Assembly (NCBI GenBank): GCA_964566925.1
Contig: CAZMIZ010000004.1
Coordinates: 35,951 to 99,950 of the forward strand
Length of the DNA: 64,000 bases
Direction of reading: 5' to 3'
Origin: an uncultured Gammaproteobacteria bacterium
GTDB lineage: Bacteria > Patescibacteriota > Microgenomatia > PFEM01 > DATLAM01
Each line of letters opens with the position of its first letter. Within the stretch, counting starts at the first letter, position 1. Under the pieces are notes generated by a model. The model did not search any database and was not told the origin of the DNA. It saw only the letters and a program-made list of their open reading frames with translations. Below, piece after piece: positions 1-64,000 of this stretch. Made by a program: the position numbers and the translations under genes.

Positions 1-951
1 CAGGGTTATACCCGCTGAAATCATCCCAACCAGAAAAAAGGCTTGAAAAAAGATGTTTTTATATTTTCTGCCGTTCTCATGTCTTTCTGCTACCAATGGA
101 AACATCGCCATTGTAATGGCACCGGAGGCAAAGAAAATGATCTTCCCTAAAACACCAAGGGCAGAATAAAGACCTGCTTGATAAGGTTCCAAAAAATGCT
201 TTATCAAAATAATGTCACTCGTGTAGAGGCTGGTAAGACTAAGGACAACTATAAAGGCAGGGCCAGCATAATTAATTGTCTCCCGCCAGTTAACATTAAG
301 AGTCTTAGCTCTATGTTGAAAGAGAAACCTCAAAGGAAGAAATGAGACCAGGTAGGTTAAATAATCGGCAATGACAAAAGCCAAGACCGCCCCTAAAACA
401 GAAAAGCCAGCCTTGACCAAAAAAAGGGCGATTATCAATTTAGAAACAGCGGCCAACATGTTATTGGCTGAAAGAAATTTAAAGTTCAAAAAACCCTGTA
501 TCAACCCATTATTAATCGGCACCAAAAATCTGATTAAAAAGGTGCTGGCTACAAGGACAATCGCTTGATAGTTAGAAATATTTAAGAATTCAGCCACTGA
601 GCGATGGCCTAAAATAAAAAGAAGGAAAATACTCGCTCCTAAGAGTAAAGAATAGCGACTGAAACCTCGGAAAAGGGAATAGATGCGAGGATAATCTTTC
701 TTGGCCTTAAAAATCGAAGTAAACCGAACCACGACCGTATTAAGAGAAAGAGAAATAACCATACTGAAATAAGCCAAGGACATCAGAGAAACTAAAACAC
801 CATAATCAGCTGGACCCAACATCCGCCCCATGAAAAGGTGATATAAATAGTTGCTCAGGTTGACGGCAGTTGTCCCGACAAACAAGACTAGACTGCCGCT
901 AATAAGCTTGTTTTGAAGGAGTTTAAAAAAATGGTTTTTAATCAATTTCAT
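1..951 (-). CDS. Polysaccharide biosynthesis protein / Wzx-like MOP flippase. Partial: N-terminus in window, gene runs off the 5' edge.
   Basis: Minus-strand ATG at 951 (cat at 949-951). Translation MKLIKNHFFKLLQNKLISGSLVLFVGTTAVNLSNYLYHLFMGRMLGPADYGVLVSLMSLAYFS... is typical of PST/Wzx flippase N-termini. The ORF is open to the window edge. Confidence 0.6.
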   Translation of the reverse strand, partial: MKLIKNHFFKLLQNKLISGSLVLFVGTTAVNLSNYLYHLFMGRMLGPADYGVLVSLMSLAYFSMVISLSLNTVVVRFTSIFKAKKDYPRIYSLFRGFSRYSLLLGASIFLLFILGHRSVAEFLNISNYQAIVLVASTFLIRFLVPINNGLIQGFLNFKFLSANNMLAAVSKLIIALFLVKAGFSVLGAVLAFVIADYLTYLVSFLPLRFLFQHRAKTLNVNWRETINYAGPAFIVVLSLTSLYTSDIILIKHFLEPYQAGLYSALGVLGKIIFFASGAITMAMFPLVAERHENGRKYKNIFFQAFFLVGMISAGITL

Positions 952-969
952 TGGGTAAAATTTCGGCTA

Positions 970-2109
970 TTAAGCAATAAAGAAACCCCGAGTGAAAAGA
1001 GCGACCGAGATAATCAGCAGACCCCCGGCGATGAGCGGATAAACCGTCTTCAGCCAGCGGTATTTTTCTGACCAAAGACTAAGAAGAATGAAGCCAGGAA
1101 AGCAAACCAAGACATAACGAGGCAATGAAGAAAGTGTCCCGGTTAAAGTGGGCGTTAGATAGGCAAGAATCATAAAAGTGAAATAGGAGAGCCTTAAACG
1201 GAGATAAGCGAAAATTGAAAGAAATAAAAATAGGAGGCCAGTTAAAAATTCTAAAATAACGGTGAAATAAGTCGGAGTCATTTTCTCAACCGTCACCAAC
1301 ATCTTCAGATAGCGCCAAAAAACCTGATATAGAAGAATAATCTTGCCCCCAGTCCGCTGAGCTCCGAAAAACGGCTGAACATGAATGAAATAAAGAGGAT
1401 CACTCACCGTCTGTCTCAAGTACCCCATATAGATTAAAAGCCCCAAGCCAATCAAAAATAGAGGCAAAAGACTGGTTAATTTTTTCTTTTTCAATTTTTC
1501 GTTCTGCTGAAACCACTCGACCAGAAGAGCCGGAAATAAAAAAATGCCGATAAATCTGGTTGCGCTGGCCATCGCCCCTAAAACACCAGCCATACCCCAC
1601 TGACCTTTCCGAGCGGCATAAAAAGCGCCCAAAACCAGCAATAAAAATAGAGATTCCGTGTAAATACCGCCGAAGAAGAAGGAAGTAGGGAAAATAAGAA
1701 GGTAAAAAAGAACCCTCTTGGCTTGATTCTCCTTAAGATCTAATCTCGCTAGCTTATACAACAAAACCAGGGCAGCTAAAAAACAGAGGTGGGAAATCAA
1801 AAAACCTGAAAGGAGATAGTTTTTTACAAAAATCGCCAAAGAGCGCATCAGGTAGGGATAAAAAGGAAAAAAGGCCTGTTGAAACTGATAGTAGCCCCTC
1901 TCGGCGATGGTTAGATAATGAACGCCATCAAAATTTGCCCAAGACCAGAGGAAAGGATTTTTCAAATAGGCCCCCCTTCCTCCTCCTAGAAATCCCTCAC
2001 GCAAAGGGAAAAACTTGCTTCCCATCAAAGCAATCAAAATCAAAGCCACCCGCCAAATAATAAAGGCGGTTCCTATCCACTGGAGTAAAGCTTTAGTTTT
2101 CTTGGTCAT
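970..2109 (-). CDS. Polytopic membrane protein, possible GT-C mannosyltransferase (PIG-V/DUF2029-like)
   Basis: 379-aa ORF with multiple hydrophobic segments. Motif WANFDGVHYLTIAERGYYQFQQAFFPFYPYL resembles PIG-V/GT87-like mannosyltransferases. Confidence 0.45.
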   Translation of the reverse strand: MTKKTKALLQWIGTAFIIWRVALILIALMGSKFFPLREGFLGGGRGAYLKNPFLWSWANFDGVHYLTIAERGYYQFQQAFFPFYPYLMRSLAIFVKNYLLSGFLISHLCFLAALVLLYKLARLDLKENQAKRVLFYLLIFPTSFFFGGIYTESLFLLLVLGAFYAARKGQWGMAGVLGAMASATRFIGIFLFPALLVEWFQQNEKLKKKKLTSLLPLFLIGLGLLIYMGYLRQTVSDPLYFIHVQPFFGAQRTGGKIILLYQVFWRYLKMLVTVEKMTPTYFTVILEFLTGLLFLFLSIFAYLRLRLSYFTFMILAYLTPTLTGTLSSLPRYVLVCFPGFILLSLWSEKYRWLKTVYPLIAGGLLIISVALFTRGFFIA

Positions 2110-3151
2110 AAACTTTTTGGTAAACCTTAACTGTCTCTCGAGCGGTTTTCTCCCAACTAAACTTTTCTACTTGTTTTAACCCTTTCTTAACCAGTTTTTC
2201 TCTCAGTATTTTATCATTAAACACTTTTTTAATCCCCCGACCAATCTCTCTTCTCCGGTGGGGATTAACCATGACCGCGGCTCCCCCACAGATTTCTGGC
2301 AAGCTTGAAGTCTCGGCCGCAACTACCGGCGTTCCGCAAGCCATGGCCTCCAAAACTGGCAAACCAAAGCCTTCATAAAAAGAGGGTTGACAATAAACGG
2401 TGGCCAAATTATAGAGGGCCACTAAATCTTTTATTGGCACAAAGCCAATCCGGATAACATCAGGGTCCTTTCCATACAATTTAATTAATTGAACTAAAGG
2501 CTGATCTTCAATATGAGAAGAGTTAAAATTTTCCTGAGCGGCGGGTTTGCTAACAATGACAATTTTAATTTTCGCTTGTTTAGACGCCTCCACTAAACCT
2601 AAAACATTTTTATTATAATTAATATCGCCAACATAAAGAACAAACTTTTCTGGCAAGCTATATTTTTTCTTTAATCTTAATAATAACTTTCCCGACTTGA
2701 TTGGTTTAAACTCCTCTCCAGGCGCCAGATGAATAACCTTAATTCCTTTTTTAGGAAAACCGATAAATCGAACAATATCTTCTTTTGAATTTTGAGAATC
2801 AGTAATAATCGCCTTGGCTCCCTTTAAAGAATGCTTCTGGATCTGATATTTGGCGCTCCCCCGTAAGCCCTTAGGAAATTTATCAGGAAAAACCAGAGGA
2901 GTTAAATCATGAACGGTTACCACCGTCGGCCTAGACTTTTTTAAAGGTAAAGTCAACCAGAATAAGTCAAAGTAGGGATAGTGGATCAGATCAAATTGAT
3001 GATTGATGATTGATGATTGATGATTGATAAGAAAATACTCGTTTTTCTGATCATGTTTTTTTAATGATTCAACCAAGCACTTGGTATAAACTCCCACGCC
3101 CCGAAATTGATGGGAAGACTTTAGTGGAGAAATATCAATTGCCACTTTCAT
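2093..3151 (-). CDS. GT4 (group 1) glycosyltransferase
   Basis: Canonical GT4 C-terminal motif EGFGLPVLEAMACGTPVVAAETSSLPEICGGAAV. Contains an in-frame (ATTGATG)~5 repeat. Confidence 0.85.
   Translation of the reverse strand: MKVAIDISPLKSSHQFRGVGVYTKCLVESLKKHDQKNEYFLINHQSSIINHQFDLIHYPYFDLFWLTLPLKKSRPTVVTVHDLTPLVFPDKFPKGLRGSAKYQIQKHSLKGAKAIITDSQNSKEDIVRFIGFPKKGIKVIHLAPGEEFKPIKSGKLLLRLKKKYSLPEKFVLYVGDINYNKNVLGLVEASKQAKIKIVIVSKPAAQENFNSSHIEDQPLVQLIKLYGKDPDVIRIGFVPIKDLVALYNLATVYCQPSFYEGFGLPVLEAMACGTPVVAAETSSLPEICGGAAVMVNPHRRREIGRGIKKVFNDKILREKLVKKGLKQVEKFSWEKTARETVKVYQKVYDQEN
2995..3028. repeat. (ATTGATG)x~4.9 heptanucleotide tandem repeat inside the GT4 CDS (encodes INHQSSIINHQ)
   Basis: Read directly: attgatg attgatg attgatg attgatg attgat. 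Confidence 0.9.
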
Positions 3152-3165
3152 TTTTCTTACCTAGC

Positions 3166-4653
3166 TTAAGGCTTTTCCTCGTACCACCATTTAACATAAC
3201 GGTCAGAGACATTTCTGGGTGTTTCTTGTTTCCAGTCATTAGCTAAAATCCCTGACTCTGAAGCCCGGGAAAAATCCATTAAAGAGTCGATCAAATGAAG
3301 GTCTTTTTTCTCTTTATCAATAAAAGGTAACTGGCAATCACCATCATCCAGACCTATTTTAAACCCATCATCGCTGTGGGCCTTCTTCAGAGAAAGCATC
3401 AATAAATAAGAATTTCTATTAAAAGCAGTGCCGCTGATTTCATTGCAATAATAGAAACTAAACTTTTCTCTTCCGGTTATCTCTTTCATGGTTTCTACCT
3501 CCTCATCGATTCTCTTGGTTAAATCATCCTCTTTCCAGGCACCACTTCTTAAAGAATTATTTATCAAACCAAACCATAAAACAGCCATTAAGAGAAAAAC
3601 TAGATAGAAATGTTGTTTTTTAACTTTTCGAATTAAGAGATCATAAAAAAACAAACCGGTAAAAATAAAAATATAGGGAGAAAAAAATTGGAGCCAACCT
3701 AAATATCTTTCGCCTCGCCAATAACGGACAACAATCACCTGGATAAGAAAACTGATGATTAACAGAAAGAGGGGTAAAGAAAGTTTTTTTCTTATCAGTC
3801 GGAGTAATAAAACCGCTCCCCCGCCAAACATTAAAAATAATCCCAGCCATAATGGGCCACCGGTAAGCCCTACCCAAGTCTGGGGGAAAAATTCAAAAAC
3901 AAACTTCAGCCAGCGCATACTCGTCCAGAATTGATATTGACGATGGAGGATAAAATCAAAAATTCCCCTGGTGTTAAACCAGTGATTGTTTAATTCAAAA
4001 AAGAGCATGGGCAAAGCCGCCAGAAAAAGGCCTAAAAGAGAAGCTAAAAAGAGACGAAGTCTTTTCTTGCCCAGGAAAAGCAACAAAAAAATCAAAGTTA
4101 AAAGCCCCGCTCCTTGATAATGAGTCAAAAGAGTAAAGCCAACTAGCCAACCTAACAAAGTCCCCCAAGGCCAATTTCTTTTTGGGCTAGAAACTTCAAG
4201 AAAAACTAACAAACAGAGAGAGCTGAGAAAGGCAATTAGAGAAGGGTTCGTCAGTAAGGCGCTGGTGATTATTAAGTTTGGCGAGAAGGTAGCCAAAACA
4301 GCTAAAATTAAACCTAATCTTTGGTCTTCTAAAAGAACGCCGATTCGATACATAATCAAAATAAGACTCAGAGAGGCTAAACCTAAGGCTATCCAGGGCG
4401 CCAACAAGGAGGGAATCAAAAATTTTAAAAAAATCAGAAAATACCAATACCAAGGTCCGATCGTTAAAGGAGCAATCGAGGCCCAAGGGCCAACTAAGGG
4501 CAGTTGTTTCTCTCTCCAACCGACATCGCTAACAAAATAATCCCGAGCGCTCTCCCAGCCCAAACTAATCCGACTTTCATAATTATGGAACCTAAGAAAA
4601 GCGCCAATGATTAAAAGAAGGCCAAGAATAAGCCAGCTTTTTTTAATTTTCAT
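3166..4653 (-). CDS. Polytopic membrane glycosyltransferase, ArnT/PMT (GT39/GT83)-like
   Basis: 495 aa. N-terminal motif GAFLRFHNYESRISLGWESARDY, then many TM segments and a soluble C-terminal domain. Confidence 0.5.
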   Translation of the reverse strand: MKIKKSWLILGLLLIIGAFLRFHNYESRISLGWESARDYFVSDVGWREKQLPLVGPWASIAPLTIGPWYWYFLIFLKFLIPSLLAPWIALGLASLSLILIMYRIGVLLEDQRLGLILAVLATFSPNLIITSALLTNPSLIAFLSSLCLLVFLEVSSPKRNWPWGTLLGWLVGFTLLTHYQGAGLLTLIFLLLFLGKKRLRLFLASLLGLFLAALPMLFFELNNHWFNTRGIFDFILHRQYQFWTSMRWLKFVFEFFPQTWVGLTGGPLWLGLFLMFGGGAVLLLRLIRKKLSLPLFLLIISFLIQVIVVRYWRGERYLGWLQFFSPYIFIFTGLFFYDLLIRKVKKQHFYLVFLLMAVLWFGLINNSLRSGAWKEDDLTKRIDEEVETMKEITGREKFSFYYCNEISGTAFNRNSYLLMLSLKKAHSDDGFKIGLDDGDCQLPFIDKEKKDLHLIDSLMDFSRASESGILANDWKQETPRNVSDRYVKWWYEEKP

Positions 4654-5515
4654 TCTGTTTTCCCCAATATTTAATGTAAGCCACTGTAAATCTTAAACCT
4701 GAAAACAAAGAAAAAACAAATCCCGGGAAGCCATCCATAAAACCTTTGTGGCGAAAGTAAGTCAAAAAAAACCAATGAAGCGGCTTGGCCAATAGATAAT
4801 CAAAACCGTTGATCAGTCCGATGTCAACCTTTTTCTCTTCCATTTCATTGACCATAAGATCGGTGTAGCGGTTAAACCTCAGACGATAACGGCTAAAATT
4901 AGGGTCAGCTAAATGAAGAAGGGCGTTTTGCAACCAACCTACTCTGCCATTAATCTTAATTTGTTCATGAACACTCTGGCACGGGAAACGAGCCTTTGAA
5001 TTTTTGACCAAACGGATCACTCCATCAGGGTAAACGCCACCATGGCGAAGATACCTGCCAAGAAAATAATTTAAGCGGGGGAGAAAAAAACCAACATACT
5101 CCCCCCTTTCTTGCCCAATCTTACCATCTCTTTTCTCAACAATCTCTTGATGCTTTAGAAACAACCGTCTTTGGGGCAATGTTTTTTGATATTCTTCGAT
5201 TTTGTCATCGTTCATCGAAAAAATCTTGAGAATCTCTTCAGCCAGTTTCGAGGTAACTCTCTCATCGGCATCCAGTTGCAAAATCCACTCTCCTTTGCAA
5301 GCATCAACCGCCATCTGTTTGTTGATATGAAAAATAGGCTTATTAGTAGTTTTAATGACCCTGGCCCCGTGTTTTCTGGCTATCTCTCTAGTTTTGTCTT
5401 GCGAGCTCCCATCAACAACAATCATCTCATCCGCCAGCTGGTGAACTGACTCCAAGCAAGGACCAATGTTTTCTTCCTCATTAAAAGTAGCGATGGCCAC
5501 CGAAATTTTTTTCAT
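4643..5515 (-). CDS. GT2 glycosyltransferase (paralog group with 19198 and 23539)
   Basis: MKKISVAIATFNEEENI...VVDGSSQDKT...LDADE, and C-terminal motif HGGVYPDGVIRLVKNSKARFPCQSVHEQ. Start taken at MKKISV; the ORF extends to 5527. Confidence 0.8.
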   Translation of the reverse strand: MKKISVAIATFNEEENIGPCLESVHQLADEMIVVDGSSQDKTREIARKHGARVIKTTNKPIFHINKQMAVDACKGEWILQLDADERVTSKLAEEILKIFSMNDDKIEEYQKTLPQRRLFLKHQEIVEKRDGKIGQERGEYVGFFLPRLNYFLGRYLRHGGVYPDGVIRLVKNSKARFPCQSVHEQIKINGRVGWLQNALLHLADPNFSRYRLRFNRYTDLMVNEMEEKKVDIGLINGFDYLLAKPLHWFFLTYFRHKGFMDGFPGFVFSLFSGLRFTVAYIKYWGKQNEN

Positions 5516-5589
5516 TTTACCACCCAATTATAACACTCATCATCTTGGTAATGTTCTTATATTTGATAAATGAAGCGGTTGTAATAATT

Positions 5590-6849
5590 TCATTTCCTAG
5601 TATAGATATAGTAAAGATAAGATTGGGTCATTGATTCGCTGAATTTAACCTTTTCACCTCTATTAATTTTCTCTATCACTACTTGCCTATCCTTTATCAA
5701 GCCGCCTCTAGGGGAATCGGTCACCGATGTTAAAACGTTCCTGTAGGCCCAAAAAAGCCAAAATAGGATTATCAATATTGCAAGAGGCTTAACCCCTGAA
5801 CGCAAGATCCAAATTGCTAGCCAAGAAACTATATAAATTGCCAGAGGCATCGTAGGAAGGAAATAATAATCTGATAAGGGGCCGCTATAGAGGGTAAAAC
5901 CAACTAAAGTCACCCAAAACCAAAGAAAGAAAACTATCCCAACAAACCGACTGTTCTTGTTCTGAGGGAAGACGATAAATACAATCCCAAAAATTATTGG
6001 CAAAATATACTTTAAAAATTTTAAACTTTCGAAAAAAAGAGCAGAGTCAAACATTATTAAAGCGTCATTCAAACGATAGATCATAAACCGAAAATGAAAT
6101 CCATGATAATAGTATTTTAAGAATTCTTGAAACTTATAATAATCACTTAGCCCGTGTTGAAGCTCATGAATAATATTAGGGATAAAAAATAAACTAAAGG
6201 CCAATATCGATCCCGCCATCCAAGGAAATGCTTGCTTTTTATTCCTTATAAAAAACAAAGAGAGAACCACAATCGGAGGAATAAAAACGGCAGTAAAATG
6301 TAAATGAAAGAAAAATCCCGCCAATAAACCTAAGGGAATAAACCACCTATTATTGCCTTCGTATATTTTGAAAAGGCTGTAAAAAATCCAAACAGAGGCC
6401 ATCATCACTAAAGAAACATTCCAGGGAACCCGATCCATCGAGATAAGATATCGACAAAAAGCGTAAATAAAAGTTGAGAGATAGGCAACTTTTATTCCGA
6501 AGACTTCACGAGCCACCCAGAAAATTGAAATAATTGTTAATAAGCTGGCAAAAATTGAAAAATAACTTGAGGCAATGGGATCAAGGTTTGTCAAAAGATA
6601 AAAAGGGGCCAAAAGATAATAAAAGACAGGGCCGAGATGAAAATGACCAATTCCGGTTCTGGGCCCAATCAAAGGAAGTTTTTTATCAACAAGCATCTCC
6701 TTCATTGCCCAAGCATCCCTCGCTTGATCCCAGCCAAAGGGAGTTACCTTCTCGATGTTGTAAAATCTTAAAAAAAGACCTGCGGCAATCAAGAGGATAA
6801 TCGAAAAGGCTTTAAATTTTTCTAACAATTTTAATTGCTTCTTCGCCAT
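5590..6849 (-). CDS. Polytopic membrane glycosyltransferase, GT39/ArnT-like
   Basis: Internal start MAKKQLKLLEKFKAFSIILLIAAGLFLRFYNIEKVTPFGWDQARD is preferred. The 83-aa extension to 7098 would overlap the upstream gene by ~290 nt. Confidence 0.5.
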   Translation of the reverse strand: MAKKQLKLLEKFKAFSIILLIAAGLFLRFYNIEKVTPFGWDQARDAWAMKEMLVDKKLPLIGPRTGIGHFHLGPVFYYLLAPFYLLTNLDPIASSYFSIFASLLTIISIFWVAREVFGIKVAYLSTFIYAFCRYLISMDRVPWNVSLVMMASVWIFYSLFKIYEGNNRWFIPLGLLAGFFFHLHFTAVFIPPIVVLSLFFIRNKKQAFPWMAGSILAFSLFFIPNIIHELQHGLSDYYKFQEFLKYYYHGFHFRFMIYRLNDALIMFDSALFFESLKFLKYILPIIFGIVFIVFPQNKNSRFVGIVFFLWFWVTLVGFTLYSGPLSDYYFLPTMPLAIYIVSWLAIWILRSGVKPLAILIILFWLFWAYRNVLTSVTDSPRGGLIKDRQVVIEKINRGEKVKFSESMTQSYLYYIYTRK

Positions 6850-8434
6850 TGAGATAATAAATAGTTTTAATGGTCCTAATCCCTTTGGGAAATTCTTCAG
6901 GTAAACCAACAAAAAGAACATTCTCCTCTTCTCTATCCTTTTGCCAATCAATAGGCCGGAATTCGTAGCGGTCAAATTTGTTTCCTTCTTCGGCAAAGCC
7001 CCCGGAAGTCGTTCCTCCCTCAGCCAGATATAGGGCGGGATCATATTGTAAATAGTAAAGCCAAAACATGTGAGGTTGTTCCAGGCTAGTGGAAACAACC
7101 ACTTTTTTATAGCTATCTTTTAAATTTTCGGCTACTTCAACCGCCTTTTTACGCCCGTATTGCCAATCAAAAGACCAATCAAGAGGCATGTGAACATAAT
7201 ATTGATGGAGATAATAGAAAAAGTTGGCCGCCAATAAACAAGAAACAATTAATAGCAAGATTCTCTTGGTTAAAGTGGTCTTCTTTTTAACCAGTTGAAT
7301 AAATTGATAAAACCCATAAGCAGAAAGGAGGTGCATGGGAATCACCATATTTAACGTCCGAACCGCATGAGGCAACTCGGTGGTGGGCGCCGCGGGTACC
7401 GGGGCCAGGAGCAACCAGAGAAAAATTACCTGATAAAATTTCGGCTTCTTCTTGATCAAAAAATAGACGCCGGCCAAAACAAACGGCAATTCCCAAAGAT
7501 ATAAAAGGCCAACATTCGGGGCGTGATGACGATTAAGATCGCTCTTCAGGAATAACCAATTAAGATTGAAATGATAAGAATAACCCTGAAGAAGGATCTT
7601 AGTAAAAACTAGCCGGCGATTATGAAACAATCTTCCTAAAAGGTAGTCTCCCCTTTCTTGATCCTCCTGGATTTTTTCAATTGATCGGTAAAGAATGGCC
7701 GGATCGGAAATCGAACTGACTCCTTTTAGCCTCATTCTGCCTTCCACGGAAGTCATGATACTTATCAACGGAAGAATAATGATTGTTCCTAAGATGGCCG
7801 CCAGAAGACAGTGGCGCCAAAGTTTAATCAATTTCTTTCTAAAGACCACCACCAGGCTCAAGCCTAATAAGGGAACAAAAACCCGAGCGCTGTGATAAGA
7901 ATAAAGGGCGGTGCCAAAAAAGAACATCGCTAGAATTAAAAAATTGCCTTTTTTTAGGCCTTTTAAAAACGCCCAGGTACCAAAAACGGTAAAAGAAAGA
8001 GCAATATTGGTTTCAAAAGCCACCCGAGAAAATTGAAGATGCCAGGGTGAAATCGCTAAAAATAACATCGCCAAAAGAGCCAGCTTTAAATCGCCTAAAA
8101 GCTCTTTAACCAGGAGGAAGAAAACAATGACCGTTAAAGCTCCCAAAAAGGCGGAAGGAAAACGGACTGCCCAGTCGTTAAGGCCAAAAAGAGCCACACT
8201 AGGAATAGTCAGGTAAATATAAACCGGCGGTTTGTAATCATCAAACGAGCGAAAAGTTAAAGGAAAGCGGGTACCGTATTCATCTCGGCCGGTTTTTAGA
8301 AGCGAATAGGCATTATAGCCCAGAGCGGCCTCATCCCAATCTAAACTAGGCGGATTATTTCCTAGTTGATAGAAACGCAAACCAAAGGCTAAAATAATAA
8401 TCCCTACTAAGATCAACTTAAAACGTAAATTCAT
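6812..8434 (-). CDS. GT39 family (PMT/ArnT-type, lipid-carrier-dependent) glycosyltransferase
   Basis: LRFYQLGNNPPSLDWDEAALGYNAYSLLKTGRDEYGTRFPLTFRSFDDYKPPVYIYL... is a typical PMT_2 N-terminal region. 4-nt overlap with the upstream paralog. Confidence 0.8.
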   Translation of the reverse strand: MNLRFKLILVGIIILAFGLRFYQLGNNPPSLDWDEAALGYNAYSLLKTGRDEYGTRFPLTFRSFDDYKPPVYIYLTIPSVALFGLNDWAVRFPSAFLGALTVIVFFLLVKELLGDLKLALLAMLFLAISPWHLQFSRVAFETNIALSFTVFGTWAFLKGLKKGNFLILAMFFFGTALYSYHSARVFVPLLGLSLVVVFRKKLIKLWRHCLLAAILGTIIILPLISIMTSVEGRMRLKGVSSISDPAILYRSIEKIQEDQERGDYLLGRLFHNRRLVFTKILLQGYSYHFNLNWLFLKSDLNRHHAPNVGLLYLWELPFVLAGVYFLIKKKPKFYQVIFLWLLLAPVPAAPTTELPHAVRTLNMVIPMHLLSAYGFYQFIQLVKKKTTLTKRILLLIVSCLLAANFFYYLHQYYVHMPLDWSFDWQYGRKKAVEVAENLKDSYKKVVVSTSLEQPHMFWLYYLQYDPALYLAEGGTTSGGFAEEGNKFDRYEFRPIDWQKDREEENVLFVGLPEEFPKGIRTIKTIYYLNGEEAIKIVRKI

Positions 8435-10065
8435 ATCTCACCACTATCAAAAAGGGTAAACGCCGGTTCGTTATTTAAAAACCGGATGGCTCGCAAAACC
8501 CTGGCCTCTTGAGGCGCTCCCTCTTTGCCAGCCACAAATAAAACTCCTTCTTTTTTTTCTTCTTCCCAGTCAATCTGTCGAAACTCATAGCGATCAAAGC
8601 CAACTACATTGATAAAGCCTGCTGGTTCTTTAATCACCTGATCTTGATACTGCCAAAATTTTTCTGGTGAATATTGCTGATAAAAGAGAAAATAAATATA
8701 GGGCCGGCCCGCACTTTTACTGATTACCACCCGATCGTAGTCTGCTTCAATTTCACCCACCGCCTCAACCATTTCCCGATAACCATACTGCCATTCACTG
8801 GAAAACTCAGTTGGATAGTGGGCATAATAATTGTGAAGGTAATAGAAAAGATTGAGGAAAAGTAAGCCGAAGATAGAAAAGAGCAAACAATTTTTAATAA
8901 GCGACTCTTTTCCCCTCACTCGCTCTAAAAAAACATAAAACCCGTAGGCCGCAATGATCTGCCAGGTAGGCAAGGAGTCAAGAATCCGTAGGGCATGAGG
9001 GGTCTCTCGAGCCGTGGCCGCCGGCAAAGGGGCAACCAAAAACCACCAGAAAATCGGAAAAGCGGCTTTTTCTTTTTTCCGGATCAAGAAATAAATTCCG
9101 GCTAGCAAAAAGGGCAAATCAAACAAATAAAGCTGGCCTACTTCCTGAAGGGAAAATTTAGGATTAACATCACCTGAAAGAAATAAAAACTTCACTTCGA
9201 AATGATGGAAATAATGTTCTAAAAACAAAAGGGCGAAATGAATCCTCCGGTTGTGAATAATCCTTGCCCATAAAGAATTATTATCAGCCGCCAGCCAACG
9301 ATTAGTGGTTTTAATCACCCTCAGATCAGTAAAGATGTTCACTTCCTGAAAGCGCAATTTTCCTTCCGGAGAAACCAGGTGAGGCATTAAGGGTGCCAGT
9401 AAAAAAACGGTTATCAAGCCAGCGAAAACCACCCATCTCCTCATCTGCCACAATCTCTTCCGCTGCCAAAGAAAAAGACCCAAGACTAAAAGGGGCGAAA
9501 AAAGACGCGTACTATTAAAAGTATAGAAAGTAGCCACAAAAGCGATCGCCGCTAAAACTAAAAACCATTTTTGTTTTCTAAGGCTGAGTAAAAACAGCCA
9601 GACTCCCAAGACGACCAAGAAGCTGGCCAAATTTGCTTCCCAGGCAGCTCTGGATAATTGGGTATGCCAGGGGGAGATGGCCAAAAAAAGAGCCGCTATC
9701 TCCGCCAGCCAACTGTTTTTTAATTTAGGAAAAAGTTCTTTAACCAGAAAATAAGTAAGGAAAACGGTCAAAGTGCCAAAAAAAGCTGAGGGAAAGCGAA
9801 CGGCAAATTCATTTAAACCGAAGATTTTGATTGGCAAAACCGCGGCATAAACATAAAGCGGCGGCTTGTAATCACCAAAGGAAGTAAAATAGTCATCAGG
9901 CAAAAATCGGCCAAACTCATCTCTTAAGGTTTCACCAATTGAATAAGCATTATAACCTAAAGCGGTTTCATCCCAGGCTAAAGAAGGTGGATTAACGCCT
10001 AAATGATAAAATCGCAAAACCGTGGCGAGAATCAGGATGATTAGCAAAGGTAAAAACTTCTTCAT
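8431..10065 (-). CDS. GT39 family glycosyltransferase (tandem paralog of 6812..8434)
   Basis: LRFYHLGVNPPSLAWDETALGYNAYSIGETLRDEFGRFLPDDYFTSFGDYKPPLYVY, and the C-terminal halves are also similar. Confidence 0.8.
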   Translation of the reverse strand: MKKFLPLLIILILATVLRFYHLGVNPPSLAWDETALGYNAYSIGETLRDEFGRFLPDDYFTSFGDYKPPLYVYAAVLPIKIFGLNEFAVRFPSAFFGTLTVFLTYFLVKELFPKLKNSWLAEIAALFLAISPWHTQLSRAAWEANLASFLVVLGVWLFLLSLRKQKWFLVLAAIAFVATFYTFNSTRLFSPLLVLGLFLWQRKRLWQMRRWVVFAGLITVFLLAPLMPHLVSPEGKLRFQEVNIFTDLRVIKTTNRWLAADNNSLWARIIHNRRIHFALLFLEHYFHHFEVKFLFLSGDVNPKFSLQEVGQLYLFDLPFLLAGIYFLIRKKEKAAFPIFWWFLVAPLPAATARETPHALRILDSLPTWQIIAAYGFYVFLERVRGKESLIKNCLLFSIFGLLFLNLFYYLHNYYAHYPTEFSSEWQYGYREMVEAVGEIEADYDRVVISKSAGRPYIYFLFYQQYSPEKFWQYQDQVIKEPAGFINVVGFDRYEFRQIDWEEEKKEGVLFVAGKEGAPQEARVLRAIRFLNNEPAFTLFDSGEI

Positions 10066-12530
10066 TTTCTTAAAAAAGCGAAAATTAAGGCCATTGTTAA
10101 AAAAGCAACTAAAGAAACTAGAGAAATTACCTTGCCTATATTATAACCCATGGGGTGATAGACGAAACTAATGAGGTGCTCTCCCTCCGGGACGACCACT
10201 GATCTGAAGGCATAATTAGCCCGATAGACTTTAGTGGGAAAGCCATCAAGGAAGGCTTGCCAGCCAGGATAGTAATTGTCTGAAAAGAAAAGGAGTTGAG
10301 AATGGTCTGTCTCGGCGCTCATCACCACCTCTTGTGGCTCATAAGTTTTGATTTCTAAAAAGGATTCTCTTTGGCTATCCCCCTCCTTAAAATTGTTAGG
10401 CTTTTCTTCTAAAACAACCTTTTCTTTTAAATCAAAATCAGGATTAAAAAGAGAGTCTAGGATTTTTTGAGGGTCTTTTTCAACCACCACCTTGTCAACC
10501 AAAAACGCCCGAGGGAAAACATCCAGATATTCAAACACATACCAGTCTCCTTTATGCCAAACCTGTTTAAAAACTTCTTTAGGGAATCTCTTTTTCAGAG
10601 TCATCACCGACGTTCGGTCGTCATAATAAGCTAAATATTTCACCCCCAAAAGAGATAAAAGCCTCAATCTCCTCTGATTATCCAAAAGGCCCTCTTCGTT
10701 GCCTAAGTCAGAAAGCTTAGCTTCGATTCTGGGAATGTTATTGGTGATCAAACCGTCGTTCTCGGCGGCAAAGAGGAGCTGGCCATATTGATTAGAAAAG
10801 ATCGGATCTAAACCTTCCGGAGAATAAAGCTGTTCATAAGTGGCAATATTGCCCGGTATTGGCTCACCAAAAGCAATAAAGCGATAAGGCGGAAAAGAAT
10901 GTTGTTTTAAAAACGAAAAGACTGGGTGTCGGGGGTATAAAAATTGAGGGTAACCAAGCGAGAGATATTTATTCAAAAAATAAAATTGGCCTAATAAAGT
11001 AAGCAGAATCAGTCCGGCTAAAGCAGGGCGGCGCCATTTTTTCAATCTGATTAAAATAAGTCCTGAGCCGAGCAAGAAGAGAGATAAAAAAATGTTTTTG
11101 ATCATCACCAGGGCACTATTCTGGTCAACTTTTATGCCTGGCCTAATCATCAAATTATTAAGAGGCTGCAAAATTTGAGGATTAAATTTCCACAAAATAA
11201 ACCCGTAAGTCATGGCTAAAACAAGGGTTCCTAAGAGAATGAGAAAAATAATTTTGGTTGATTTTTTGATTTTTAGGGAGCGGTCTTCTAACCAGAAAGA
11301 AAGGCCAAAAGCGGAGAGCGCCGCCAAACAAAAGGTAGTAATAATGAGAATCCGGCTCGGTAAGAAGGTGGGAATCAGCGGCAAGGGCAAATGATAAAAC
11401 GCTTGAGTTAAAGGCGAGTCAATCATCAGAAAAAAGGAAATTAAGGCCCCTAGCCCAAAAAAACGAACTGAATGATTTAGCCTAAATCTTAAAAAGGCCA
11501 GCAAGGCAAAAAACAAAGGGATCACCCCAATAAAAAGCAAGGTTTCGTGATAGAATCCTCGGCCAAAAAAATTATAAACACCAGGATTGCCAAAAATGTC
11601 TGGAACCAGAACGTTTAGAAAGTGGCTGGCTGGCAAAAGATAGGTATCAAACAGATAAAGGGCCGATGAGGTTGGTCTCGGCGATTCAAAGAAAGCCTCT
11701 ATTGATGGCAAAAGCTGGATAGCCGAAAGAGAAAGGGTAAAAATAAACATTCCCACCAAAAGAAGGCTGCTTTTCAACCTCGTTTTCTTCTTTTCCTCTT
11801 TTATTTGGAATAAACCATAAAGAAAAGCAAAAACGAAAAGGTAGAAGCTAATCTGAAAAAAGCCAGCTAAAAAAGAACAAGTTAAAGCCAAAACGCTGAT
11901 TAAGAAAAACCAGCCTTTTTTGGTCCTGAAAAAACCTTCCAGGCCAAACAAAATTAAGGGCAGCCAAAGAGCGGCCTGGGCAACCACAGCATTCTCTTGT
12001 CCCCAAACAATCATAAAACCTGAAAAACCAAAGGCGAAGGCGCCAAAAAAAGCGGCAATTTTGGCAAGCGAAAGTTGTCTTAAAAAAAGATAGGTAAAAA
12101 CCATCGCCAATAAAGGCTGAATAAAAACTAAAATTGACCAGGCAGTAAGCTGGGGCAAAAAAAGATGGAAAACATTAAGCGGATAGAAAATCGCCGATTG
12201 GAAATTGGCTAAATGGGGATTGCCTGAAAAAATGTAAGGGTCCCAAAGGGGAATCTGGCCTTGGTGCAATAAGCGGTTAGTAAAGCTCCGCCAGGGATAA
12301 AAAAGACGGATTTGATCAATCCCGATCGGCTTATGAGGAATTCCCCTCTCCCAGCCTGCAAATTTCTCAGTCGACCAGGGAGAATAAAATTGAGCCAAAA
12401 AATTCGAAGGGAAAACAATCTTTTTTTGAAAAAGAGCTTCTCGATAGAAAAAAAGCTGGCCCAGAAGGACTAAAATAAATAAGAAAACAATTATTTTCCC
12501 TGGTTTGTTTTTCTTTTTTTTCATTCTCAA
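10062..12530 (-). CDS. YfhO-family polytopic membrane protein (glycosyl transfer to envelope polymers/proteins)
   Basis: 822 aa. QIRLFYPWRSFTNRLLHQGQIPLWDPYIFSGNPHLANFQSAIFYPLN is the YfhO signature. Confidence 0.8.
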   Translation of the reverse strand: MRMKKKKNKPGKIIVFLFILVLLGQLFFYREALFQKKIVFPSNFLAQFYSPWSTEKFAGWERGIPHKPIGIDQIRLFYPWRSFTNRLLHQGQIPLWDPYIFSGNPHLANFQSAIFYPLNVFHLFLPQLTAWSILVFIQPLLAMVFTYLFLRQLSLAKIAAFFGAFAFGFSGFMIVWGQENAVVAQAALWLPLILFGLEGFFRTKKGWFFLISVLALTCSFLAGFFQISFYLFVFAFLYGLFQIKEEKKKTRLKSSLLLVGMFIFTLSLSAIQLLPSIEAFFESPRPTSSALYLFDTYLLPASHFLNVLVPDIFGNPGVYNFFGRGFYHETLLFIGVIPLFFALLAFLRFRLNHSVRFFGLGALISFFLMIDSPLTQAFYHLPLPLIPTFLPSRILIITTFCLAALSAFGLSFWLEDRSLKIKKSTKIIFLILLGTLVLAMTYGFILWKFNPQILQPLNNLMIRPGIKVDQNSALVMIKNIFLSLFLLGSGLILIRLKKWRRPALAGLILLTLLGQFYFLNKYLSLGYPQFLYPRHPVFSFLKQHSFPPYRFIAFGEPIPGNIATYEQLYSPEGLDPIFSNQYGQLLFAAENDGLITNNIPRIEAKLSDLGNEEGLLDNQRRLRLLSLLGVKYLAYYDDRTSVMTLKKRFPKEVFKQVWHKGDWYVFEYLDVFPRAFLVDKVVVEKDPQKILDSLFNPDFDLKEKVVLEEKPNNFKEGDSQRESFLEIKTYEPQEVVMSAETDHSQLLFFSDNYYPGWQAFLDGFPTKVYRANYAFRSVVVPEGEHLISFVYHPMGYNIGKVISLVSLVAFLTMALIFAFLRK

Positions 12531-13255
12531 ATAAAAATCTTTGATTTCACTCCCAACGGCCGCAAAAGATATTTAAATAAAGTCAAAATTGTCATTAAGC
12601 CATAGCGAACTGACCGGACGAAGTTGATTGAAGAAGCTTCTGGAAAATAGCGCACCGGGACAGGGATCTCGCCAATGCTGAATCCGGCGGCCACCGCCGA
12701 AATTAAAATCTCCTGATCAAAAACAAAGTCATTAGAGAACTGCTGAAAAGGGAGGGTTCGTAAAACTTCACTCTTAAAGGCTCGAAAACCAGTATGGTAT
12801 TCAGAAAGGTTAAGACCTAAAACAATATTTTCCAAAATCGTTAAAAACCGATTAGAAAGATATTTATAAAATGGCATCCCCCCTTCAAGAGCTTCTTTTC
12901 GACTTCTAATCCGACTGCCTAGCATAATCTCAAACCGCCCATCAAGAAGAGGTTTAACCAAATCAGCCGTCAAGGTAGCGTCATATTGGTAATCTGGATG
13001 AATCATCACCACAATGTCCGGCTTTGTCTTTAACGCTTCCCAATAGCAAGTCTTTTGATTGCCACCATAACCCAAATTGGTTGGGTGAACAAAGACCTTC
13101 AGGCCCAGCTTTTTGGCGATCTTCACCGTCTTGTCCTGACTCTGGTCATCAACTAAGATTACCTCTTCTGCTAATCCTTGGGGAATATCGTGATAGGTCT
13201 TCTCCAGGGTTTTAGCCGCGTTATAGGCAGGCATGATAACCACTATTTTTTCCAT
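12527..13255 (-). CDS. GT2 polyprenol-phosphate sugar synthase-like (Dpm1/GtrB catalytic-domain type)
   Basis: IVVIMPAYNAAKTLEKTYHDIP...VILVDDQSQDKT...HPDYQYD. 242 aa, soluble. Confidence 0.7.
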   Translation of the reverse strand: MEKIVVIMPAYNAAKTLEKTYHDIPQGLAEEVILVDDQSQDKTVKIAKKLGLKVFVHPTNLGYGGNQKTCYWEALKTKPDIVVMIHPDYQYDATLTADLVKPLLDGRFEIMLGSRIRSRKEALEGGMPFYKYLSNRFLTILENIVLGLNLSEYHTGFRAFKSEVLRTLPFQQFSNDFVFDQEILISAVAAGFSIGEIPVPVRYFPEASSINFVRSVRYGLMTILTLFKYLLRPLGVKSKIFI

Positions 13256-14919
13256 AAGTTCCTTAACTGATAACCAATAAAAATTAAGGTCACTAAGGTC
13301 AGCGCTTCTCCTATTATTCTATCCCAGGTTTTTCCAAATTTAAAGAGAACTTCATGCTTCCCCGCCACCACAGGAATCCTCATTAGACCAGTCACTGTCG
13401 TGATTTCCATCTTTTCTTTTTGACCGTCAATGAATAACTCCCAGCCAGGATAATAGATGGTATTGAGAATCAATGAGCTTGCTTCTTTAACCCCGATCCG
13501 ATAAGCCTGAAGATTAGACCGCATCTCAACCACTTCAGTTTCCGCCTGACCGCCGGAACCGGTGACGGGCGTCTCCCTTCTAGGCAAATATTTAGGATTT
13601 ACCCAAAGAGGCCGATATTCATCAAAAGAACTGCTAGATGAGTAATGTTCTTGATAAAAACTGTCAGGCAGGTCAAGATATTGATTGACCCTCAAATGGT
13701 TTCGGTTGCCATAAAAAGTCAAAAACAAAAGTCCTAAAACCACCGGATAAAGAAAGCTCTTCAAGAGCCTTTCTTTTCTTAAAAGAGTCACCAGTCCCCC
13801 GGCAATTAAAGAAGAAAAGAGAGTCGTCAAAGCCAGGTAACGAAAGGGGAAATCAATTTTGAAAAACAAAGACATCATCTGCCAACAAGGCTTTGAAAGA
13901 GAAAGCATTAAAAAAATTGAGGTGGCGAAAAAGAAAACCAATAAACCGGCTAGTTTATGAAAAAATTCAAATTTTTCTTTTCTTATTCTTCGCCAAACTA
14001 AGAGAAAGAACATTAAGATAACAACTAGCCATTGAGCAATTCCGACTTGAAAGGACATCGCGTCTCTTTCAACCCCGGGATGAGAAAAGCCATAACCCCA
14101 AGGCGAGTAAAGGAGTTGCTTAAAATTAGGAAAATGTTGGGTGTAAAAATTGGTTAGCAACCGAGAAAACATCGCCCATCTTCTTTCTATCAATATCGGT
14201 AACCAGTAATAAGCCGATATTCCGGCGGCTAAAATGAAAAGCTTTAAATAGCGATAACCGACTTCCTTTTTCTTCCCGGTTTGCCAAAGGCAAAACCCTG
14301 CCAGAAAAACAAAAAAGGGCAAAAAAAGAAAGGTCAACATGGCATGAGAAAGCAAAAGTCCGGCTAAAGAGAAAGCGCCTATAAAAATAGCTTTTTGGTT
14401 TTCTTTTTCGCGAAGAGAAACGAGAGCCCAGATTGCCAAGGGAAAGAAAAAGAAGCAGACCGCCTCACCCAGACTGGCACGAACAAAAATAGTGGAAAAG
14501 CGCCAAGGGGCCCAAAGATAAAAAAGGGCTCCTATTAAAGCGGCCAAGCGATTACCCCAAATCTTTTTTTGGGCCCAATACATCACGATACCCGAAAAAA
14601 GATAGGCTAAGATGAAAACGGCTTTAATTGAATCACTCAAGGAAAGGCCCAGAAAACTGAAAAATGCTCCCAAGTAAAAGGGGAAACGATAGGTGAAAAC
14701 AAACAACGGATAACCGAAACCCCTAAAAGCGGGTGGGCCTGCCCAGCGAACCGGCCATTGGCCATCTTTTAGACCCACCAGAAAGTGATTAAGCCTAATC
14801 ATTTGGTGCTCGCCGTCGTGGCTGGTATAAAACCCGGGATGAAATAAAGCTTTGACGGCAAAAAGAGAAACCAAAAACAAAAAGAGGACAATCAACCAGT
14901 CAATTTTTTTGGATTTCAA
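13243..14919 (-). CDS. Large polytopic membrane protein, family 'A' (paralogs at 28647 and 31779); function unknown, possibly GT-C/PTPS-related-like
   Basis: N-terminal motif LFHPGFYTSHDGEHQMIRLNHFLVGLKDGQWPVRWAGPPAFRGFGYPLFVFTY is shared with two paralogs. Confidence 0.5.
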   Translation of the reverse strand: MKSKKIDWLIVLFLFLVSLFAVKALFHPGFYTSHDGEHQMIRLNHFLVGLKDGQWPVRWAGPPAFRGFGYPLFVFTYRFPFYLGAFFSFLGLSLSDSIKAVFILAYLFSGIVMYWAQKKIWGNRLAALIGALFYLWAPWRFSTIFVRASLGEAVCFFFFPLAIWALVSLREKENQKAIFIGAFSLAGLLLSHAMLTFLFLPFFVFLAGFCLWQTGKKKEVGYRYLKLFILAAGISAYYWLPILIERRWAMFSRLLTNFYTQHFPNFKQLLYSPWGYGFSHPGVERDAMSFQVGIAQWLVVILMFFLLVWRRIRKEKFEFFHKLAGLLVFFFATSIFLMLSLSKPCWQMMSLFFKIDFPFRYLALTTLFSSLIAGGLVTLLRKERLLKSFLYPVVLGLLFLTFYGNRNHLRVNQYLDLPDSFYQEHYSSSSSFDEYRPLWVNPKYLPRRETPVTGSGGQAETEVVEMRSNLQAYRIGVKEASSLILNTIYYPGWELFIDGQKEKMEITTVTGLMRIPVVAGKHEVLFKFGKTWDRIIGEALTLVTLIFIGYQLRNLWKK

Positions 14920-15839
14920 ACTTTCCCCCTGACCCTAGAATTGATTAGTTCTGGCAGTTGAGCCAGGGCCTTTCCCAGGCCTAACCAGAACAAGAAATCA
15001 GTAGAGAAGGTCGCTCTGATTAAGTGATACGGAAGCCAAAACAAATGGGGAATCAACATCTCTAAATTCGCGTTTTTCCAGACAAACAAAAATTGGTTCT
15101 TATAACCAAAAACTTTCATTTCTTTCTGACCAAATGTAGGGATATTGGTGGTTTCATGTCGGTGGTTAACCCTTGATCCTGGCTCAAAGACAACCCTCCA
15201 ACCTCTTTTTCTTGCCCGCCATGATAAATCAATGTCTTCCCAATAAGCGGGTCGGAAGAGAGGGTCCATTCCACCGAGTTTGAGCCATTTCTCTCGCTCA
15301 ACCGCCATACTGCCGGCAGTGGCCCAAAGAGTATCCCTTTTGTTTTGATCTTTAGCCCGCCAATGAACCAAAAACCCTCGTTTAAACTCTCCCAATCCCC
15401 GTCCACTATAAACCACTTTTCCATTTCTAATGTCTTTCTCTTTACAACCAACAGCAAAAACTAGAGAATCTTCAAAGTGTTTTAAAAGGGGTTCTAAAAA
15501 AGCTGGCTCCGGAGAGACGTCATTATTAAGAAGGACAACAATTTCTCCTTTGGCCGCTTTTACCCCAGTGTTACAAGCGGCCGCAAAGCGCTGGTTTTTT
15601 TGATGAACCATCACTCTAACTTGAGGATAATTCTTTTTTAAAAAGGTAACACTCCCGTCAGTGGAAGCATCATCAACCACAATAATTTCCCAACCTGCCT
15701 CGCCTGCCTTATCAACTGGCGGGTTGGATTTTGACCAGGTCTGACAGGCTTTGATCACCGCTGGCAAGTTTTTCTTCAAGAGTTCCTTGCCGTTGAAGTT
15801 GGGAATAACCAGACTGACTTTAATACCAGCCATATTCAA
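14916..15839 (-). CDS. GT2 glycosyltransferase (WbbL/rhamnosyltransferase-like)
   Basis: VSLVIPNFNGKELL...IIVVDDASTDGS...VLLNNDV. Alternative start at MAGIKV (15833). Confidence 0.75.
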   Translation of the reverse strand: MNMAGIKVSLVIPNFNGKELLKKNLPAVIKACQTWSKSNPPVDKAGEAGWEIIVVDDASTDGSVTFLKKNYPQVRVMVHQKNQRFAAACNTGVKAAKGEIVVLLNNDVSPEPAFLEPLLKHFEDSLVFAVGCKEKDIRNGKVVYSGRGLGEFKRGFLVHWRAKDQNKRDTLWATAGSMAVEREKWLKLGGMDPLFRPAYWEDIDLSWRARKRGWRVVFEPGSRVNHRHETTNIPTFGQKEMKVFGYKNQFLFVWKNANLEMLIPHLFWLPYHLIRATFSTDFLFWLGLGKALAQLPELINSRVRGKV

Positions 15840-18159
15840 AAGTTACTTGATGATTTCCTTCCGGGACAATCACTCCCCGGAAATTATAATCGGCCCGATA
15901 AATTTGAGTTCCTTGGCCGTCAATTTTTGCTTGCCAGCCGGGGTAAAAAGAATCAGTTAAAACCAAAATCCCTGACTGGCTGGTTTCCACCTCAATAAGA
16001 ACCTTGTTTTCTTCATAATCCAGAATGGCTACTTTATTTTCGCCTTTAACCAAACCCGTTTCAGGCTGATCGCTTTCCAAAATGACTGTCTCTCTTAAAT
16101 CAATCCCTTCATTCATTAATAAATCAATCGCTTCTTGCTTATCTTTAGCTAGTTGATATTGGTAAACTATAAAAGCCCGAGGAAAAACATTTTGGTTCTG
16201 ATAAACCTTAGTTTGGCCCTCTTCAAAAACCTTAACCCATTTAGGCGAATCTTCCTCATCTAGGCTTAAAAGATATTTAGTATTCAAAAGATCGATAATT
16301 CTTGATTCGTAATTATGAGGAGTAATAATTCGATTAAATCCAAATGGTGGTTCAATGTTGGCCTCTCCCCTTTCTGAGGCGGCGATGAGCTCAGCGTAGC
16401 GAGAAAGATACAAGGGATCATACCCTTCTATCGTTTGAAGCCTATAAGGAATTGAGAAATTGGGGGCCAAAAGACGGCGATCGGTGGTCATCAAGCGGAA
16501 AACGTCTTGATCTTTTTTCAAAAATTCAACCGTCTCGGTTGAAGGAAAAAGCCATTCTTCTTTAACAAAAGGAGTAAATTTCCAACCAAAACGGAGAAGG
16601 TCGAAGATGGTCAATAAGACAATTCCTATTAGAATTAAGAGTCGAGAATAACGAATTATGAATCTCTTTTTTTTGAATAGTTTCGGGGTTAACCAGCTGG
16701 CCACCATCAAACCAGCCAAGCCAGCAAAGATGGCCGTTGGCAAGATAAGGTTTCTTTGACTAACCGCCAAATTAACTACCCATGGAGCCTCTGGCCAAAT
16801 CTTTTTTGCTCCTAAAACAAAAAGCCATAAGAGACCATAAAAAATAGAAAATGGGATTAGGGTTAAGATTATTTTCCCCCAAGAGATTTTCTTTTTCAGA
16901 AAGGCATCGACGCCCAAGGCAGCCAAAACGGCGAGACAAAAATCAACGATAAAGAGCAGCCTAGTCGGTTGGCTAGTAGAAATCAACGGTAAGTTTAGCC
17001 AGTAGGGCAATTTTGCCCAGGGCGTGGGTAAAGCAAAACTTAAAAACAAAAAAACTAAGAAACTAAAGAATAAGGTTGTTTTATCGCGTCGCCAGATGAT
17101 AGCTAAAAAAGCAAAAATTAAAGGAATCACCCCCAGATATCCCAGGAACTCGGCGTAATTAAAAATCCCCCAATAATTCAAGGTGGTTGGGTTGCCAAAA
17201 AAATCAGGTGCTAAGAATTGAACTAGGTTTTGCCAAGGAATAAACCAGCCAGGTTGATTGAATTGAGACTGATCGATCTCTCTGGCGCTCAATTTAATAA
17301 ATTGAAGAGTGGGTAACCACTGGATTGAGGTAAGCAAAAGGAATAATGAATAAAGAAAACAGAACAGAAGAATTAGTTTGCGGCGATCTTTTTTAGTTTG
17401 GAGTAATCGCCAAACTAAATAGATAATCGAAAATAAAACTAAATAAAAAGAGGTCTGTAAATGGCCAGCCAAAAAAGAGACTGTAAGAGAAAAAACAAAG
17501 ACCAAACCCCAAAGTAGTAAATTTCCACTTTTACTTAATACTTGAGACTTAATACTTAAGACTATCTTGTCGATGGCCAGCAAAATTAAAGGCATCCATA
17601 AGGCCACCTGAAGAACCGTTCCCCATTCGAGCCAGGCAATAAAAAAGCCGGAAAGCGAAAAACTGATTGCCCCCAGAAAAGCGGCCAGCTTTTCTAGCTT
17701 TAGCTGGCGAAGATAAGCATAAAGGAAAAAGCCGGCCAAAAGCGGCTGAAGGAAAATTAGGCCACTCCAAGCCAAATTAAAAGGTAAAACAAAAAATAAA
17801 ATATTCAGAGGGTAAAAAACGGCCCCTTGAAGATTGGCTAAGAGTGGTCCCCCAGCTAAGGTATAAGGATTCCATAAAGGCAGTTGGCCCTGGGAAATTA
17901 AATCAATCCCTAACTCCCGCCAGGGATATTGTTGGCGCACCGGATCAGTGATTAGAAAATTTTTAAAAGGCACCCCGGCGGTGAAATTATCCCAGACAAC
18001 ATCTCTCCAGGGATGATACATGCCCACAATCGTGTCGGCTGGAAGAGGCAAGAGGCCACCAAGTAAAAATTGATGGAAAAAAATCGCCACTACTAGGCCG
18101 ATGAGGATTATCGACCAATGAGCAACGATCAAACTTTTAAGGCTTGATAATTTCATCAA
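15820..18159 (-). CDS. YfhO-family polytopic membrane protein (paralog 2)
   Basis: QYPWRELGIDLISQGQLPLWNPYTLAGGPLLANLQGAVFYPLN. Confidence 0.8.
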   Translation of the reverse strand: MMKLSSLKSLIVAHWSIILIGLVVAIFFHQFLLGGLLPLPADTIVGMYHPWRDVVWDNFTAGVPFKNFLITDPVRQQYPWRELGIDLISQGQLPLWNPYTLAGGPLLANLQGAVFYPLNILFFVLPFNLAWSGLIFLQPLLAGFFLYAYLRQLKLEKLAAFLGAISFSLSGFFIAWLEWGTVLQVALWMPLILLAIDKIVLSIKSQVLSKSGNLLLWGLVFVFSLTVSFLAGHLQTSFYLVLFSIIYLVWRLLQTKKDRRKLILLFCFLYSLFLLLTSIQWLPTLQFIKLSAREIDQSQFNQPGWFIPWQNLVQFLAPDFFGNPTTLNYWGIFNYAEFLGYLGVIPLIFAFLAIIWRRDKTTLFFSFLVFLFLSFALPTPWAKLPYWLNLPLISTSQPTRLLFIVDFCLAVLAALGVDAFLKKKISWGKIILTLIPFSIFYGLLWLFVLGAKKIWPEAPWVVNLAVSQRNLILPTAIFAGLAGLMVASWLTPKLFKKKRFIIRYSRLLILIGIVLLTIFDLLRFGWKFTPFVKEEWLFPSTETVEFLKKDQDVFRLMTTDRRLLAPNFSIPYRLQTIEGYDPLYLSRYAELIAASERGEANIEPPFGFNRIITPHNYESRIIDLLNTKYLLSLDEEDSPKWVKVFEEGQTKVYQNQNVFPRAFIVYQYQLAKDKQEAIDLLMNEGIDLRETVILESDQPETGLVKGENKVAILDYEENKVLIEVETSQSGILVLTDSFYPGWQAKIDGQGTQIYRADYNFRGVIVPEGNHQVTFEYGWY

Positions 18160-19201
18160 ACTTCTGGTAAAAAACTTCCTTTTTAAATCTTTGACTGTCT
18201 TTTATTGCTTGGCGAGAAAGGTTTTTCCATAAAGTCGGTGATTTTGATAGTCTGATGGTCAGCTTTTGAAGCTCTTTCTTTGTTTGCCAGAGGAAGCCAT
18301 TCCTGCCATCTTTGATGATTTCGGGAATGCCGCCTTTACCAATCACCACCGGCACATCACCAGCGGCCATCGCCTCGACCACTGAAATGCCGAAATGCTC
18401 CATTCGTTCAGGATATAAATTTTCGTCCTCGCCAAAACCAGCGGCGTGCCAATATATTTTAGCTCGATCATAATGTTTTTTTAATTCATCAAACTTAACG
18501 TTAGAGCGCACCTCAATCGGATATCCTTCGGCCGCTTTTTTAAGAGCCTTAAGATAGCCTTCATCCGCCTTTAACGCCCCTCCTAATAAGACTAAACGCC
18601 AACCTTTGAGGCCCTGATCATAAACTTTTCTAAAAACCTCAACTAAAATATGCTGCTTCTTAGCATGAAGTGCCTGGGTAAATCGGCCCACCGAAAGAAT
18701 CAGGTTTTCTTTTTTATCTGGTTTAAAATCTTCGACGGAAACCGGCGGATAAATGACTTGGCTTTGGACGCCATACTCCTGGTCAATATATTTTTTGGTG
18801 AATTTCGAGTTACAGACAATTTGGCTAAATTTGGCTAATTTTATTTTGTTTAAAAGGGATTTCCCGTTAACTCTAGTAAAAGGGACCTGAAAATGAAGGA
18901 TGTTTTTCTTGGCAAATAAAAAGGGCAGACTGCCGTCAGATAAATAAAAAACTAGATCGTAATTCCTGGTGATCTGCCATTTATGAACAACATTTCTATT
19001 CGAGGAAAAAATATTCTCAACAAAACTAATTTTGCCTAAATCAAGGTCAAATCTTTCCTTTAACTTTTTCTTTATCTGTTCATCATCCCAAAAAAGATCT
19101 ACTTGATGATCCTGATTGCTTAAATGTTCGGCAAGAGTAAGGACATATTTTTCTCCTCCTCCCAAACTGTTAAGATACGGGTTGAATAAACCAATTTTCA
19201 T
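18137..19201 (-). CDS. GT4 glycosyltransferase
   Basis: MKIGLFNPYLNSLGGGEKY...HFGISVVEAMAAGDVPVV. Start at 19201 gives an ATGA overlap with the upstream stop. The ORF extends to 19228. Confidence 0.8.
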   Translation of the reverse strand: MKIGLFNPYLNSLGGGEKYVLTLAEHLSNQDHQVDLFWDDEQIKKKLKERFDLDLGKISFVENIFSSNRNVVHKWQITRNYDLVFYLSDGSLPFLFAKKNILHFQVPFTRVNGKSLLNKIKLAKFSQIVCNSKFTKKYIDQEYGVQSQVIYPPVSVEDFKPDKKENLILSVGRFTQALHAKKQHILVEVFRKVYDQGLKGWRLVLLGGALKADEGYLKALKKAAEGYPIEVRSNVKFDELKKHYDRAKIYWHAAGFGEDENLYPERMEHFGISVVEAMAAGDVPVVIGKGGIPEIIKDGRNGFLWQTKKELQKLTIRLSKSPTLWKNLSRQAIKDSQRFKKEVFYQKFDEIIKP

Positions 19202-19956
19202 TTCTTGTCTCCCCGCTGCATTTCCCATAAACGAGCGTAAATGATAAAGGTATTAAAGGTTTCAAAAATGGCATTGATCCAACCCTCGGTGCCATCGCGC
19301 CAACCGCCTTGCTTGACGATTCTTTCAAAAAACTTAGTCGCCATCATTCGTAAAAACCGCCACCAAACTACCGGAGGATGCTTCGCCTGGTAAAGAAGCC
19401 TGGCTTCAATCTTGGTCCATTTAATGGTTTTATTCAACATCGAGGTTAAATCTCGATGAGTTAGGTGGATAATGGGATTCTCTAGCTTGCCCGCTTTTCC
19501 CTCAAAAATCGGCCATTCATGAAGTTGGTCCTGCCAACCTTTTAATTTACTTTTTCTAAAAAGTCTTTGAACATAATCTGGCCAAGCACCCCCATGTTTC
19601 ATTTCCCGACCCAGAAAAAAATTGCGCCTCGGGATTTTATAAGCCGCAAACTTATTCTTGGCGATCACCCGCTGAATTTCCTCTCTTAACTGAGGCGTCG
19701 CTCTCTCATCGGCATCCAGATATAAAATCCAGTCGCCTTTGGCTTTTTCTTTGCCTAAATTACGCCACCGAGCAAAGGCCAAACTTTTTGATTTAGCTTC
19801 AACGATCCTCGCCTGATACTTTTTGGCAATCTTCAGAATCTTATCAGTTATCCCGGTATCCACCAGAACAATCTCGTCAGCCCATTTAACTGATTCCAGG
19901 CAGTCACCGATAACTTTCTCTTCATCCTTGGCTAAGACAATCACACTCAATTTCAT
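19198..19956 (-). CDS. GT2 glycosyltransferase (paralog group)
   Basis: MKLSVIVLAKDEEKVIGDCLESVKWADEIVLVDTG...YLDADE...HGGAWPDYVQRLFRKSK. The ORF extends to 19983. Confidence 0.75.
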   Translation of the reverse strand: MKLSVIVLAKDEEKVIGDCLESVKWADEIVLVDTGITDKILKIAKKYQARIVEAKSKSLAFARWRNLGKEKAKGDWILYLDADERATPQLREEIQRVIAKNKFAAYKIPRRNFFLGREMKHGGAWPDYVQRLFRKSKLKGWQDQLHEWPIFEGKAGKLENPIIHLTHRDLTSMLNKTIKWTKIEARLLYQAKHPPVVWWRFLRMMATKFFERIVKQGGWRDGTEGWINAIFETFNTFIIYARLWEMQRGDKK

Positions 19957-20020
19957 CTTAATCCTAATTATACCTCGTTTCACTCAGGTAATCTCTTAGA
20001 TTATACCTTGCCTTACTGGT

Positions 20021-21967
20021 TTAATCTACTTTATAGACGGTCACTTTTTCATTAGTAAAAACGATTGAAAGGGGCAATTTGGTCGGCGAAAGATCCGTTT
20101 CGTCAGTAGTTAAAAGGTAGAGGTAGGCAATGTTATTCTGCTTTAAAAAAGCTCGCTGAAATTCTAAATCATCGGTAATAAAGAAATCTTTTGAAAGGTC
20201 AATCCGGTGTTGATAATCTTCACCGGTAATGGCCGCTGGGATAACATCCGAAAAATAACTTCTCTTCCCTGAAAGAGCGCTGACATACATCCAAGCCAAA
20301 TTGTTCTTATTAGGATAAAGAAGGACCACCGCTTCATCATCAGGTTCTTTTCCCAAAAGAGATAAAGCTTCTAACTCTTCATAAGGAATGGCGGTTGGCG
20401 CTACCGGCGAAGTAAAGAAACCAACCAACATTTTTAGACTCGAAGGGACAGCCAATAAAAAGATTAAAAGAAGAAGAGTTAATTTTTGCCAGCTAGTTCT
20501 CTTTTGGATAAGCTTCATTATCGCCATAGTCGTAAAGAAATTCATTATGATTAAGAAATAAAAAGCAAACTGGATGGTATTGGCCACACTGCCCTTTTGA
20601 ATAAAAAACAGAGGAAAAAGAAAAGAAATGAAAGCGGCCACCAGAAGAAACAATTGGCTCAAGCTAATTTTAAAACCCTTAGAAATCACCAAAAGAAGCC
20701 CACCAAACCCCAAGATTCTAACCCCTAAATTGCCGGTGAGGAAAATCAGGAATTCCATGACTCTCAACCTGAGCAGACCAAGCGAGTCGCCAAGCGTGAT
20801 GTAAGTATTCTCCCGTAAAACCCAGTCGGGCAGGTTAAGACGATCAGCGTTTTCCATCATCGCTCTTAAAAACCAGCCGGGAGCAAAAATAAAGAAATTT
20901 TCGGTGGGACGGTAGTTCGGCAGAAAAACAATCAGGGCAACTGCCAAGGAAGCAATAAATAGCCATAAAACCTTAATCCTTTTATAAAAGATTATCTCAA
21001 CCAAACTAACGGTCAAGAGGGTCCCTAAAGCGATTACTCCTCCATAAGATTTAAATCCAATCAGCATGCCGAGAGTTAAACTGGCTAGCACCAAAACAGA
21101 GAGACTTTTTTCTTTTAAGTATTTCAAAAAAAGAAAAAAGCCAACTAAAAAGATTGGGAGGGAAAGAGCAAATTGAGGATTATAAAGAGCGGCATGGGTT
21201 TGGTTGATCCAAAAAGAAAAATCGCTCCAGGGAGTTCCCGATCCCCTTAAAAGAGGCAAAAAATAACCAAAGTTGCCACAAAAATAAGTGAGGAAAACCA
21301 CCAGATTAGCGGCCACCTCACTTTTTAAGAAAGAACGGGCCGCGATAAAGGCAGCCAATCCCAGAAGCAAAGAGATTAAAATCGGGAAAAAGCGAAAGTA
21401 TAAATCTAATCCAGATAGTTTCGTTAAATTAGAAAAGCCGGCCACTAGCAAATCATAAAAAAAATGATAGTTAGTTAATCTCTCGCTAGCAAAGCCAGGG
21501 TGTTCAGGCGGAAAATGACTTTTTAGCTCATTAATCAAAGCCAAGTGCCAAAAAGCGTCGTGAATCTCCCCTTTAAAAGCAAGACCCTTATCGTTTTCTA
21601 AACCGCTAAAAAAAACGATTGATCCTTGAACAACGATCCCTAAAACCACCAGCAAAATCAGAAAACGATGAGGCGGTTTTAAGCTCATTTTAAAAGATGG
21701 AAAAACCTTTTTTCTCCTCTCCCAGAAGTTTAAAAGGGCAATCAAGCTTAAACCGGAAACCAGCCAGCCTGTCAGATAACGAAGATTTAAAAAACCTAAA
21801 AGATAATTCAGACTCGTAAATAAAAGCAAGCCGCTAATTAAGGAAATCGTTATTGCCTCTAGTCGAGAAAGTTTAAGACGGAGACAGTAAAGAACTAACC
21901 AACCAGGCAAATAAAAAAAGAAAACAACCCCGAGCCCAAAAATTAAAAGGTCAACAAGAAAGCTCAT
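20021..21967 (-). CDS. Large polytopic membrane protein, unknown (possibly GT-C-like)
   Basis: 648 aa, >12 hydrophobic segments, no motif recognised. Confidence 0.4.
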   Translation of the reverse strand: MSFLVDLLIFGLGVVFFFYLPGWLVLYCLRLKLSRLEAITISLISGLLLFTSLNYLLGFLNLRYLTGWLVSGLSLIALLNFWERRKKVFPSFKMSLKPPHRFLILLVVLGIVVQGSIVFFSGLENDKGLAFKGEIHDAFWHLALINELKSHFPPEHPGFASERLTNYHFFYDLLVAGFSNLTKLSGLDLYFRFFPILISLLLGLAAFIAARSFLKSEVAANLVVFLTYFCGNFGYFLPLLRGSGTPWSDFSFWINQTHAALYNPQFALSLPIFLVGFFLFLKYLKEKSLSVLVLASLTLGMLIGFKSYGGVIALGTLLTVSLVEIIFYKRIKVLWLFIASLAVALIVFLPNYRPTENFFIFAPGWFLRAMMENADRLNLPDWVLRENTYITLGDSLGLLRLRVMEFLIFLTGNLGVRILGFGGLLLVISKGFKISLSQLFLLVAAFISFLFPLFFIQKGSVANTIQFAFYFLIIMNFFTTMAIMKLIQKRTSWQKLTLLLLIFLLAVPSSLKMLVGFFTSPVAPTAIPYEELEALSLLGKEPDDEAVVLLYPNKNNLAWMYVSALSGKRSYFSDVIPAAITGEDYQHRIDLSKDFFITDDLEFQRAFLKQNNIAYLYLLTTDETDLSPTKLPLSIVFTNEKVTVYKVD

Positions 21968-22872
21968 AACCGGTAGCTGCCCTTACCCAATTTTCTTAGG
22001 TAGAAATCTTTGATGCCCACTTTTTGCCATTCTCGGCCAAACAAAAGCAACCTGAGACTCTCTCGAATCAAAGCCAGCTTAGCCCTGACTGGCGCGTAAC
22101 GCAAACCAAAAAGCATCCGGTTTCGAGCCAAATAATAATCATGAAGCGGGCTCCCGACCCGGCTGGAACCAGCATTGGCATGCCAAAGTTTTGCCTGGGG
22201 GACATAAACTAATTTAAAACCCGCCTTCTTAGCCCGTTGGCAAAAATCATTATCTTCAAGATAGAGGAAATATCTCTTATCCAGTAAACCAATCTTTTCT
22301 AAAACCTCTCGCTTGATCAACATGGCGCAACCAGAAATAAAGTCAGTCTCTTCCATTTCATCATATTGGCCACGATCGACTTCATCCACTCCCCGATGAG
22401 AAGCTAAAATGTTTGGCCAATCAATAATGCCTCCGGCGTACCAAATGACTTTTCCTTTTTCTTTTTTCTGATAACGGCCTGAATGATATTCACACCCAGG
22501 GGCAAAATAAATCTTTGGGCCTAAAATCCCAAAACTCTCATCTGATTCTCCCACTTTAACTAATTGAAGAAGCATTTGAGAATCAACAACAGTATCATTG
22601 TTTAAAAGAAGAAGATAATCGGCTCCTTGCTTAAGGGCATAGCGGATACCCACGTTATTACCTTCAGCATAACCCAGGTTTTCTTTCTTCTTGATAAAAA
22701 CTTCATTAAAAAACTCTTTCTTCAGCTCATCAATTGGTTCTAGAGACCCGCTTTCGACGACCACCGCCTTAACGGAAAAATTACTGGTTTTAATTTTATT
22801 CAAAGATAAAAGACACTGACGGGTAAATTTTTTACCTTTATAATGAAGAATAATCACAAAAACTTTCTTCAT
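21964..22872 (-). CDS. GT2 glycosyltransferase (rhamnosyltransferase-like)
   Basis: VFVIILHYKGKKFTRQCLLSL...YAEGNNVGIRYALKQGADYLLLLNNDTVV. Confidence 0.75.
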   Translation of the reverse strand: MKKVFVIILHYKGKKFTRQCLLSLNKIKTSNFSVKAVVVESGSLEPIDELKKEFFNEVFIKKKENLGYAEGNNVGIRYALKQGADYLLLLNNDTVVDSQMLLQLVKVGESDESFGILGPKIYFAPGCEYHSGRYQKKEKGKVIWYAGGIIDWPNILASHRGVDEVDRGQYDEMEETDFISGCAMLIKREVLEKIGLLDKRYFLYLEDNDFCQRAKKAGFKLVYVPQAKLWHANAGSSRVGSPLHDYYLARNRMLFGLRYAPVRAKLALIRESLRLLLFGREWQKVGIKDFYLRKLGKGSYRL

Positions 22873-22879
22873 AAGGAGT

Positions 22880-23554
22880 TTATTTAAGTAAGATTTTAAT
22901 TCGGGCCGAATCCAAAATTGCCTCGTAGCCCATGGTCGATTTCATCATCACCCGATAGAGCTTTCTCCCTGAGGCAAGGTTAATCTCGCCTGATTCGGCT
23001 CGGTAGCCATTCAGACTCTCGGCATAGACTTCACTATTCCAAACGTCATGTTTATCGGTAACATTGTAAAGTTTGGCGTAGACCAGACCATTGGCGGTGG
23101 GAATCCGCATTGAGGCTTCAAAAATAATCGATTTAACGTTAGGATAATTGGCCATGTCAATCACCCCTTCTACTCCAATCAATTCGGCGTAGTCTCGGCT
23201 GTTAGTTGAACCTGATCCTAAGGGAATGTAAAATTCTTTGACCGTTGGCTCGACCGGAGCAGGAAGAGAAATCGGGGTGGGCTGAGCCAATCCAGAAAGA
23301 GTTGCCCTGGCAATTTCTTCTAAACAAGCTGGCGGACATGTCCCGGTTTCATCAATGTCTTCAAAAGAAGGGATGGTCGTTGTTTGGCTTTTATCGGCAA
23401 CCGGAGTCGCCACCTCTTCTTCGTTGGTGAAAACTTTAAGATCTAAAATTAGGAGGTTAATCAAAAAAAAGGAAACAAAAATAAGAAGAGCCGCTTTTCC
23501 CCAAGCTAAACGAGTCCAGATGGGTTCATCATTCAAAGCTACCTCCCCAACCAA
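22880..23554 (-). CDS. Hypothetical membrane-anchored extracytoplasmic protein
   Basis: 224 aa. Single N-terminal TM (AALLIFVSFFLINLLIL), then a Thr/Pro-containing linker and a ~150-aa domain with no recognised motif. Confidence 0.35.
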   Translation of the reverse strand: MVGEVALNDEPIWTRLAWGKAALLIFVSFFLINLLILDLKVFTNEEEVATPVADKSQTTTIPSFEDIDETGTCPPACLEEIARATLSGLAQPTPISLPAPVEPTVKEFYIPLGSGSTNSRDYAELIGVEGVIDMANYPNVKSIIFEASMRIPTANGLVYAKLYNVTDKHDVWNSEVYAESLNGYRAESGEINLASGRKLYRVMMKSTMGYEAILDSARIKILLK

Positions 23555-24474
23555 CGCCTAAATTTTAAGAAAAACTTTTTGATAGGACTACCCTCTTTGT
23601 GGATTCGACTAGTCAAAAACCAATATTCCAAATCTTTTTTGGCTTTAACCATTTCTCTTTCTACTTTTTCTAAAAACCTTTCCTCCTTGACTTCTTTAAA
23701 TCCCTGGGCTTCCCAGATTTTGGCAAAGGTGACAAAAGAAGAAAAGGCCTGGAGAAGGCTTAAGACCAAGCCGTGAAGCCCATCTCGATAACCTTTTTCT
23801 TTAAAAAATCTTTTATAAAACTCCTCCAGTGGAAAGGAGATCGAATCTTGCCACTTAATTTTTTTATCTCCGCTCAAAAAAACGTTTTTGTCGTTCTCGG
23901 TATAAAGCCGATTCAATCTCTCAACGAATTGGGAAATTGTCTGGTAATTATAATGAATTAAAGGATTTTTTAAGCGTCCTGCTTTTCCAGAGAGCTTCGG
24001 TTGCTCATGGACGCTCTGGCAAGGAAGGTGGGCTTTATCTTTTTTGAAAAGACGGAGCTGATAGTCAGGATACCACCCCGTATGTTTAATCCACTTACCA
24101 AAAATAATGTTTTTCCTGGGAATCCAAAAACCATTAAATCCTCTCTTTTTTATGGCTGAAAGAATTTCCTTTTTCAACTTTCCGTCCACCCGCTCATCAG
24201 CATCGAGATATAAAATCCAATCACCGGTAGCCGCTTCAAAGGCTTTCTGTTTATTGATATGAAACATTAAAGGGTTTTCTCTGACAATGATTTTAGTCTT
24301 TAATCTTTTTCGGCCAGAGGCCGATCGTCCTATGGACGAAGCGATCTCAACCGTTTTATCAGTGCTCGTCCCGTCCACGATGACCATCTCATCCGCCCAT
24401 TTCACAGACTCAAGACAATCTTTAATGTTTTTTTCTTCATTAAAAGTGGCCAAACAAACTGAGATTTTTTTCAT
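23539..24474 (-). CDS. GT2 glycosyltransferase (paralog group)
   Basis: MKKISVCLATFNEEKNIKDCLESVKWADEMVIVDG...LYLDADE...HTGWYPDYQLRLFKKDKAHLPCQSVHEQ. Confidence 0.8.
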   Translation of the reverse strand: MKKISVCLATFNEEKNIKDCLESVKWADEMVIVDGTSTDKTVEIASSIGRSASGRKRLKTKIIVRENPLMFHINKQKAFEAATGDWILYLDADERVDGKLKKEILSAIKKRGFNGFWIPRKNIIFGKWIKHTGWYPDYQLRLFKKDKAHLPCQSVHEQPKLSGKAGRLKNPLIHYNYQTISQFVERLNRLYTENDKNVFLSGDKKIKWQDSISFPLEEFYKRFFKEKGYRDGLHGLVLSLLQAFSSFVTFAKIWEAQGFKEVKEERFLEKVEREMVKAKKDLEYWFLTSRIHKEGSPIKKFFLKFRRWLGR

Positions 24475-25922
24475 CTGGTTGTCCCTAAAACTAAATTAAC
24501 GGCTTCAAAAATTTTCTCCTTAGCCAGAAAAAGCATGATGCCTAAATAAATTATAACACCCAAGATAATCATTAAAGCGATTCCTATTAAATTTTTCACT
24601 ACTAAAGGAACCGCTAAATAAAGAACCAATCCCATTAACAAGGCTCCTAAAAAGGGTTTGCCTACGTTCTCCCAAAGATTGATATCAACAATCTTTTTCA
24701 CTAACCAGATCGGCAGAACCACGCTGGTGGCCACTAAGACCGCGGCCGGCGCCACTCCATTGTATCCCCAAAGATAAATAAAGACTGGGGTGAAAATCCA
24801 AGTGAGGGCCGTCCAGAAAATCATTAGCTTAAGAGTGGTCTTAATTCTCCCGGTGGCGTTAAGAGTATTAGTTAAAGTGGTGGAAACACAAGCAAAAGCA
24901 GCCTGAACACAGAAAAAGTAAAGGGCTAAAAGGGCTGGCTGCCACTTTAGATAGCGGGGCAAGAATTCAACTAAGGGTGAGGCTAAAAGAGCTAGGCCGA
25001 CCAGGGCCGGAAAAGTTAAAAAGCAAACGGCGAACAAAGCCTTTTCTATCCCAGCTCGTAAAGCCTGAAGATGGTCTTGTAAGCGAGAATAAGCCGGAAA
25101 GGTAACTTTAATAACGCTGTCCATAATAAAACGAAGGGGCGTGTTGGCCCATTTTTGAGCCCAACCAATGAAACCCACCTGGGCAAAAGGTAAAACTTTA
25201 CCTAAAAAAACAGTTAAAAGGTCGTCTTTTAATAAAGCCAAAAGACTATTGGCCTGAAAAGGCACCCCAAAAGAAAGTAACTTTTTAGCGCTGGCCTTAT
25301 TCAGAGCCAAGCCAGGGAGCCAAGGAGAAATCAAGTAAATAAGAATCAGACCGGAAATTCCTCGGACCAAAACCGCCCAAGTAAAGCTGGCCACTCCCGC
25401 CCCTTTCCAGGCAAGAAAAACGGCTACCAAGTTAAATAAAATCGTTTCCCCGATTTGAGGAATCACTAAACGATTAAAGTCAAGCTTCCTCTCTAAGAGG
25501 ACCGAGGGGATCGTTTTCAGAGAAGAAAGGAAAAAGGAGATCACTAAAGCCCGGAAAAGCCAGAGTCCAGCCGAGCTTAAATTATAAAATTTGGCAACCT
25601 GGGTGGAGCCTAAAAAGGCCAAGATTACCAAAAAAATCACTAAGGCTTGCTGGATCGTAAAAGTGGTCTTCAGATCGGCGTCGGTTAGTTTCTCTTTTTT
25701 CTGAATTAAAGCCGCCGCCAAACCGATATCCGAAAAATAGTTTAAGAAATTGACCACGGCCGTGACGACAAAAAAGATGCCAAATGCTTCTGGGGCTAAG
25801 AAGATAGTTAACAGAAACATGGCCACAAAGTTAACAATCTGGAGGAAAAAGGTTCGGGAAGTTAAGGCGACAACGCCGGTAATCGAGCGTTTTTTGATCG
25901 TTGCCAAGTCAAGCTCATCCAT
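24471..25922 (-). CDS. Wzx-type polysaccharide flippase (MOP superfamily)
   Basis: 483 aa. VALTSRTFFLQIVNFVAMFLLTIFLAPEAFGIFFVVTAVVNFLNYFSDIGLAAALIQKKE. Confidence 0.8.
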   Translation of the reverse strand: MDELDLATIKKRSITGVVALTSRTFFLQIVNFVAMFLLTIFLAPEAFGIFFVVTAVVNFLNYFSDIGLAAALIQKKEKLTDADLKTTFTIQQALVIFLVILAFLGSTQVAKFYNLSSAGLWLFRALVISFFLSSLKTIPSVLLERKLDFNRLVIPQIGETILFNLVAVFLAWKGAGVASFTWAVLVRGISGLILIYLISPWLPGLALNKASAKKLLSFGVPFQANSLLALLKDDLLTVFLGKVLPFAQVGFIGWAQKWANTPLRFIMDSVIKVTFPAYSRLQDHLQALRAGIEKALFAVCFLTFPALVGLALLASPLVEFLPRYLKWQPALLALYFFCVQAAFACVSTTLTNTLNATGRIKTTLKLMIFWTALTWIFTPVFIYLWGYNGVAPAAVLVATSVVLPIWLVKKIVDINLWENVGKPFLGALLMGLVLYLAVPLVVKNLIGIALMIILGVIIYLGIMLFLAKEKIFEAVNLVLGTTR

Positions 25923-26047
25923 ACAATCATTTTAACACAAAATCTCATTCTCATCCCGACGCAATAGGACAATTTTCGAACCGTGAAGTGGATATAAATT
26001 ATTGAATGAATATCCTGAAGCAATAATGGGGTCGTTTCAATAATTGT

Positions 26048-26548
26048 TTAATTTGTAACCCTTCTAAAATACTCACTATACAAGGGTTCCAAGCCGTGTT
26101 TCTCAAACAACCTCTGGGCAACTTTGTTAAAGGTGTAGATCCTTGTTTTTATGACTTCTATTCCGTTCTTTTTTGCAATATTGATAGCCTTTTCGATTAA
26201 CTGACTAGCTATTCCCTGCCTTTGATGTTCTTCTTTTACTGCCAAATCATCTAAATAATAAGCCTTTTTATTTTTGAAAAAATTTTCTAATTCAACTTCA
26301 TCTACTTTTAAAATTCCTACAATCTCTCCATCTTTTTCTGCTACTAATACAAATTCACCTTTTCTTTTTAGTGCCTTTTCAAAATATTTAGAAAGACTAA
26401 TATTTGCCAAAACATCTGCTTCTATAAACTCGTCTTCGTTCTTTGCATGACTTAACCACATTGGTCGAAGGAAAAATTCTAGAGCATTCAAGTCCCCTTT
26501 TTGGAGATACCTCACAGTAACTTTTTCATTAAACGCTTTTTTGACCAT
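26048..26548 (-). CDS. GNAT-family N-acetyltransferase
   Basis: QRQGIASQLIEKAINIAKKNGIEVIKTRIYTFNKVAQRLFEKHGLE is an acetyl-CoA binding motif A region. Confidence 0.8.
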   Translation of the reverse strand: MVKKAFNEKVTVRYLQKGDLNALEFFLRPMWLSHAKNEDEFIEADVLANISLSKYFEKALKRKGEFVLVAEKDGEIVGILKVDEVELENFFKNKKAYYLDDLAVKEEHQRQGIASQLIEKAINIAKKNGIEVIKTRIYTFNKVAQRLFEKHGLEPLYSEYFRRVTN

Positions 26549-26622
26549 CTTATAAAGTATACCAAAATTCGATTCCTAACTGAAACTTTTAATTTAACAG
26601 GGTTCTCACCCCTAGGGCCTTT

Positions 26623-27054
26623 TTGGTTTATGATAAAATCTTTTTAGAGAAAGAGGATCTAGTGGGAGAAAAAAACGAAAGACAGTTGACTAAACTCGGA
26701 CTTTTAATCAAAGGTATTTTAAACCTTCTTCTTTTCGGCTTATTCTTGCTTTTTATTCCTGTTAAATACTTTTCTTGGTTAGGCTTAACAGATTTCCCAC
26801 CTTTATTCCTAAAACTAGTTGGCATTTCCGCCTCTTTCTTGGGAACCATCTACATCAAAGCCGCTCTCCAGCCAAAAAGATTTAAAATTATTGCCAGAAT
26901 TACCTATCTTGATGCCTTAATTTACCCAATCGTGATTTTGCTTTTAGGCATTTTTCTAAAGCTTCCCTGGTCGATTTGGCTTAGCGCCTTATTGGTAGGA
27001 ATAGCCGCCATCCTCCTGATCATCGGCAAAGGACACAAACATCTTTTTAAATAA
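26623..27054 (+). CDS. Small hypothetical membrane protein (3-4 TM)
   Basis: It is the only plus-strand ORF in the first 45 kb. Hydrophobic segments only. Confidence 0.35.
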   Translation: MVYDKIFLEKEDLVGEKNERQLTKLGLLIKGILNLLLFGLFLLFIPVKYFSWLGLTDFPPLFLKLVGISASFLGTIYIKAALQPKRFKIIARITYLDALIYPIVILLLGIFLKLPWSIWLSALLVGIAAILLIIGKGHKHLFK

Positions 27055-27055
27055 G

Positions 27056-28684
27056 CTAGTTCAAGTCTTGTCCCGCAGATAAAGGAAGAAAAAAGCCGAA
27101 TTTTTGGATTTCTTCAATCTGTTCGGGTTGAAGGTTGTCTAGCTTGTCTCTTCTCATTAACAAAGGCGAGGGATCATTCCCCTGGCGTAACTGGATGTAA
27201 TCAGCCACCACCGGATCAAAAACGCTTTTGGCGGCCTCGCCAACACTAGAGTATTCATAATAAACAAAAACAGGAGGGTTTCCCTCTAGGTCGTTTTTAA
27301 TTTCGTTTTTTAATCCTTCATTCCAGAAAATCCATTCATAGTAATAAAGAAAGCGATTTTGAGGACTAAGACCGCTAACAAAATACAAAAGCTGTTCAAC
27401 GGGAATCACCATTAGCTTATCATTGCTAGAAGCAAGGTTTCTAATCGCCTGGCCGGTTCCCTCTAAATAAGAAAAGTTCACCCAAAAATCGCGATAATAA
27501 TCCGGTTGGCGAAAATATTCTCTAAAGAAAAACTGGCCGGTAAAGGCAAAAATTAAAATCATCAGAATTAAACCGGCGAAGGTTAGAGTTCTTTTTTTAA
27601 CCGACTGCCAATTCAGCAAGAAAACCCTTTTAATTTGAAGAATAGTCAGGATGATTATCGCGGCCCACCAGGGGAAGCCATGAAAGCCTTCATACAAAAC
27701 CGCTTGAGGATAGACCAAGCGCAAACTGGTGGTCCCGAGCAGAAAAAAACTAAAAACCAGGAATAATTTCTTTTTCTTTTCTTTAAAAAGTAAATACACA
27801 AAGCTGAGAAGGTAAAAACCACACCAGATTTTGGCAAAAAGGCCAAAATCTCCCTTGACAGGCTCAATCAGGGCGATAACCGGCTTTAAAAAAGAATAGG
27901 CCAAAAGACGAGATGCCCCTTGATTGGCGGTATCTTCAAGATAATGGCTGGTGAGTGCCGCCTTAGTATTAAGAAAATATTCTTGATAGCTAACAAGAGG
28001 AGAAAAGAGAAGGAAAAGGAAACCAAAAAAAAGAATTAGGGGGAGGACGATTTTCTTATGAAATTTCTCCCTGACAAGAAGATAGAAAATCAGGATCGCG
28101 GAAAAAGGGATCAGAATAATCAACTGGAAAGGAATTAAAACCAAACTAAAGAGAAAGAGGTATCGCCCCCAGCTATTAATCGGCCCCTTGGCTAACTCTT
28201 TTTTCCAAAGATAGGCAAGAACAAAGGCAAGAGGGTAAATTACCAGCGACTCGCCCAAAAAAAGATCGCCCAACAAAAGCCTTTTTATCAGCTCTATCAC
28301 CAGAGAAAAAGTGAGACCAGCGGCGCCGAAAAAATAAAGAAACCCCAGCCACCAGAGAACCGAATAAAAGAAAACCGCCTCCCGGTGTCTTTTAATAAGG
28401 AGAAACAAAGAATTAGGCTTTAAGGTCTTATTAATTAAGGCGCTGAAAGCCGCGGGCATCGGCTGTTTGTGGGAAAAAATATCAGCGTAAAGTTTCTGGC
28501 CTTGGGCCAGATAATGGCCAGCCATCAAATTTTCGTCTTCGTCAACAAAATGAGTGTTAAACATATGAGACTGAAGCGTCCGGAAAGCAAAAAAGACCAA
28601 ACCAAAAAAAATGATAACCAAGAATATTTTTTTTAATAAAGAAAGATCAGCTGAAGATTTTTTTAGCACCCAACCCCCCTCCAA
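27056..28684 (-). CDS. Large polytopic membrane protein, unknown
   Basis: 542 aa, many TM segments. N-terminal region HFVDEDENLMAGHYLAQGQKLYADIFSHKQPMP. Confidence 0.4.
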   Translation of the reverse strand: MEGGWVLKKSSADLSLLKKIFLVIIFFGLVFFAFRTLQSHMFNTHFVDEDENLMAGHYLAQGQKLYADIFSHKQPMPAAFSALINKTLKPNSLFLLIKRHREAVFFYSVLWWLGFLYFFGAAGLTFSLVIELIKRLLLGDLFLGESLVIYPLAFVLAYLWKKELAKGPINSWGRYLFLFSLVLIPFQLIILIPFSAILIFYLLVREKFHKKIVLPLILFFGFLFLLFSPLVSYQEYFLNTKAALTSHYLEDTANQGASRLLAYSFLKPVIALIEPVKGDFGLFAKIWCGFYLLSFVYLLFKEKKKKLFLVFSFFLLGTTSLRLVYPQAVLYEGFHGFPWWAAIIILTILQIKRVFLLNWQSVKKRTLTFAGLILMILIFAFTGQFFFREYFRQPDYYRDFWVNFSYLEGTGQAIRNLASSNDKLMVIPVEQLLYFVSGLSPQNRFLYYYEWIFWNEGLKNEIKNDLEGNPPVFVYYEYSSVGEAAKSVFDPVVADYIQLRQGNDPSPLLMRRDKLDNLQPEQIEEIQKFGFFLPLSAGQDLN

Positions 28685-30374
28685 CCAAAACGATCGCCGC
28701 TAATAAGGAAACCAAGTTGGCTAAACTGCGCACCGGCGTGTCGGTAAAGACGACCTCGACCTGATGTTCCCCTTCAGGAACATCCAAACTGATCAGTTTC
28801 AACTTACCTGATTCCTGAATCCCAATCTCTTCTTGATCAAGAAAAGCTTTCCAGCCGGGAAAATTATAAACATTAACTCTCAATTCTCCTTGACCTTTTG
28901 TGGTCAAGATTTTTTGATGAGGAAAGTCTTTAACTACTTCAACTTCTAAATCGCCGGTTAAGGCTTGATAGGCTGTCTTGCCAATTCCCTCCTCGGCGAT
29001 ATCCAGCTGGGTGGTACCAATATCAGATAATCTGGTGGCCACTCCTTTGGGAACAAATTCAAAAGAAAGCCCGCTCACTCGCCATTTCAAATCCTTTTCA
29101 GAAGTATAATCACGATCACCAACTTCAAGATAATCAGCAGGCTGAAAATAGGCCTGATTTGAAAAGATAACCAAAACTAAAGGAACTAAAACCGCTCCCC
29201 ACTGAAGAACTCTTTTCCCTTTAAGCTGCTTAAAAATGAAATTGACGCCTCCACCCACAAGCAGAGAAGAAAAAAAGGCGGCTAAGATCAGAAAACGCCA
29301 GGGAAACTGAAGATACCAAAGAGGCTGAATTCGATCCCAGATTAGCTGGGAACGAAAACTGGTCATGAAGAGGGAAAGAATAAAGAATAAAGAATAAAGA
29401 ATAAAGAATAAGCCAGTCTTTTTTCTTTTCAAAAGTAAATAAGGGCCCAAAATACTTGCTAAGAAGCTTAAAATTAGGTGGAGTTTGCCCACTTCGAAGG
29501 AAATCCCGTCCTCCAAGCCCATGATTGAACCACCATAACCCCAGGGGGAATCCCAAAGCTGGCGCAGGTAAACAAAATGAAGCTTATAGTTGGCCAGCTC
29601 ACCGGTCAAAATGGTATCCACTAAGGTTTCTTTCTTCTCCCAAAGGGCTGGCAACCAAAAATAACAGGTAAGGCCTAAAAACAAGATAAACGACACCGAG
29701 ACTAACCAAACTGCTCTTTTCTTTACTTTCTCAAAGAAAAGAAAGAAGAGAACGAAGGCAAAATAAAAGGGCATCAGGATCAGGGCAATGAAGTTATGGC
29801 TTAAAAGCAGAAGAGATAAAAAAAGACTATTGATTATCAACCATTTAATGTTTTTTCTTTTAATCAGCTTGAAGGTTGACCAAAAAACAGCCGGCAAAAA
29901 AACAAAAGTGTAGAATTCGGCAAAGGCACCCCGGACATAAAGATCTAGGGCGTGATACGGTGCATAAATGTAAAAAGCGGCCGCCCCTAAACCGCCAACT
30001 TTCCCAAAAAATTCTTTGGCCAAAAGATAAATAAAAATCCCGGAAAGGATAAACCCCAACCCCATAACGATTTTAGTCGAAACAATTAAGGAAAAACCAA
30101 GCCAATAAAAAATCTCGCCTAAATAATAAACTAAGGGAGGGTAAAAGTTAAAAAGAGGATAGCCATACCCAAAGCCTAAATTCCCTACCCAGCGAGGTGG
30201 AAACTGACCGCCAGTTAAAGCCTGATCAAGTTCGTAAAGTCGAGCAATCTGCTCATCATCATGCATCGGGAAAAAACCGGGAAGAAGGAGAGGTCTAATC
30301 GCCCAAAAAGATAAAAGGAGAATGGCTAACAGCCACCAATGGTTTTTAATTAGAGCGCTTAATCTATTCTTCAT
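28647..30374 (-). CDS. Large polytopic membrane protein, family 'A' paralog 2
   Basis: LLLPGFFPMHDDEQIARLYELDQALTGGQFPPRWVGNLGFGYGYPLFNFYPP. Contains an in-frame (AAAGAAT)5 repeat. Confidence 0.5.
   Translation of the reverse strand: MKNRLSALIKNHWWLLAILLLSFWAIRPLLLPGFFPMHDDEQIARLYELDQALTGGQFPPRWVGNLGFGYGYPLFNFYPPLVYYLGEIFYWLGFSLIVSTKIVMGLGFILSGIFIYLLAKEFFGKVGGLGAAAFYIYAPYHALDLYVRGAFAEFYTFVFLPAVFWSTFKLIKRKNIKWLIINSLFLSLLLLSHNFIALILMPFYFAFVLFFLFFEKVKKRAVWLVSVSFILFLGLTCYFWLPALWEKKETLVDTILTGELANYKLHFVYLRQLWDSPWGYGGSIMGLEDGISFEVGKLHLILSFLASILGPYLLLKRKKTGLFFILYSLFFILSLFMTSFRSQLIWDRIQPLWYLQFPWRFLILAAFFSSLLVGGGVNFIFKQLKGKRVLQWGAVLVPLVLVIFSNQAYFQPADYLEVGDRDYTSEKDLKWRVSGLSFEFVPKGVATRLSDIGTTQLDIAEEGIGKTAYQALTGDLEVEVVKDFPHQKILTTKGQGELRVNVYNFPGWKAFLDQEEIGIQESGKLKLISLDVPEGEHQVEVVFTDTPVRSLANLVSLLAAIVLVGGGLGAKKIFS
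29375..29412. repeat. (AAAGAAT)x5.4 heptanucleotide tandem repeat inside the family-A membrane protein CDS (encodes FFILYSLFFILSLF)
   Basis: Read directly: aaagaat x5 + aag. Confidence 0.9.
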
Positions 30375-31782
30375 TGTTTATCCAGTATAAGCGGCTTTCA
30401 CCTCTTGATTTTACCAGATTTATCCTGCCCTCGTTTTCCATATTTTCAACCGCCTCTCTTAGCTCAACTTCCGAATTAACCAAAAGATGGGTAATTGCCT
30501 GGCCTGGATGGAGATCAACAATCAAATATTCGGGGTTTCCTGACCAAAAAAGCCACCAGCGATCATTTTCCTTTCGCGGCCAAGCGAGGTAGATTTCGTC
30601 TCGGTGAGCCAGGTGAGGCACGAGGTTATTCTGAGCCACCACCGGAGCTTTCTCTTTAATCACCGAGAGAAGTGCTTGATTATTTTTCATCCACTCCTCT
30701 TCTTGCCAAAAATAGGACTTGCTCAATCGATTTAAGGGTAAATGGAGGTAATATTGGAAGAAGAGAGCCGGTAAAATAATCAAGAAAGTCAGATAAAAGA
30801 GTTTTAGTTTACTTTTCAGAAAAACAAGGCCTTCAATTGTTCCCCAAACCAAAAAAGGACCCAAAGAAGCCCGATAGTGCATGAAAAGCCCCCAGGTGCC
30901 CGCGTACTTCTCTCCGGCCAGAAAATGTTGAGCTAAGTCAATCAAGACCGGAATTAAAGTCTGGGGCGCTAAAAGCGGTAAAAAAGAAAACCAGGCTAAA
31001 GAATAAAACCAGGTTTCTAGCTTAACTCTTGGCCAAAACATTCCCTGAAAAAAACCTAATAAGTTTTGAGGCAAGCTGGGTTGATACTCATAGCCAATCG
31101 GTGAAAATAAAGGAATAATGCTTTTTGTCACGAGCAGAAAATAGGTAAAAGAGGCAATAATCATTAATAGCCCCTTCTTCTGTTGCCTTAAAAGCGAGAC
31201 TAAACCCAGGGCCAAGATCATCAATGCCAAGTTCTCTTTCAACCCCACAAATAAAACCGCCGAAAGACTAAATTTCAGCCAATCTTGCTTGTCCCAAAAA
31301 TAAATCAGCCAAGGGGCTAATCCGGCCGCAACCACGCTAGCATGGAAATCAAAATTAAGCGCGTGTTGAAAGCCGAAAAAAGCTAAATAAAGCCCAGTCA
31401 CGAAGAAGCTAGTAAGAACAGGCAGTTTTTTTCTCTTGGCTAAAAGGAAAACCGGATAAGCCGAAAAGGCCAGCCAAAAAGCCTGAAAAAGTAAAAGGGC
31501 GTGGACATCGTTCCAAAGCCAGTAAAGAGGGGCTAATAAAACCAAGGTGGGGGCAAAGTGATCGCCAAAAATATGTTTTCCTTTAAGGGTATTCCAGGGA
31601 ATTTTCAGCTGACTATATTGCCAGATCGTTTGATCAAAGATGCCTAGATCATAAGCAAATGAGTCAAAGCGTTGATGTCGCCTGATAGAAAGCAAACTAT
31701 AAAGAAGGCCAAAAACAACGATTAAAAAAATCAGGAAAACGACCTGCTTGTTCTTGACCAACCTAAAGATTTTCTTTTTCAT
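30364..31782 (-). CDS. DUF2079-like polytopic membrane protein
   Basis: N-terminus IRRHQRFDSFAYDLGIFDQTIWQYSQ resembles the DUF2079 signature. Confidence 0.5.
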   Translation of the reverse strand: MKKKIFRLVKNKQVVFLIFLIVVFGLLYSLLSIRRHQRFDSFAYDLGIFDQTIWQYSQLKIPWNTLKGKHIFGDHFAPTLVLLAPLYWLWNDVHALLLFQAFWLAFSAYPVFLLAKRKKLPVLTSFFVTGLYLAFFGFQHALNFDFHASVVAAGLAPWLIYFWDKQDWLKFSLSAVLFVGLKENLALMILALGLVSLLRQQKKGLLMIIASFTYFLLVTKSIIPLFSPIGYEYQPSLPQNLLGFFQGMFWPRVKLETWFYSLAWFSFLPLLAPQTLIPVLIDLAQHFLAGEKYAGTWGLFMHYRASLGPFLVWGTIEGLVFLKSKLKLFYLTFLIILPALFFQYYLHLPLNRLSKSYFWQEEEWMKNNQALLSVIKEKAPVVAQNNLVPHLAHRDEIYLAWPRKENDRWWLFWSGNPEYLIVDLHPGQAITHLLVNSEVELREAVENMENEGRINLVKSRGESRLYWINNEE

Positions 31783-33425
31783 CTCCTTTTGATCATTAGA
31801 CCGAGGATGGCTGTCAAACCAAGAAGAGAAACAAGGTCAGCTAAAAGCCTGATTGGTGTCTCCTTAAAAACCATCACTGCCTGATGAGCCCCGGGTTCAG
31901 CTTTTATTCTCATTACTCCTTTTTGATTCTGATAGTCTAAAGAGGTTTGGACACCATCAATCGTTGCTTTCCAGCCAGGGAAATAATGACTATTGATCTG
32001 GATTTCGGCTTCGGTTTCCGTCTCGAGATCAAAGTTAATCTTCTTAGAATCAAAAACTAGATTTTCAATCGTTCCTCTGCCGGAAACAATTTCCACCTTT
32101 TCTTCGGCCCGAACCAGAGGCGGCTCCTCAACCCAAATTGGCAAATATTCATTGGCAACCGTGGTTGTGCCTTCGTTAGTCACATAATAATCTTCTCCTC
32201 GGTCAACAAAGTATTCCGGGTGAGTGTAACCATAATTTAGGAAAATCAAAAAGATCACACCTATGATCACCACCCAGGCCCTCAAACGAGGTCTAATTAA
32301 GTGGACCAAGGCCCCTATTAAAACTGCCGAAGCAAAGGTGGTTAAACCCAGAAGTCGCCAAGGAAATTGAATTAAATTATAAATTGGCAGAAGACGCCAA
32401 ACCCAAGAAGAAGCCCCTAACATTAAAAAGAAAGAAACAAGAGCAACCAAGAGAAAGCAAAAGGTTTGAAAATTTTTCTTTAAATGTTCTTTTCTTTTAG
32501 CCGCCTTAATTAAACTTAAGCCGAAGATCAGAGCACCGACGAAAAAGACAATTAAATTGATTACCCCCAACTGGAAGGAAAGCGTGTCTTGATCGGAAAG
32601 CGGCAGAGAAGGACCGTATCCCCAGCCAGGAACAATCAGTTGGCGAAGGGTAGGAAAGTGGAGAAAGAAATTGCTGACCGTCGCTTGATCAAAAAAAACA
32701 AATTGTTTGTCATATAAGGCTGGCAGCCAGAAAAAGCAAGAGAGCATCAAACCAAGAAAGAAAATAACCAGTTGCCGCCCAAAAACCTTGGTCTGACGGA
32801 AAAGCAACCAGCGAAAAACAACCCAACCGCCAAAAACTAAACTGAAAAGCATCGCCATCGTATTATGCGAACTAATCAGGCCAGCAAAAGCTATCGCCCC
32901 CAGGGCCAGATAATACTTATTCCATTTTTTAACCAACTTCGTGGCCGACCAGAAAATCAAGGGCGGGAAAATAAAGGCCACCGCTTCTCCTAGCGAACCC
33001 CGAACATAAACATCTAAAAAACGATAAGGAGTGTAAATATAAAGAAGGGCACTCGCCATTCCGGCCCATTCTCCCCAATCCTCCCGAAGCCAAAGATAAA
33101 TAAAGACTCCGGAAAGCACAAAGCTAAGGATAAAAACCAGCTTGATCGCGTTAACAAAGCTGCCCAAAAAAAGATAAAAAAATTCACCGAGATAAAGAGA
33201 AAAGGGATAAAGAAAGTTAAAAACCGGATAGCCATAACCATGATTAAGTCGAGCGGCCCAGCGCACGGGAATTTGCCCAGAAACCAGACTGCGATGAAAA
33301 TCAGAAAGCCGAATGACCATCCATTCCCCATCATGAGAAGGGAAAAAGCCGGGATGAAAAAGACTCCAAACTGCTGGCAGGGAAAGAATAAAGACCGCTA
33401 ACAGGAAAAGTATTTTCTTTTTCAT
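31779..33425 (-). CDS. Large polytopic membrane protein, family 'A' paralog 3
   Basis: Start MKKKILFLLAVF at 33425 makes an ATGA overlap with the upstream stop. Motif LFHPGFFPSHDGEWMVIRLSDFHRSLVSGQIPVRWAARLNHGYGYPVFNFLYP. Confidence 0.5.
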   Translation of the reverse strand: MKKKILFLLAVFILSLPAVWSLFHPGFFPSHDGEWMVIRLSDFHRSLVSGQIPVRWAARLNHGYGYPVFNFLYPFSLYLGEFFYLFLGSFVNAIKLVFILSFVLSGVFIYLWLREDWGEWAGMASALLYIYTPYRFLDVYVRGSLGEAVAFIFPPLIFWSATKLVKKWNKYYLALGAIAFAGLISSHNTMAMLFSLVFGGWVVFRWLLFRQTKVFGRQLVIFFLGLMLSCFFWLPALYDKQFVFFDQATVSNFFLHFPTLRQLIVPGWGYGPSLPLSDQDTLSFQLGVINLIVFFVGALIFGLSLIKAAKRKEHLKKNFQTFCFLLVALVSFFLMLGASSWVWRLLPIYNLIQFPWRLLGLTTFASAVLIGALVHLIRPRLRAWVVIIGVIFLIFLNYGYTHPEYFVDRGEDYYVTNEGTTTVANEYLPIWVEEPPLVRAEEKVEIVSGRGTIENLVFDSKKINFDLETETEAEIQINSHYFPGWKATIDGVQTSLDYQNQKGVMRIKAEPGAHQAVMVFKETPIRLLADLVSLLGLTAILGLMIKRR

Positions 33426-35833
33426 CTTCTCAACCTCCAGAAACTCAATAAACCTAAACCTAGAAGAGTGGCTGAAGTTATTCCAGAGACAATCGTTCCC
33501 CATTTAAATGAGTCTGGTTCATAGCTAAAAATTATTTGATGTTCTCCGGCGGGAACCAAAACCGCCCGAAAAGCATAATTAGCCCGATAAATTTTCTCCT
33601 GCCTGCCGTCCAAATAAGCCTGCCAACCCGGATAAAAGGCGTCAGAAAGAAAAAGCAGGGCATCACCATTATTTTCGGTTTTTATTTCCACTTGGTTCGG
33701 CGTATAAGCAACCATCTCTACTTTGCCCGGATTGCCTTTGACCAATTCTCTACCCGGAATCTCTTCTTCAAGAATAACCATGGCCGCCATATCGAAATCA
33801 GCGGCAAAGATCTTTTCAATTATCTCCTCGTCATCCTTAATCACCAAATAATCATCAACCAGAAAAGCTCGAGGAAGAGTTTCTAGGTTTTCATAAACCT
33901 TCCACTTCTCTTTCTGCCAAATAAGCTGATATCGGTCTTCAGGATATTTCCAGGGCTGAGGATCCCAGGATCCTTTGGCGGCATCATCTTTGTCTAAAAG
34001 ATACTTTATTCCCAAAAGATTAAAAATCTTTCTTCGATTCTCGCTGTCGTCTTTAGGGAAAACCGCATCCGAGCGCAAATATTCGTCAGGAATTTTTCCA
34101 GATTCAATAGCCGCCACCAGCTCAGCGTATCTGCCAATCCGCAGAGTATCATAACCCTCGGCCGCATAAATCTGATAAAAGGTGGCAAAGTTGTTATCGA
34201 AATGGGCTGTTTCCCACCCATAAAACCGATCAGTAACCAAAGATTTGTCTTTTAAGAATTCGATTATCGGATGATTAGGGAAAAAGAATTTTTCAGGCGA
34301 AAAAGGATTATATTTATGAACTCGATAAAAGAGGCTCAAAAAAAGAAAGCCAATGATTAATCCCCCGGCTAAATGGCGAAAATATTTAAATTTTTTAAGA
34401 TAATTCTGACTAAGAAAAAGGCCGCTAATGATCAGGAGTCCGAAAGTGGGGATAACCAAATTCCGTCGGGTAACAGCTAAATTACCAACCATTGAGGAAT
34501 TAGCCGTCAATATTTTAGGAGTCAGGAAGGCAAAACCCCAAAGAGAAAGAAAAATCAAAACGAAAGCAAAGCCTAAAATGCGGATCCTTTGATCTTTCGT
34601 CGCTTTTGTCACTTTTGGCAAAAAATGGTCGAAACCAAAAGCAGAGAGAAAAGAGAGGTTAAAAAATAGGAGGCATAAAATTCTAGCCGGATTGCCAGAC
34701 GAAAGAATCGGCAAATGGGCCACTTTCACTAAAAAGGAAACTGGACTCCTCACCGCTAAAAGAAGGAAAAAGAGGCTTGTCAAATAAAGAAACTTGAAAA
34801 GTTTATCCTTCCTCTTGAAAAAGAGGGGAATCAAGGCAAAAAACAAAGGGATGATTCCCAGAGAAGGAGTGAGATCGCCATAATCCTTTCCCCAGAAATT
34901 ATTGGCGGCCGGATTGCCAAAAAAATCAGGCGCAAAAAAGCTTAACAACTGACGATAAGGAATCAAAAAATAATCAAAGGTCCAGTGGGCAAAGCTTTGA
35001 GACAATGGAGCCTGTTGATAAAGCTCAATCGTGGGCAGAAGCTGAGCCGCCGCCAAAGCAAAACCCAAGCCTAAAAATAAAAGGAAAGAGGCTATCTGCC
35101 GGCCCTTTTTAGCTAAATGCCAAACCCGGAAAAGAAAATAAAGAAGGGCATAGAGGGCCACTAAAACAGCCGTTTGGGGGTAGCCGGCGAAAATGCTTAG
35201 GGCAATCGCTAAAGAAAGGGCCGGGTAAAAATATCTCTTTTTCTCAGCCAAAATTGATTCGATGAAATAAATGATCAAAGGCAGCCAAAGATAAGCATGA
35301 CCGATGATATCAATTTCAATCCACATAATGAAAAAACTTGAAGAGACAAAGGCGAGACTACCGAAAAGGCTGGCTGGTAGAGAAACTTTAAATTTTCGCA
35401 AAAGCAGAAACATAAAGACCATCGCCAGAAAAACTTGGAGAATGGTCAAGGCGGACCAGGCCATTAAAGGGGTTAAAATTAAGTAAAGAAGATTAAAGGG
35501 ATAAAGAATTCCTGACTGGTAGTTGGCTAAAAGCGGGCTGCCGGTAAAATTATAAGGATTCCATAGCGGTGGCTGGCCTCTTTTTATTTGCTCAAAAGCG
35601 AGGCCTTTCCAAGGCAATTGCATTCTGATGGAGTCAGAACCGATAAATTCTTTGTGGGTCGTCCAGGAATCATAACCGGTAAACCCTCCCCCGCTCCAAG
35701 GAAAGAAAAAAGAAACCAAAAGATTGCCTGCGTAGGGATAGAGCCCAAGAAAAACCTTATAAAAAAGGATCAGGGTTATTAAAAAAAGAAGAATGATCGG
35801 AAAAGCTTTCTTGAAGATAGCCAACCACTTCAT
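33422..35833 (-). CDS. YfhO-family polytopic membrane protein (paralog 3)
   Basis: IRMQLPWKGLAFEQIKRGQPPLWNPYNFTGSPLLANYQSGILYPFN. Confidence 0.8.
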   Translation of the reverse strand: MKWLAIFKKAFPIILLFLITLILFYKVFLGLYPYAGNLLVSFFFPWSGGGFTGYDSWTTHKEFIGSDSIRMQLPWKGLAFEQIKRGQPPLWNPYNFTGSPLLANYQSGILYPFNLLYLILTPLMAWSALTILQVFLAMVFMFLLLRKFKVSLPASLFGSLAFVSSSFFIMWIEIDIIGHAYLWLPLIIYFIESILAEKKRYFYPALSLAIALSIFAGYPQTAVLVALYALLYFLFRVWHLAKKGRQIASFLLFLGLGFALAAAQLLPTIELYQQAPLSQSFAHWTFDYFLIPYRQLLSFFAPDFFGNPAANNFWGKDYGDLTPSLGIIPLFFALIPLFFKRKDKLFKFLYLTSLFFLLLAVRSPVSFLVKVAHLPILSSGNPARILCLLFFNLSFLSAFGFDHFLPKVTKATKDQRIRILGFAFVLIFLSLWGFAFLTPKILTANSSMVGNLAVTRRNLVIPTFGLLIISGLFLSQNYLKKFKYFRHLAGGLIIGFLFLSLFYRVHKYNPFSPEKFFFPNHPIIEFLKDKSLVTDRFYGWETAHFDNNFATFYQIYAAEGYDTLRIGRYAELVAAIESGKIPDEYLRSDAVFPKDDSENRRKIFNLLGIKYLLDKDDAAKGSWDPQPWKYPEDRYQLIWQKEKWKVYENLETLPRAFLVDDYLVIKDDEEIIEKIFAADFDMAAMVILEEEIPGRELVKGNPGKVEMVAYTPNQVEIKTENNGDALLFLSDAFYPGWQAYLDGRQEKIYRANYAFRAVLVPAGEHQIIFSYEPDSFKWGTIVSGITSATLLGLGLLSFWRLRR

Positions 35834-35838
35834 GGGAT

Positions 35839-37335
35839 CTAAAGGACGACTTTATAAAAATAAAGAAAAGTCTTTTCGTTTCCCTTGCTGACCCTAAAAA
35901 CCAACTCTAAAGGCCAGTCGGTCGGTATTTCTTGAGTTTCGTTGAAGAGAAAATAGGCCGGCTTTTCTTTCGCTTTTTCTAAAACTTCCTCAGGAAATTT
36001 GTTTACCGGCCAATAACCTTTAATTTCCACATTTGGGTGATCCCAAAGATAAAGCTCTAATGAAGCCGGCATCAATCCAAAAGTGCCCTCGGTGGCAATA
36101 AAAATTGGTTTATCTTCTGCCTCTTCTCTGGCAAAAGTAACCACCTCATTAACTCCAAAGCCGGCCGGCCAGTTATCAATATACTGCCCTTTGTCAGCTT
36201 CAGGAATAGGAGCCGCTGTTGGTTCAAAAAGAAGCTTGAGGTCAGTGTATAGCGGCAGAACAAAAAACAAACTGCAAACAATCAAAAAAGTCTTTCGGTT
36301 TTTAACCTTGATGGCTAATTGTTCCAAAGAAGCCGCTGCCAAAATCAACAGAGGTAGGCTCATAAAAAGAATAAACCGGGGGTAGATGACTTTGCCAAAA
36401 AAGGCTAAACCGACAATGGGAATTAAAAACCAAGAGACTAAAAGAAGCTTTTCCTTTGGTCTCTCTCTAATCAACAGTAATGAGCCAGCGGCCAAAAGAA
36501 CAATCGGCCAGGTCAAATAAGTGGTCAGCCAATCAAATAATCCCTTGAGATTACCCCAGAAAAAAAGTAAAGGGTGATCCAGCCATTCCTTGATCGGAAA
36601 AACGAAAGTGGTGTCTTTCTGGGCAATCATGTGGAACCAGGGGGAAAGTCGGAGGATTGAATAGAAAATTTGAGAAATCACTACGGCCAAAACAGCTAAG
36701 CCTGCCCATCTTAATAACCTGGGCCATCTTTTTTTATTCTGCCAATCAAAAAGGATTAAGGTCAATGGAAAAAGATAGAGATTGAAAAAACCGGAAGTTT
36801 TGGTCAAAACCGCGCCACCTAAAACCCAGCCCAGAATTAAGGCCACATCTAACCGAAGGGTTTTAACCAGTAAAATCTCAAAGAGAAGGGAGAGGATGAA
36901 AAAGGTTCCCACCATCGCATCCATCAAGGCCATCCGATCGTAGAGCAAGTAAAAAGGAATGAACAAATAAAGAAGCAGGGCGAAAAGAGCCAGCCGTCTT
37001 TTTTTGAAGAGATTAAGGCTTAAAAACCAAAGGCCAACCAAGGAAACTAAACCTGTTCCCACCGAAACCAGGCGGCCAGCGATCAGGGGATCTTTAATCA
37101 CTTTCATAAAAATCATGGTCAGCCAAACGAAAAGAGGCTGTTTGCCGTCGGTTAAAGAAATAAAACGCCAAGAAGCGTCATTCTTGGCAATTTGAGCCCA
37201 GCGAAGATAAATCGCCTCATCAACAAAAATGGGAATAAGACTTAAGTTGATCAATCGAAAGAGGAAGAAAATTGCCAAAAGCAACAAACCGACAGCCAGT
37301 TCAACTCTAAATTTCTTAATTAACTTAACGATCAT
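35839..37335 (-). CDS. GT39/ArnT-like polytopic glycosyltransferase
   Basis: LFRLINLSLIPIFVDEAIYLRWAQ (the DEx motif of ArnT/PMT), then ~12 TM segments. Confidence 0.65.
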   Translation of the reverse strand: MIVKLIKKFRVELAVGLLLLAIFFLFRLINLSLIPIFVDEAIYLRWAQIAKNDASWRFISLTDGKQPLFVWLTMIFMKVIKDPLIAGRLVSVGTGLVSLVGLWFLSLNLFKKRRLALFALLLYLFIPFYLLYDRMALMDAMVGTFFILSLLFEILLVKTLRLDVALILGWVLGGAVLTKTSGFFNLYLFPLTLILFDWQNKKRWPRLLRWAGLAVLAVVISQIFYSILRLSPWFHMIAQKDTTFVFPIKEWLDHPLLFFWGNLKGLFDWLTTYLTWPIVLLAAGSLLLIRERPKEKLLLVSWFLIPIVGLAFFGKVIYPRFILFMSLPLLILAAASLEQLAIKVKNRKTFLIVCSLFFVLPLYTDLKLLFEPTAAPIPEADKGQYIDNWPAGFGVNEVVTFAREEAEDKPIFIATEGTFGLMPASLELYLWDHPNVEIKGYWPVNKFPEEVLEKAKEKPAYFLFNETQEIPTDWPLELVFRVSKGNEKTFLYFYKVVL

Positions 37336-37344
37336 CTAAAGAAA

Positions 37345-38529
37345 TTATACCTCATTTAACTTTTTCTTCCCAATCAGATAGCTGATTAGCCCTAGCCCAA
37401 TCGGAAAAACAGTTAGCCAAAGTTTAATCGTCGGGACCGGCGGATCCCAATTCCCTAAATAAAGGAAAGGTGAATAGCGCAAAAGACTTCCTAGTGAAAA
37501 TCCAATTGTTAACCAAAAAATAAATCTTTCTTTTGCCATCAGAGCTAGAAAGGGCAGAACCCAAAGAAGATACCATGGCTGGAAGCCAATTTGATAAGTG
37601 GTCGCCAAAACCCCTAAAAATAGAAATAAAATACTAAGAGTGATTAATTTTTGGCAGTCAACTTTTTTTACTCTTAACTCTTGCCAGGCTACCAAGCCAA
37701 AAACTGGCAGGAGAACCACGGTGATATATTTAATCCCAGCCGAAAAAAGCCAAGCCAAAAAAGAAAAGAAAGCTTTTCTCTTTAACCACAAATAAAAAGC
37801 CAGTAAAGCAAAAAAGATCATCACCCCATCGTTATGGGCGCTGACTAAACTTTCTATTAACACCAGTGGGCTAAAAGCATAAAAGGCAAGGTTAAACATT
37901 TTTTGTTTAGGCGCAATAACCGCTGAAATTTCCCAAATTAACCAGAGTGTCCCTAAATAAAAACCAGCCATTAAAGTCTTAAAGGCAAGAAGCTGAAGCA
38001 GAAATTTCCCAAAGCCGGCCAGGAAAGGGATGATCGACAGGCCAATCCAGAGCGGAGGATAAATGCTAGGCCGATGCGTCCAATGCATAAAGCGAACCAT
38101 CGGGTCTTCCGGAAAATCAAGGGGTTTCACCTGATATGGGTTCTGCTGATAAAAAGCAACAATTTTAGCATCAAAGATATAATTGAAAACGTCGTGGGAA
38201 AAAGCTGGATAAGCAAAAAAGAGGATGACCATCGTCAAGATAATTAGGGGCCGCAGTTTTCGAGTTGGGAATTTATTTTTCTTAACCAGCCGTAAAATTA
38301 AAAGATAAAAAGAGAAAAGTAAGCCGAGAATCAGCAAATAAATCAAGGTTGAAAGAGGCCGCTGGAAATAACCAAGATACATAAAGGCCTTTTCTAATCT
38401 CTGCCAGACCGAAACTTGAGAAAGGGTAAGATTTAAATCTATTTGGGTAAATGAATAAAGAAAAAGAGAGAAAACAGTTGCCAGCCAGCCGAAAATGATC
38501 AACTTAATTCTCGTGGGCGTTTTGGTCAT
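37345..38529 (-). CDS. Polytopic membrane protein, unknown (DUF2029/GT-C-like?)
   Basis: 394 aa, all hydrophobic segments. Confidence 0.4.
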   Translation of the reverse strand: MTKTPTRIKLIIFGWLATVFSLFLYSFTQIDLNLTLSQVSVWQRLEKAFMYLGYFQRPLSTLIYLLILGLLFSFYLLILRLVKKNKFPTRKLRPLIILTMVILFFAYPAFSHDVFNYIFDAKIVAFYQQNPYQVKPLDFPEDPMVRFMHWTHRPSIYPPLWIGLSIIPFLAGFGKFLLQLLAFKTLMAGFYLGTLWLIWEISAVIAPKQKMFNLAFYAFSPLVLIESLVSAHNDGVMIFFALLAFYLWLKRKAFFSFLAWLFSAGIKYITVVLLPVFGLVAWQELRVKKVDCQKLITLSILFLFLGVLATTYQIGFQPWYLLWVLPFLALMAKERFIFWLTIGFSLGSLLRYSPFLYLGNWDPPVPTIKLWLTVFPIGLGLISYLIGKKKLNEV

Positions 38530-38531
38530 GG

Positions 38532-39290
38532 CTAATCGTAGAGACCCCTTAAATCATTTATTTTAACCCGTAAAATTTCTTTAAACATTTCTTGAGATTC
38601 CCGGAAAAATTTCCTCTCTTTTCCCTCGGCAATATCTTGATCCTGCCACTGAATCGGCACCTCGGCAATTTTATAGCCTTTTTTCTGAGCAATAAACAGG
38701 AGTTCAACATCCCAAGCCCCTACTCGCCAACCCTTGACTTTTTTGCCTTCTTTAAAAATCAACAACTGCTTAAAAAGATCTTTGCCGACCTGGTTGCTGA
38801 AGGCTTTAAAGCCACACTGGGTGTCAGCGATTTCCCGAAGAAGCAAGGTTTGTCTGACCAGACGGAAAGCATTGGAAGCCACTTGCCGAAACAAGGAGTA
38901 GCCGGTTCGCCTCTGCCCTCTAGAGCCAATAACAACCGGAAAGCCTTTTTTGAAGAAGGGTAAAAGTTTTTCGATTTGGTTAATAGGCGTTGATTGATCC
39001 ATATCACTAAATAGAATAATCTTCCCTTTAGCCTCGATCACTCCGGCTTTAACAGCATAAGGTTTACCAGAGTGAGGATTTTTAAAAAGCTTAAATCGCG
39101 GATGATCTTTAATAAAACTCTCAATTATCTTTCGGCTTTTATCAGTCGAGCCGTCATCAGAAATAATTACTTCACTGGAATAACTTTGTTTTTCGAGATA
39201 ACCATCGATGCCTTCAAGAACGCCTCTTTTAAGGTTTTTCTCTTCGTTATAGCAAGGAATAACCACTGATAAAAATATATTTTTTTTCAT
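38532..39290 (-). CDS. GT2 Dpm1-like polyprenol-phosphate glycosyltransferase
   Basis: MKKNIFLSVVIPCYNEEKNL...VIISDDGSTDKS...FSDMDQSTP...IADTQCGFKAF. The internal start gives an ATGA overlap; the ORF extends to 39410. Confidence 0.75.
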   Translation of the reverse strand: MKKNIFLSVVIPCYNEEKNLKRGVLEGIDGYLEKQSYSSEVIISDDGSTDKSRKIIESFIKDHPRFKLFKNPHSGKPYAVKAGVIEAKGKIILFSDMDQSTPINQIEKLLPFFKKGFPVVIGSRGQRRTGYSLFRQVASNAFRLVRQTLLLREIADTQCGFKAFSNQVGKDLFKQLLIFKEGKKVKGWRVGAWDVELLFIAQKKGYKIAEVPIQWQDQDIAEGKERKFFRESQEMFKEILRVKINDLRGLYD

Positions 39291-40792
39291 TCTTCGGTAT
39301 AATGACTCAATTTCATCACCGTAATCCCTCCGGGAGCAGGCCAACTGCCAACAATCTCGGCTCGGCCAAACCCGGCAATTTCCCAAAGGGAATGACCAAG
39401 AGGCTGGCAATCAGAAACCTCGCAGACTATCAAAAGCTGATCGGTAACCGTTTTTCTTTCAGGATCATTCTGGGGGTTTTCAATCACCACCGGCCGATTT
39501 CCCCAAATTTCTAAAAAATAGCGATAGGCATGATCAGAATTCTGCCTGGTTATAAGGGCAAAGTTAAAAGGCTCCCCATTAGCCTCCCTCAGAATGATGG
39601 CGGCAATCTTTTTTGTCTGATCAAGCTGGCGATTGGGAGTATAACGGAAAGGAACTCCCTTGAGATTGACGGCCACCAGAACAACTAAGAAAAGACTGGC
39701 CGCCATTCGACCTATTGATGATTTCGAAGAAGAAGAAAAGGTAAGACCGGCGAGTAGAAACGGCAGAGGAAACATAAACCCCAAATAGTAATCATAAATT
39801 CCTCTTTGATAAAAACCAAAAAGGCCAACGCCAAAAATTAACCACAAACCAAAAAGAGAAAGGGCTAGAAACCTCTTCTTTTTCCTTGAGGTTATCCAAA
39901 AAAAGATAAAAGTAGCGAGGGTAACCACCAAGGTTATTTGGGCAATGAAAACATAATTGTTGGTCATCAGGCGATTAAAAAGGCGAAAAAGAACATCGCT
40001 AATGGTTGGCCAAAACTGATCCGCCAAAAAACCTGTTTCTTCGCCGTAAAGAAAAAACTGGAAAAAGGTTTTAAAGTTGGGAAATTGATGGCGAAATTCA
40101 AATAAAAGAAAAGGAGACCAGCCGACCAAGAATCCTAGAATGCCTAGAAAATAATATTTTAGATTCTCAATCTTTCGGGTAAAAATCAGGAGATAAAGAA
40201 CAATTACCGGCACCAAAAAGGTGGCCAGATAGTGAAGCTGAAAGGCAATTCCCATTAAGAGACCCACCCCTCCCAGAAGTTTTAATTTTTTCCGAGCAAC
40301 CACCAGCCAAAGAAGATAAAGAGTTAAGAGACAGAAGAAAGGCATCAGGTTAGGATTCCACGAAGAACGGGAATAAGCAAGAATCACCGGCGGCAGAGCA
40401 TAAAGGCCAGCTGCCACTAAGCCTGTCAAGGGATTGAAAAAATCACGACCCACTTTCCAAACTAGGAAAACAGTCGCCACCCCAAAAAGAGCGACCATCA
40501 CCGCCGGCCCTACCGGATCAAGACGGAAAAGCCATAGAAAAGGAAGCATAAAATAGTAATAAATCGGTCCCAAGAAAAAACCGCCCACGCTGGCTGTCGG
40601 ACCAAGAAGAGTCAATTTATGGTCAACCAGAATTCTTTTAACCACTAAAACGTCCCGGCCCTCATCACCCAAAAAAGTCATGTAATCGGCAATCCGATAA
40701 AGGCGCAAAAAGGCAGCCACTCCCAAAATAGCTAACAAAATTGTTGCTTCAAGCTTGTTCTTTTTAAGCCAGCTAATTAATTTTTCCCTCAT
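39287..40792 (-). CDS. GT39/GT83 ArnT-like polytopic glycosyltransferase
   Basis: LRLYRIADYMTFLGDEGRDVLVVKRILVDHKLTLLGPTASVGGFFLGPIYYY. Confidence 0.6.
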   Translation of the reverse strand: MREKLISWLKKNKLEATILLAILGVAAFLRLYRIADYMTFLGDEGRDVLVVKRILVDHKLTLLGPTASVGGFFLGPIYYYFMLPFLWLFRLDPVGPAVMVALFGVATVFLVWKVGRDFFNPLTGLVAAGLYALPPVILAYSRSSWNPNLMPFFCLLTLYLLWLVVARKKLKLLGGVGLLMGIAFQLHYLATFLVPVIVLYLLIFTRKIENLKYYFLGILGFLVGWSPFLLFEFRHQFPNFKTFFQFFLYGEETGFLADQFWPTISDVLFRLFNRLMTNNYVFIAQITLVVTLATFIFFWITSRKKKRFLALSLFGLWLIFGVGLFGFYQRGIYDYYLGFMFPLPFLLAGLTFSSSSKSSIGRMAASLFLVVLVAVNLKGVPFRYTPNRQLDQTKKIAAIILREANGEPFNFALITRQNSDHAYRYFLEIWGNRPVVIENPQNDPERKTVTDQLLIVCEVSDCQPLGHSLWEIAGFGRAEIVGSWPAPGGITVMKLSHYTEE

Positions 40793-41490
40793 AACTTTCT
40801 TCTTAGCTTCATCAATTCAATCAGGCCGCTCAAGCCTACTTTCAAACTGGCTCCAGTTGCCCTGCCTGATTCCCGAGGATAATGATGAACTCCAATCTCT
40901 ACTATTTTAAAACCGGCTTTCTTAGCTTTAATTAAAAGCTCGCTAGAAATAAAAGGGCCCCTCTCTGATTCCAATCGGGGAATTCGATTAATCACCTCTC
41001 TGCTGATCAATTTAAAACCACAATCAATATCTCTTACTTTTAAACCAAATATCAAAGAAACAATCAACTCCCAAACTTTTGATGCCCAAATCCGATATTG
41101 AGGCACTGCTCTTTTTAAATAGTAACCAATTACTAAGTCGGCCTTTGTTTTCTTTTTGGTTTCCAGAAAGTTAGTAATTTCAGAAAAATCAAACTGGCCA
41201 TCAGCATCAATAAGAACAGTTAGGTCGTAAGAAGAATGATAAAGGCCGGATTTAACCGCCGCTCCATAACCCCGATTGGGAGTATGGGCAATCATTCGAA
41301 TCCGCTTCTCTTCGGCGATGAGTCTTTCCACTATCTCGCCAGTTTTGTCGGTTGAGCCATCATTAACCACAATAATCTCCCATTTCTGGGCCACATCAGG
41401 AAGGATTCTGGTTGCCCGGGTGACGGTTTTCTTAATATTGGCTTCTTCATTGTAGGCAGGAAAGAAAACCGAAAGTTCAGCAACCTTCAT
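40789..41490 (-). CDS. GT2 dolichyl/polyprenyl-phosphate mannose (or hexose) synthase, Dpm1-like
   Basis: LSVFFPAYNEEANI...IIVVNDGSTDKT...VLIDADGQFD. Confidence 0.8.
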   Translation of the reverse strand: MKVAELSVFFPAYNEEANIKKTVTRATRILPDVAQKWEIIVVNDGSTDKTGEIVERLIAEEKRIRMIAHTPNRGYGAAVKSGLYHSSYDLTVLIDADGQFDFSEITNFLETKKKTKADLVIGYYLKRAVPQYRIWASKVWELIVSLIFGLKVRDIDCGFKLISREVINRIPRLESERGPFISSELLIKAKKAGFKIVEIGVHHYPRESGRATGASLKVGLSGLIELMKLRRKL

Positions 41491-41529
41491 GGCAGTTAAA
41501 GTATAACATACAGATAAGAATGAGCGGGA

Positions 41530-42735
41530 TTAGCTGATCTTTTTCTGGAGCCAACCGAAGAGTTTGGATTTTCTGGTTTTCCAAATAAAGGTGGTATAAG
41601 CAAAATAGTTCCAAATCAGGCCAAAACCAATTCCCATAATAAAGAAGAAGCGATAACCTTCATCTCCCCAGTATGGTTTTAAAACACCCGAAAAAAGACC
41701 ATCCATTAAGCCACCGAAAAACAAAGTACCTAATTCAATCGTTACTCCCTGAATAATAATCGCCCCGACCGAAGTTAAATTAAATTGGAAAAATTTAACT
41801 GGAACCTTTCTTAATGAGGTAATCCTTTTGGCCGCAAAAGTCCAGAAATTATTAAGAGTAAAGTTCGAGATAATCGCCATTTCCGCTCCCAACATCCCGG
41901 AAACCGAAGGCCGGAATCCTAAACGAACAAAAAGCTCCAGACCAATCGTGTTAACAATAAAACCAATAAAACCCACAATCGCGAATTTGATAAACTGAGC
42001 CGAGCGCTCAATTCTAATCTTGGTAGCATTAATCACCGTTTCAATAACGTCTTTGATAAACTGAAGATTAAAGCCAACTTTGGTTTCGCCTGCCCGACGC
42101 TCGCCATAGATAGCCGGAATCTCACAAAATTTGGCTCCGGTTTTAGACAGCTCATAAATCATTGTCGGCTGGATAACAAAACCTTTAACATTTAGCCGGC
42201 TAAAATTGACTTTTTCTAAAACCCCTTTAACCCGAATGGCTTTAAAGTTGCCGGCTAAATCTTTAACCTCTCTAATGCCGGCCCAATAGTGGTTAATCAA
42301 AGTGTTGGAAACAAAGTGAGTTAATTTTCGAAACCAGTCAAAATTATCCTCGCCGCCAGGAACATGGCGTGAAGGCACGACCACATCATAACCTTCTTCA
42401 ATTTTTTTGAGCATCTGGGGAATATATTTGGGGTGCCATTGAAAATCAGCATCATTAGGAATTACTACCTCGGCTTTTAATTTCTTGACTGCATATTGAT
42501 AGCCCTTAATCAAAGAGATGCCCAACCCCCGAGGGGTGAGAAGAAGAAAAAGGTTCTTTCTGGTTTTGGCCATCTTTTTAACCAAATCACCTGTCCCGTC
42601 AGGCGAATGACTATCCACCACTAAATTGATAAATTCATGCTGGGGTAATTTCTTGGCCAACTTCTCTAGATATACAACCATTGGCCTAATGTTTTCTTTC
42701 TCGTTGTAGGTAGAAAGAAGATGGACGATCCGCAT
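41530..42735 (-). CDS. GT2 (Dpm1/Ppm1-like) fused to a C-terminal GtrA-like 4-TM domain
   Basis: N-terminus HLLSTYNEKENI...VVDSHSPDGT...IPNDADFQ. C-terminus FIKFAIVGFIGFIVNTIGLELF...AIISNFTLNNFWTFA is the GtrA signature. Confidence 0.75.
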   Translation of the reverse strand: MRIVHLLSTYNEKENIRPMVVYLEKLAKKLPQHEFINLVVDSHSPDGTGDLVKKMAKTRKNLFLLLTPRGLGISLIKGYQYAVKKLKAEVVIPNDADFQWHPKYIPQMLKKIEEGYDVVVPSRHVPGGEDNFDWFRKLTHFVSNTLINHYWAGIREVKDLAGNFKAIRVKGVLEKVNFSRLNVKGFVIQPTMIYELSKTGAKFCEIPAIYGERRAGETKVGFNLQFIKDVIETVINATKIRIERSAQFIKFAIVGFIGFIVNTIGLELFVRLGFRPSVSGMLGAEMAIISNFTLNNFWTFAAKRITSLRKVPVKFFQFNLTSVGAIIIQGVTIELGTLFFGGLMDGLFSGVLKPYWGDEGYRFFFIMGIGFGLIWNYFAYTTFIWKTRKSKLFGWLQKKIS

Positions 42736-42737
42736 TT

Positions 42738-43691
42738 TTAGACCCTTTCTCGCCAGTAGTCCAGCAAGTCTCTTAAGGTTTTTTCAAAAGGAATTCTTGG
42801 TTGCCAACCTGTCCTTTTTCTAAATTGAGAGTAGTTGCCCTCTAAAATAGGAACATCCGAAGGCCTCATCCGGGCCGGATCCTTTTTTACCTCAATTCTG
42901 GTTTTAGCCATACCGAGGAGCAAATTTAAAACTTCTTTAATGGTAATCGCTTTCCCGGAACAAAGATTGTAAACCTCACCCGGCTCCCCTTTCTGAACTG
43001 CCAATAAGTAGCCCCGGACAATGTCGCGAACGTCAGTAAAATCCCGCTTAGCCTCAAGGTTGCCGACCATCAGCACCGGCTTTTTCTTGCCTTTTTCGAT
43101 CTGGGCAATCTGCTTAGCAAAATTGGAACAGACAAAGGATTCTCCTCTTCTTGGCCCGGTGTGATTAAAAGCCCGGGTACGAATAATTTTCATTTGGTAG
43201 CTTTGAAAATATTGGTAGCCCAACATGTCCATCGCCACTTTGGAAACCGCGTAAGGCGAAAGTGGCCGAAGAGGGTTGGCTTCTTTAACCGGGATTTCAC
43301 TGGGTTTAATTAAGCCATACTCTTCCGAAGAACAGGCAATTTGAATTCTTGGTTTAATCTCTAGTTTTCTGACGGCTTCAAAAAGATGGACCGAACCGAT
43401 GAGGTTAATCTCCAAAGTATTGGCGGGGCTCGCCCAAGAAGTGGGGACAAAAGATTGGGCAGCCAGATGGAAAATAAAATCAGGCTTAACGGTGTGAATC
43501 ACCTCATAAACACTATGGGAATCTAAGATATCAGCGTCGAAAAGTTTTATTTTCTGGCTTAGATGGTCAATGTTTTCGGTTTTACTCCGAGGCCGGGCAG
43601 TACCGAAAACCTGATAACCATTCTTGAGCAGAAGTTCGCTTAGGTGGCTACCGGCAAAACCGGTGATGCCCGTAATTAAAACTTTTTTCAT
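42738..43691 (-). CDS. NAD(P)-dependent sugar epimerase/dehydratase (SDR; GDP-/UDP-sugar 4-reductase/epimerase-like)
   Basis: MKKVLITGITGFAGSHLSELLL is a Rossmann GxxGxxG motif. It also has the YAVSK catalytic motif. Confidence 0.7.
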   Translation of the reverse strand: MKKVLITGITGFAGSHLSELLLKNGYQVFGTARPRSKTENIDHLSQKIKLFDADILDSHSVYEVIHTVKPDFIFHLAAQSFVPTSWASPANTLEINLIGSVHLFEAVRKLEIKPRIQIACSSEEYGLIKPSEIPVKEANPLRPLSPYAVSKVAMDMLGYQYFQSYQMKIIRTRAFNHTGPRRGESFVCSNFAKQIAQIEKGKKKPVLMVGNLEAKRDFTDVRDIVRGYLLAVQKGEPGEVYNLCSGKAITIKEVLNLLLGMAKTRIEVKKDPARMRPSDVPILEGNYSQFRKRTGWQPRIPFEKTLRDLLDYWRERV

Positions 43692-44971
43692 CGACCAACT
43701 CCTTCGTAGATAAAGCCAAGTTTTTCTAACTTTTTTCGATTATAAACGTTTCTGCCATCAACTACAAGTGAAGTTTTCATTAATTTCTTGACTTTTTGGA
43801 AATCCAGTTCCTGATACTCCTTCCACTCTGTTACTAAAAGGAGTGCATTTGCTCCTTTCAGCGCTTGATAAGGGTCAGAAAAAAATCTCACCCCTTTTAA
43901 AATCTTTTTCGCTTCCGGAATGGCCGCCGGATCACAAGCCCGAACCTGAGCTCCTCTTTTCTTTAAGCCTTTAACTACGTAAATTGAGCGGGCGGCGCGC
44001 ATATCCGAAGTCTCCGGCTTAAAAGCAAGGCCTAAGACAGCCACTTTTTTACCTTTAATGGTTCCGCCACAAAGTCGAACGGCTTTTCCAAGAAAATAAT
44101 CAATTTGGGCCTGATTAGCTGCCTGAACCGCTTTTAAAATTTGAAAATCATATTTTTCTCTAGCGGCCAACCTAATCAGGGCTTCAACGTCTTTAGGGAA
44201 ACAAGCCCCACCATAACCAAGTCCGGCTCTAAGAAAATCAGGACCCACTCTTTTATCCATTCCTAAACCTGCCATCACCTTATTAACATCCGCCCCAAAA
44301 CGATCGCAAAGAACTGCAATGGCGTTAGCAAATGAGATCTTAGTAGGCAAAAAGGCATTGGCCGCATATTTAATCATTTGGGCGCTGGCCGGATCGCAAA
44401 TCAATCTTTTTCCTGGAAGCTTCTGGTGTAACTTGAGCAATTCCTTGGCCACCGAATTCTTGTTAGTACCAATAATCACCCGATAAGGATTTAAGGTGTC
44501 TTCGATTGCCCTACCTTCAGCCAAAAATTCTGGCACTGAAGCAAGCTCAAAATTCGATCGCGTATGTTTTTTTATCCATTTTTCAAGCTCTTGGTTAATA
44601 CCTGGAGGAACGGTACTTTTAAGAACAATAATCGCTGGCTTCTTAAGGTTCTCGGCAATCGATTTCGTTGCCGAATAAACAAAATTTAAATCGATTTCGC
44701 CGTTTTTATTAGGAGTGCCCACACAAACAAAAATTACCTCCGCTCCAGGGATAGCTTCTCGATAATGACTGGTAAATTTAAGCCGGTTCGCTTTAAGATT
44801 CTTGGTAATTAACTTTTCCAACCCAGGCTCGTAAAAAGGGACTTTTCCTTGAGAAAGTTTTTTTATCTTTTGACGATCAATCTCCACTACCCAAACTTGA
44901 TGGCCAAGATCAGCAAAAACCCCAGCGGTGACTAAACCAACAAAACCAGCGCCAATGACCGCTAAATTCAT
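43688..44971 (-). CDS. ugd: UDP-glucose/GDP-mannose dehydrogenase family (UDP-glucose 6-dehydrogenase-like)
   Basis: MNLAVIGAGFVGLVTAGVFADLGHQV and GGACFPKDVEAL are the catalytic Cys motif. Confidence 0.85.
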   Translation of the reverse strand: MNLAVIGAGFVGLVTAGVFADLGHQVWVVEIDRQKIKKLSQGKVPFYEPGLEKLITKNLKANRLKFTSHYREAIPGAEVIFVCVGTPNKNGEIDLNFVYSATKSIAENLKKPAIIVLKSTVPPGINQELEKWIKKHTRSNFELASVPEFLAEGRAIEDTLNPYRVIIGTNKNSVAKELLKLHQKLPGKRLICDPASAQMIKYAANAFLPTKISFANAIAVLCDRFGADVNKVMAGLGMDKRVGPDFLRAGLGYGGACFPKDVEALIRLAAREKYDFQILKAVQAANQAQIDYFLGKAVRLCGGTIKGKKVAVLGLAFKPETSDMRAARSIYVVKGLKKRGAQVRACDPAAIPEAKKILKGVRFFSDPYQALKGANALLLVTEWKEYQELDFQKVKKLMKTSLVVDGRNVYNRKKLEKLGFIYEGVGR

Positions 44972-45378
44972 TCAGCTTTTTTTAAATATTCTATTAACTC
45001 TTTAATATCATAAGCGATGTAATCAAAAAAACCAGCTAGCCATTCCGAAACCTTTCCTTCCTCTCCAACCCTAGTTTCTTCAACCTTTAACCCGTAAATC
45101 TTTTTACCTAATCCTTTAGCGTAACCTGCTTCTAAATACGCGCCCCGGGTGTCAGACAAAATAGCAATTAAAAATTCGCAGTCCCTAATCATTCTCAACT
45201 CTTTCTCCAATGTCAGTTTTTCTGATTTTTTTTGGTTTTCTTGGGGCAAGAAAACATCGAGGCCATTTTCGATTAATTTTTGAGCAATCTTCTTATTCCT
45301 TAATAATTTTTTTCGGGAAAAGGAGTATCCGTCTAGTCTTTTGGTAGAGGCCATCGGGCTTGCTAGGTAAATAGCCAT
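44968..45378 (-). CDS. Nucleoside 2-deoxyribosyltransferase-like (PF05014-like) small protein
   Basis: 136 aa. VFLPQENQ and GAYLEAGYAKGLGKKIYGL resemble the NDT catalytic-Glu region. ATGA overlap with ugd. Confidence 0.4.
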   Translation of the reverse strand: MAIYLASPMASTKRLDGYSFSRKKLLRNKKIAQKLIENGLDVFLPQENQKKSEKLTLEKELRMIRDCEFLIAILSDTRGAYLEAGYAKGLGKKIYGLKVEETRVGEEGKVSEWLAGFFDYIAYDIKELIEYLKKAE

Positions 45379-45485
45379 AGTTTATTTTTTAAGTCTCTAT
45401 AGAGATCCTTCTCTTATACTATATTAATGAAAAAATCACAAAAAAGCCAATAGATTAATGATCGTAAAAATGATAAACTAGGCTC

Positions 45486-46160
45486 ATGAGAATTGATATT
45501 CTAACTCTTTTCCCAAAAATGTTCAACGGCCCGTTTGCGGAGTCCATTATTAAAATAGCCCAAGAAAAAGGCCTGGTCGCCATCAGAATCCATAACTTAC
45601 GGAAATGGGCTAAAGATAAACGCCGAACCATTGACGAGCGGCCTTTTGGTGGGGGGATAGGCATGGTTTTAATGATTGAACCCATTGATCAAGCCTTAAA
45701 GGAACTTCGCCGAAAAAATTCAAAGGTAATCTTGCTCACTCCCCAAGGTAAACCCTTCAATCAAAAAACAGCCCAGAAATTAGCTAAATTAAAACATCTG
45801 ATTTTGATCTGCGGCCATTATGAGGGTGTTGATGAGCGGGTTCGCGAACACCTAGTTGACGAAGAAATCTCAATTGGCGATTACGTTTTAACCGGCGGTG
45901 AGCTGCCGGCAATGGTGGTGGCCGATACAATTAGTCGTCTTATCCCTGGAGTCCTAGAAAAACCCGAAGCAACCAAGAACGAAAGCTTTCAAACCCCAAC
46001 CCTTGAATACCCCCAATACACCCGGCCCGCGAACTTTAAAGGCTGGCAAGTGCCGAAGATTTTGCTTTCTGGCGATCATCAAAAAATTAAAGAATGGCGA
46101 AAAGAGAAGGCGCTAAAACGAACCAAGCAACGCCGTCCCGACCTCCTTAAAAACTTTTAG
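45486..46160 (+). CDS. trmD: tRNA (guanine37-N1)-methyltransferase
   Basis: [17 protein letters not shown]...[16 protein letters not shown]...[12 protein letters not shown]...[14 protein letters not shown]. Confidence 0.95.
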
Positions 46161-47038
46161 CCGCTTGGTTGTTCTTTGATTAATTGAAGTGCTTCCTTAA
46201 CGGTTTTCATCTTAATCCCCAGCTCTTTTTGAACCTTTTGATTAGAAAGACCCATATTAAATCCCCGCGGACGGGAGGTGGTTTTTAGAAACTCTACCAG
46301 GCTCCCCTTCTCTATCTTTTTTTTATCAAAACCAAAAACTTCCGCTATTTCACCAGCTAATTCATAAGGGCTAAGGACGGTAGAACCCACCAGATGGTAA
46401 ATCCCCGTTGGCCTTTTCTGGAGAAAAACATCTAAAGCATCCACTAGATCATCAATAAAAGTCGGGGTAATTTTCTGATCAGCAAACATCGGAGGCAAAG
46501 AATCTTCTTCGAATCTTTCAATAATCTTCCTGACCAGATCTTTTTTAGATTTAAATTCGGCTCGAAACGGGAAAGCGATCCTGGTAATAGCAAACTTCGC
46601 TCCAGAATCCCCGACCGCTTTTTCAGCCCATAATTTTGTCTGGCCATACCACTCAATTGGTTTAGGCTTATCCTCTTCGGTATAAGGTGATTCTTTCTTA
46701 CCATCGAAAACGTAATCAGTGGAAATATGGATTAAATACTTTCCGGATTGAGCACAGAGCTGAGCCATATTCTTGGTGCCGATAACGTTAACTTGATAAC
46801 AAGGCCCCTTCTTATCGCCCTGCTGCTCCCAGGCCCGATCAACGTCGGTAAAAGCCGCCAAATGAATAACTGCTTCGGCTTCACTTTCTTTAATCTTTTT
46901 TTCAATTTGATCAACTTGGGTGAGATCAACACCTGTTTCTAGGCTTAAATCCAAAAAGTCATATTTATCGGCCAGAAGCTCAACGATCCGGGAGCCCACT
47001 AAGCCAGAAAGGCCGGTGCCAATGATTTTCAACTTCAT
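46157..47038 (-). CDS. rfbD: dTDP-4-dehydrorhamnose reductase
   Basis: [38 protein letters not shown], 293 aa. Confidence 0.85.
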
Positions 47039-47589
47039 GAAGCTTTTTTTACTTTATCCCAACTGAAAGTTTTTCCGTTAAGAGAAGAGACGGGAATTTT
47101 ATCAAAGGCAATTCTTCCTTCCTCTTTGGGATTATATTCTAGACTAGGGTGATTGACTAACTCGGCGTCACCTGGGCCGGGCGCCATGATCCCATGATAA
47201 ACCCCCGGGGGGATAATAATAGTAAAAACTTTTTGTTCCTTTTTTTCTCTTACACCCTGATCCGCTCCTTTAACCTCAACCACTTCTAATCTCCCCTCAG
47301 TTGGAGAATCCTTCCTCGTGTCCAAAAGGAGAATCCACATCACTCCCCGAACGACTGTCATTCGGTCAAATTGTTCCTGATGAAAGTGATATTGATCCGA
47401 ATCCTTAGCTTGACCTTCTCGGACAAGAGAGGTATAAGCATAGGCACCTTTGGCCCCTTCTTTAGACTGAGCAAAAGTCTCCACTAGATAGCCACGCTCG
47501 TCATAAAAAATTGTTCGTTCGATCGCCCTCACCTCTTTAATTTTTATTTCGGTTGGCGAACTTAACTGGATAAATTTATTTTCTTCCAT
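47035..47589 (-). CDS. rfbC: dTDP-4-dehydrorhamnose 3,5-epimerase-like cupin
   Basis: FYDERGYLVETF, 184 aa. Sits between rfbB and rfbD with overlaps. Confidence 0.7.
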   Translation of the reverse strand: MEENKFIQLSSPTEIKIKEVRAIERTIFYDERGYLVETFAQSKEGAKGAYAYTSLVREGQAKDSDQYHFHQEQFDRMTVVRGVMWILLLDTRKDSPTEGRLEVVEVKGADQGVREKKEQKVFTIIIPPGVYHGIMAPGPGDAELVNHPSLEYNPKEEGRIAFDKIPVSSLNGKTFSWDKVKKAS

Positions 47590-48589
47590 ACTGCCTCTGA
47601 TAATACTGCTGATATTCTCCGCTTTTAATTTTTTTCCACCAAGCTTTATTCTCCTGGTACCACTTAATTGTCCTCACCAGATAATCATTAAAATGACGTT
47701 GGGGTTGATAGCCTAATTCTTTTTGGGCTTTAGACCAATCAATGGCGTAACGACGATCGTGACCGGGCCGGTCTTTAACGAATTTTATCATTGTTTCCTT
47801 TTTCCCTAAAATCTTAATAATTTTTTTAATCACCGCCAGATTGGTGATGTCTTTAGTCAACCCACCAAGACAATAGGTTTCCCCAGGCTTGCCTTTTGCT
47901 AAAACCAGATCTATTCCCCGACAGTGATCTTTAACATAGAGCCAATCCCGAACATAAAGACCGTCACCGTAAATTGGCACCTTTTTCCCTTCTAAAAGAT
48001 TGGTCACCGCCAAAGGAATTAATTTTTCCGGAAATTGATAGGGACCATAGTTATTAGCCGTGTTGGTAATCGTAATCGGTAAACCATAGGTGGTGAAATA
48101 GGCCCTGACCAAATGATCGGAGGCGGCTTTACTAGCCGAATAGGGGTTCCGGGGATTGTAGGAAGTCGTTTCTGAAAATTTTTCTTTTGAGTTAAGTTGC
48201 AAGCTACCAAAAACCTCATCGGTGGAAACGTGGTGAAACCTTTTAACCTTTCTTTTAAGGGCTTTATCTAAAAGGACTTGAGTCCCAACGACATTGGTCA
48301 TAATAAAATCGGCCGGATTGAGAATCGACCGATCAACATGGGTTTCGGCAGCGAAATGAACAATCACCTCAACTCCTGCCAGCGCCTGATCAACAGCTTT
48401 AGGATGACAAATATCGCCCTTGATAAAAGAATAATTAGGCTTACTCTCAACCTCTTTGAGACTGGCGAGATTGCCCGCGTAGGTCAGTTTGTCAAAATTA
48501 ACCAATTGGTCTTTAGGGTGATGTTTCAACCAATAATGAATGAAATTTGAGCCAATAAAACCAGCCCCGCCAGTGACTAATAGTTTCAT
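47576..48589 (-). CDS. rfbB: dTDP-glucose 4,6-dehydratase
   Basis: MKLLVTGGAGFIGSNFIHYWL...HVSTDEVFGSL...YSASKAASDHLVRAY. Confidence 0.9.
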   Translation of the reverse strand: MKLLVTGGAGFIGSNFIHYWLKHHPKDQLVNFDKLTYAGNLASLKEVESKPNYSFIKGDICHPKAVDQALAGVEVIVHFAAETHVDRSILNPADFIMTNVVGTQVLLDKALKRKVKRFHHVSTDEVFGSLQLNSKEKFSETTSYNPRNPYSASKAASDHLVRAYFTTYGLPITITNTANNYGPYQFPEKLIPLAVTNLLEGKKVPIYGDGLYVRDWLYVKDHCRGIDLVLAKGKPGETYCLGGLTKDITNLAVIKKIIKILGKKETMIKFVKDRPGHDRRYAIDWSKAQKELGYQPQRHFNDYLVRTIKWYQENKAWWKKIKSGEYQQYYQRQYGRK

Positions 48590-48591
48590 TT

Positions 48592-49905
48592 TTAAAAGAC
48601 TCCTAACAGGGTCACTACCTTGCGACCCTGGCGACCATTGGGAGCGAATTTTAAACTCCCATTTTTTAAGTATCTATATTTTAAGTAAAAGAGGTTACCA
48701 AAAACAACTATTTTCTTATTATCACGATAAACCATCTTCGCTGAGCCACCGGGATCAGTGGCCACCACTTTAATTGCCTGAGGATACATTTCAAAAGCAA
48801 AGTCAGCCAATTCTTGAGGGGTCACCCCAGGATAAATATTACCCGCTTGAGGGATGCCATCCACGGTGATGGCCACCAGTCGGCCATCTTTTAGGAGCGC
48901 CAAAGCGGCTCGGGCCAATTTGATTCCTTCTCGATGAGGCCGGTTACAAAGAGACGCGTCGTTTTCGTGGCCCTCAACGATGGACTGTTGAATCCGTTTT
49001 TTCTTATTTCGGAAAAGTTGAGGTCCAATACTGACGGCATCTAAAATTCCCTCTTGATCCAACCAGCGGATGTCAATCGCTGACAAAAGATCGCCTTTTT
49101 TGACTCCTTCTAAAAGCTTTTCTTTGCCGGAGAGAACCATCAACCCTTGGGTCACCGCTGTCCCTCCGCCTTTCCTAATTTCGACTACTCTCAATTTGCC
49201 TCTCCGGTGGTCAATGATCAGATCAGTCACCCCCTGCTTCGGGGTTAAAACTTTTTTGGCCAATCTTCCTGCTCCCATGATTCTATCCATATAAGGAATA
49301 ATCCGGCTCGCTGAGGCAGTGTAAACAATTATCTCGTCTGGCGCCAAGCAAGATCTGGCTAGCATTTTCGCCCCTCGCCACTTAAATTTTTGGTTGCCAA
49401 TTTTCAAAGTTCCCTTGGCTTCCACAAAAGGCAGTTTAATTCGGCCGTCTTGGTAAATCGCCGCCGCTGTCCGATTAACCACTGGCAGCTGATAAAGTTT
49501 TTTCTGATGAATAAAAAGATTGTTAACTTTAATCTTGGGGGCCGGGATTTCGTCTTCTTTAGAGTTGGTGGTGAAATAAAAATAGCCCAGGGTGGCTAAA
49601 CCTAAGATTTTAGGGGTCTTTTCAAAAACCTTAACCGGAAACTCTCCTTTATTTTTAAAAATAATCCTCAATTTTCTTTTTTGAGGATCTATTTCCAAAC
49701 AACGATAATTAGTAAAACCTTGCTTAAAGTCGAGGTGGCCCTTTTTTAGGATTAGGCCGGGGGCTAACGCTTGCTGGCTTTTTTTATCCCTTACCTGATT
49801 GAGGGCAAAGAGCCGATGTGATTGCTCCCAAGAAGTAATCCTTTTAGGGGCGTCAAAAGTGCCTAGAGGAAAAAGATGTTTATATTTTGAAACCAAATAA
49901 GTCAT
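48592..49905 (-). CDS. Phosphodiester glycosidase-family (DUF2233/NAGPA-like) protein
   Basis: C-terminus DGRLVAITVDGIPQAGNIYPGVTPQELADFAFEMYPQAIKVVATDPGGSAKMV matches the DGR...G.T..ELA.....A.NLDGGGS..M pattern. Confidence 0.5.
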   Translation of the reverse strand: MTYLVSKYKHLFPLGTFDAPKRITSWEQSHRLFALNQVRDKKSQQALAPGLILKKGHLDFKQGFTNYRCLEIDPQKRKLRIIFKNKGEFPVKVFEKTPKILGLATLGYFYFTTNSKEDEIPAPKIKVNNLFIHQKKLYQLPVVNRTAAAIYQDGRIKLPFVEAKGTLKIGNQKFKWRGAKMLARSCLAPDEIIVYTASASRIIPYMDRIMGAGRLAKKVLTPKQGVTDLIIDHRRGKLRVVEIRKGGGTAVTQGLMVLSGKEKLLEGVKKGDLLSAIDIRWLDQEGILDAVSIGPQLFRNKKKRIQQSIVEGHENDASLCNRPHREGIKLARAALALLKDGRLVAITVDGIPQAGNIYPGVTPQELADFAFEMYPQAIKVVATDPGGSAKMVYRDNKKIVVFGNLFYLKYRYLKNGSLKFAPNGRQGRKVVTLLGVF

Positions 49906-49909
49906 TTAT

Positions 49910-50791
49910 TTACCAACTCCCGCTGGCACCGCCACCTCCAGAAGAACCGCCACCAAAACCACCAAAACCACCGCCACCACCACCGCCTGAGGAGAAACCG
50001 CCCCAGCTGGAGAAAAATCCGGTTGATTTACCTTTCTTTTTAAGCTTTTTGTAATTCTTAGAAAGGATGTAGTCTAAGATTAGACCCAGTAAGACCAAAC
50101 CCAGCGCTGAAAAAACAATCGCCAGGAGACTACCGATAATCAGTCCGATTATTGTCCCTAGAATTCCCCCAATTACCCCGCCAGCCCAATAACTTTTGCT
50201 TCTCGCTAAAAAGGCTGAAGAATAAATAAAAACCAAAAAGGTGATAATTAAAAAGAAGACCAATGGCGGTAAGTTCTCGGCTGCCTCATCGGTTTCAGGT
50301 GCTGGTTCACCAGAACGAATGTATCCTTGGATTTTTTCAATGGCTGATCTAACTCCCTGATCATAATCTTCCTCGCGGAAGGCATCCCTCATCTGTTCAC
50401 GAATAATCCTTCCCGCCCGGCCGTCAGTAATAATTGGCTCCAAACCATAGCCCACTTCAATTCGAATTTGACGCTCTTCTTTGGCGATTAAAAGCAAAAG
50501 GCCGTTATCTTTTTCCTTCTTGCCGATTTTCCAATCCTCAAAAAGCCGGACTGCATAATCTTCAAGTGAATTGCCCTCTAAAGAGTTAATCGTCACCACC
50601 GCAATTTCGACCGTGGTTTCTTTCTCAAACTCAGCTAAATCCGTCTCCAGAGACTGGCGAAAGGTCGGCGAAAGGATTTCTGCAAAATCATTAACATAAC
50701 CAACTGGCTGAGGAAAATCAATCGCCAAAACAGAAGAAACAATTAGGAAAAATCCTAAGATAAATAAAGCTAAACCTTTCAAAATTTTCAT
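49910..50791 (-). CDS. TPM-domain (YgcG-like) membrane protein with Gly-rich C-terminal tail
   Basis: VNDFAEILSPTFRQSLETDLAEFEKETTVEIAVVTINSL...NGLLLLIAKEERQIRIEVGYGLE. The tail is GGFSSGGGGGGGFGGFGGGSSGGGGASGSW. Confidence 0.85.
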   Translation of the reverse strand: MKILKGLALFILGFFLIVSSVLAIDFPQPVGYVNDFAEILSPTFRQSLETDLAEFEKETTVEIAVVTINSLEGNSLEDYAVRLFEDWKIGKKEKDNGLLLLIAKEERQIRIEVGYGLEPIITDGRAGRIIREQMRDAFREEDYDQGVRSAIEKIQGYIRSGEPAPETDEAAENLPPLVFFLIITFLVFIYSSAFLARSKSYWAGGVIGGILGTIIGLIIGSLLAIVFSALGLVLLGLILDYILSKNYKKLKKKGKSTGFFSSWGGFSSGGGGGGGFGGFGGGSSGGGGASGSW

Positions 50792-51360
50792 TCAGGTTTT
50801 TCCGGACTAATTTCCACTTCTGGGGCTTGTTCGGCACCTTCAGCTGCCTCAAAATAAGAGCGCTCGCTAAAACCTAAAGCACCAGCAATTAAATTAGCGG
50901 GAAACTGCTTGATGGCCGTATTATAATCCCGAACCAAGTCATTAAACCGCCGCCGCTCAACGGCAATTCGATTCTCGGTCCCGGCTAATTCGTCCATTAA
51001 TTGAGACACGTTTTGGGAAGAACGAAGCTCCGGGTAATTCTCGACGATCACCAAGAGTCGCCCTAAGGCGGATTCGACTTCGGAAGCCGCCTTCACTTTC
51101 TCTTCGGTGGAGGTGGCTCCGGAATATTTGGTTCTGGCTTCAGCGATTTGGCCAAAAACAGCTTGCTCCTGAGTCATGATCCCTTCAACTGATTTCACTA
51201 AATTGGGGATTAAATCAAAACGTCTTTGATACTGAGTTTCAACTTGGGCCCACTGATTTTCAATTGCCTGACTTTGGGTAATCAAACTATTATAGAAGTT
51301 AACCAAACCAACGCCTAAAATTAAAACAATGGCAGCGATAACAATCCAAGATCTTTTCAA
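50788..51360 (-). CDS. lemA: LemA family protein
   Basis: NFYNSLITQSQAIENQWAQVETQYQRRFDLIPNLV. Adjacent to the TPM protein, which is the usual LemA-TPM pairing. Confidence 0.9.
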   Translation of the reverse strand: MKRSWIVIAAIVLILGVGLVNFYNSLITQSQAIENQWAQVETQYQRRFDLIPNLVKSVEGIMTQEQAVFGQIAEARTKYSGATSTEEKVKAASEVESALGRLLVIVENYPELRSSQNVSQLMDELAGTENRIAVERRRFNDLVRDYNTAIKQFPANLIAGALGFSERSYFEAAEGAEQAPEVEISPEKPE

Positions 51361-51440
51361 TTTATCTCACCTCCTTCCCAATTAGGTACTAGGCACTAGT
51401 AAAAATAAAACCAAACCTCATTTCTGTCCTAAACCCTATC

Positions 51441-51938
51441 TTAGGTATGCTTATCAGCCACGACAAAAGCGCCATAAGATTCCGGTTTAGTTTTAGCAGT
51501 AAAACCATTGCCGTTAACCATCCCGACCACTTCTTTAATCATCTCTCTGGTAGAACCATTCTGGCCGACATCAATGTGGATTTCAAGTTCATAGGGTTCA
51601 CCGTTAAGGCGCTTCTGTAACTGAGGCAATAAAATCTCCGCTAAATCAAGTGAATATAGGGTTTCGGTATAAATTTTATCCCGGAGGGAGTTAACTTTAT
51701 TCTTTTTATTGCGTTGCCAGAAATAGCGACCACCTTTGCCCTTACGATGAATAACCACCGCGGTAATAATGTCCAACCTCTTTCCTTTTTTGTCCCGGTG
51801 GGATTTAGAATCAGTGCCAATGACGAGACGATAGAAATTGCCTGGCTCTTCATCAATAAAACCAGCCAATTCACTCACCATTCTTTTAATGGTCAACTTC
51901 CCGGCACTAGGGCTAATAAAAAAACCATTCTTTTTCAT
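51441..51938 (-). CDS. DUF458/YkuK-like RNase H-fold protein
   Basis: FFISPSAG...YRLVIGTDSK...IITAVVIHRKGKGGRYFW...LEIHIDVGQNGSTREMI. Confidence 0.5.
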   Translation of the reverse strand: MKKNGFFISPSAGKLTIKRMVSELAGFIDEEPGNFYRLVIGTDSKSHRDKKGKRLDIITAVVIHRKGKGGRYFWQRNKKNKVNSLRDKIYTETLYSLDLAEILLPQLQKRLNGEPYELEIHIDVGQNGSTREMIKEVVGMVNGNGFTAKTKPESYGAFVVADKHT

Positions 51939-52026
51939 AGGTTTGAGCTTAGTATATCACAAATTCTGACCTTTTTAAATATCCCTACCAGGCCGTTTTG
52001 GCAGGCCATCCTGTATAATAATAGCT

Positions 52027-53445
52027 ATGGCCGTTAAGCTCAAAAAAGTCGGTCTTAACAAGTGGCAAATCGAGCGGTTGCCGCAGATGAAAGCCGAGGC
52101 AATCATCTTTGCCAAAGAAGAAATGCTTCCTCAAATCCAGGGCGATCTCTCTTTAACTCAGCTTCAAGAAGCAGCCATGCTCCCTCAAGTCGTTTCCCCG
52201 GTAGTGGGGATGCCGGATATCCACGAAGGTTTTGGTTTGCCAATTGGCGGAGTGATGGCCACCGAAGGTCTCATTTCTGTTGGGGCAGTCGGGATGGATA
52301 TTAATTGCGGCGTCAGGCTTTTGGCAAGCAATCTTAGCTATGATTCTAAGCTTTTTAATCGGGTAGCCCTCCAGACTATCATCCGGAAAATCGAGCAAGA
52401 AATTCCGGTTGGCTTAGGTGGTAGACGTAAAGGAAAAATTCCCGGATTAACCTTATCCGAGATTGTTACTCGCGGAGCCGAAGTTTTGGTGAAAAAAGGC
52501 TTTGGAACTAAAGAAGATCTTGAAGGTACCGAAGAAGGAGGCAAATTAGAAGGCGCCTCTTTAGAAGCCCTCACTGACCGTGCTCAGAAAAGAGGTAAAA
52601 AACAACTAGGGACCTTAGGTTCAGGCAATCATTTCATTGAAATTCAAAAAGTGGCAGGAATTTTTGATAAAACTTTAGCTAAAACCTGGGGGCTTTCTCT
52701 AAATCAAATCTGTATCATGGTCCACTGCGGTTCCCGGGGCTTAGGCCATCAAACTTGTCTTGACTACACCAATCGATTCTGGGGCTTAAAAGATAAATAT
52801 CAGATTGATGTGCCCAGAAAAGGTTTGGCAGCTCTTCCGCTTGACACTCCTGAGGGCACTGCCTATTTCGGGGCCATGGCGGCGGCCGTTAATTTTGCTT
52901 TTGCCAACCGCCAATATATCGAATACCAATTGCAAAGTGTTTTCCATCGCTTTTTCAAAGGCAAAGCTAAGCTCAAAATTATTTATGATGTCGCCCATAA
53001 CATTGCCAAATGGGAACCCTTCGACTCCACTCAGGGTAAACAGCTTTTAGTTCATCGGAAGGGCGCCACCAGAGCTTTGCCTGCCGATCATCCCAAAAAT
53101 CCCCAGCGATATAAAAAAACCGGCCATCCGGCCATTATTCCTGGCACAATGGGAACCCCTTCCTTTATTCTCGTTGGTCTGCCTGGCGCCCAGGAGACCT
53201 ATTTTTCGGTTAATCATGGCGCTGGTCGGGCGATGAGCCGGAAAGAAGCCAAAAGAAAAATCAGCCAAGAGGAATTTGAAAAGCAAATGGGGGAAATTGT
53301 CTATAACAAACCCTTCTGGGTAATCGCTGATGAAGCCCCAGGTGCTTATAAAGATATTAATCAGGTAATTGAAACGCTTGAAGAGGCGGGCATTGCTAAA
53401 AAAGTGGTCCAAATGATTCCTTTGGCGGTAATTAAAGGAGATTGA
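52027..53445 (+). CDS. rtcB: RNA-splicing ligase RtcB (3'-phosphate/5'-OH RNA ligase)
   Basis: VVGMPDIHEGFGLPIGGVMAT...GMDINCGVRLL...GTLGSGNHFIEIQ...NHGAGR. Confidence 0.95.
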   Translation: MAVKLKKVGLNKWQIERLPQMKAEAIIFAKEEMLPQIQGDLSLTQLQEAAMLPQVVSPVVGMPDIHEGFGLPIGGVMATEGLISVGAVGMDINCGVRLLASNLSYDSKLFNRVALQTIIRKIEQEIPVGLGGRRKGKIPGLTLSEIVTRGAEVLVKKGFGTKEDLEGTEEGGKLEGASLEALTDRAQKRGKKQLGTLGSGNHFIEIQKVAGIFDKTLAKTWGLSLNQICIMVHCGSRGLGHQTCLDYTNRFWGLKDKYQIDVPRKGLAALPLDTPEGTAYFGAMAAAVNFAFANRQYIEYQLQSVFHRFFKGKAKLKIIYDVAHNIAKWEPFDSTQGKQLLVHRKGATRALPADHPKNPQRYKKTGHPAIIPGTMGTPSFILVGLPGAQETYFSVNHGAGRAMSRKEAKRKISQEEFEKQMGEIVYNKPFWVIADEAPGAYKDINQVIETLEEAGIAKKVVQMIPLAVIKGD

Positions 53446-53477
53446 GTTTGCCTTTTTTCTTTTCTGCCTTACCTCGC

Positions 53478-53505
53478 TATAATAAACTCCACTATTATAC
53501 TAAGT
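53478..53505. repeat. Copy 1 of a ~28-bp element TATAATAAACTCCACTATTATACTAAGT (internal 7-8-7 inverted repeat plus a TATACTAAG box)
   Basis: Near-identical copy at 53974-53999 on the other side of the TrpR-like gene. The TATACTAAG box also occurs at 51946-51954. Confidence 0.7.
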
Positions 53506-53970
53506 GCGAACTCTTACTGATCGGCGCTTTTTGACTCTTTTAATTTTTTTAAGGGCAGCGTCGGTGCCAAGCTTTACTGCCGCTTCAACAAGAGTTGAAC
53601 CAGCTGTCTTGGGAGCGCGGATTATTGTCCTTGGTTTGGGCCTTTTTTGCTCCTCCAGCTTAATAATCCGACCAATGGTTTTCTTTAAACCGAAACCATT
53701 GGTGTTTAGTTGATTATTAATCTTGGCAATAGTATTGCTAGTCACCCTGACCTTGCTTTTGATTGTCTGATAGTCAGCCCTATTTATAAGCATTTTGGCA
53801 ATCTGAATCCGCTTAGCCAACATTTTCACTTCTGTATGGCTTAAGAGATCTTTTAAGAATTCTCTCGTTTCTGCCTTTGACTCAAGCAAAGTAATGGCAT
53901 TCCAGAAGTTATCAATATAAACGCCCATCAATTCCGGAGGCTCAACTGGGATTCGGGAAACTTTGGTCAT
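53500..53970 (-). CDS. TrpR/YerC-YecD-like small DNA-binding protein with basic C-terminal extension
   Basis: TREFLKDLLSHTEVKMLAKRIQIAKMLINRADYQTIKSKVRVTSNTIAKINNQL, then a Lys/Arg-rich tail. Confidence 0.5.
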   Translation of the reverse strand: MTKVSRIPVEPPELMGVYIDNFWNAITLLESKAETREFLKDLLSHTEVKMLAKRIQIAKMLINRADYQTIKSKVRVTSNTIAKINNQLNTNGFGLKKTIGRIIKLEEQKRPKPRTIIRAPKTAGSTLVEAAVKLGTDAALKKIKRVKKRRSVRVRT

Positions 53971-53973
53971 GGG

Positions 53974-53999
53974 CTTAGTATAATAAACTCCATTATTAG
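53974..53999. promoter_or_regulatory. Copy 2 of the element; the TATACTAAGC box lies 2-11 nt upstream of the minus-strand ATG of the TrpR-like gene (-10-like TATACT)
   Basis: cttagtataataaactccattattag. The same box sits 8-17 nt upstream of the DUF458 ATG. Confidence 0.5.
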
Positions 54000-54006
54000 A
54001 GTAAAG

Positions 54007-54276
54007 TTAGGTTCGAGAAAGCAAAAAGAGGGTCGTCATGCTGGCTAAAAGAGCGACCAGACAATATTCGAGAACCACCCTAAAGTGTAGATCTCGATGA
54101 AGGGCATGATGAATCATCCCCCAAATAACATAAGCGACCGCTGTACCGACAACCACCAGCTGCTGAGCAGCCCGGTAATAATCAAAGAGCAAAAATAGAC
54201 TGAACCCCACCGCCAAAATGGAAAAAAGGGCCAGATAGTCTTTTACTTTATATTCTTTAACTAGTTCTTCAAACAT
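54007..54276 (-). CDS. Small 2-TM membrane protein, hypothetical
   Basis: 89 aa, hydrophobic. Confidence 0.35.
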   Translation of the reverse strand: MFEELVKEYKVKDYLALFSILAVGFSLFLLFDYYRAAQQLVVVGTAVAYVIWGMIHHALHRDLHFRVVLEYCLVALLASMTTLFLLSRT

Positions 54277-54285
54277 AAACTCTCT

Positions 54286-55209
54286 TTATAAAATGGCTCC
54301 TTGCTGGGTTAAAAGAGCGGCTAAAAGCAAAGTGCCAATTAAGGCGAGATGAGCTAAATTCCGCCCTGCTAGCCGGACGACCTTCTTACGGTGGACTAAA
54401 ACCAGATCAAAAATAAGCGCCCCAAAAAGGACCCCCATAACCAAAATTGCCAAAGTCTTAGTTAGGAAAAAAGGGCTGAAAAGGGGTGGAGTCGATCTTT
54501 CCTCACCGGTAGATTGATTGAGAGCGGCTACCAATTCTTCTTCAACCGCCGAAGCTTCTCCAAGCCTGCTAACCGGCGATTCAACCGTTTCTGGAGGAGA
54601 GGTTTGAGAATAGTTCTGGACGACGGGAGCCGGAGCGGGAGTCGGTGTTCCAAAAAGCTGAACGACTAAAGTCGTCTCTATTCCTTGTAAGGTTCCGTCC
54701 ACCACCGCCAAGCCAATCTCTTCATAATGACCATTCAAGAGATTGTCTTTATGAGACGGGGAAGCCATCCAGGCCTGAACTACCTCTTCAGGGGTATAAA
54801 AATCTCGGGCCAAGTTTTCACCGGCATAAAGGTAACTATAGCCGGCTTGCTGGAAAAAGAACCAAGGATTCCGTCCCGAAGGAGAATTATGCGCCCAGTA
54901 ATCCAAGGCAAACATATCCCCGGCCTTGGCTAAGGCGGCTTGGTTTAAAGTTTGATTAATCTCTAAGGGTGCCAAACCATTTTCTAATCGTTTTTGATTG
55001 GTTAACTCAATCACCCGCTCAGGCGTAATTGCTGAAGCAAAACCAAGAACATGAGGTGAAACAAGAATAAAAAAGTTTAATCCAAATTGGCCAACCAAGA
55101 ACAAAGCCACTAAAACCGATAAAGAAGCAGGGTGAAGAATCTTAGCTTTGTAGTTATTACCCTGATGGGGAATGAAAAAATGGTGGCACCATTTGAGCAG
55201 GTTTTCCAT
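54286..55209 (-). CDS. CAP/SCP (PR-1-like, YkwD-type) domain membrane protein
   Basis: ELTNQKRLENGLAPLEINQTLNQAALAKAGDMFALDYWAHNSPSGRNPW...GENLARDF...SPSHKDNLLNGHYEEIGLAV, with N- and C-terminal TM segments. Confidence 0.8.
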   Translation of the reverse strand: MENLLKWCHHFFIPHQGNNYKAKILHPASLSVLVALFLVGQFGLNFFILVSPHVLGFASAITPERVIELTNQKRLENGLAPLEINQTLNQAALAKAGDMFALDYWAHNSPSGRNPWFFFQQAGYSYLYAGENLARDFYTPEEVVQAWMASPSHKDNLLNGHYEEIGLAVVDGTLQGIETTLVVQLFGTPTPAPAPVVQNYSQTSPPETVESPVSRLGEASAVEEELVAALNQSTGEERSTPPLFSPFFLTKTLAILVMGVLFGALIFDLVLVHRKKVVRLAGRNLAHLALIGTLLLAALLTQQGAIL

Positions 55210-55280
55210 TTTGAGTGTTAACGAAAAACAAGGTTCTTGCCAAAGGCAAGGTTCTTATCAGTTTTCATGATAGCACTACT

Positions 55281-55850
55281 TCATTCTGGTTGCAATCTAG
55301 CTCTCACCACATAGCGTTGGGAATCCCAAAAACCAGTGCAAGTATAGAGAGTTAAGATGGCTTCTTTGGTGGGAGACAAGATCTCGACGAAATCAGGGGA
55401 AACTGTTTTAGTTTCCGTTAGTTGGTAAACAAATTCCTCTCCTTTTTTATTAAAAATTTTAATCTCAACTCCCTTTTCCAGCCACCTGATTGGCCCAAAA
55501 AGATTATTTTTATTGTGGCCGTAAATAACCGTATTTCCTTCTCTCCCAGGAATACCGGAGCCAAGAAGATAAGAAACGCCTTCGTCGGCAACTTGCCACT
55601 GATCATTGGTTACTTCGGCCAAAAAAACAGGCAAATCAATCCCTACCTGGGGAATTACAACTCTTTCCGGTAAATCCTCTTCTTTAACCTCGGTTTGGGT
55701 TTCAGGAAAACTGGCAAAGGAAAGGCTGTTCTCCTGGAATTGAGAGGCTTTTTGCCAAAGAAAAGCTAAAATTAAAAAAGAAAAACCAAGAAAAAAGAGG
55801 ATTAAGCCGATCTTTTGACGGGAAGAAGCCTTAAGCCAACACCGGTGCAT
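55281..55850 (-). CDS. Sortase (class E-like transpeptidase)
   Basis: N-terminal TM, His in NTVIYGHN, and the TLxTC motif LTLYTCTG with a downstream Arg. 49-nt overlap with the upstream substrate gene. Confidence 0.8.
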   Translation of the reverse strand: MHRCWLKASSRQKIGLILFFLGFSFLILAFLWQKASQFQENSLSFASFPETQTEVKEEDLPERVVIPQVGIDLPVFLAEVTNDQWQVADEGVSYLLGSGIPGREGNTVIYGHNKNNLFGPIRWLEKGVEIKIFNKKGEEFVYQLTETKTVSPDFVEILSPTKEAILTLYTCTGFWDSQRYVVRARLQPE

Positions 55851-56674
55851 ACACTACCCATTATAAACAAAAGGTAAAAAAGATTCTCGGCTAAACTGCC
55901 TGTGTCTGCTAAAGTGGTCGCTCCTAAGACCTGACCTCTTCCTAAAACTTGACCAGTACAAATTTCATTGGAAGGATCACTCGGAGCACAATCATTAACC
56001 GCCCGAACAATAAAGCAATAATCAGATCCCAAATCTAAACCGCCTACAGAATAAGCGGTAACCTTGCCAGTATTATCAACCCCATAAAGATAACTACCTG
56101 AAGAAAAACCATAGGAAATCTGGTAGTGGGTGGCTGGTTCAACGGCCGTCCAACTTAAATCAGCACTGCTCCCACTTTTAATGGCACTCAAAAGAGTTGG
56201 CGCTGACGGAATGGTGGCCCCACAAACAAAAGGTTCACCTGGTCCGCCGGTACCCCCATTATCACCGCCATCGCCACCGTCCCCGCCGTTACTGGGGGGA
56301 GTGGTGGGAGTCGGAGTTGGAGTCAAGGTTGAGGTTGGGGTGGGGGTTTCTCCTGAACAGTCGCAGTCTGTTTCTTCCCAACAAGCCGGATTCCGACAAA
56401 CCAGCCTACCATCTATCTCATATTCGTTTAAATCTCCTAAGCAGAATGATGGACAACCACCACACTCACAAGGAGTCTGATCACATCCACCACAATCTTG
56501 ACAATCTGGACAATCTGGACAAGAGCATTCTCCACAATCCTCACAAATTGAACCACAACCACTAGGACAAACCCCGTCTTGAATGGCTAAGGCTGCAGCG
56601 CTTGTCAAGAATAAAAGCGCCAGGAAAATGAAACCGATTTTAATTAGTCGCGGAGAAATTTTTTGTTTAAACAT
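55802..56674 (-). CDS. Secreted Cys-rich surface protein with Thr/Pro linker, Fn3-like domain and C-terminal LAxTG-type sorting signal
   Basis: Signal peptide; CPDCPDCQDCGGC-type Cys cluster; TPTPTSTLTPTPTPTT linker. C-terminus LADTGS + hydrophobic LFYLLFIMGSVCTGVGL + RLLPVKRSA. Confidence 0.6.
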   Translation of the reverse strand: MFKQKISPRLIKIGFIFLALLFLTSAAALAIQDGVCPSGCGSICEDCGECSCPDCPDCQDCGGCDQTPCECGGCPSFCLGDLNEYEIDGRLVCRNPACWEETDCDCSGETPTPTSTLTPTPTPTTPPSNGGDGGDGGDNGGTGGPGEPFVCGATIPSAPTLLSAIKSGSSADLSWTAVEPATHYQISYGFSSGSYLYGVDNTGKVTAYSVGGLDLGSDYCFIVRAVNDCAPSDPSNEICTGQVLGRGQVLGATTLADTGSLAENLFYLLFIMGSVCTGVGLRLLPVKRSA

Positions 56675-56731
56675 TCTATCGAGGCAGTTGGCCTATATTA
56701 TACACACCGAAACAAACTTGTCAAGTGAAAA

Positions 56732-58846
56732 CTAACTAAAGAAAGAAGCCAAACTCATTAAGAAGGAGCGAAAAGCCGCTGATCTGGCGCTAAGAAAGCC
56801 TCGGCTGGTTGCTAAAGCCCCTATTAGTTCTCTTCTTCTTCGGTATCCCTTAGTTGATAGGTAGGTGGCCAAGGAACCGAAAAGAATCACCCATAGTTTT
56901 TGTTCTTGGGTCATTCCCGCCGGGGCCGTTGTCACTCCTAAAGTACCGCCACCCCCAGCCGCTTCCACCTCTTGACTGGCTCCAGGAATCAAAGGTAAAG
57001 AACCACCGATCAGAAAAGGACTCTCTGATGAAGCCGAAATCAACTGATCATCTGGGCCAACGTAACCTGAAGCCACGGCTCGAGCTAGATATTCACCCGG
57101 GGGAGCATCTTGGGAAAGAACCAAGCCGGTAGTCACCTTAACGCCTTTACCGGCATCAAGATCACCTAAATCAAAAATCCCGCCACCCATATCAATTCCG
57201 TCCTTAATCAAATTAATCGCCAGCTTAGTATCATAAACTCGACCGGTTCCCGGATTTTTAACGACAACAAAGAAAGTAACGGTGTCGCCCGGAAGAACAT
57301 GAGTGCCCACATTATGACTCAAATTAACTTCCAGAAGTCCCCCTTCTTGGTGAAGCTCTAAACCTGAATCTTCATGAGCCGAAGTTGTCTCAATTGGGGA
57401 GTCAGGGTTATTTTCCGGATCAGTGGCAAAAAGACTGGCGCCACCAATATCCCCATCAAGAGAACCAAAGATATTAATAAAACCTAAAAAGCCAAACGAA
57501 CGAATAATTGAGGAATTAACAAAATTAATAATCGAAATCGCACTGTAGGCATCCCCAGTTTCAATCTCTGCTTCCCCACCTTCAATTGAATTCCCGCCGG
57601 TATTGGCAGTTGAGGAAACATTGTTGACCACACAGGCTTGATTATCAACCAAAACCACATCGCCACAGGTGGAACAACTACTATCACTATCAGTACTTGA
57701 ACTAGTGGAACTCAATAACAAATTGCCGCCTCCAGCTAAACCTTCCAGCTCATTCCAACCCAAAAAGTCTCCTAGCCATTGGCCAAAAGTATTAACCACC
57801 AAATGATAGAAAGTAACGTCAACCAAACTGGTATTAACTAAATTAACCAAATTAACCACGCTTTGGGCATTACCGGTAGTGATACTGGCGCTCTCGGTGC
57901 TCGTAATTGAGTTCTGGCCACTGATGGCTGAGGAATCAACCTGATTTTCAACCGTCGCCTCGTTTTCTATTTTTACGACCTCACCGCAGCAGTTATCTTC
58001 AGTCGAGAACTCAGGTAAAAGAATGTTTCCTTCAACCCCGCCAAAAATGTTAATCGTCACGATATGAACGGTGGAATCAATAAAGGTCGTATTCACCTTA
58101 TTAAGTAAGGAAACAATTGAAACGGCATCGCCGGTATTGATCACCGCTTCTTCAGCCCCTTCAATTGAGTTATCCCCGGTATTGGCTGAAGAAACAATCT
58201 CGTTAGAGAGATAGGCGAAATTCTGATTATTAATGACGGAAACATTAACCACCGGTTCTTGATTGTCATTTTGAATAAAAACGTTATTGGCAATTGCCAG
58301 GGGTGTCGTGGTTAAATCGATATCCCCACCCTGGGGAACAAAAATATTTAAAGTTTGGTACAAAACCTGGGAATTGACTTCCGTCGAATTGACTTCATTT
58401 TCCACTTCCACCACGGAAACGGCATCACCGGTTTCAATTACCGCCGGTGAAGGCGTGGGCGTCGGCGTCTCTTCAGGAAGGGTTTCGGTTTCTCCCGTCG
58501 TTTCTTCGGTGGCACTGGGAGTGGCTTCTTCAGTGGTTAAGGGATCAATCGTTGGAGTGGGCGTCGGTTCCTCAATTGAATTTTCACCACTGATCGCCGT
58601 TGAGTCAACTTCGTTGGTCACTTCGGCTTCGTTTTCAATTTCGGCGGTCGTCGCCTCTTCTTCAGTTTCCTCAGGTGGGTCGCAAGGCGGCAAAGAATCA
58701 CCAGATTCATCCGTGGTTTCCGTTGTCTGCACCTCTGGATCGTCTCCTGAACCAGCTTCTTCAGCTAAAACGGCTCTAAAGCCCAGCTGACCCACGGCCA
58801 GTAAGAAAATGATCCAGATTGCTAAACCTTTTTTAATTTTTTTCAT
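56732..58846 (-). CDS. Secreted 704-aa acidic repeat protein ('TGDNSI' repeat family), Thr/Pro-rich N-terminal region
   Basis: Signal peptide MKKIKKGLAIWIIFLLAVG. Four ~90-aa repeats with core N.V.S.A.TG.NSI.G....I.TGDA.S...L.N.VN(T/S). Confidence 0.6.
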   Translation of the reverse strand: MKKIKKGLAIWIIFLLAVGQLGFRAVLAEEAGSGDDPEVQTTETTDESGDSLPPCDPPEETEEEATTAEIENEAEVTNEVDSTAISGENSIEEPTPTPTIDPLTTEEATPSATEETTGETETLPEETPTPTPSPAVIETGDAVSVVEVENEVNSTEVNSQVLYQTLNIFVPQGGDIDLTTTPLAIANNVFIQNDNQEPVVNVSVINNQNFAYLSNEIVSSANTGDNSIEGAEEAVINTGDAVSIVSLLNKVNTTFIDSTVHIVTINIFGGVEGNILLPEFSTEDNCCGEVVKIENEATVENQVDSSAISGQNSITSTESASITTGNAQSVVNLVNLVNTSLVDVTFYHLVVNTFGQWLGDFLGWNELEGLAGGGNLLLSSTSSSTDSDSSCSTCGDVVLVDNQACVVNNVSSTANTGGNSIEGGEAEIETGDAYSAISIINFVNSSIIRSFGFLGFINIFGSLDGDIGGASLFATDPENNPDSPIETTSAHEDSGLELHQEGGLLEVNLSHNVGTHVLPGDTVTFFVVVKNPGTGRVYDTKLAINLIKDGIDMGGGIFDLGDLDAGKGVKVTTGLVLSQDAPPGEYLARAVASGYVGPDDQLISASSESPFLIGGSLPLIPGASQEVEAAGGGGTLGVTTAPAGMTQEQKLWVILFGSLATYLSTKGYRRRRELIGALATSRGFLSARSAAFRSFLMSLASFFS

Positions 58847-58877
58847 TAATCTTTCTTCTTAAACTTACTTAACTCGT

Positions 58878-58911
58878 CCCTGGGAAGGGGGCCAAAACCC
58901 CCTTCCCTAGG
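58878..58911. other. GC-rich perfect 10-bp stem hairpin (GGGAAGGGGG-ccaaaa-CCCCCTTCCC) between the 143-aa and 704-aa repeat-protein genes
   Basis: Read directly. No flanking U/A tract on either strand. Confidence 0.7.
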
Positions 58912-58941
58912 ACAAAAACAAGCGCTCCTTTTGCGGAGTGA

Positions 58942-59373
58942 TTACATGCCAATCAAACTATAATTGACAAAGCTAGTCACAACCGAGGTTGCGCTTGCAG
59001 CACCGGTGTTAATTGATCCGCTTCCGACCATTCCCCCGCTAATCATGTTGTCTCCACTGTCGGCTTTGGTCTTAACCCAGTTAGAAACCACCCCACCATT
59101 GTAGATATTCCCTCCGAAACAACCAACACATCCTCCGATCCCAGTGCTATTAACATCATTGCCCACATTGGCGTAGGCGCTAGCGGCACCAGTGCGAATT
59201 GAGCCGCCACAGACCCACATCCCGCCAATCATGTTGTCTCCACTGTCGGCTTTGGTCCGAACACTATTGGAAACAAGACCATAATTGTGAATGTTCCACA
59301 TACCCATGGCTGGGCCAGCAACGGAAAGAAGCATTAAGCCTGCGGCACCGAACGCAATTGCTTTTTTAACCAT
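58942..59373 (-). CDS. Small secreted protein with 2 copies of the same TGDN repeat
   Basis: Signal peptide. VSNSVRTKADSGDNMIGG...IRTGAASAYANVGNDVNST is duplicated. Confidence 0.55.
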   Translation of the reverse strand: MVKKAIAFGAAGLMLLSVAGPAMGMWNIHNYGLVSNSVRTKADSGDNMIGGMWVCGGSIRTGAASAYANVGNDVNSTGIGGCVGCFGGNIYNGGVVSNWVKTKADSGDNMISGGMVGSGSINTGAASATSVVTSFVNYSLIGM

Positions 59374-59432
59374 TTAATTTTCACCCCCTTTCCCTGCCTC
59401 GCCATCACCTAGAAGGCAAAGACGGGCTTAAG

Positions 59433-59452
59433 AATTTTCTTCGAAGAAAATT
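59433..59452. promoter_or_regulatory. Perfect 20-bp palindrome AATTTTCTTCGAAGAAAATT, ~60-80 bp upstream of the 143-aa secreted-protein gene; candidate operator
   Basis: Read directly; it sits in a 230-bp intergenic region. Confidence 0.5.
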
Positions 59453-59603
59453 TTTAGAATAGTAAAAGAATTCCAGCAAGAAATATTTACCTCTCTTGGT
59501 ATCTAGCAAAACCAAATCTGACTTCTTATAGGGCAGAAAGTTAAGAAGTTAACTAGCAATATAGAGCAGAAAAAGAGATTTTGTCAAGAGCCAACTTTCT
59601 CTC

Positions 59604-59990
59604 TTAAGGCGAAAACCAGAAAAATCCTATAATTTCTGAAAAAAGACGGCTGACAAAATCCAATAGTTTTTTTCTAAAAACCTCTATTGATTGGGAAGCC
59701 TTTTCCTGAGATTCTTCATTTGGCTGATCAGGAGAAACCGAGGTAACCACCAATGAACCTTCTGGGCTGGATTCAACTTTAACCTCCCCATCCTCCACTT
59801 CCACTTTAATCGTGCCTGGACTGGTGCTTTCCACGTGAGTCGTTTCTCCATTGACAACATTGGTGATTTCCGTTTGGGCAGAAGCATTATCGCCAGAAAC
59901 TTCGTTAATCACCTCTGTTTCTACTTTAGCTGAGGCCAGATTGGAAATAATCAGGGGAAAGAAAACAAAACTTAGAAAAACCCTTCTCAT
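59604..59990 (-). CDS. Small secreted protein, one degenerate copy of the repeat
   Basis: Signal peptide. INEVSGDNASAQTEITNVVNGETTHV. Confidence 0.45.
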   Translation of the reverse strand: MRRVFLSFVFFPLIISNLASAKVETEVINEVSGDNASAQTEITNVVNGETTHVESTSPGTIKVEVEDGEVKVESSPEGSLVVTSVSPDQPNEESQEKASQSIEVFRKKLLDFVSRLFSEIIGFFWFSP

Positions 59991-60024
59991 TAAGCCTTTC
60001 TGTCTTTTATATAATCCAAATCAG

Positions 60025-60041
60025 TTAAGTTGTCAACTTAA
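60025..60041. promoter_or_regulatory. Perfect 8-1-8 palindrome TTAAGTTGTCAACTTAA in the divergent promoter region; contains TTGACA (minus strand) spaced ~17 bp from TATATAAT at 60008-60015
   Basis: Read directly; lies between the 128-aa gene (minus) and the Clp-like gene (plus). Confidence 0.5.
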
Positions 60042-60088
60042 ATAGTTAGGTTTACTAACCCCTCTTTTTATGCTAAATTAGAATTGTC

Positions 60089-62548
60089 ATGGAAACCTTT
60101 TCTGCCTATCTTTTTTGGCATTATGTCTTTGCGCCAAAGAAGCTTTTAAGGATCACAACCAATTTTTTCCTTTTCTTTTATTATTACTTCTCAGTCAGAA
60201 TTTTGGTCCGAACCTTCTTCTCTCCCTGGAAAAGGCAAACGATTAAAAGAGAAAGGAGGCTTAGTCTTTCTAACCTCCTCCAGGTTCTTTCTTTTAACCT
60301 TATCTCCCGAACGATTGGGGCCATTGTTCGAGGAATCGTTTTATTGGGCTGGTTCTGGAGTGAAGTCGTCGTCTTTTTCTTTTTTCTTTTCCTTTTCCCC
60401 GCCTGGATAATCATTCCGGGGTTCACCTCCCCTCTTTTCCTTTACTTGAGGAAGCCACCTGATCCTGCCTTAAAGTTAATTAAAAAGAGGGTTAGCGATC
60501 CAGAAAAAATCTTTCGGTTTCTGCTTAAAACCGAGATGGGCAAATTTCTTTTCTCTCGACTAGGCATTTTACCAGGGAAGTTCACCGACTCATTAACCAA
60601 AACCCCTCCCAAAGACCAACCCTTCCCCTTACCCAAAACCCCTTCCTCAACCCGCCTCTTCTATCTTTTGGCTAAAAACTGGTCACCTTTTAAAAAATTT
60701 CTTTTTGAAAAAGAATTGGACGAAAAAGACATCCTCACTGTTTGCCGTTGGTTTGAAAGGATTAAGAAAGAGGAACGACACCAGATTCGCTTCTGGGAGT
60801 CCGAAAATCTTTTAAGCATGAGGGGGATTGGCAAAGATTGGGCCTATGGTTACACCCTTGATTTGGATAAATACTCGGATGATTTAACCCAACCTTTGCC
60901 TTTTTCTCACCATCTGGTCGGCCGCGAAAAAGAAGTCGAACTGATCCAACAGGTTCTCTCCCGAGCCGAAGAAAACAACGTTTTGCTGGTTGGCCAACCG
61001 GGCATTGGCCGTCACACAATTATTTTAGAGTTGGCCAAAAAAGTGAAAGAAGGAAGAGTCCATCCTTCTTTAGCTCATAAACGAGTTCTCTCTTTAAATC
61101 TTAATCTCCTCTTGGGTTCTTCGGAATCACTGGTAAAGGCAAAAGGTCTTATTGAGACCGTTCTTCAAGAAGCCACCAAGGCCGGCAATGTCATCCTGGT
61201 CATTGACAGTTTTGACAAATTTGTTTCCAGTGGTTCTGGCCGAATCGACTTAACTGACCTTTTTAAAGAAAGTTCAACTGGAGCCAGGCTTCAAGTCATT
61301 GGCATTACCACCCCCGCTGCTTTCCAGAAATATATCTTCCCTAACCAGGAAATTATGAAAGCTTTTGAAAAGGTCGAGGCTGAACCACCCAGTCTCAAAG
61401 AGGCCCTGGTGATTCTCCAAGACACGACTCCTTTTTATGAGAAACGAAATAATGTTTTTGTTCTTCATCAAACCTTAACCGAGATCGTTACCAAGTCTGA
61501 CCAGTATGTGACCGAAATTCCCTTTCCGGAGAAAGCAATTGACCTTCTTGATGAGAGCTGCGTCTTTACCTCAACAAAAGCCAAAAAGCCTCTCGTCACC
61601 CCTAAGGAAGTTAATCAAGTTTTGGCGGAAAAAATCAAAATTCCTTTAGGCGATATTAAAAAAGAGGAGCAAGAAAAACTGAAACAGCTAGAAAGTCTCT
61701 TGCATAAAAGAATCGTTAACCAAGAAATAGCTGTCAGTCAAATTGCCAAAGCGATGCGTCGAGCTAGGCTAGGAATTGCCCAAAAAGACAAGCCAATTGG
61801 TACTTTCCTCTTTTTGGGCCCCACCGGGGTGGGTAAAACCGAAACCGCTAAAGCCTTAGCCGAAGCCTATTTTGGCCACGAAAAACGAATGATTCGTTTC
61901 GATATGAGCGAATATCAAGGCCAAGACGCGATCAAAAGAGTTCTTGGCAATCAAACGACTGAAGAACCAGGTTTAATCGCCTCGGCCATCCGGAAAAATC
62001 CTTTCTCTTTGCTTCTTTTGGATGAAATTGAAAAAGCCCACCCTGATATTCTTAATCTTTTTCTGGTTCTCCTTGATGAAGGTTTTTTCACTGACGCCTT
62101 TGGTAAAAAAATCGATTGTCGTAACCTGATTGTCATTGGCACTTCCAACGCTGGCAGTGAATTTATTCGGGAAGAACTTAACCGAGGGACTGATAAAAAC
62201 CAATTGCCAGCCAAAGTTTTAGACTTCGTTCAGAAAAAGGAAATCTTTTCTCCGGAATTTCTTAATCGTTTTGATGCGGTCGTTGTTTATGGGCCATTAA
62301 ATAAAGACCAATTAAAAAAGGTTGCCCAACTCCTTCTCCAAAGACTAAACCAGAGACTGGCCGAAAAAGATCTGAAGCTAAAAATTGATGATCAACTAAT
62401 TGAAAAAGTGGCTGAGTTAGGCTATAGTCCCACCCTTGGCGCCCGACCAATGAAACGAGTTATCCAAGACAAAATCGAGGATCAAATTGCCCAGCGAATC
62501 CTTAAAGGAGAATTAAAAAGAGGCCAAAAAGTCGAAATCAACCTTTAA
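60089..62548 (+). CDS. ClpA/ClpB-like double-AAA+ ATPase with N-terminal transmembrane region; degenerate first nucleotide-binding module
   Basis: D1: LVGREKEVELIQQVLSRAEENNVLLVGQPGIGRHTI (Walker A K->R) and VILVIDSFD (Walker B DE->DS). D2 intact: FLGPTGVGKTE and LLLLDEIEKAH. TM segments at ~aa 70-115. Confidence 0.75.
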   Translation: METFSAYLFWHYVFAPKKLLRITTNFFLFFYYYFSVRILVRTFFSPWKRQTIKRERRLSLSNLLQVLSFNLISRTIGAIVRGIVLLGWFWSEVVVFFFFLFLFPAWIIIPGFTSPLFLYLRKPPDPALKLIKKRVSDPEKIFRFLLKTEMGKFLFSRLGILPGKFTDSLTKTPPKDQPFPLPKTPSSTRLFYLLAKNWSPFKKFLFEKELDEKDILTVCRWFERIKKEERHQIRFWESENLLSMRGIGKDWAYGYTLDLDKYSDDLTQPLPFSHHLVGREKEVELIQQVLSRAEENNVLLVGQPGIGRHTIILELAKKVKEGRVHPSLAHKRVLSLNLNLLLGSSESLVKAKGLIETVLQEATKAGNVILVIDSFDKFVSSGSGRIDLTDLFKESSTGARLQVIGITTPAAFQKYIFPNQEIMKAFEKVEAEPPSLKEALVILQDTTPFYEKRNNVFVLHQTLTEIVTKSDQYVTEIPFPEKAIDLLDESCVFTSTKAKKPLVTPKEVNQVLAEKIKIPLGDIKKEEQEKLKQLESLLHKRIVNQEIAVSQIAKAMRRARLGIAQKDKPIGTFLFLGPTGVGKTETAKALAEAYFGHEKRMIRFDMSEYQGQDAIKRVLGNQTTEEPGLIASAIRKNPFSLLLLDEIEKAHPDILNLFLVLLDEGFFTDAFGKKIDCRNLIVIGTSNAGSEFIREELNRGTDKNQLPAKVLDFVQKKEIFSPEFLNRFDAVVVYGPLNKDQLKKVAQLLLQRLNQRLAEKDLKLKIDDQLIEKVAELGYSPTLGARPMKRVIQDKIEDQIAQRILKGELKRGQKVEINL

Positions 62549-63540
62549 CCCTGATAACCTTGAGGATGGCTTTGGTGCCACTGCCAAGCGCTCTTCACAA
62601 TTGATTCCAAATCAGAATATTTTGGTTGCCAGGAAAATTCCTTTTTAATTTTGCGATTATCGGCATAAAGTCGGGCAGGATCACCTGGTCTTCGGGGACC
62701 AATTTCGGTTTTAAAATCAAGGCCGGAGACTTTCTTTACCTTGGCCACCACCTCTTTAACCGAATAGCCTTGGCCAGTGCCCACATTAAAAAACTCCGTT
62801 TTTTTTCTCTTTTCTAATCTTTCTAAAGCCAAAAGATGAACTTTAGCCAAATCAAGAACATGGATATAATCCCGAATACAGGTTCCATCAGGGGTTGGGT
62901 AGTCGTCCCCATAAATAACTAGCTTTTTCCTCTTCCCTAAAGCGGTTTGGCAAGCCAGGGGAATCAAGTGGGTTTCCGGATCATGATCCTCGCCTATTGA
63001 GCCATCAGGAGCCGCCCCCGCGGCATTAAAATAGCGAAGAGAAATTGAATGAAGACCAAAAATATTTTCATACCAACTCAAGATCTTTTCGACCATCAAT
63101 TTTGATTCGCCATAAGGACTTTCTGGTTTTTTCTTCTCCCCTTCAACAATCGGCAGTTTCTCGGGCTGACCATAAACAGCACAGGTTGAGGAAAAAACGA
63201 TTTTCTTAACCTGATTTTTTCTCATTGCTTCCAGTAAATTCAGGGTCCCACCCACATTATTGAGAAAATACTTGGCTGGTTTTTCCATTGACTCCCCCGT
63301 CAGGGCATAGGCGGCAAAATGAACCACCCCAGCAAATTTTTCTTTTTTGAAGGTTCCTTCCAGGAGATCCTTATCGGTTGTCAAATCACCCTTGATTAGA
63401 TTGAAGCCAGTCACCGCCTCTTGATGGCCATATCGAAGATTATCAAAAATAACGACCTCGTAACCCTTTTTTTTAAGAGCTTGAGCCGTAAAACTACCAA
63501 TGTAACCAGCTCCGCCAGTGACTAAAATCTTTTTATTCAT
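62545..63540 (-). CDS. galE: UDP-glucose 4-epimerase
   Basis: MNKKILVTGGAGYIGSFTAQALKKKGYEVVIFDNL...YGESKLMVEKIL. Confidence 0.9.
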   Translation of the reverse strand: MNKKILVTGGAGYIGSFTAQALKKKGYEVVIFDNLRYGHQEAVTGFNLIKGDLTTDKDLLEGTFKKEKFAGVVHFAAYALTGESMEKPAKYFLNNVGGTLNLLEAMRKNQVKKIVFSSTCAVYGQPEKLPIVEGEKKKPESPYGESKLMVEKILSWYENIFGLHSISLRYFNAAGAAPDGSIGEDHDPETHLIPLACQTALGKRKKLVIYGDDYPTPDGTCIRDYIHVLDLAKVHLLALERLEKRKKTEFFNVGTGQGYSVKEVVAKVKKVSGLDFKTEIGPRRPGDPARLYADNRKIKKEFSWQPKYSDLESIVKSAWQWHQSHPQGYQG

Positions 63541-63832
63541 ACTTTGGTTCTGCTAGCTTCCCGACTTTTTGGTTGTTAATGGGAATCTTTAAAGCCCAGC
63601 CTAAAGCATTGGCCACCGAAATCCCCACTCTTAAACCAGTAAATGATCCCGGCCCCAGATTAACCTTAATCTCCTTAATCTGTTTAAGCGAAACCCGGCT
63701 CTTTTTCAAAACTTGATCAATTTCGGCCAACAACTGTTGGCTTCGATGTTCTTTGGCCGTAAAGGTCCAGGTCTTTTTATCCAACCCTATTATAGTTTTT
63801 TTATTATCGGATGTGTCAAGAAAGAGAATCAT
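63533..63832 (-). CDS. tsaB: TsaB/YeaZ-like protein, N-terminal half only (99 aa)
   Basis: MILFLDTSDNKKTIIGL...NLGPGSFTGLRVGISVANALGWALKIP. It ends where full-length TsaB would continue, and overlaps galE by 8 nt. Confidence 0.55.
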   Translation of the reverse strand: MILFLDTSDNKKTIIGLDKKTWTFTAKEHRSQQLLAEIDQVLKKSRVSLKQIKEIKVNLGPGSFTGLRVGISVANALGWALKIPINNQKVGKLAEPKYE

Positions 63833-63920
63833 AATTAATGACTAATGATTAATGACTGATGACTGATGATTGATGAATTCGACCATTAATCATTGATCAT
63901 CGATCATTAATCATTAATTT
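63833..63920. repeat. Imperfect palindromic array of YTRATGA heptamers (6 direct + ~4.5 inverted) around an EcoRI-like centre GAATTC
   Basis: ttaatga ctaatga ttaatga ctgatga ctgatga ttgatga attcgacc attaatc attgatc atcgatc attaatc attaat. Confidence 0.8.
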
Positions 63921-64000
63921 CAATTTTCCTCTGCTTTTCGCCTGCATACTCAAAATAAACCTCAATTCTTTTCTTAGGCAGAATGGTTTTAATCTTTTCG
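63908..64000 (-). CDS. 3' end of an unknown minus-strand CDS running off the window (...EYAGEKQRKIEIND*)
   Basis: Open minus-strand frame from the window edge to a stop inside the palindromic element. Confidence 0.25.

Follow-up and report, generated by a model that had tools for sequence, protein, structure and literature searches.

In an uncultured, tiny-genome bacterium of the Microgenomates/CPR type, a dense gene array spanning more than 45 kb encodes 17 GT-C-type membrane glycosyltransferases, and we regard it, with modest confidence, as the core of an envelope-glycan assembly line that is conserved in this CPR/Patescibacteria lineage. The most likely product, judging from the gene content, is a complex envelope glycoconjugate whose assembly would take place on the membrane's outer side and draw on lipid-phosphate-sugar donors, with a polymer, a lipoglycan or a protein as possible acceptors. 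We describe below, as observed, which enzymes the genes encode and how these fold, how tightly the genes are coupled and that they are conserved across relatives; Table 1 collects the coordinates.

Between positions 1 and 45378 of the window, i.e., of the whole 64-kb stretch of DNA that was analysed, ORF listing, start-codon review and junction analysis gave 35 co-oriented minus-strand genes and one doubtful plus-strand ORF, a gene count that takes in the GNAT gene and a 5′-complete flippase gene leaving the window at its left end. The original prediction had counted 36 consecutive co-oriented genes, of which 35 stand and the 36th is the doubtful ORF on the opposite strand. By junction analysis, about 98.5% of this region is coding and 20 of its 34 junctions overlap; the ATGA overlaps that had been said to join many of the genes are present, with 4-nt overlaps at 11 junctions (10 ATGA, one TTGA). 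Only two gaps are sizeable, one of 125 nt between the GNAT and flippase genes and one of 507 nt around the plus-strand ORF. Co-orientation by itself is weak evidence for an operon-like unit, because there are only 4 plus-strand ORFs in the entire window and the GC skew is negative across nearly all of it; the real evidence for such a unit is the close packing at the junctions together with the conservation of synteny. The limits initially assigned to the array (1–45378) have to be abandoned, as it extends past the left end of the window, where Logan contig L082 lengthens g01 to 420 aa, and resumes on the right beyond a plus-strand trmD gene. A GalE gene also lies in the window to the right of the array.

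Table 1. Genes of the array and of its continuation beyond trmD (window positions; TM, predicted transmembrane helices)
Gene	Position	Strand	Assignment	Evidence and remarks
g01	1..951	-	MOP/Wzx-type flippase, N-terminal 317 aa	Polysacc_synt_3 E=4e-15; Polysacc_synt E=1e-13
g02	970..2109	-	GT-C, PIG-V/Gpi18-like (Mannosyl_trans2)	PF04188 36.3 bits vs cut-off 22.4; PMT_2 weak; 7 TM; >2,300 homologs, some labelled 'Gpi18-like mannosyltransferase' by their source
g03	2093..3151	-	Cytoplasmic GT4 glycosyltransferase	Glycos_transf_1 E=4.5e-28
g04	3166..4653	-	GT-C-like, divergent PMT_2-type	No match in Pfam search; BLASTP g31 E=1e-13, g06 E=1e-11; 9 TM; ortholog 51% identical at same position in L085; E34 after TM1 conserved
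g05	4643..5515	-	GT2, paralog group g05/g15/g19	Glycos_transf_2 E=1.4e-19; paralogy
g06	5590..6921	-	GT-C, PMT_2	PMT_2 38 bits vs 26.1; start ambiguous, ATG 6921 or ATG 6849 (overlap with g07 end 110 or 38 nt)
g07	6812..8434	-	GT-C, PMT/PMT_2 (GT39/GT83-like)	PMT_2 E=6e-16; PMT E=3.5e-10; weak sequence match to ArnT 5ezm; D34-E35 after TM1 conserved
g08	8431..10065	-	GT-C, PMT/PMT_2	Pfam; 44% identity with g07
g09	10062..12524	-	GT-C, YfhO family	YfhO E=4e-32; 12 TM; D70 conserved
g10	12527..13255	-	GT2, candidate polyprenyl-phosphate-sugar synthase	Glycos_transf_2; NCBIfam best AglJ, PpgS, dolichyl-P-hexose transferase, all below cut-offs
g11	13243..14919	-	GT-C, PTPS_related-like	PTPS_related 19.1 bits (below cut-off); BLASTP g26 E=2e-95; D35 conserved
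g12	14916..15833	-	GT2 (Glyco_tranf_2_3 type)	
g13	15820..18156	-	GT-C, YfhO family	YfhO E=4e-24; L009 ortholog 66% identical
g14	18137..19228	-	GT4 glycosyltransferase	
g15	19198..19956	-	GT2	
g16	20021..21967	-	GT-C-fold enzyme, family without Pfam model	AF2 model pLDDT 93; Foldseek
g17	21964..22872	-	GT2 (rhamnosyltransferase-like)	
g18	22880..23554	-	Conserved protein, N-terminal TM helix and extracytoplasmic domain	No match in family searches; orthologs at same position in L007, L008, L021, L029
g19	23539..24474	-	GT2	
g20	24471..25922	-	MOP/Wzx-type flippase	Polysacc_synt_3 E=4e-54; 12 TM
g21	26048..26548	-	GNAT acetyltransferase, possibly for sugar or amino-sugar N-acetylation	Acetyltransf_1 E=3e-18
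g22	26623..27054	+	Doubtful small ORF, 3 hydrophobic segments	No Pfam match; no homologs in 87 related loci
g23	27056..28564	-	GT-C-fold enzyme, second family without Pfam model	502 aa from ATG 28564
g24	28647..30374	-	GT-C, PTPS_related/PMT_2	Both above cut-offs
g25	30364..31782	-	GT-C-like, DUF2079	DUF2079 E=6.5e-53; hhalign probability 91% to PMT_2-type family
g26	31779..33425	-	GT-C, PTPS_related	E=2.8e-11
g27	33422..35833	-	GT-C, YfhO family	E=7e-30
g28	35839..37335	-	GT-C, PMT_2	E=4e-10; VDE after TM1 conserved
g29	37345..38529	-	GT-C-like, MptA/B-type	Weak TIGR03459 (MptA) E=1.5e-9; hhalign 93% to PMT_2-type family
g30	38532..39290	-	GT2, candidate polyprenyl-phosphate-sugar synthase	NCBIfam best PgfS, ArnC, below cut-off
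g31	39287..40792	-	GT-C, PMT_2	E=1e-14
g32	40789..41490	-	GT2, candidate polyprenyl-phosphate-sugar synthase (ArnC/DPM-like)	
g33	41530..42735	-	GT2 fused to GtrA/DPMS transmembrane domain, dolichol-P-mannose-synthase-like	Glycos_transf_2 and GtrA_DPMS_TM; 5mlz (P. furiosus DPMS) E=1.3e-29, residues 2-328; matches to ArnC structures too
g34	42738..43691	-	SDR sugar-nucleotide enzyme	Closest GDP-6-deoxy-D-lyxo-4-hexulose reductase (Rmd); 2pk3 E=3e-91
g35	43688..44971	-	UDP-glucose 6-dehydrogenase	Three UDPG_MGDP_dh domains; NDP-sugar dehydrogenase model above cut-off
g36	44968..45378	-	Nucleoside 2-deoxyribosyltransferase-like, first gene of the array	ATGA overlap with g35
rmlD, rmlC-like gene, rmlB; NAGPA-domain protein	46157-49905	-	dTDP-rhamnose path (rml genes)	Continuation after trmD

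The assignment of the large membrane proteins to the GT-C glycosyltransferases, as had been predicted, and not to transporters is supported by profile and model evidence, because 12 of the 17 pass Pfam cut-offs (PMT/PMT_2, YfhO, PTPS_related, DUF2079, PIG-V-like), the fold searches with g16 and g23 lead to GT-C enzymes, and one or more acidic residues after TM1 are conserved in every aligned GT-C family (for g02 and g25 these residues were seen in single sequences only). Every one of the 17 has 5–12 predicted TM helices, and g04, g11 and g29 are tied to the group by BLAST paralogy or hhalign profile comparison. In L086, a gene likened to g29 by its similar size and comparable position carries PF26314 (MptA_B_family). 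All the Pfam families expected in the array were found, namely PMT_2, PMT, YfhO, GtrA, Glycos_transf_2, Polysacc_synt, DUF2079 and PTPS_related.

Structure prediction was applied to the two Pfam-less members, g16 and g23 (the latter with a pLDDT of 89), and the leading PDB matches of both models are GT-C enzymes. For g16, which has no match in Pfam or NCBIfam, Foldseek ranks 1–17 in the PDB are all GT-C (STT3 with E=7.5e-8, AglB, PglB, DPY19, AftA, ArnT, AftD), and the globular domain at its C-terminus is similar to the one in archaeal AglB (E=0.02–0.05). Its family numbers 1,253 representatives at E≤1e-30. D137, H168 and R417 are family-invariant, H141 and R192 are kept at ≥90%, and the WWDxG motif is lacking. 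A single protein of another source (P0212) joins a g20-like part to a g16-like part, a fusion that hints at functional coupling between flippase and GT-C enzyme.

The syntenic block of the array recurs in about 30 Microgenomates-type (CPR) MAG loci together with its gene order, e.g., U29-PMT_2-PTPS-PTPS-GT2-Flp-GT2-GT2-GT2-YfhO-GT4-YfhO-GT2, which is also the picture in the Pfam-labelled gene tables of three NCBI/JGI contigs (0.6–0.86 Mb) and one 45-kb contig. Non-CPR loci anchored on a YfhO homolog hold 1–2 GT-C genes per roughly 22 kb, against 17 in 45 kb here. The source of the array is evidently a metagenome assembly. An explanation of the array as a chimeric assembly, or as a set of transporters mistaken for glycosyltransferases, is barely conceivable, and nothing was found in its favour: run SRR14817123 yields three separately assembled contigs that match the array at 100% identity over 2.3, 3.6 and 5.7 kb, the composition is uniform, the order is shared with the MAG loci, and the fold searches with g16 and g23 returned GT-C enzymes and no transporter with a significant score. 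As far as sequence evidence goes, both halves of this explanation, either of which would have undone the original prediction, are thus rejected.

The paralogs of the array are 26–44% identical, mostly 26–36% with g07/g08 as the exception at 44%, and the majority share more identity with the respective ortholog (up to 66%) than among themselves; on these comparisons they are ancient. Ancient paralogs in a conserved order speak for a fixed pathway of several steps and not for the mix-and-match, “combinatorial” system that had been proposed. The conservation of the array in relatives suggests that the lineage probably builds an elaborate surface glycan. It also bears on whether the locus is an ordinary, merely large Wzx/Wzy-type O-antigen, capsule or EPS cluster, as its two Wzx-like flippases and its GT2, GT4 and sugar-nucleotide genes might indicate. 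O-antigen and capsule loci are hypervariable, unlike the order kept here across many MAGs of the group; about half of the array consists of GT-C genes, which is not a feature of Wzx/Wzy clusters, and a priming transferase, Wzy, a chain-length regulator and an export component were not detected in the window, making such a cluster very improbable.

Besides the GT-C genes, and in keeping with the neighbours predicted for them, the array holds four candidate polyprenyl-phosphate-sugar synthases (all scoring below the NCBIfam equivalog cut-offs), five other GT2 and two GT4 enzymes, two Wzx-type flippases and sugar-nucleotide enzymes; the best NCBIfam matches of g10, g30 and g32 are among ArnC, DPM, AglJ, PpgS and PgfS. 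From this inventory we infer the donors, the membrane topology and order of the steps, and the acceptor. In the envelope-glycan assembly line that we propose, UDP-glucose dehydrogenase, the Rmd-like reductase, RmlB, the RmlC-like enzyme and RmlD would supply the donors, and g10, g30, g32 and the DPMS-like g33 would each charge polyprenyl phosphate with one sugar on the inner side of the membrane. The seven other cytoplasmic glycosyltransferases may build a lipid-linked primer or oligosaccharide, following which the two flippases and the GtrA-type domain of g33 would bring the lipid-linked intermediates to the outer face. There, as many as 17 GT-C enzymes, presumably with one linkage or acceptor apiece, would extend, branch and decorate the product, which would be anchored to lipid or wall and is predicted to contain rhamnose, a uronic acid and a hexose. 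A priming phosphoglycosyltransferase, Wzy, LCP, a teichoic-acid enzyme and a lipid-anchor enzyme were found neither in the window by profile searches nor among the precomputed Pfam labels of four relatives’ neighbourhoods.

The PMT-like members may additionally O-glycosylate secreted proteins, and a tentative alternative, clearly less probable than the envelope-glycan assembly line, is that the locus is dedicated to this task. In that case, as in the actinobacterial Ppm1/Pmt and streptococcal Pgf systems, the GT-C enzymes would transfer sugars from polyprenyl-P-sugars or a Wzx-flipped oligosaccharide to Ser/Thr-rich stretches in secreted, sortase-anchored, pilus or S-layer proteins. Consistent with that, g07 and g08 match both PMT and PMT_2, the PgfM1/PgfM2 models match the C-terminal part of g09, a YfhO-like protein, and the top structural matches of g16, including the AglB C-terminal domain, are oligosaccharyltransferases. 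Genes for a sortase and for three secreted proteins that have Pro/Thr-rich linkers, one of the three with an LADTG sorting signal, lie about 9 kb to the right in the window, but they stand outside the array and are suggestive only. One or two GT-C enzymes suffice in bacterial protein O-mannosylation or Pgf systems, whereas this locus has 17 alongside seven cytoplasmic glycosyltransferases and two Wzx flippases; moreover, a motif search of the array gave no canonical oligosaccharyltransferase motif WWDxG, and profile searches of the window no PglL/Wzy_C-type O-oligosaccharyltransferase domain. A protein acceptor is nonetheless equally compatible with part or all of the system, since other bacteria use enzymes of the PMT family and of the YfhO/Pgf type to glycosylate proteins.

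The mechanism combining a GT-A enzyme, a flippase and a GT-C enzyme is established for Gram-positive wall polymers, and its use in three-component decoration has been reviewed (PMC8035078). The array could be a bundle of independent systems, each a set of GT2, flippase and GT-C enzyme that attaches one sugar to a backbone, teichoic-acid-like or a rhamnan, synthesised elsewhere, in the manner of Listeria, Bacillus and Lactococcus; the three YfhO-type and several PMT_2-type genes do alternate with small GT2 genes, and rmlB, the rmlC-like gene and rmlD adjoin the array. This is improbable given that only about four lipid-P-sugar synthase candidates accompany the 17 GT-C genes, that backbone machinery (TagB/F, LtaS, Rgp-type ABC exporter) was found neither in the window nor in the four relatives’ neighbourhoods, and that characterised strains have far fewer such GT-C enzymes. 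The small number of candidate donor synthases and the ancient, syntenic paralogs instead lead us to prefer a complex heteroglycan that is built in a fixed series of steps. The logic of its assembly would resemble that of mycobacterial lipomannan/LAM/arabinogalactan, of which the array recalls lipomannan-like features in the DPMS-like g33, the MptA/B-like g29, the PIG-V-like g02 and the GT4 enzymes. The prediction of GT-C machinery in exceptional number is thus upheld and its combinatorial use is not: characterised teichoic-acid, O-antigen or cell-wall-polysaccharide systems are listed with at most three GT-C enzymes per strain (PMC8035078, Table 2), and the 17 encoded here are, as anticipated, far beyond an ordinary O-antigen, teichoic-acid or EPS cluster.

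Within positions 1-45378, 35 minus-strand genes were identified by ORF listing, inspection of alternative starts and translation across the left edge, and together with one plus-strand ORF (g22) they are numbered g01-g36 from left to right. The existence and the co-orientation of the array described in the original prediction are thereby borne out, while the bounds assigned to it are not, as the array leaves the window at the left end and resumes past the plus-strand trmD, beyond which it picks up again with rmlD, an rmlC-like gene, rmlB and a gene for a NAGPA-domain protein. The packing is tight, with 4-nt overlaps at 11 of 34 junctions (10 ATGA and one TTGA), an overlap of any kind at 20 of 34 and a coding share of approximately 98.5%, so that the many ATGA-type couplings that had been claimed are indeed present, as is the single interruption holding a GNAT gene and a small plus-strand ORF, which is the sole loose spot in the array. 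The G+C content is approximately 41% for the window and ranges from 0.37 to 0.43 in the array. It should be noted that co-orientation alone carries little weight, because only four plus-strand ORFs are present in the entire 64-kb window and the GC skew is negative almost everywhere. The strand bias is strong window-wide, with the AT skew reaching +0.29 over the membrane-protein genes, and an unusual composition disparity between the two strands has been described for a Microgenomates genome (PMC7143001).

Scanning of 25.8-28.8 kb, across the interruption, returned promoter-like sites at chance level and an excess of terminator-like sites falling mostly within the coding sequence of g23; neither tRNA genes nor Rfam families were found by scans of the 64-kb window. 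As g22 has no Pfam match and no homolog among the 87 loci fetched from the genomes and contigs of relatives (L-numbers below), it is treated as doubtful, and it is probably either not a gene or strain-specific. Its assignment as a GtrA-like flippase or a GacJ-like helper was rejected for the same two reasons and for its lack of likeness to the GtrA domain of g33. The overlap of g06 and g07 amounts to 38 or 110 nt, depending on the ATG chosen for g06, and at the corresponding place of locus L014 the longest ORFs overlap as well, by approximately 98 nt.

Coordinates and assignments of features of the array and its surroundings
Feature	Position (nt)	Strand	Assignment	Evidence or remark
g01	1-951	-	MOP/Wzx flippase, 5' part of a gene leaving the left edge of the window	Translation, Pfam
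g02		-	GT-C, Mannosyl_trans2 (PIG-V-like)	Above Pfam cut-off
g04		-	GT-C, no Pfam match	BLASTP to g31 and g06; positional ortholog in a relative, 51% identical
g06	5590-6921	-	GT-C, PMT_2	Above Pfam cut-off
g07	6812-8434	-	GT-C, PMT and PMT_2	Above Pfam cut-off
g08		-	GT-C, PMT and PMT_2	Above Pfam cut-off
g09, g13, g27		-	GT-C, YfhO	Above Pfam cut-off
g11		-	GT-C	PTPS_related below cut-off; matches g26 (E=2e-95)
g16	20021-21967	-	648 aa, no family match	GT-C fold in predicted model
g18	22880-23554	-	Single-pass membrane protein with extracytoplasmic domain	No family match
Interruption	25923-27055		Co-oriented GNAT gene and 143-codon plus-strand ORF	Sole loose spot
g22	26623-27054	+	Three hydrophobic segments, TTG start	Only plus-strand ORF inside the array
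g24, g26		-	GT-C, PTPS_related	Above Pfam cut-off
g25		-	GT-C, DUF2079	Above Pfam cut-off; hhalign probability 91% against PMT_2-type family
g28, g31		-	GT-C, PMT_2	Above Pfam cut-off
g29		-	GT-C	Weak MptA model match; hhalign 93% to PMT_2-type family
g36	44968-45378	-	Nucleoside-deoxyribosyltransferase-like (Nuc_deoxyrib_tr)	Array head; ATGA-coupled to UDP-glucose dehydrogenase gene
Genes past the rml genes	48592-51938	one strand	NAGPA (phosphodiester glycosidase) protein, then TPM-domain, LemA and RNase H-like proteins
Secreted-protein region	54286-59990		Secreted proteins with Pro/Thr-rich linkers	Contains the sortase gene
Sortase gene	55281-55850		Sortase

Seventeen GT-C-like genes lie within 45 kb, and 12 of the 17 pass the curated Pfam cut-offs. 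The members of the GT-C clan include PMT, PMT_2, PTPS_related and Mannosyl_trans2 (PMC7801869). All 17 proteins are predicted to contain 5-12 TM helices. YfhO and DUF2079 are taken by us to belong to the GT-C Pfam clan CL0111. Two of the proteins that have no Pfam match, g16 and g23, show a GT-C fold in their predicted models, the matches of which include AftA, AftB and PimE, and a transporter identity of the Pfam-less membrane proteins was ruled out by the fold searches. The evidence from Pfam, from paralogy and hhalign, and from fold searches thus agrees with the proposal that the large membrane proteins are GT-C enzymes and not transporters. A profile search found no solved YfhO structure among the PDB sequences. 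In locus L086, a gene labeled MptA_B_family resembles g29 in size and stands at a comparable position.

Conserved acidic residues shortly (10-25 residues) after TM1 are present in every GT-C family for which there is an alignment, those with a conserved D/E being the YfhO, PMT, PTPS, PMT_2-type, g28 and g29 alignments; the motifs comprise DE in g07/g08, VDE in g28, HFVDEDE in g23 and an invariant D137 in g16, and for g02 and g25 the acidic residues are seen in single sequences only. This position is where the GT-C catalytic motif sits (PMC8035078, PMC7801869), and the loop bearing it presumably faces outward. The co-encoding of four DPMS/ArnC-like GT2 proteins and of flippases provides circumstantial grounds for proposing that the GT-C enzymes of the array would draw on polyprenyl-phosphate sugars outside the membrane.

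The best named relatives of these four small GT2 proteins (g10, g30, g32 and g33) are polyprenyl-phosphate-sugar synthases. In g33, a GtrA_DPMS_TM domain is fused to the enzyme, which matches the structure of the Pyrococcus dolichol-P-mannose synthase (E=1.3e-29), and g10, g30 and g32 match ArnC, DPM, AglJ, PpgS or PgfS, in all cases under the NCBIfam equivalog cut-offs. The array further encodes five GT2 (g05, g12, g15, g17 and g19) and two GT4 proteins (g03 and g14), two MOP flippases (g01 and g20), a UDP-glucose dehydrogenase (g35) and an SDR enzyme (g34) that is closest to the GDP-D-rhamnose-forming reductase Rmd (2pk3, E=3e-91); its assignment as a UDP-xylose synthase was rejected, as UDP-glucuronate decarboxylases are matched only at approximately E=1e-23. 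Genes of the nucleoside-salvage type, such as g36, recur in the cluster, with Pribosyltran and PNP_UDP_1 genes adjoining the g02 homolog in relatives (L086, 11130-12475; L087, 11179-11982). No priming phosphoglycosyltransferase, Wzy, chain-length regulator, LCP ligase, LtaS/Tag protein or ABC exporter was found by the Pfam scans of the window, and likewise no priming transferase, Wzy, chain-length regulator, LCP, LtaS/Tag or ABC exporter appears among the precomputed Pfam labels of the neighborhoods of four relatives. Any statement on the identities of the sugars or on the start and the end of the pathway is an inference.

Approximately four candidate donor synthases are thus accompanied by 17 GT-C enzymes, seven cytoplasmic glycosyltransferases and two MOP flippases. 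In our reading, which we hold with slightly better than even confidence, the array encodes a pathway of multiple fixed steps by which a complex envelope glycoconjugate is put together outside the cytoplasm; its PMT-like enzymes may additionally glycosylate proteins.

The AlphaFold2 model of g16 (pLDDT 93, from an alignment of 36 homologs) finds GT-C enzymes in all of its best 17 Foldseek matches in the PDB, namely STT3 (E=7.5e-8), AglB, PglB, DPY19, AftA, ArnT and AftD, with the C-terminal globular domain of AglB matched as well. Although STT3, AglB and PglB provide its best Foldseek matches, the TM-scores of g16 to them are approximately 0.47-0.52, no better than to AftA, and no Pfam match to STT3 is obtained at E<=10; g16 lies among GT2 and GT4 genes and adjoins the Wzx flippase g20. 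The WWDxG motif was found by regular-expression search in none of the 44 array and flanking proteins (g01-g44), which rules out a canonical oligosaccharyltransferase among them. An exhaustive profile search (E<=1e-30) places at least 1,253 cluster representatives from metagenomes in the g16 family, many members of which are fusions of 1,000-1,160 aa (e.g. P0197 and P0203) with an N-terminal portion of approximately 500 aa that has no Pfam match. In another member, P0212 (1,639 aa), a Wzx flippase 49% identical to g20 forms the start and a g16-like sequence the C-terminal half, and this fusion, a single protein and a possible gene-calling artefact, hints that the cargo of g20 is the substrate of g16. 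Orthologs of g18, which may serve as an accessory subunit or bind the acceptor, were assigned inside the same GT2 block in L007, L008, L021 and L029.

The main rival explanation, a system dedicated to protein O-glycosylation, would accommodate the similarities to PMT and Pgf proteins, the likeness of the g16 model to oligosaccharyltransferases, and the sortase encoded close by among secreted proteins rich in Pro and Thr, of which one carries a terminal LADTG, but it is set against the lack of WWDxG noted for g01-g44, and we consider it rather unlikely. The neighbors of the sortase with Pro/Thr-rich linkers are a protein with a CAP domain, an fn3 protein rich in Cys and a 704-aa repeat protein, and next to them are two small secreted proteins rich in Gly, Ser and Asn. 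The LADTG of the fn3 protein is followed by a hydrophobic segment and KRSA, an arrangement resembling a sorting signal of class E sortases. It is plausible that the secreted proteins of this region are targets of O-glycosylation.

All-against-all BLASTP divides the GT-C genes into old paralog groups, with identities of 34-36% among the YfhO-type g09/g13/g27, 44% between g07 and g08, 30-35% among the PTPS-type g11/g24/g26 and 26-28% among the PMT_2-type g04/g06/g31. For most GT-C proteins, the closest ortholog elsewhere is more similar than the paralog in the same genome (g13, 66%; g11, 56%; g26, 52%; g09, 50%), the exception being the g07/g08 pair. The duplications are therefore mostly older than the divergence of these organisms, which speaks for separate functions that have been kept. 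Recent amplification is thereby disfavored, as is a shuffling system of the "combinatorial" kind that had been envisaged. The YfhO-type and PTPS-type proteins have in common a C-terminal domain of approximately 110 residues, which in g09 matches the models of PgfM1 and PgfM2 of S. mutans.

When the three aligned YfhO paralogs were searched against one genome per GTDB species, no close relative was found, the best protein identity being 40%, to g27, the first sequence of the alignment. The top loci are without exception from CPR MAGs of the Microgenomates group (Chisholm-, Levy-, Gottesman-, Shapiro- and Daviesbacteria and "Patescibacteria group"). ORFs were called in all fetched loci and matched to the window genes by BLASTP, which showed 30 loci of at most 22 kb each to hold 4-10 GT-C-like genes, with the gene order of the window seen in many: L010, L016 and L066 follow g29-g28-PTPS-PTPS-GT2-Flp-GT2-GT2-GT2-YfhO-GT4-YfhO-GT2 (Flp, flippase), L004 and L022 follow GT2/GtrA-PMT_2-GT2-g29-PMT_2-...-YfhO-PTPS, and in L028 and L032, as in the window, trmD adjoins the cluster. 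The Pfam-labeled gene tables of contigs from four relatives, GCA_016184225.1 (Daviesbacteria), GCA_040960625.1 and two JGI contigs, are in agreement with this. In Chloroflexota, Acidobacteriota and other phyla, a YfhO homolog is accompanied by at most one further GT-C gene per locus. Several of the fetched loci, including L003-L009, L014-L017, L019 and L025, come from assemblies titled "uncultured Gammaproteobacteria" or "Pseudomonadales" (several of them "binchicken"), and many of these carry the CPR-type block; the taxonomy labels of the MAGs that do so are probably wrong.

In the two of these contigs that are anchored on a g02 homolog, the cluster extends past the equivalents of g02 and the second flippase, where further genes for GT2, GT4, methyltransferases and epimerases follow, and the window probably cuts off a left part of the array in the same way. 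In the Logan assembly of SRR14817123, three separately assembled contigs are 100% identical to window positions 1-2345, 19021-22626 and 42384-48099. Together with the uniform composition and the synteny in relatives, these contigs rule out a chimeric assembly, as far as sequence evidence goes, which settles the concern about an artefact raised in the original prediction.

CPR/Patescibacteria have very small genomes and apparently live attached to other microbes, and their surface chemistry is little known. The chromosome of one relative measures 0.76 Mb, of which an array of more than 45 kb would make up approximately 6%. Full-text searches of openly accessible articles found no description of this CPR supercluster. 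The nearest remarks are a mention of "29 glycosyl transferases" for a Microgenomates genome that is complete (PMC7143001) and the description of Saccharibacteria glycosylation as "unexplored" (PMC11623550). The chemistry of the array is probably conventional GT-C chemistry and its parts are of known kinds; what is new is the presence of 17 GT-C enzymes in one conserved, operon-like array in a lineage with reduced genomes, together with what the models predict to be two GT-C-fold families that have no Pfam model (g16 and g23). In one CPR group, an array longer than 45 kb in which extracytoplasmic GT-C enzymes predominate has been conserved, at a scale and with a conservation of note to glycobiologists and CPR specialists. 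The locus supplies a concrete set of genes with which the question of a surface glycan in CPR can be tested. A broader proposal, which we put forward only tentatively and would sooner doubt than accept, is that Microgenomates-type CPR set aside approximately 5-6% of a genome below one megabase for a surface heteroglycan or lipoglycan specific to the lineage, which would be built mostly outside the membrane by at least 17 GT-C enzymes, at least two of them in undescribed families, with g16 acting as a WWDxG-less oligosaccharyltransferase-like enzyme fed by the adjacent Wzx flippase. If true, the glycan coat would be a central and unexplored factor in the host and phage interactions of ultrasmall bacteria.

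Among known systems, a Wzx/Wzy cluster is matched only by the Wzx-type flippases, with no Bac_transf, Glycos_transf_4, Wzy_C or Wzz among the window proteins. The Ugd-ArnABCDT system and the rhizobial RgtA-E, which modify lipid A or the core, share with the array a UDP-glucose dehydrogenase, an ArnC-like GT2 and an ArnT-like PMT_2 GT-C, whereas ArnA and ArnB were not found in the window and the GT-C genes are far more numerous in the array; the sortase nearby suggests what we take to be a monoderm-type envelope without lipid A. In the established three-step model, a GT2 enzyme loads undecaprenyl or dolichyl phosphate, GtrA or Wzx flips the product and a GT-C enzyme transfers the sugar outside (PMC8035078). 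The Gram-positive three-component systems (CsbB/GtcA/YfhO, GtlA/GtlB, CsdAB/CD/EF and GacIJKL) and the streptococcal Pgf system have, by homology, the same three parts, and in the array these are encoded together as GT2 synthases (g33, g10, g30 and g32), flippases (g01 and g20) and the 17 GT-C enzymes. In the three-component systems, the GT-C genes are usually scattered, and at most three are listed per characterized Firmicutes strain (Table 2 of PMC8035078), whereas 17 stand together in the array, a number that, as had been claimed, goes beyond ordinary clusters. The array also differs from these systems in having approximately four donor synthases, GtrA solely as the domain fused in g33 and no backbone polymer genes nearby, known acceptor-polymer genes (LtaS, TagB/F, Rgp, ABC exporter) being found neither in the window nor in the neighborhoods of the four relatives.

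The actinobacterial LM/LAM/arabinogalactan machinery is, to our knowledge, the only well-studied case of many GT-C enzymes sharing few lipid-phosphate-sugar donors in the building of a polymer outside the membrane. In mycobacteria and corynebacteria (Ppm1, PimA/B, PimE, MptA/B/C, EmbA/B/C and AftA-D), GT4 enzymes and a DPMS act first and linkage-specific GT-C enzymes follow, a logic that the array fits through the DPMS-like g33, the MptA/B-like g29, the PIG-V-like g02 and its GT4 enzymes. The actinobacterial genes are dispersed, whereas those of the window form one array, and the Pfam scans of the window found none of the Emb/Aft (Arabinose_trans), DprE and UbiA families. As no Emb/Aft or DPA-pathway gene is present, the relation is therefore one of functional analogy with the actinobacterial machinery and not of membership, and the array would offer comparative enzymology and glycoengineering a second natural example, found beyond Actinobacteria, in which numerous GT-C enzymes together build a glycan.

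Follow-up and report, generated by a model that had tools for sequence, protein, structure and literature searches.

Within the window considered here, a stretch of DNA 64,000 nucleotides long, a glycosyltransferase gene carries a tandem repeat whose unit is seven nucleotides, a length that is not a multiple of three. The locus thereby raises the question of whether the repeat is a phase-variation switch, as a preliminary description of this DNA proposed, or a tract that has arisen and been kept in some other way.

The repeat and its host gene

2093-3151, minus strand: gene for a GT4 glycosyltransferase of 352 aa, GT-B fold, retaining type (Pfam, AF2, Foldseek)
2995-3028, minus strand: perfect heptanucleotide array of 34 nt, nucleotides 124-157 of the gene (TRF, sequence inspection, Python)
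2982-2994, minus strand: flank TTGATCTGATCC, codons F-D-L-I of the conserved FDLIHYPYF motif (sequence and simulated alleles)

The tract at 2995-3028 was recovered by TRF with period 7, 4.9 copies, 100% matches, no indels, a score of 68 and the unit ATTGATG, in agreement with the roughly five copies of ATTGATG that had been reported inside the GT4 reading frame. On the coding strand it consists of four copies of ATCAATC followed by ATCAAT, or (ATCAATC)x4.9. As had also been claimed, the repeat is currently in frame: it forms codons 42-53 of the 352-aa ORF and encodes (L)INHQSSIINHQ(FD), in the context ...EYFL-INHQSSIINHQ-FDLIHYPYF.... None of 200 first-order Markov shuffles of the window contained a period-7 tract of at least three copies. 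Additionally, the 14-mer ATTGATGATTGATG, allowing at most two mismatches, matches the window nine times against 0.62 expected, and 0 of 100 shuffles reach nine. The repeat is therefore far above chance.

The consequences of a change in unit number were followed in simulated alleles. Loss of two units or one and gain of one or two give products of 48, 52, 55 and 59 aa, respectively, so that a single-unit change does shift the frame of the gene after about 50 codons, as was first supposed. Changes of -3 and +3 units keep the frame and yield proteins of 345 and 359 aa. The frameshifted alleles are truncated because the flank TTGATCTGATCC supplies TGA in both other frames, with the stops falling no more than four codons past the tract. 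Two features of contingency loci are present here, namely an uninterrupted simple-sequence repeat (SSR) within an ORF, in this case a perfect period-7 tract of 34 nt, and a shift of frame with loss of the product on changes of one or two units in either direction.

The identification of the host as a GT4 gene proved sound. The product of the ORF matches the Pfam families Glycos_transf_1 (PF00534; E=4.5e-28, 98 bits) and Glyco_transf_4 (PF13439; E=1.2e-11, 45 bits), and its AF2 model has a mean pLDDT of 91.4. When this model was searched with Foldseek, retaining GT-B enzymes of family GT4 were returned, including MshA, BshA and PimA (for MshA, E = 1e-18 and TM 0.77). With both domains and the GT-B fold of two Rossmann-like domains, the protein is a member of GT4. 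In the model, the residues encoded by the array, 42-53, join the strand at residues 38-42 to the strand at 55-58 in the N-terminal Rossmann-like domain, with a short helix at residues 46-49 inside the connection. The pLDDT falls to 76 over residues 41-50, versus 91-95 in the adjacent blocks, and in an alignment of 46 homologues the stretch is gap-rich and variable between conserved blocks. The array is thus predicted to be translated as a tolerant surface connection of the N-terminal domain.

The GT4 gene belongs to a co-directional glycosylation cluster that spans at least the first 40 kb of the window and contains, according to Pfam, PMT_2, YfhO, PTPS_related, GT2 and GT4 genes, a flippase and sugar-nucleotide enzymes. 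An adaptive phase-variation switch fits these observations: single-unit slippage would reversibly turn off GT4, and perhaps other array-bearing glycosylation genes, and the surface glycans of an episymbiotic, regulator-poor bacterium would in this way be diversified against hosts or phages. The perfection of the repeat, the length of its unit, its position at codons ~42-53 with stops next to it in both other frames, and the location of the gene in a glycosylation cluster at least 40 kb long all speak for such a switch.

A lineage-wide class of heptamer arrays

The exact GT4 protein forms a singleton cluster represented by one 111-kb NCBI contig, and its next best relative is 72% identical. Scans of genomes and metagenomes for GT4 relatives found nothing above 61% identity. 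The comparisons below draw on 163 related loci gathered from genomes and metagenomes, plus several contigs obtained by exact protein look-up. All of the related loci are from Patescibacteria of the Microgenomates type (Levyi-, Woese-, Shapiro-, Gottesmanbacteria and others).

Tandem repeats of period 7 abound in this DNA. A count of perfect tracts with at least three copies over 922 kb of related loci found 39 of period 7 but only 3, 1, 1 and 0 of periods 5, 6, 8 and 9-12, respectively. TRF, applied to 989 kb of non-redundant sequence, gave 89 arrays of period 7 against 10, 9 and 3 of periods 8, 9 and 10. Period 7 accordingly supplies 89 of about 120 tandem arrays, or around three quarters, in about 1 Mb of DNA from related Microgenomates, and heptamer arrays occur at approximately one per 11 kb of the DNA sampled. 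The excess over neighbouring periods and over chance makes these arrays a class.

The class consists of heptamer arrays of about five units (30-38 nt) in the genomes of Microgenomates (Patescibacteria). Unit counts cluster between 4.1 and 5.7, with a mode at 4.6-4.9, and only 3 of the 89 arrays exceed six units. The clustering is the same in the 74 coding arrays (~83%) and in the 15 arrays at gene junctions. All of the coding arrays are in frame within long ORFs, and those at junctions overlap the stop codon of the preceding gene and reach up to the start codon of the following one. The hosts include GT4, GT2, PIG-V-like, PMT_2 and PTPS_related/YfhO proteins; in membrane proteins, the array is often part of a membrane helix preceded by a basic loop. 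Further hosts lie outside the glycan genes: a PNP_UDP_1 phosphorylase, in which the array directly follows the ATG and of which one orthologue has a decayed copy, a B12/radical-SAM enzyme and, rarely, ClpC. Across the class, arrays are found in loops, in membrane helices, at protein N-termini and C-termini, in mid-gene and at gene junctions.

The sampled DNA is mostly made up of glycan clusters, and most array hosts are glycosylation genes, yet the phosphorylase, radical-SAM and ClpC genes carry arrays too. In keeping with the suggestion that such repeats are the hallmark of contingency loci for surface glycans, the GT4 gene itself is part of a large glycosylation cluster, but the class is not restricted to surface-glycan genes. 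Within GT4, 35 arrays occur in about 160 orthologues at four sites in loops or at helix ends (residues 41-54, 149-162, 189-198 and 222-231 in the AF2 model). With 17.5% of the sampled bases, the family accounts for 40% of the arrays (binomial p = 3e-7), a roughly 3-fold enrichment over neighbouring genes. Moreover, peptide runs with a lag of seven number 15 in 42,200 residues of GT4 versus 3 in 96,607 residues of ClpC homologues from the same lineage, and are thus about 11 times commoner per residue (Fisher p = 5e-6). Runs of lag 8 and lag 10 in the GT4 family were dismissed as coincidences of conserved motifs rather than arrays. Both enrichments of GT4, over its neighbours and over ClpC, favour an adaptive switch, whereas the arrays in mid-gene positions, at C-termini, in transmembrane helices and in housekeeping enzymes count against one. 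The tract of the window shares the properties of the class, having 4.9 units, being in frame and occupying the first of the four recurrent GT4 sites.

Other heptamer arrays in the window

17533-17563, minus strand: decayed five-unit heptamer array, 79% matches, with a higher-order period of 14 nt (TRF)
29375-29411, minus strand: perfect array, (TTATTCT)x5.3 on the coding strand (TRF, ORF and Pfam)
63836-63918, no strand assigned: two heptamer arrays of ~5 units each in inverted orientation (TRF)

The first of these lies in frame in a YfhO-like ORF at 15820-18159 (Pfam, translation). The second, also in frame, falls within a transmembrane helix (LFFILYSLFFILSLF) of a GT-C-like membrane protein of 575 aa, whose ORF at 28647-30374 matches PTPS_related and PMT_2 in Pfam. 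The third feature, with units TAATGAC/TGATGAT... and ATTAATC/ATTGATC..., has stops in all frames and is situated directly upstream of a tsaB-like ATG at 63832 (ORFs, Pfam). Its unit is related to that of the GT4 array, the 14-mer of which it matches at one or two mismatches, and the inverted pair folds as a long hairpin (RNA fold -34.8 kcal/mol, z = -6.3).

Arrays placed in this way invite the explanation that the element acts at the level of nucleic acid, as a binding or structural site in DNA or mRNA, and that the coding copies are tolerated or co-opted. The constant number of about five units (~34 nt), coding or not, agrees with this, as do the 15 arrays placed exactly at gene junctions and the inverted arrays of a related unit immediately before the tsaB-like start. 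TAACTGA arrays, with 2-6 copies, are placed likewise in other bacteria (PMC4679880). However, dozens of different heptamers would be ill-suited to a single sequence-specific binder, the coding arrays match local amino-acid needs, being T-rich in membrane helices and polar in loops, and no Rfam family was matched anywhere in the window. Overall, an element of this kind appears distinctly improbable as the explanation of the GT4 tract.

Concerted evolution at conserved sites

The arrays of the first GT4 site, here called loop 1, can be compared unit by unit in the window and in four related loci:

Window: ATCAATC x5 (perfect)
L166: ATCGATC ATCGATC ATCAGTC ATCGATC ATCAAT
L003: ATCAATC AGCAATC AGCAGTC ATCAATC AGCAAT
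L164/L165: ACCAGTC ACCAGTC ACTAGTC ACTAGTC ACCAGT

Each of these arrays has exactly five units, and all are in one register. Between L164 and the window, positions 2 and 5 of the unit differ in all five units. Independent substitution could not have produced such array-wide fixed differences, and the units must therefore have been homogenised in each lineage, that is, by concerted evolution. Orthologues only 50-55% identical carry perfect but unrelated-looking arrays in the same loop: AAAACTC x4.9 in L009, CATACAA x4.9 in L100, and AAATTGG in L012, L128, L137 and L153. In total, loop 1 carries an array in about 12 of 135 orthologues. The idea that the array-less orthologues contain decayed arrays was rejected, since they retain no residual lag-7 or 7-nt periodicity. 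Likewise, the arrays are not insertions of seven residues, because loop and helix lengths are equal with and without them.

The array at 29375-29411 has evolved similarly. Its orthologues carry TTGCTTT x5.4 (L167, 77% identical) and TTACTTT x5 (L168, 64% identical), and these and the TTATTCT array of the window are all perfect, occupy the same codons and are equal in length, with units that differ by one to three substitutions. On the sequences compared, this is the cleanest case of the same site and the same count with a different unit. Together, the patterns at loop 1 and at 29375-29411 show that slippage or homogenisation probably acts at these sites.

Conservation of the repeat at the amino-acid level in distant homologues had been named in the preliminary description as an argument against a switch, and such conservation was found. 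The peptides INHQSSIINHQ, INQQSAVINQQ, IDHRSSVIDHQ and TSHQSLVTSHQ have a constant length in homologues 53-72% identical. The accompanying nucleotide patterns show that this conservation is that of an evolving array and not of a fixed peptide.

These comparisons also bear on the simplest explanation, an inert recent duplication that is neutral, perfect by accident and no more mutable than other DNA. Such a duplication would account for the shortness of the array and for its identical copy number at the strain level. Nevertheless, at the 29375-29411 site orthologues 64-77% identical have perfect arrays of different units in the same codons, the array-wide fixed differences at GT4 loop 1 need repeated homogenisation, and the excess of period 7 across the class cannot come by chance. 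Concerted evolution already strongly disfavours an inert duplication, which we regard as very improbable.

Copy number and reading frame in relatives

None of the 89 period-7 arrays in the 989 kb of related DNA interrupts a gene, in consensus sequence that for metagenomes represents the majority allele only and among GT4 loci retrieved by homology to the intact protein; about 40 of the 89 arrays lie in genes that were not used for locus retrieval. At GT4 loop 1, no OFF allele was found, and every array is in frame with five units. The majority allele is thus intact for every array seen.

Variation in copy number among related genomes, which had been expected of a switch, was also not seen: all array-bearing relatives have five units at this site, and elsewhere in the class the arrays are identical between strains whose flanks diverge by 3-7%. 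For the class, copy number was compared at the strain level in three comparisons with flank identities of 93-97%. One GT4 orthologue has the same array in four strains whose flanking DNA is 94-97% identical, and two strains that are 93.4% identical (49 mismatches in 837 nt) share the same 4.9-unit array in a neighbouring gene. At the protein level, the 90% clusters of array-bearing homologues contain no variants longer or shorter by seven residues. Two cluster members of deviating length were discarded as candidates, one of 85 aa because it is a fragment at a contig end and one of 357 aa because its N-terminal module has been recombined.

Assembly breaks were considered as a further possible sign of heterogeneity. 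The Logan contig L170 (run SRR14817123), which is 100% identical to the window, ends at 29382, inside the 37-nt array at 29375-29411. This end was rejected as evidence of heterogeneity, because a node-centric de Bruijn graph with k=31 cycles at any period-7 tract of at least 37 nt (k+6), so that a break is expected at that very k-mer even where the tract is uniform. A look-up found no contig on the far side of this array, and no other locus ends inside an array. The Logan contig L169, beside the GT4 gene, begins at 2345, well away from the array of that gene.

For the adaptive switch, then, the observations point in two directions. Concerted evolution indicates that slippage is active, and perfect arrays persist. 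Against this stand the lack of OFF alleles in all 89 arrays, including the ~40 in genes not used for retrieval, the equal copy number between strains 93-97% identical in their flanks, and the length of the array, five units being short for a high switching rate. What survives of the candidate switch is a slippage-competent, mutationally active tract in which a one-unit change gives a null allele; the OFF alleles and copy-number differences that would complete it were not seen among the relatives.

Comparison with known heptanucleotide repeats

A coding heptanucleotide repeat is known from another glycosyltransferase gene, pglE of Neisseria. The closest mechanistic analogue of the GT4 tract is the poly-psi VNTR of NeuO, a capsule O-acetyltransferase encoded by the CUS-3 prophage of E. 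coli K1, in which an AAGACTC repeat lies in the 5' coding region (PMC3046976). Two nucleotides separate the start codon from the NeuO repeat, whose copy number varies between 2 and 93 in different isolates. Three units encode one RLKTQDS heptad, the gene is ON only in alleles that preserve the frame, slipped-strand mispairing has been proposed as the mechanism, and the number of heptads tunes activity (PMC3046976). Both NeuO and the GT4 tract are translated heptanucleotide repeats in the ORF of a glycan enzyme in which three units equal seven residues, and in both, frame-breaking copy numbers give a truncated protein, which is inactive for NeuO and simulated for GT4. In contrast to NeuO, the GT4 array is internal (codons 42-53), forms a loop of a folded domain and has about five units in all relatives. 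The features typical of the poly-psi repeat are thus absent from GT4, where the array is internal, the unit number invariant and variants of plus or minus three units missing among the relatives.

The NeuO precedent also suggests tuning at the level of the protein, in which changes of plus or minus three units would adjust the length of the loop and with it acceptor binding or activity. Three units would again be one period of seven residues, as they are in NeuO, an enzyme whose activity scales with the number of heptads (PMC3046976), and in the AF2 model the loop belongs to the acceptor-side N-terminal domain. On the other hand, variants of two or eight units at GT4 loop 1 are absent from every orthologue examined, and loop length is equal with or without an array, so tuning of this kind is highly unlikely.

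In H. influenzae, heptanucleotide SSRs include TGAAAGA in the promoters of hmw1A/hmw2A, AATTTTG in hmw1a and AACAACC in the gene for a TonB-dependent receptor (PMC2651432, PMC8262952). They are found in promoters and in ORFs, and their number varies between strains, with frameshifted alleles that have been ascribed to changes in repeat length (PMC2651432). Like the GT4 tract, these repeats have 7-nt units and some are intragenic, and there they are deemed mediators of phase variation. However, the H. influenzae tracts are usually longer (6-38 units), vary between strains and have out-of-frame alleles, and neither the variation nor the out-of-frame alleles were found here. As translated heptanucleotides, NeuO (PMC3046976) and the SSRs of H. 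influenzae (PMC2651432) are precedents in favour of a switch. At the same time, the wide ranges of such systems (2-93 copies in NeuO, 13-38 in hmw) contrast with the ~5 units fixed across the GT4 orthologues. Taking the evidence on both sides together, we consider an adaptive switch possible but unlikely.

At the level of the class, the closest analogue is the set of TAACTGA direct repeats of marine Beggiatoaceae, cyanobacteria and Bacteroidetes, which occur genome-wide in 2-6 copies and whose function is unknown (PMC4679880). Many of these arrays are at gene junctions, over the upstream stop and just before the next start, and a minority is translated at the periphery of proteins. For the repeats of Beggiatoaceae, a binding or structural role was proposed, for example as a site for a translation-related or regulatory protein (PMC4679880). 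While the TAACTGA arrays have one specific unit and are mostly intergenic, the arrays of Microgenomates are built from dozens of different units, are ~83% coding and in frame, and show concerted evolution. Heptameric SSRs are, according to Mrazek 2007 as cited in PMC4692102, over-represented in many bacteria, and polymerase slippage was proposed as the cause. From that account, the over-representation resembles the one in Microgenomates in that period 7 stands above neighbouring periods, and the explanations proposed invoke a polymerase footprint or slippage. The described heptamer repeats, those of cyanobacteria and Xanthomonas among them, are mainly intergenic and G-rich, unlike the Microgenomates arrays.

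A search of the open-access literature for SSRs, heptamers or phase variation in CPR/Patescibacteria yielded nothing relevant, and no description of a coding heptamer pattern with conserved sites and a fixed count was found in it. The class-wide pattern therefore appears to be undescribed for candidate-phyla bacteria.

Probable origin and maintenance of the tract

In our judgement, the GT4 tract is probably, although by no means certainly, a slippage-active, in-frame microsatellite that belongs to the lineage-wide class and that purifying selection keeps at five units. The aligned orthologues show that arrays recur at the same permissive sites, with the unit count kept and with units that are lineage-specific and internally homogenised. 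The mechanism that we envisage begins with whole-unit replication slippage or unequal exchange, which at these tracts would far outpace point substitution. Gain or loss of one unit would create transient frameshift null alleles, these would be purged or revert, and the cycles of loss and gain would homogenise the units. Purifying selection on the reading frame and on the length of the loop or helix would keep the five-unit allele as the majority in the population. The tract would then be a low-level, reversible mutational hot spot that results from a lineage-specific bias towards slippage by 7 nt, and not a switch dedicated to the GT4 glycosyltransferase.

Several observations run against a microsatellite held in place by purifying selection. 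Concerted evolution at a constant count implies passage through intermediates that are frameshifted or differ by three units, which is raw phase-variable behaviour. A purely deleterious hot spot should gain interruptions, yet perfect arrays persist across deep divergence. Selection for mutability, and not tolerance, could lie behind the enrichment in GT4. Furthermore, the size of about five units is also found at gene junctions, which are beyond the reach of selection on the reading frame, and array-bearing loops are no longer than array-less ones, so that simple insertion by expansion fails as their origin.

Implications

Taken alone, the GT4 locus is an ordinary-looking candidate switch in which switching was not seen, and it is the context that carries the interest. 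The arrays are a clear natural example of concerted evolution in coding microsatellites under constraint on both frame and length. They imply that candidate-phyla bacteria have either slippage or homogenisation specific to 7 nt or selection for mutability, and for neither was a description in this group found in the open-access literature searched.

A broader version of the switch can be imagined, in which the Microgenomates possess a genome-wide heptanucleotide 'phasome' of selected arrays at conserved sites of glycosyltransferases and other genes, the GT4 tract included, that reversibly knock out genes in minority subpopulations. This seems rather doubtful. If true, with about one array of ~5 units per 11 kb, the phasome would give regulator-poor episymbionts a stochastic diversity of surface glycans. 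Minority frameshift alleles in reads would bear on how uncultured organisms with small genomes vary these glycans. Annotators are warned that frameshifts and breaks in k-mer assemblies are likely at such heptamer tracts.

Probable Recombination and Apparent Insertions in the GT4 Loop

Two near-identical homologues of the GT4 glycosyltransferase, P0120 and P0127 (one 90% protein cluster; locus L166), differ solely in a module of about 80 residues at the N-terminus. The loop in this module is of the type ENWKLKIGNFD in one protein and IDHRSSVIDHQFD in the other. This difference indicates that the array-bearing segment has been exchanged by recombination. A second array-derived peptide, HRSSIINHRSSII, lies near residue 230 and is common to both proteins.

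GC-rich palindromic segments were also observed in loop 1 of GT4 orthologues from related Microgenomates-type Patescibacteria:

L126, 3142-3162, palindromic segment
L146, 3144-3164, palindromic segment
L147, 889-909, palindromic segment
L086, 3157-3191, palindromic segment

These segments are 21-35 nt long, in frame and situated centrally within the heptamer region of loop 1 (e.g., ENLPVRQTGWDLKIG); apart from them, the four orthologues are AT-rich. They look like tiny hairpin insertions that are tolerated by the same GT4 loop.

Arrays Elsewhere in the Glycosylation Cluster

From position 1 to about 50000, the window is occupied by an unusually long, almost unbroken glycosylation cluster on the minus strand, which encodes at least 10 GT-C-type membrane proteins (PMT_2, YfhO, PTPS_related, PIG-V-like and DUF2079) together with several GT2 and GT4 glycosyltransferases, a flippase and sugar-nucleotide enzymes. 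The gene for the PIG-V-like membrane protein, downstream of GT4, is a further orthologous hot spot for heptamer arrays. In many genomes the arrays directly follow the conserved motif WWQQNK, with units that differ between them and 8.1 copies in one case:

L102/L104, ~4700-4780, PIG-V-like array
L026, 4678-4709, PIG-V-like array
L019, 4661-4694, PIG-V-like array
L105, 4641-4673, PIG-V-like array
L141, 4644-4680, PIG-V-like array
L009, 4674-4729, PIG-V-like array

The window orthologue (970-2109) has EWFQQNEKLKKKKL at this site and no clear array. Two other membrane protein genes of the window carry arrays in frame:

29375-29411, minus strand, second perfect heptamer array, TTATTCT x5.3 on the coding strand, in ORF 28647-30374
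17533-17563, minus strand, decayed five-unit heptamer array in ORF 15820-18159, a YfhO-like membrane protein

The first lies in frame within a transmembrane helix of a PTPS_related/PMT_2 protein. The same codons in its orthologues hold TTGCTTT x5.4 and TTACTTT x5, and every one of these arrays is perfect. The decayed array shows a higher-order period of 14 nt.

The Logan contig L170 (SRR14817123), from an independent k-mer assembly of the same sample as the window, ends at window position 29382, exactly within the 37-nt array. The contig breaks there because any period-7 tract of at least 37 nt creates a cycle in a k=31 graph, and such arrays will therefore systematically fragment short-k assemblies.

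Arrays at Gene Starts and Junctions

Arrays are also found in and beside other genes:

L114, 4840-4886, heptamer array AATCACC, 6.9 units (tandem repeat finder), in a PNP_UDP_1 (MTAP-like) phosphorylase gene
Window, 63836-63918, two mutually inverted heptamer arrays of ~5 units each, with units related to the GT4 repeat

The phosphorylase array starts directly after the ATG, ahead of the catalytic domain, and a decayed copy is present at the orthologous site in L096. Both loci also possess stop-rich heptamer arrays just past the point where the upstream gene terminates at its stop codon.

The units of the inverted window arrays contain stop codons in all frames. These arrays lie directly upstream of a tsaB-like start codon (63832), with no obvious Shine-Dalgarno sequence in between. 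The minus-strand RNA folds as an extended hairpin (-34.8 kcal/mol, z = -6.3), and the placement of the arrays is similar to that of the TAACTGA junction repeats of the Beggiatoaceae.

Follow-up and report, generated by a model that had tools for sequence, protein, structure and literature searches.

The window analysed here is a stretch of 64,000 nucleotides of bacterial DNA. It carries a gene array of approximately 44 kb that includes three genes for polytopic membrane proteins, here termed A, B and C (Table 1). A Wzx-type flippase gene is present in the same array, besides many GT2/GT4 and sugar-nucleotide genes. A sequence-only reading had described A, B and C as a three-member family of paralogs of about 560–575 aa. 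The three open reading frames are present on the minus strand, and their products are 30–35% identical from end to end; at 200–290 bits, the BLAST scores are far above chance. A, B and C are real and old paralogs. B branches earliest of the three, while C and A are sisters. The proteins are polytopic as described, with 12 transmembrane (TM) helices, at actual lengths of 548–575 aa. The count of three holds within the window only, since the family as a whole has thousands of members; its CPR branch comprises 8,305 clusters at 50% identity (E ≤ 1e-30).

Table 1. Coordinates of the three paralogs, their mapped elements and neighbouring genes in the window
Feature	Position	Strand	Description and basis
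Other YfhO genes	10062-12530, 15820-18159		Pfam YfhO
GT2 partner of A	12527-13255	-	Likely polyprenyl-phosphate sugar synthase; 13-nt overlap with A; Pfam Glycos_transf_2
Paralog A	13243-14919	-	558 aa; A-type clade; predicted PF10131-family GT-C_A glycosyltransferase
A residues 405-558	13246-13707	-	Extracytoplasmic beta-sandwich (strands 452-528) and C-terminal TM anchor 532-557; DSSP
First extracytoplasmic loop of A	14641-14841	-	Residues 27-93, with JM1 36-51 and JM2 79-89; topology, DSSP, conservation
D35 codon of A	14815-14817	-	Candidate catalytic Asp at tip of JM1; position fits GT-C_A rule
GT2 directly upstream of A	14916-15839	-	4-nt overlap; weak relative of chondroitin synthase; Pfam
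GT2 beside Wzx	23539-24474	-	Pfam; at other loci, GT2 and Wzx usually come after the C→B pair
Wzx-type flippase	24471-25922	-	Pfam
Polytopic 542-aa protein	27056-28684	-	38-nt overlap with 3′ end of B; no Pfam match
Paralog B	28647-30374	-	575 aa; B-type clade; PF10131 family
D39 codon of B	30258-30260	-	Equivalent of A D35; invariant in 58-sequence alignment
DUF2079 membrane protein	30364-31782	-	Between C and B; Pfam PF09852, E 6.5e-53
Paralog C	31779-33425	-	548 aa; C-type clade; PF10131 family
D32 codon of C	33330-33332	-	Equivalent of A D35 by alignment
YfhO-family GT-C paralog	33422-35833	-	Directly upstream of C; Pfam YfhO
Two further DPMS-like GT2s	40789-42735	-	Pfam

Gene A begins with a TTG start codon, just before which lies GGGGGA. 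The reading frame of C extends open to 33503, past the start at 33425. The latter is the better start, because GGAGG lies 9 nt upstream of it, its ATGA overlaps the preceding gene by 4 nt, and the resulting N-terminus agrees with the family.

Among the neighbours, the GT2 partner of A has as its sole sequence relative in the PDB the dolichol-P-mannose synthase of Pyrococcus (5mlz, E 4.4e-8). The GT2 at 41530-42735, a full-length protein that includes a GtrA/DPMS TM domain, matches both 5mlz (E 1.3e-29) and ArnC. The three YfhO genes match the Pfam model at E values of 7e-30, 4e-32 and 4e-24. Four polytopic proteins without a Pfam match (3166-4653, 20021-21967, 27056-28684 and 37345-38529) reached at most 61% probability in hhalign comparisons with the family, YfhO and PMT. 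A scan of positions 12000–31999 for promoter and terminator consensus sequences gave counts near the shuffled expectation, and is therefore uninformative on operon boundaries.

Assignment to PF10131 and relation to other families

The Pfam family PF10131 (“PTPS_related”) matches C at 43.1 bits, B at 30.7 bits and A at 19.1 bits, which places B and C over the gathering threshold of 26.4 and A under it. The HMMER match covers only positions 1–308 of the 621-position model. A family profile was built from 76 members, scanned by Pfam and aligned by hhalign. At E ≤ 1e-3, PF10131 is found in 37 of the 76 members and the YfhO model in 17. Alignment of the profile to 12 PF10131-annotated Chloroflexi proteins gave 100% probability (E 2.8e-79, 530 columns) and runs end-to-end, from family residues 9–551 to Chloroflexi residues 18–580.

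The CPR proteins share with canonical PF10131 proteins of Chloroflexi/Anaerolineae the TM core, the His/Asp loop, the motifs GxFPVRW, GYGYP, SHN and PWRFL, and the YWPGW beta-domain with its anchor helix. Canonical members are approximately 1,000–1,050 aa in length and have some 450 extra extracytoplasmic residues, while CPR members end after the anchor (~550–575 aa). Judged from these alignments, PF10131 has a compact branch specific to CPR that includes A, B and C, and among its relatives with functional studies YfhO is the nearest. The earlier guess of “PTPS-related” is thus borne out, and homologs outside the lineage exist along the whole CPR protein. To call the family unassigned was an overstatement, given the strength of the PF10131 match and the names that B-type members already carry in NCBI (“6-pyruvoyl-tetrahydropterin synthase-related protein” or “GT39”).

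PF10131 is a member of the Pfam GT-C clan CL0111, with its function listed as unknown. An NCBIfam scan gave no meaningful match, and the family profile found no relevant sequence in the PDB. Searches of the literature for PF10131, PTPS-related, COG5617, and CPR with GT-C/YfhO found no functional study of a PF10131 member. The archaeal Dol-P-Man mannosyltransferase AglS is a possible characterised relative.

The homology to YfhO, as the profile comparisons have it, is real but remote. The family aligns to the three YfhO proteins of the window at 99.4% probability (E 2.8e-21), and residues 454–556 of A are homologous to the YfhO C-terminus (98.7%, E 4e-16). The threshold of the Pfam YfhO model (PF09586, 28.5 bits) is not reached; only C matches, at 10.1 bits and in its C-terminus only. 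EL1 of the family aligns to EL1 of YfhO at just 19% probability, and residue-level equivalence is therefore not claimed. Members of PF09586 include YfhO of B. subtilis and S. aureus, Lmo1079 of Listeria, and streptococcal PgtC2 and PgfM1/PgfM2. Like A, B and C, YfhO has a GT-C core, an outside domain flanked by its final two TM helices, a YPGWxAxxDG beta-sandwich and an anchor helix. However, YfhO is ~780–860 aa in length with 13 TM helices and an outside loop of ~389 residues in B. subtilis, compared to ~560 aa, 12 TM helices and ~130 residues here. “Mini-YfhO” was considered as the main class and rejected, since the match to PF10131 is far stronger than that to YfhO.

Sequence identity to the PMT enzymes is low. 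Pmt1, Pmt2 and Pmt4 (GT39) stand at 9–15%, and A, B and C lack a MIR domain. Neither Pfam PMT (PF02366) nor MIR matches any of the three proteins, and PMT_2 is marginal and matches B only (27.6 against 26.1). Alignment of the family to the PMT-type proteins of the window by hhalign reached 11.6%. In view of these weak matches, the “GT39” label on some members in NCBI is unjustified. Database labels across the family are inconsistent, and include hypothetical, “YfhO family”, “GT39” and “pterin-synthase-related”. The labels “Gammaproteobacteria” and “Vitreimonas” on some loci were judged to reflect mislabelled bins, and not spread to Proteobacteria, because of a GC content of 32–43% and CPR-type gene content.

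Membrane fold and the invariant aspartate

A, B and C have both termini in the cytoplasm and a loop of approximately 60 residues outside, following TM1. A beta-sandwich of ~130 residues lies outside, between TM11 and the C-terminal anchor helix. By the positive-inside rule, an invariant Asp and this beta-domain are on the outer face. In the model of A, DSSP assigns TM1 to residues 5–26 and TM2 to 94–121, with juxtamembrane elements JM1 and JM2 between them, and TM3 is split (124–135 and 138–146) at the invariant P138. The model of B has the same JM and TM elements. Both models thus contain the GT-C_A arrangement, in which JM1 and JM2 separate TM1 from TM2 and TM3 is kinked or split. As polytopic proteins (within the range of 7–13 TM), they also superpose on solved GT-C enzymes. 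Together with the Pfam clan of PF10131, these hallmarks uphold the guess that the proteins are GT-C-like. STT3, AftA, AftD and ArnT have fold scores almost level with the top match, while PIG-U scores half as high as catalytic GT-Cs. As the former four score so similarly, the fold cannot tell acceptors apart.

The first extracytoplasmic loop of A contains H34-D35, R42, GQxPxRW and G69-Y70-P71. The motifs noticed earlier occur in all three proteins: HPGFYTSHDGE, GQWPVRW and GFGYPLFVF in A, LPGFFPMHDDE, GQFPPRW and GYGYPLFNF in B, and HPGFFPSHDGE, GQIPVRW and GYGYPVFNF in C. Only part of them is universal among 111 family members, in which the conserved positions are His-Asp, Arg42, G69-Y70-P71, K99, P160, H192, P241, W274 and G293. 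Arg42 is 100% conserved, as is the Asp of the His-Asp pair in clades A, B and C (the last with 32 members). The Glu of “HDGE”, as the second acid of a classical DXD/DXE motif, is not conserved in clade A.

This Asp (D35 in A, D39 in B and D32 in C; codons confirmed in the DNA) stands directly before JM1. GT-C_A enzymes are marked by a conserved Asp at the JM1 tip that catalysis requires. From its position and invariance, it is proposed as the candidate catalytic residue.

Conserved modules and proposed function

The three copies were thought to imply three specificities. Comparative context makes this too simple and points to two conserved modules, which are new here. In one, A is joined by a DPMS-like GT2; the other is the fixed tandem C→B. 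The GT2 adjoins A-type genes in 38 of 49 loci, and the C→B tandem is kept in 26 of 27 loci. Here the DUF2079 gene separates C from B, which are direct neighbours in other genomes. A GT2 gene follows B in 19 of 27 loci, often followed by Wzx. Rare C.B fusions in a single reading frame have been assembled independently on at least two contigs; with synteny, they suggest a physical complex of C and B. In a MAFFT alignment on the fusion P0121, every single-module homolog stacked on the B half, which left the C half without depth.

The same adjacency of a GT2 polyprenyl-P-sugar synthase gene and a GT-C gene is found in the GtrA/GtrB/Gtr*, ArnC/ArnT, CsbB/GtcA/YfhO and GT136 pentofuranose systems. 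The partner of YfhO genes is a CsbB-type GT2, the producer of C55-P-sugar, and the Pgf operon has two YfhO-type genes. The modules here do not form a three-gene cassette but are part of an array in which at least 13 genes are of the GT-C kind. A dedicated small GtrA-type flippase gene was not found beside A, B or C; only the GT2-GtrA fusion at 41530-42735 and Wzx were.

Taken with fold and conservation, this context makes it probable that the three proteins have the GT-C_A fold and are competent in catalysis as membrane glycosyltransferases, organised in two modules. Their most likely function is extracytoplasmic transfer from polyprenyl-phosphate sugars onto an envelope acceptor, for which YfhO/CsbB, Gtr and ArnC/ArnT set the precedent. 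A cytoplasmic DPMS-like GT2 would place a monosaccharide on polyprenyl (undecaprenyl-type) phosphate, the lipid-sugar would then be flipped across the membrane, and the GT-C enzyme would pass the sugar to the acceptor outside. The Asp at the JM1 tip would be the catalytic base or nucleophile. R42, K99 and H192 probably grip the lipid phosphate, and the beta-sandwich probably aids acceptor binding. A would work with its adjacent GT2, and C and B would cooperate, acting one after the other or in a complex. Against this reading count the unconserved second acid in clade A, the absence of a separate GtrA-type flippase gene beside the three genes, and the score of A under the Pfam threshold.

Genomes of Microgenomates-type CPR bacteria are approximately 1 Mb in size. 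An array of ~44 kb given to extracytoplasmic glycosylation points to an elaborate, still undescribed envelope glycan, which is probably central to host attachment by these episymbionts. No experimental study of PF10131 turned up in the literature searched, and among GT-C families in that position it is one of the largest. Experiments on the family are now feasible, as there are confident models, one candidate Asp for catalysis, defined donor-synthase partners and a conserved C→B pair that fuses in nature. Characterisation of the family would probably found a new CAZy GT family, as was the case with GT136.

The acceptor could instead be protein, with the same enzymology: PMT-like O-glycosylation of Ser/Thr/Pro-rich linkers in surface proteins. 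PgfM1/PgfM2 and PgtC2 of streptococci (YfhO family) and Pmt of actinobacteria are cited as likenesses. This is a possible but clearly less probable reading, as the similar fold scores leave acceptors undiscriminated and MIR or TPR acceptor-binding domains are absent. Moreover, Wzx with GT2/GT4 and sugar-nucleotide genes is a typical polysaccharide assembly locus, and candidate acceptor proteins lie more than 20 kb away and are not conserved neighbours in the loci compared. The balance leans towards an envelope glycopolymer.

A more speculative extension of the glycopolymer reading, on which we place rather little weight, is that C and B are obligate partners in one GT-C enzyme of two subunits, sometimes fused, like Pmt1-Pmt2 or EmbA-EmbB. 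With A and some 10–14 other GT-Cs of the array, this enzyme would use polyprenyl-phosphate monosaccharides to build up, step by step and on the outside of the membrane, a complex CPR envelope glycan. If true, this would be an assembly line in the style of mycobacterial arabinan in an ultra-small bacterium, and the founding enzymes would represent a new CAZy family.

En bloc transfer of pre-assembled oligosaccharides from polyprenyl-diphosphate, as by an oligosaccharyltransferase, ligase or polymerase, is unlikely. The most conserved neighbour is a DPMS-like GT2, the maker of a monophosphate donor, and YfhO, the closest sequence relative with genetics, uses C55-P-GlcNAc. In addition, an OST-type periplasmic domain was not detected, and no window protein matches Pfam STT3. 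That the three, or at least one of C and B, are non-catalytic GT-C-fold proteins (PIG-U-like scaffolds, lipid-sugar flippases or acceptor-presenting partners) is highly improbable, since the JM1 Asp is invariant in all three clades, along with R42, K99 and H192, and catalytic GT-Cs have twice the fold score of PIG-U. Finally, a role in pterin metabolism, whose one source is the Pfam and NCBI name, is effectively refuted by the fold: no soluble PTPS catalytic domain was detected by Pfam, PF10131 sits in the GT-C clan, and the GT-C core, beta-sandwich and anchor cover the chain fully.

Family assignment and distribution of A, B and C

The sequence-only reading had described A, B and C as paralogs outside any confidently named family and had offered a PTPS-related or GT-C-like identity as a guess. 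The three ORFs are found as described and can be aligned along their full length, with 30–35% identity and 200–290 BLAST bits between paralogs. The N-terminal motifs quoted for them (HPGFxxSHDGE, GQxPxRW and GYGYPxFxF) are present in all three, B departing from them slightly (LPGF...MHDDE). The C reading frame is open on to 33503, beyond its start at 33425, which has GGAGG 9 nt upstream, overlaps the preceding YfhO gene by ATGA and yields the Lys-rich N-terminus typical of the family.

In a Pfam scan with PF10131 (PTPS_related; cutoff 26.4 bits), C (43.1) and B (30.7) scored above the threshold and A (19.1) below it, and the match was confined to model positions 1–308 of 621. PMT_2 was marginal for B, and YfhO gave just a faint C-terminal match, in C. 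At E ≤ 1e-3, PF10131 matched 37 of 76 family members, YfhO 17 of 76 and PMT_2 4 of 76. NCBIfam and PDB sequence searches yielded no meaningful match. Profile-profile comparison with twelve PF10131-annotated Chloroflexi proteins (~1,000–1,050 aa) gave a probability of 100% and an E-value of 2.8e-79. This alignment runs end-to-end over 530 columns (family 9–551 to target 18–580) and takes in the Asp and Arg of loop 1, GxFPVRW, GYGYP, SHN, PWRFL, the YWPGW β-domain and the anchor helix. The match to the three YfhO proteins of the window was weaker (core 99.4%, E 2.8e-21; C-terminal domain 98.7%, E 4e-16), and that to its PMT-type pair reached a probability of just 11.6%. Because the PF10131 match is end-to-end and those to YfhO and PMT are weaker, the profile evidence settles the question in favor of a compact CPR branch of PF10131, with YfhO as the next-nearest family. 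A, B and C are members of GT-C_A and, in the broad sense, of PF10131, so that the PTPS-related guess was well placed; by the criteria of the YfhO (PF09586) and PMT/GT39 families, they belong to neither. The Chloroflexi members carry a ~450-residue C-terminal extension, whereas the CPR forms are without it. Pfam places PF10131 in the GT-C clan with “function unknown” (PMC7801869), and no functional work was found in the PF10131 literature.

A search with a profile of A, B and C found at least 120 database proteins at E < 1e-123, and relatives across sources are labeled “hypothetical”, “YfhO family” or “GT39”. The best 120 matches divide 117:2:1 into A, B and C types, a ratio which is no gauge of true abundance because the word-index candidate step apparently favored A-type sequences. 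The A protein of the window is listed among them and its B and C are absent, though B is in the database (P0376); A and B are both present, nameless, at NCBI on a contig of 111,379 bp. In an exhaustive HMMER search with a 76-sequence profile, 29,475 cluster representatives (clusters at 50% identity) passed E ≤ 1e-3, of which 8,305 remained at E ≤ 1e-30.

For comparison, 80 loci were taken from species-representative genomes. The informatively named ones are Microgenomates-type CPR (Gottesman-, Levy-, Collier-, Davies-, Woese-, Beckwith- and Chisholmbacteria), apart from a small number of Saccharimonadales and Paceibacterota. A GC content of 32–43% and CPR-type gene content are seen in the loci titled “uncultured Gammaproteobacteria”, “(uncultured) Pseudomonadales” or “Vitreimonas sp.”, and these titles are therefore probably placeholder or wrong labels on mislabeled bins. 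Many MAG records bear such titles (loci L002, L003, L015–L017, L020, L028, L029, L042 and others).

Fold and candidate catalytic residue

Hydropathy, the positive-inside rule and AlphaFold secondary structure predict 12 TM helices with both termini cytoplasmic. A Lys-rich inside N-terminus leads into TM1, a ~60-residue outside loop and ten further TM helices; after the eleventh TM helix come an outside β-sandwich of ~130 residues, the last anchor helix and a basic inside C-terminus.

AlphaFold2, run with family alignments, modeled A with a pLDDT of 94.1 (pTM 0.93) and B with one of 93.2 (pTM 0.92). The best structural matches of model A are Pmt4 (22.7), STT3B (20.8), Pmt2 (20.7), AftA (18.8), PglB (18.3), AftD (17.9), ArnT (17.6), AglB (17.5), ALG12 (17.1) and ALG9 (16.9), followed by DPY19, AftB, GPI mannosyltransferase, PIG-U, ALG6, ALG3 and PimE. 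Model B matches the same set (STT3B 20.4, Pmt4 20.0, Pmt2 19.2, PglB 18.0), and Foldseek agrees, so that the GT-C-like guess also holds. The solved structures are all distant, with 8–15% identity and a TM-score of ~0.4.

By definition, a GT-C_A fold has a 7-TM core in which two juxtamembrane helices (JM1 and JM2) separate TM1 from TM2; TM3 is kinked, and the tip of JM1 bears a catalytic Asp (PMC12041299). Both models appear to fit this definition. In model A, JM1 spans residues 36–51 and JM2 residues 79–89, and TM3 is split at the invariant P138. The outside-facing loop carries an invariant Asp (D35 in A, D39 in B, D32 in C) directly before JM1, apparently the canonical GT-C_A place. Over the three clades this Asp and R42 are 100% conserved, and H34, K99 and H192 81–100%. 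A conserved Asp/Glu-His near the first TM helix had been proposed earlier; its Asp and His stand, but the Glu of “HDGE” is not kept in clade A. The model-based assignment of the GT-C_A fold to an uncharacterised branch, confident at the fold level, is new here, as is the invariant Asp as candidate catalytic residue. Taken together, the findings are of use to CPR envelope biology and CAZy classification, though a glycobiologist would not be surprised by them.

Conserved gene neighborhoods

A neighbor-joining tree rooted on YfhO resolves three clean clades (A, n=51; B, n=28; C, n=32), with A and C as sisters and B first to branch. As judged from this tree, the triplet is ancient and does not stem from a local duplication.

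Two gene associations are conserved over the 80 loci. A glycosyltransferase related to dolichol-P-mannose synthase (DPMS-like GT2) lies within 300 bp of 38 of 49 A-type genes, and a GT2 of any kind adjoins 41 of 49. In the window, the GT2 at 12527–13255 lies downstream of A with a 13-nt overlap, and its sole PDB sequence relative is the dolichol-P-mannose synthase of Pyrococcus (E 4.4e-8). Another DPMS-like GT2, at 41530–42735 (E 1.3e-29), is full length and includes a GtrA/DPMS TM domain. The second association is a C→B tandem: a C-type gene immediately precedes 26 of 27 B-type genes on the same strand, and a B-type gene follows 26 of 28 non-edge C-type genes. A GT2 comes after B in 19 of 27 loci, often followed by Wzx. 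In the window the order C ... B ... Wzx-GT2 is preserved, but a DUF2079 gene separates C from B, and after B come a membrane gene without assignment and one for a GNAT.

C and B can also be fused. The database protein P0121 (1,116 aa; L081 5001–8351), seen on two contigs, is a single-ORF C.B fusion in the exact slot of the pair (PMT_2-PMT_2-[C.B] ... Wzx-GT2). P0122 (1,093 aa; L082 5001–8282, L083 1531–4812) has two family modules and is present both in a MAG at NCBI and in Logan assemblies made independently. These single-ORF fusions, of Rosetta-stone type and from two fusion clusters only, support a functional, possibly physical, C–B partnership. New here is the recognition that the three copies make up two conserved modules, one of them a fixed C→B pair that is sometimes fused. 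Other single-ORF fusions join a family member to a PIG-V-like or a PMT_2 protein (~900 aa, e.g. in Chisholmbacteria). Also among the natural fusions of GT-C modules are P0075, P0182 and P0259–P0266, and multi-GT-C polypeptides reach 3,329 aa (P0125).

The glycosylation array and possible acceptors

A, B and C lie in a ~44-kb array (970–44971) of 33 genes, all on the minus strand and nearly all overlapping or <40 bp apart, with just two real gaps (>100 bp). Pfam recognises at least 13 of its genes as GT-C-type (five PMT/PMT_2, three YfhO, A, B and C, one PIG-V-like and DUF2079), and it also contains nine GT2, two GT4, a Wzx flippase and sugar-nucleotide genes, an unusually large part of a small CPR genome to spend on extracytoplasmic glycosylation. 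Four further polytopic proteins are without a Pfam match; compared by single-sequence hhalign with the profiles of the family, YfhO and PMT, they reached at most 61% probability, and they may be GT-C-like enzymes that have gone unrecognised.

Coordinates of A, B, C and other features of the window
Feature	Position	Strand	Description
A	13243–14919	minus	ORF, 558 aa; TTG start preceded by GGGGGA
B	28647–30374	minus	ORF, 575 aa
C	31779–33425	minus	ORF, 548 aa; start as first read
Pfam-less polytopic protein	3166–4653	minus	495 aa
Pfam-less polytopic protein	20021–21967	minus	648 aa
Pfam-less polytopic protein	27056–28684	minus	542 aa; 38-nt overlap with 3′ end of B
Pfam-less polytopic protein	37345–38529	minus	394 aa
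N-terminally anchored protein, Thr/Pro-rich linker	22880–23554	minus	224 aa; no Pfam match; mid-array
Cluster with CAP-domain protein	54286–58846	minus	also sortase, fn3 protein, 704-aa surface protein
Sortase	55281–55850	minus	
dTDP-rhamnose genes (RmlD, RmlC-like, RmlB) and NAGPA-like gene	46157–49905	minus	flank array
NAGPA-like phosphodiester glycosidase	48592–49905	minus	

A, B and C may operate like GT-C transferases known from three- or multi-component systems. By analogy with such transmembrane glycosylation (CsbB/GtcA/YfhO, GtrA/B/*, ArnC/ArnT and the GT136 systems), the GT2 would make a polyprenyl-P-monosaccharide, the lipid-linked sugar would be flipped across the membrane, and the GT-C protein would then move the sugar onto an extracytoplasmic acceptor. 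A glycopolymer is the favored acceptor because of the kinship with YfhO, the locus rich in Wzx, GT2 and GT4, and the β-sandwich. Protein is a rival to be taken seriously: Pmt4 and Pmt2 rank among the top structural matches, YfhO-type PgtC2 and PgfM1/M2 glycosylate Ser/Thr-rich regions, and the window has TP-rich surface proteins at 55802–58846 and 22880–23554. The latter could be an acceptor or accessory factor, and the surface proteins of the CAP-domain cluster are, speculatively, plausible O-glycosylation substrates for some GT-C enzymes. The other readings lose probability in turn, from en-bloc transfer off diphosphate carriers through a non-catalytic role to a pterin-related one.

The fn3 protein of the CAP-domain cluster has the linker TPTPTSTLTPTPTPTTPPS, and the 704-aa surface protein has PT-rich linkers. 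The Rml and NAGPA-like genes hint at rhamnose-containing and phosphodiester-linked glycans. Within the array, a mechanically called ORF at 5590–7098 (502 aa from a TTG) shares 287 nt with the PMT gene upstream of it (6812–8434), and its real start probably lies further downstream, close to “MAKKQLKLLEKF”.
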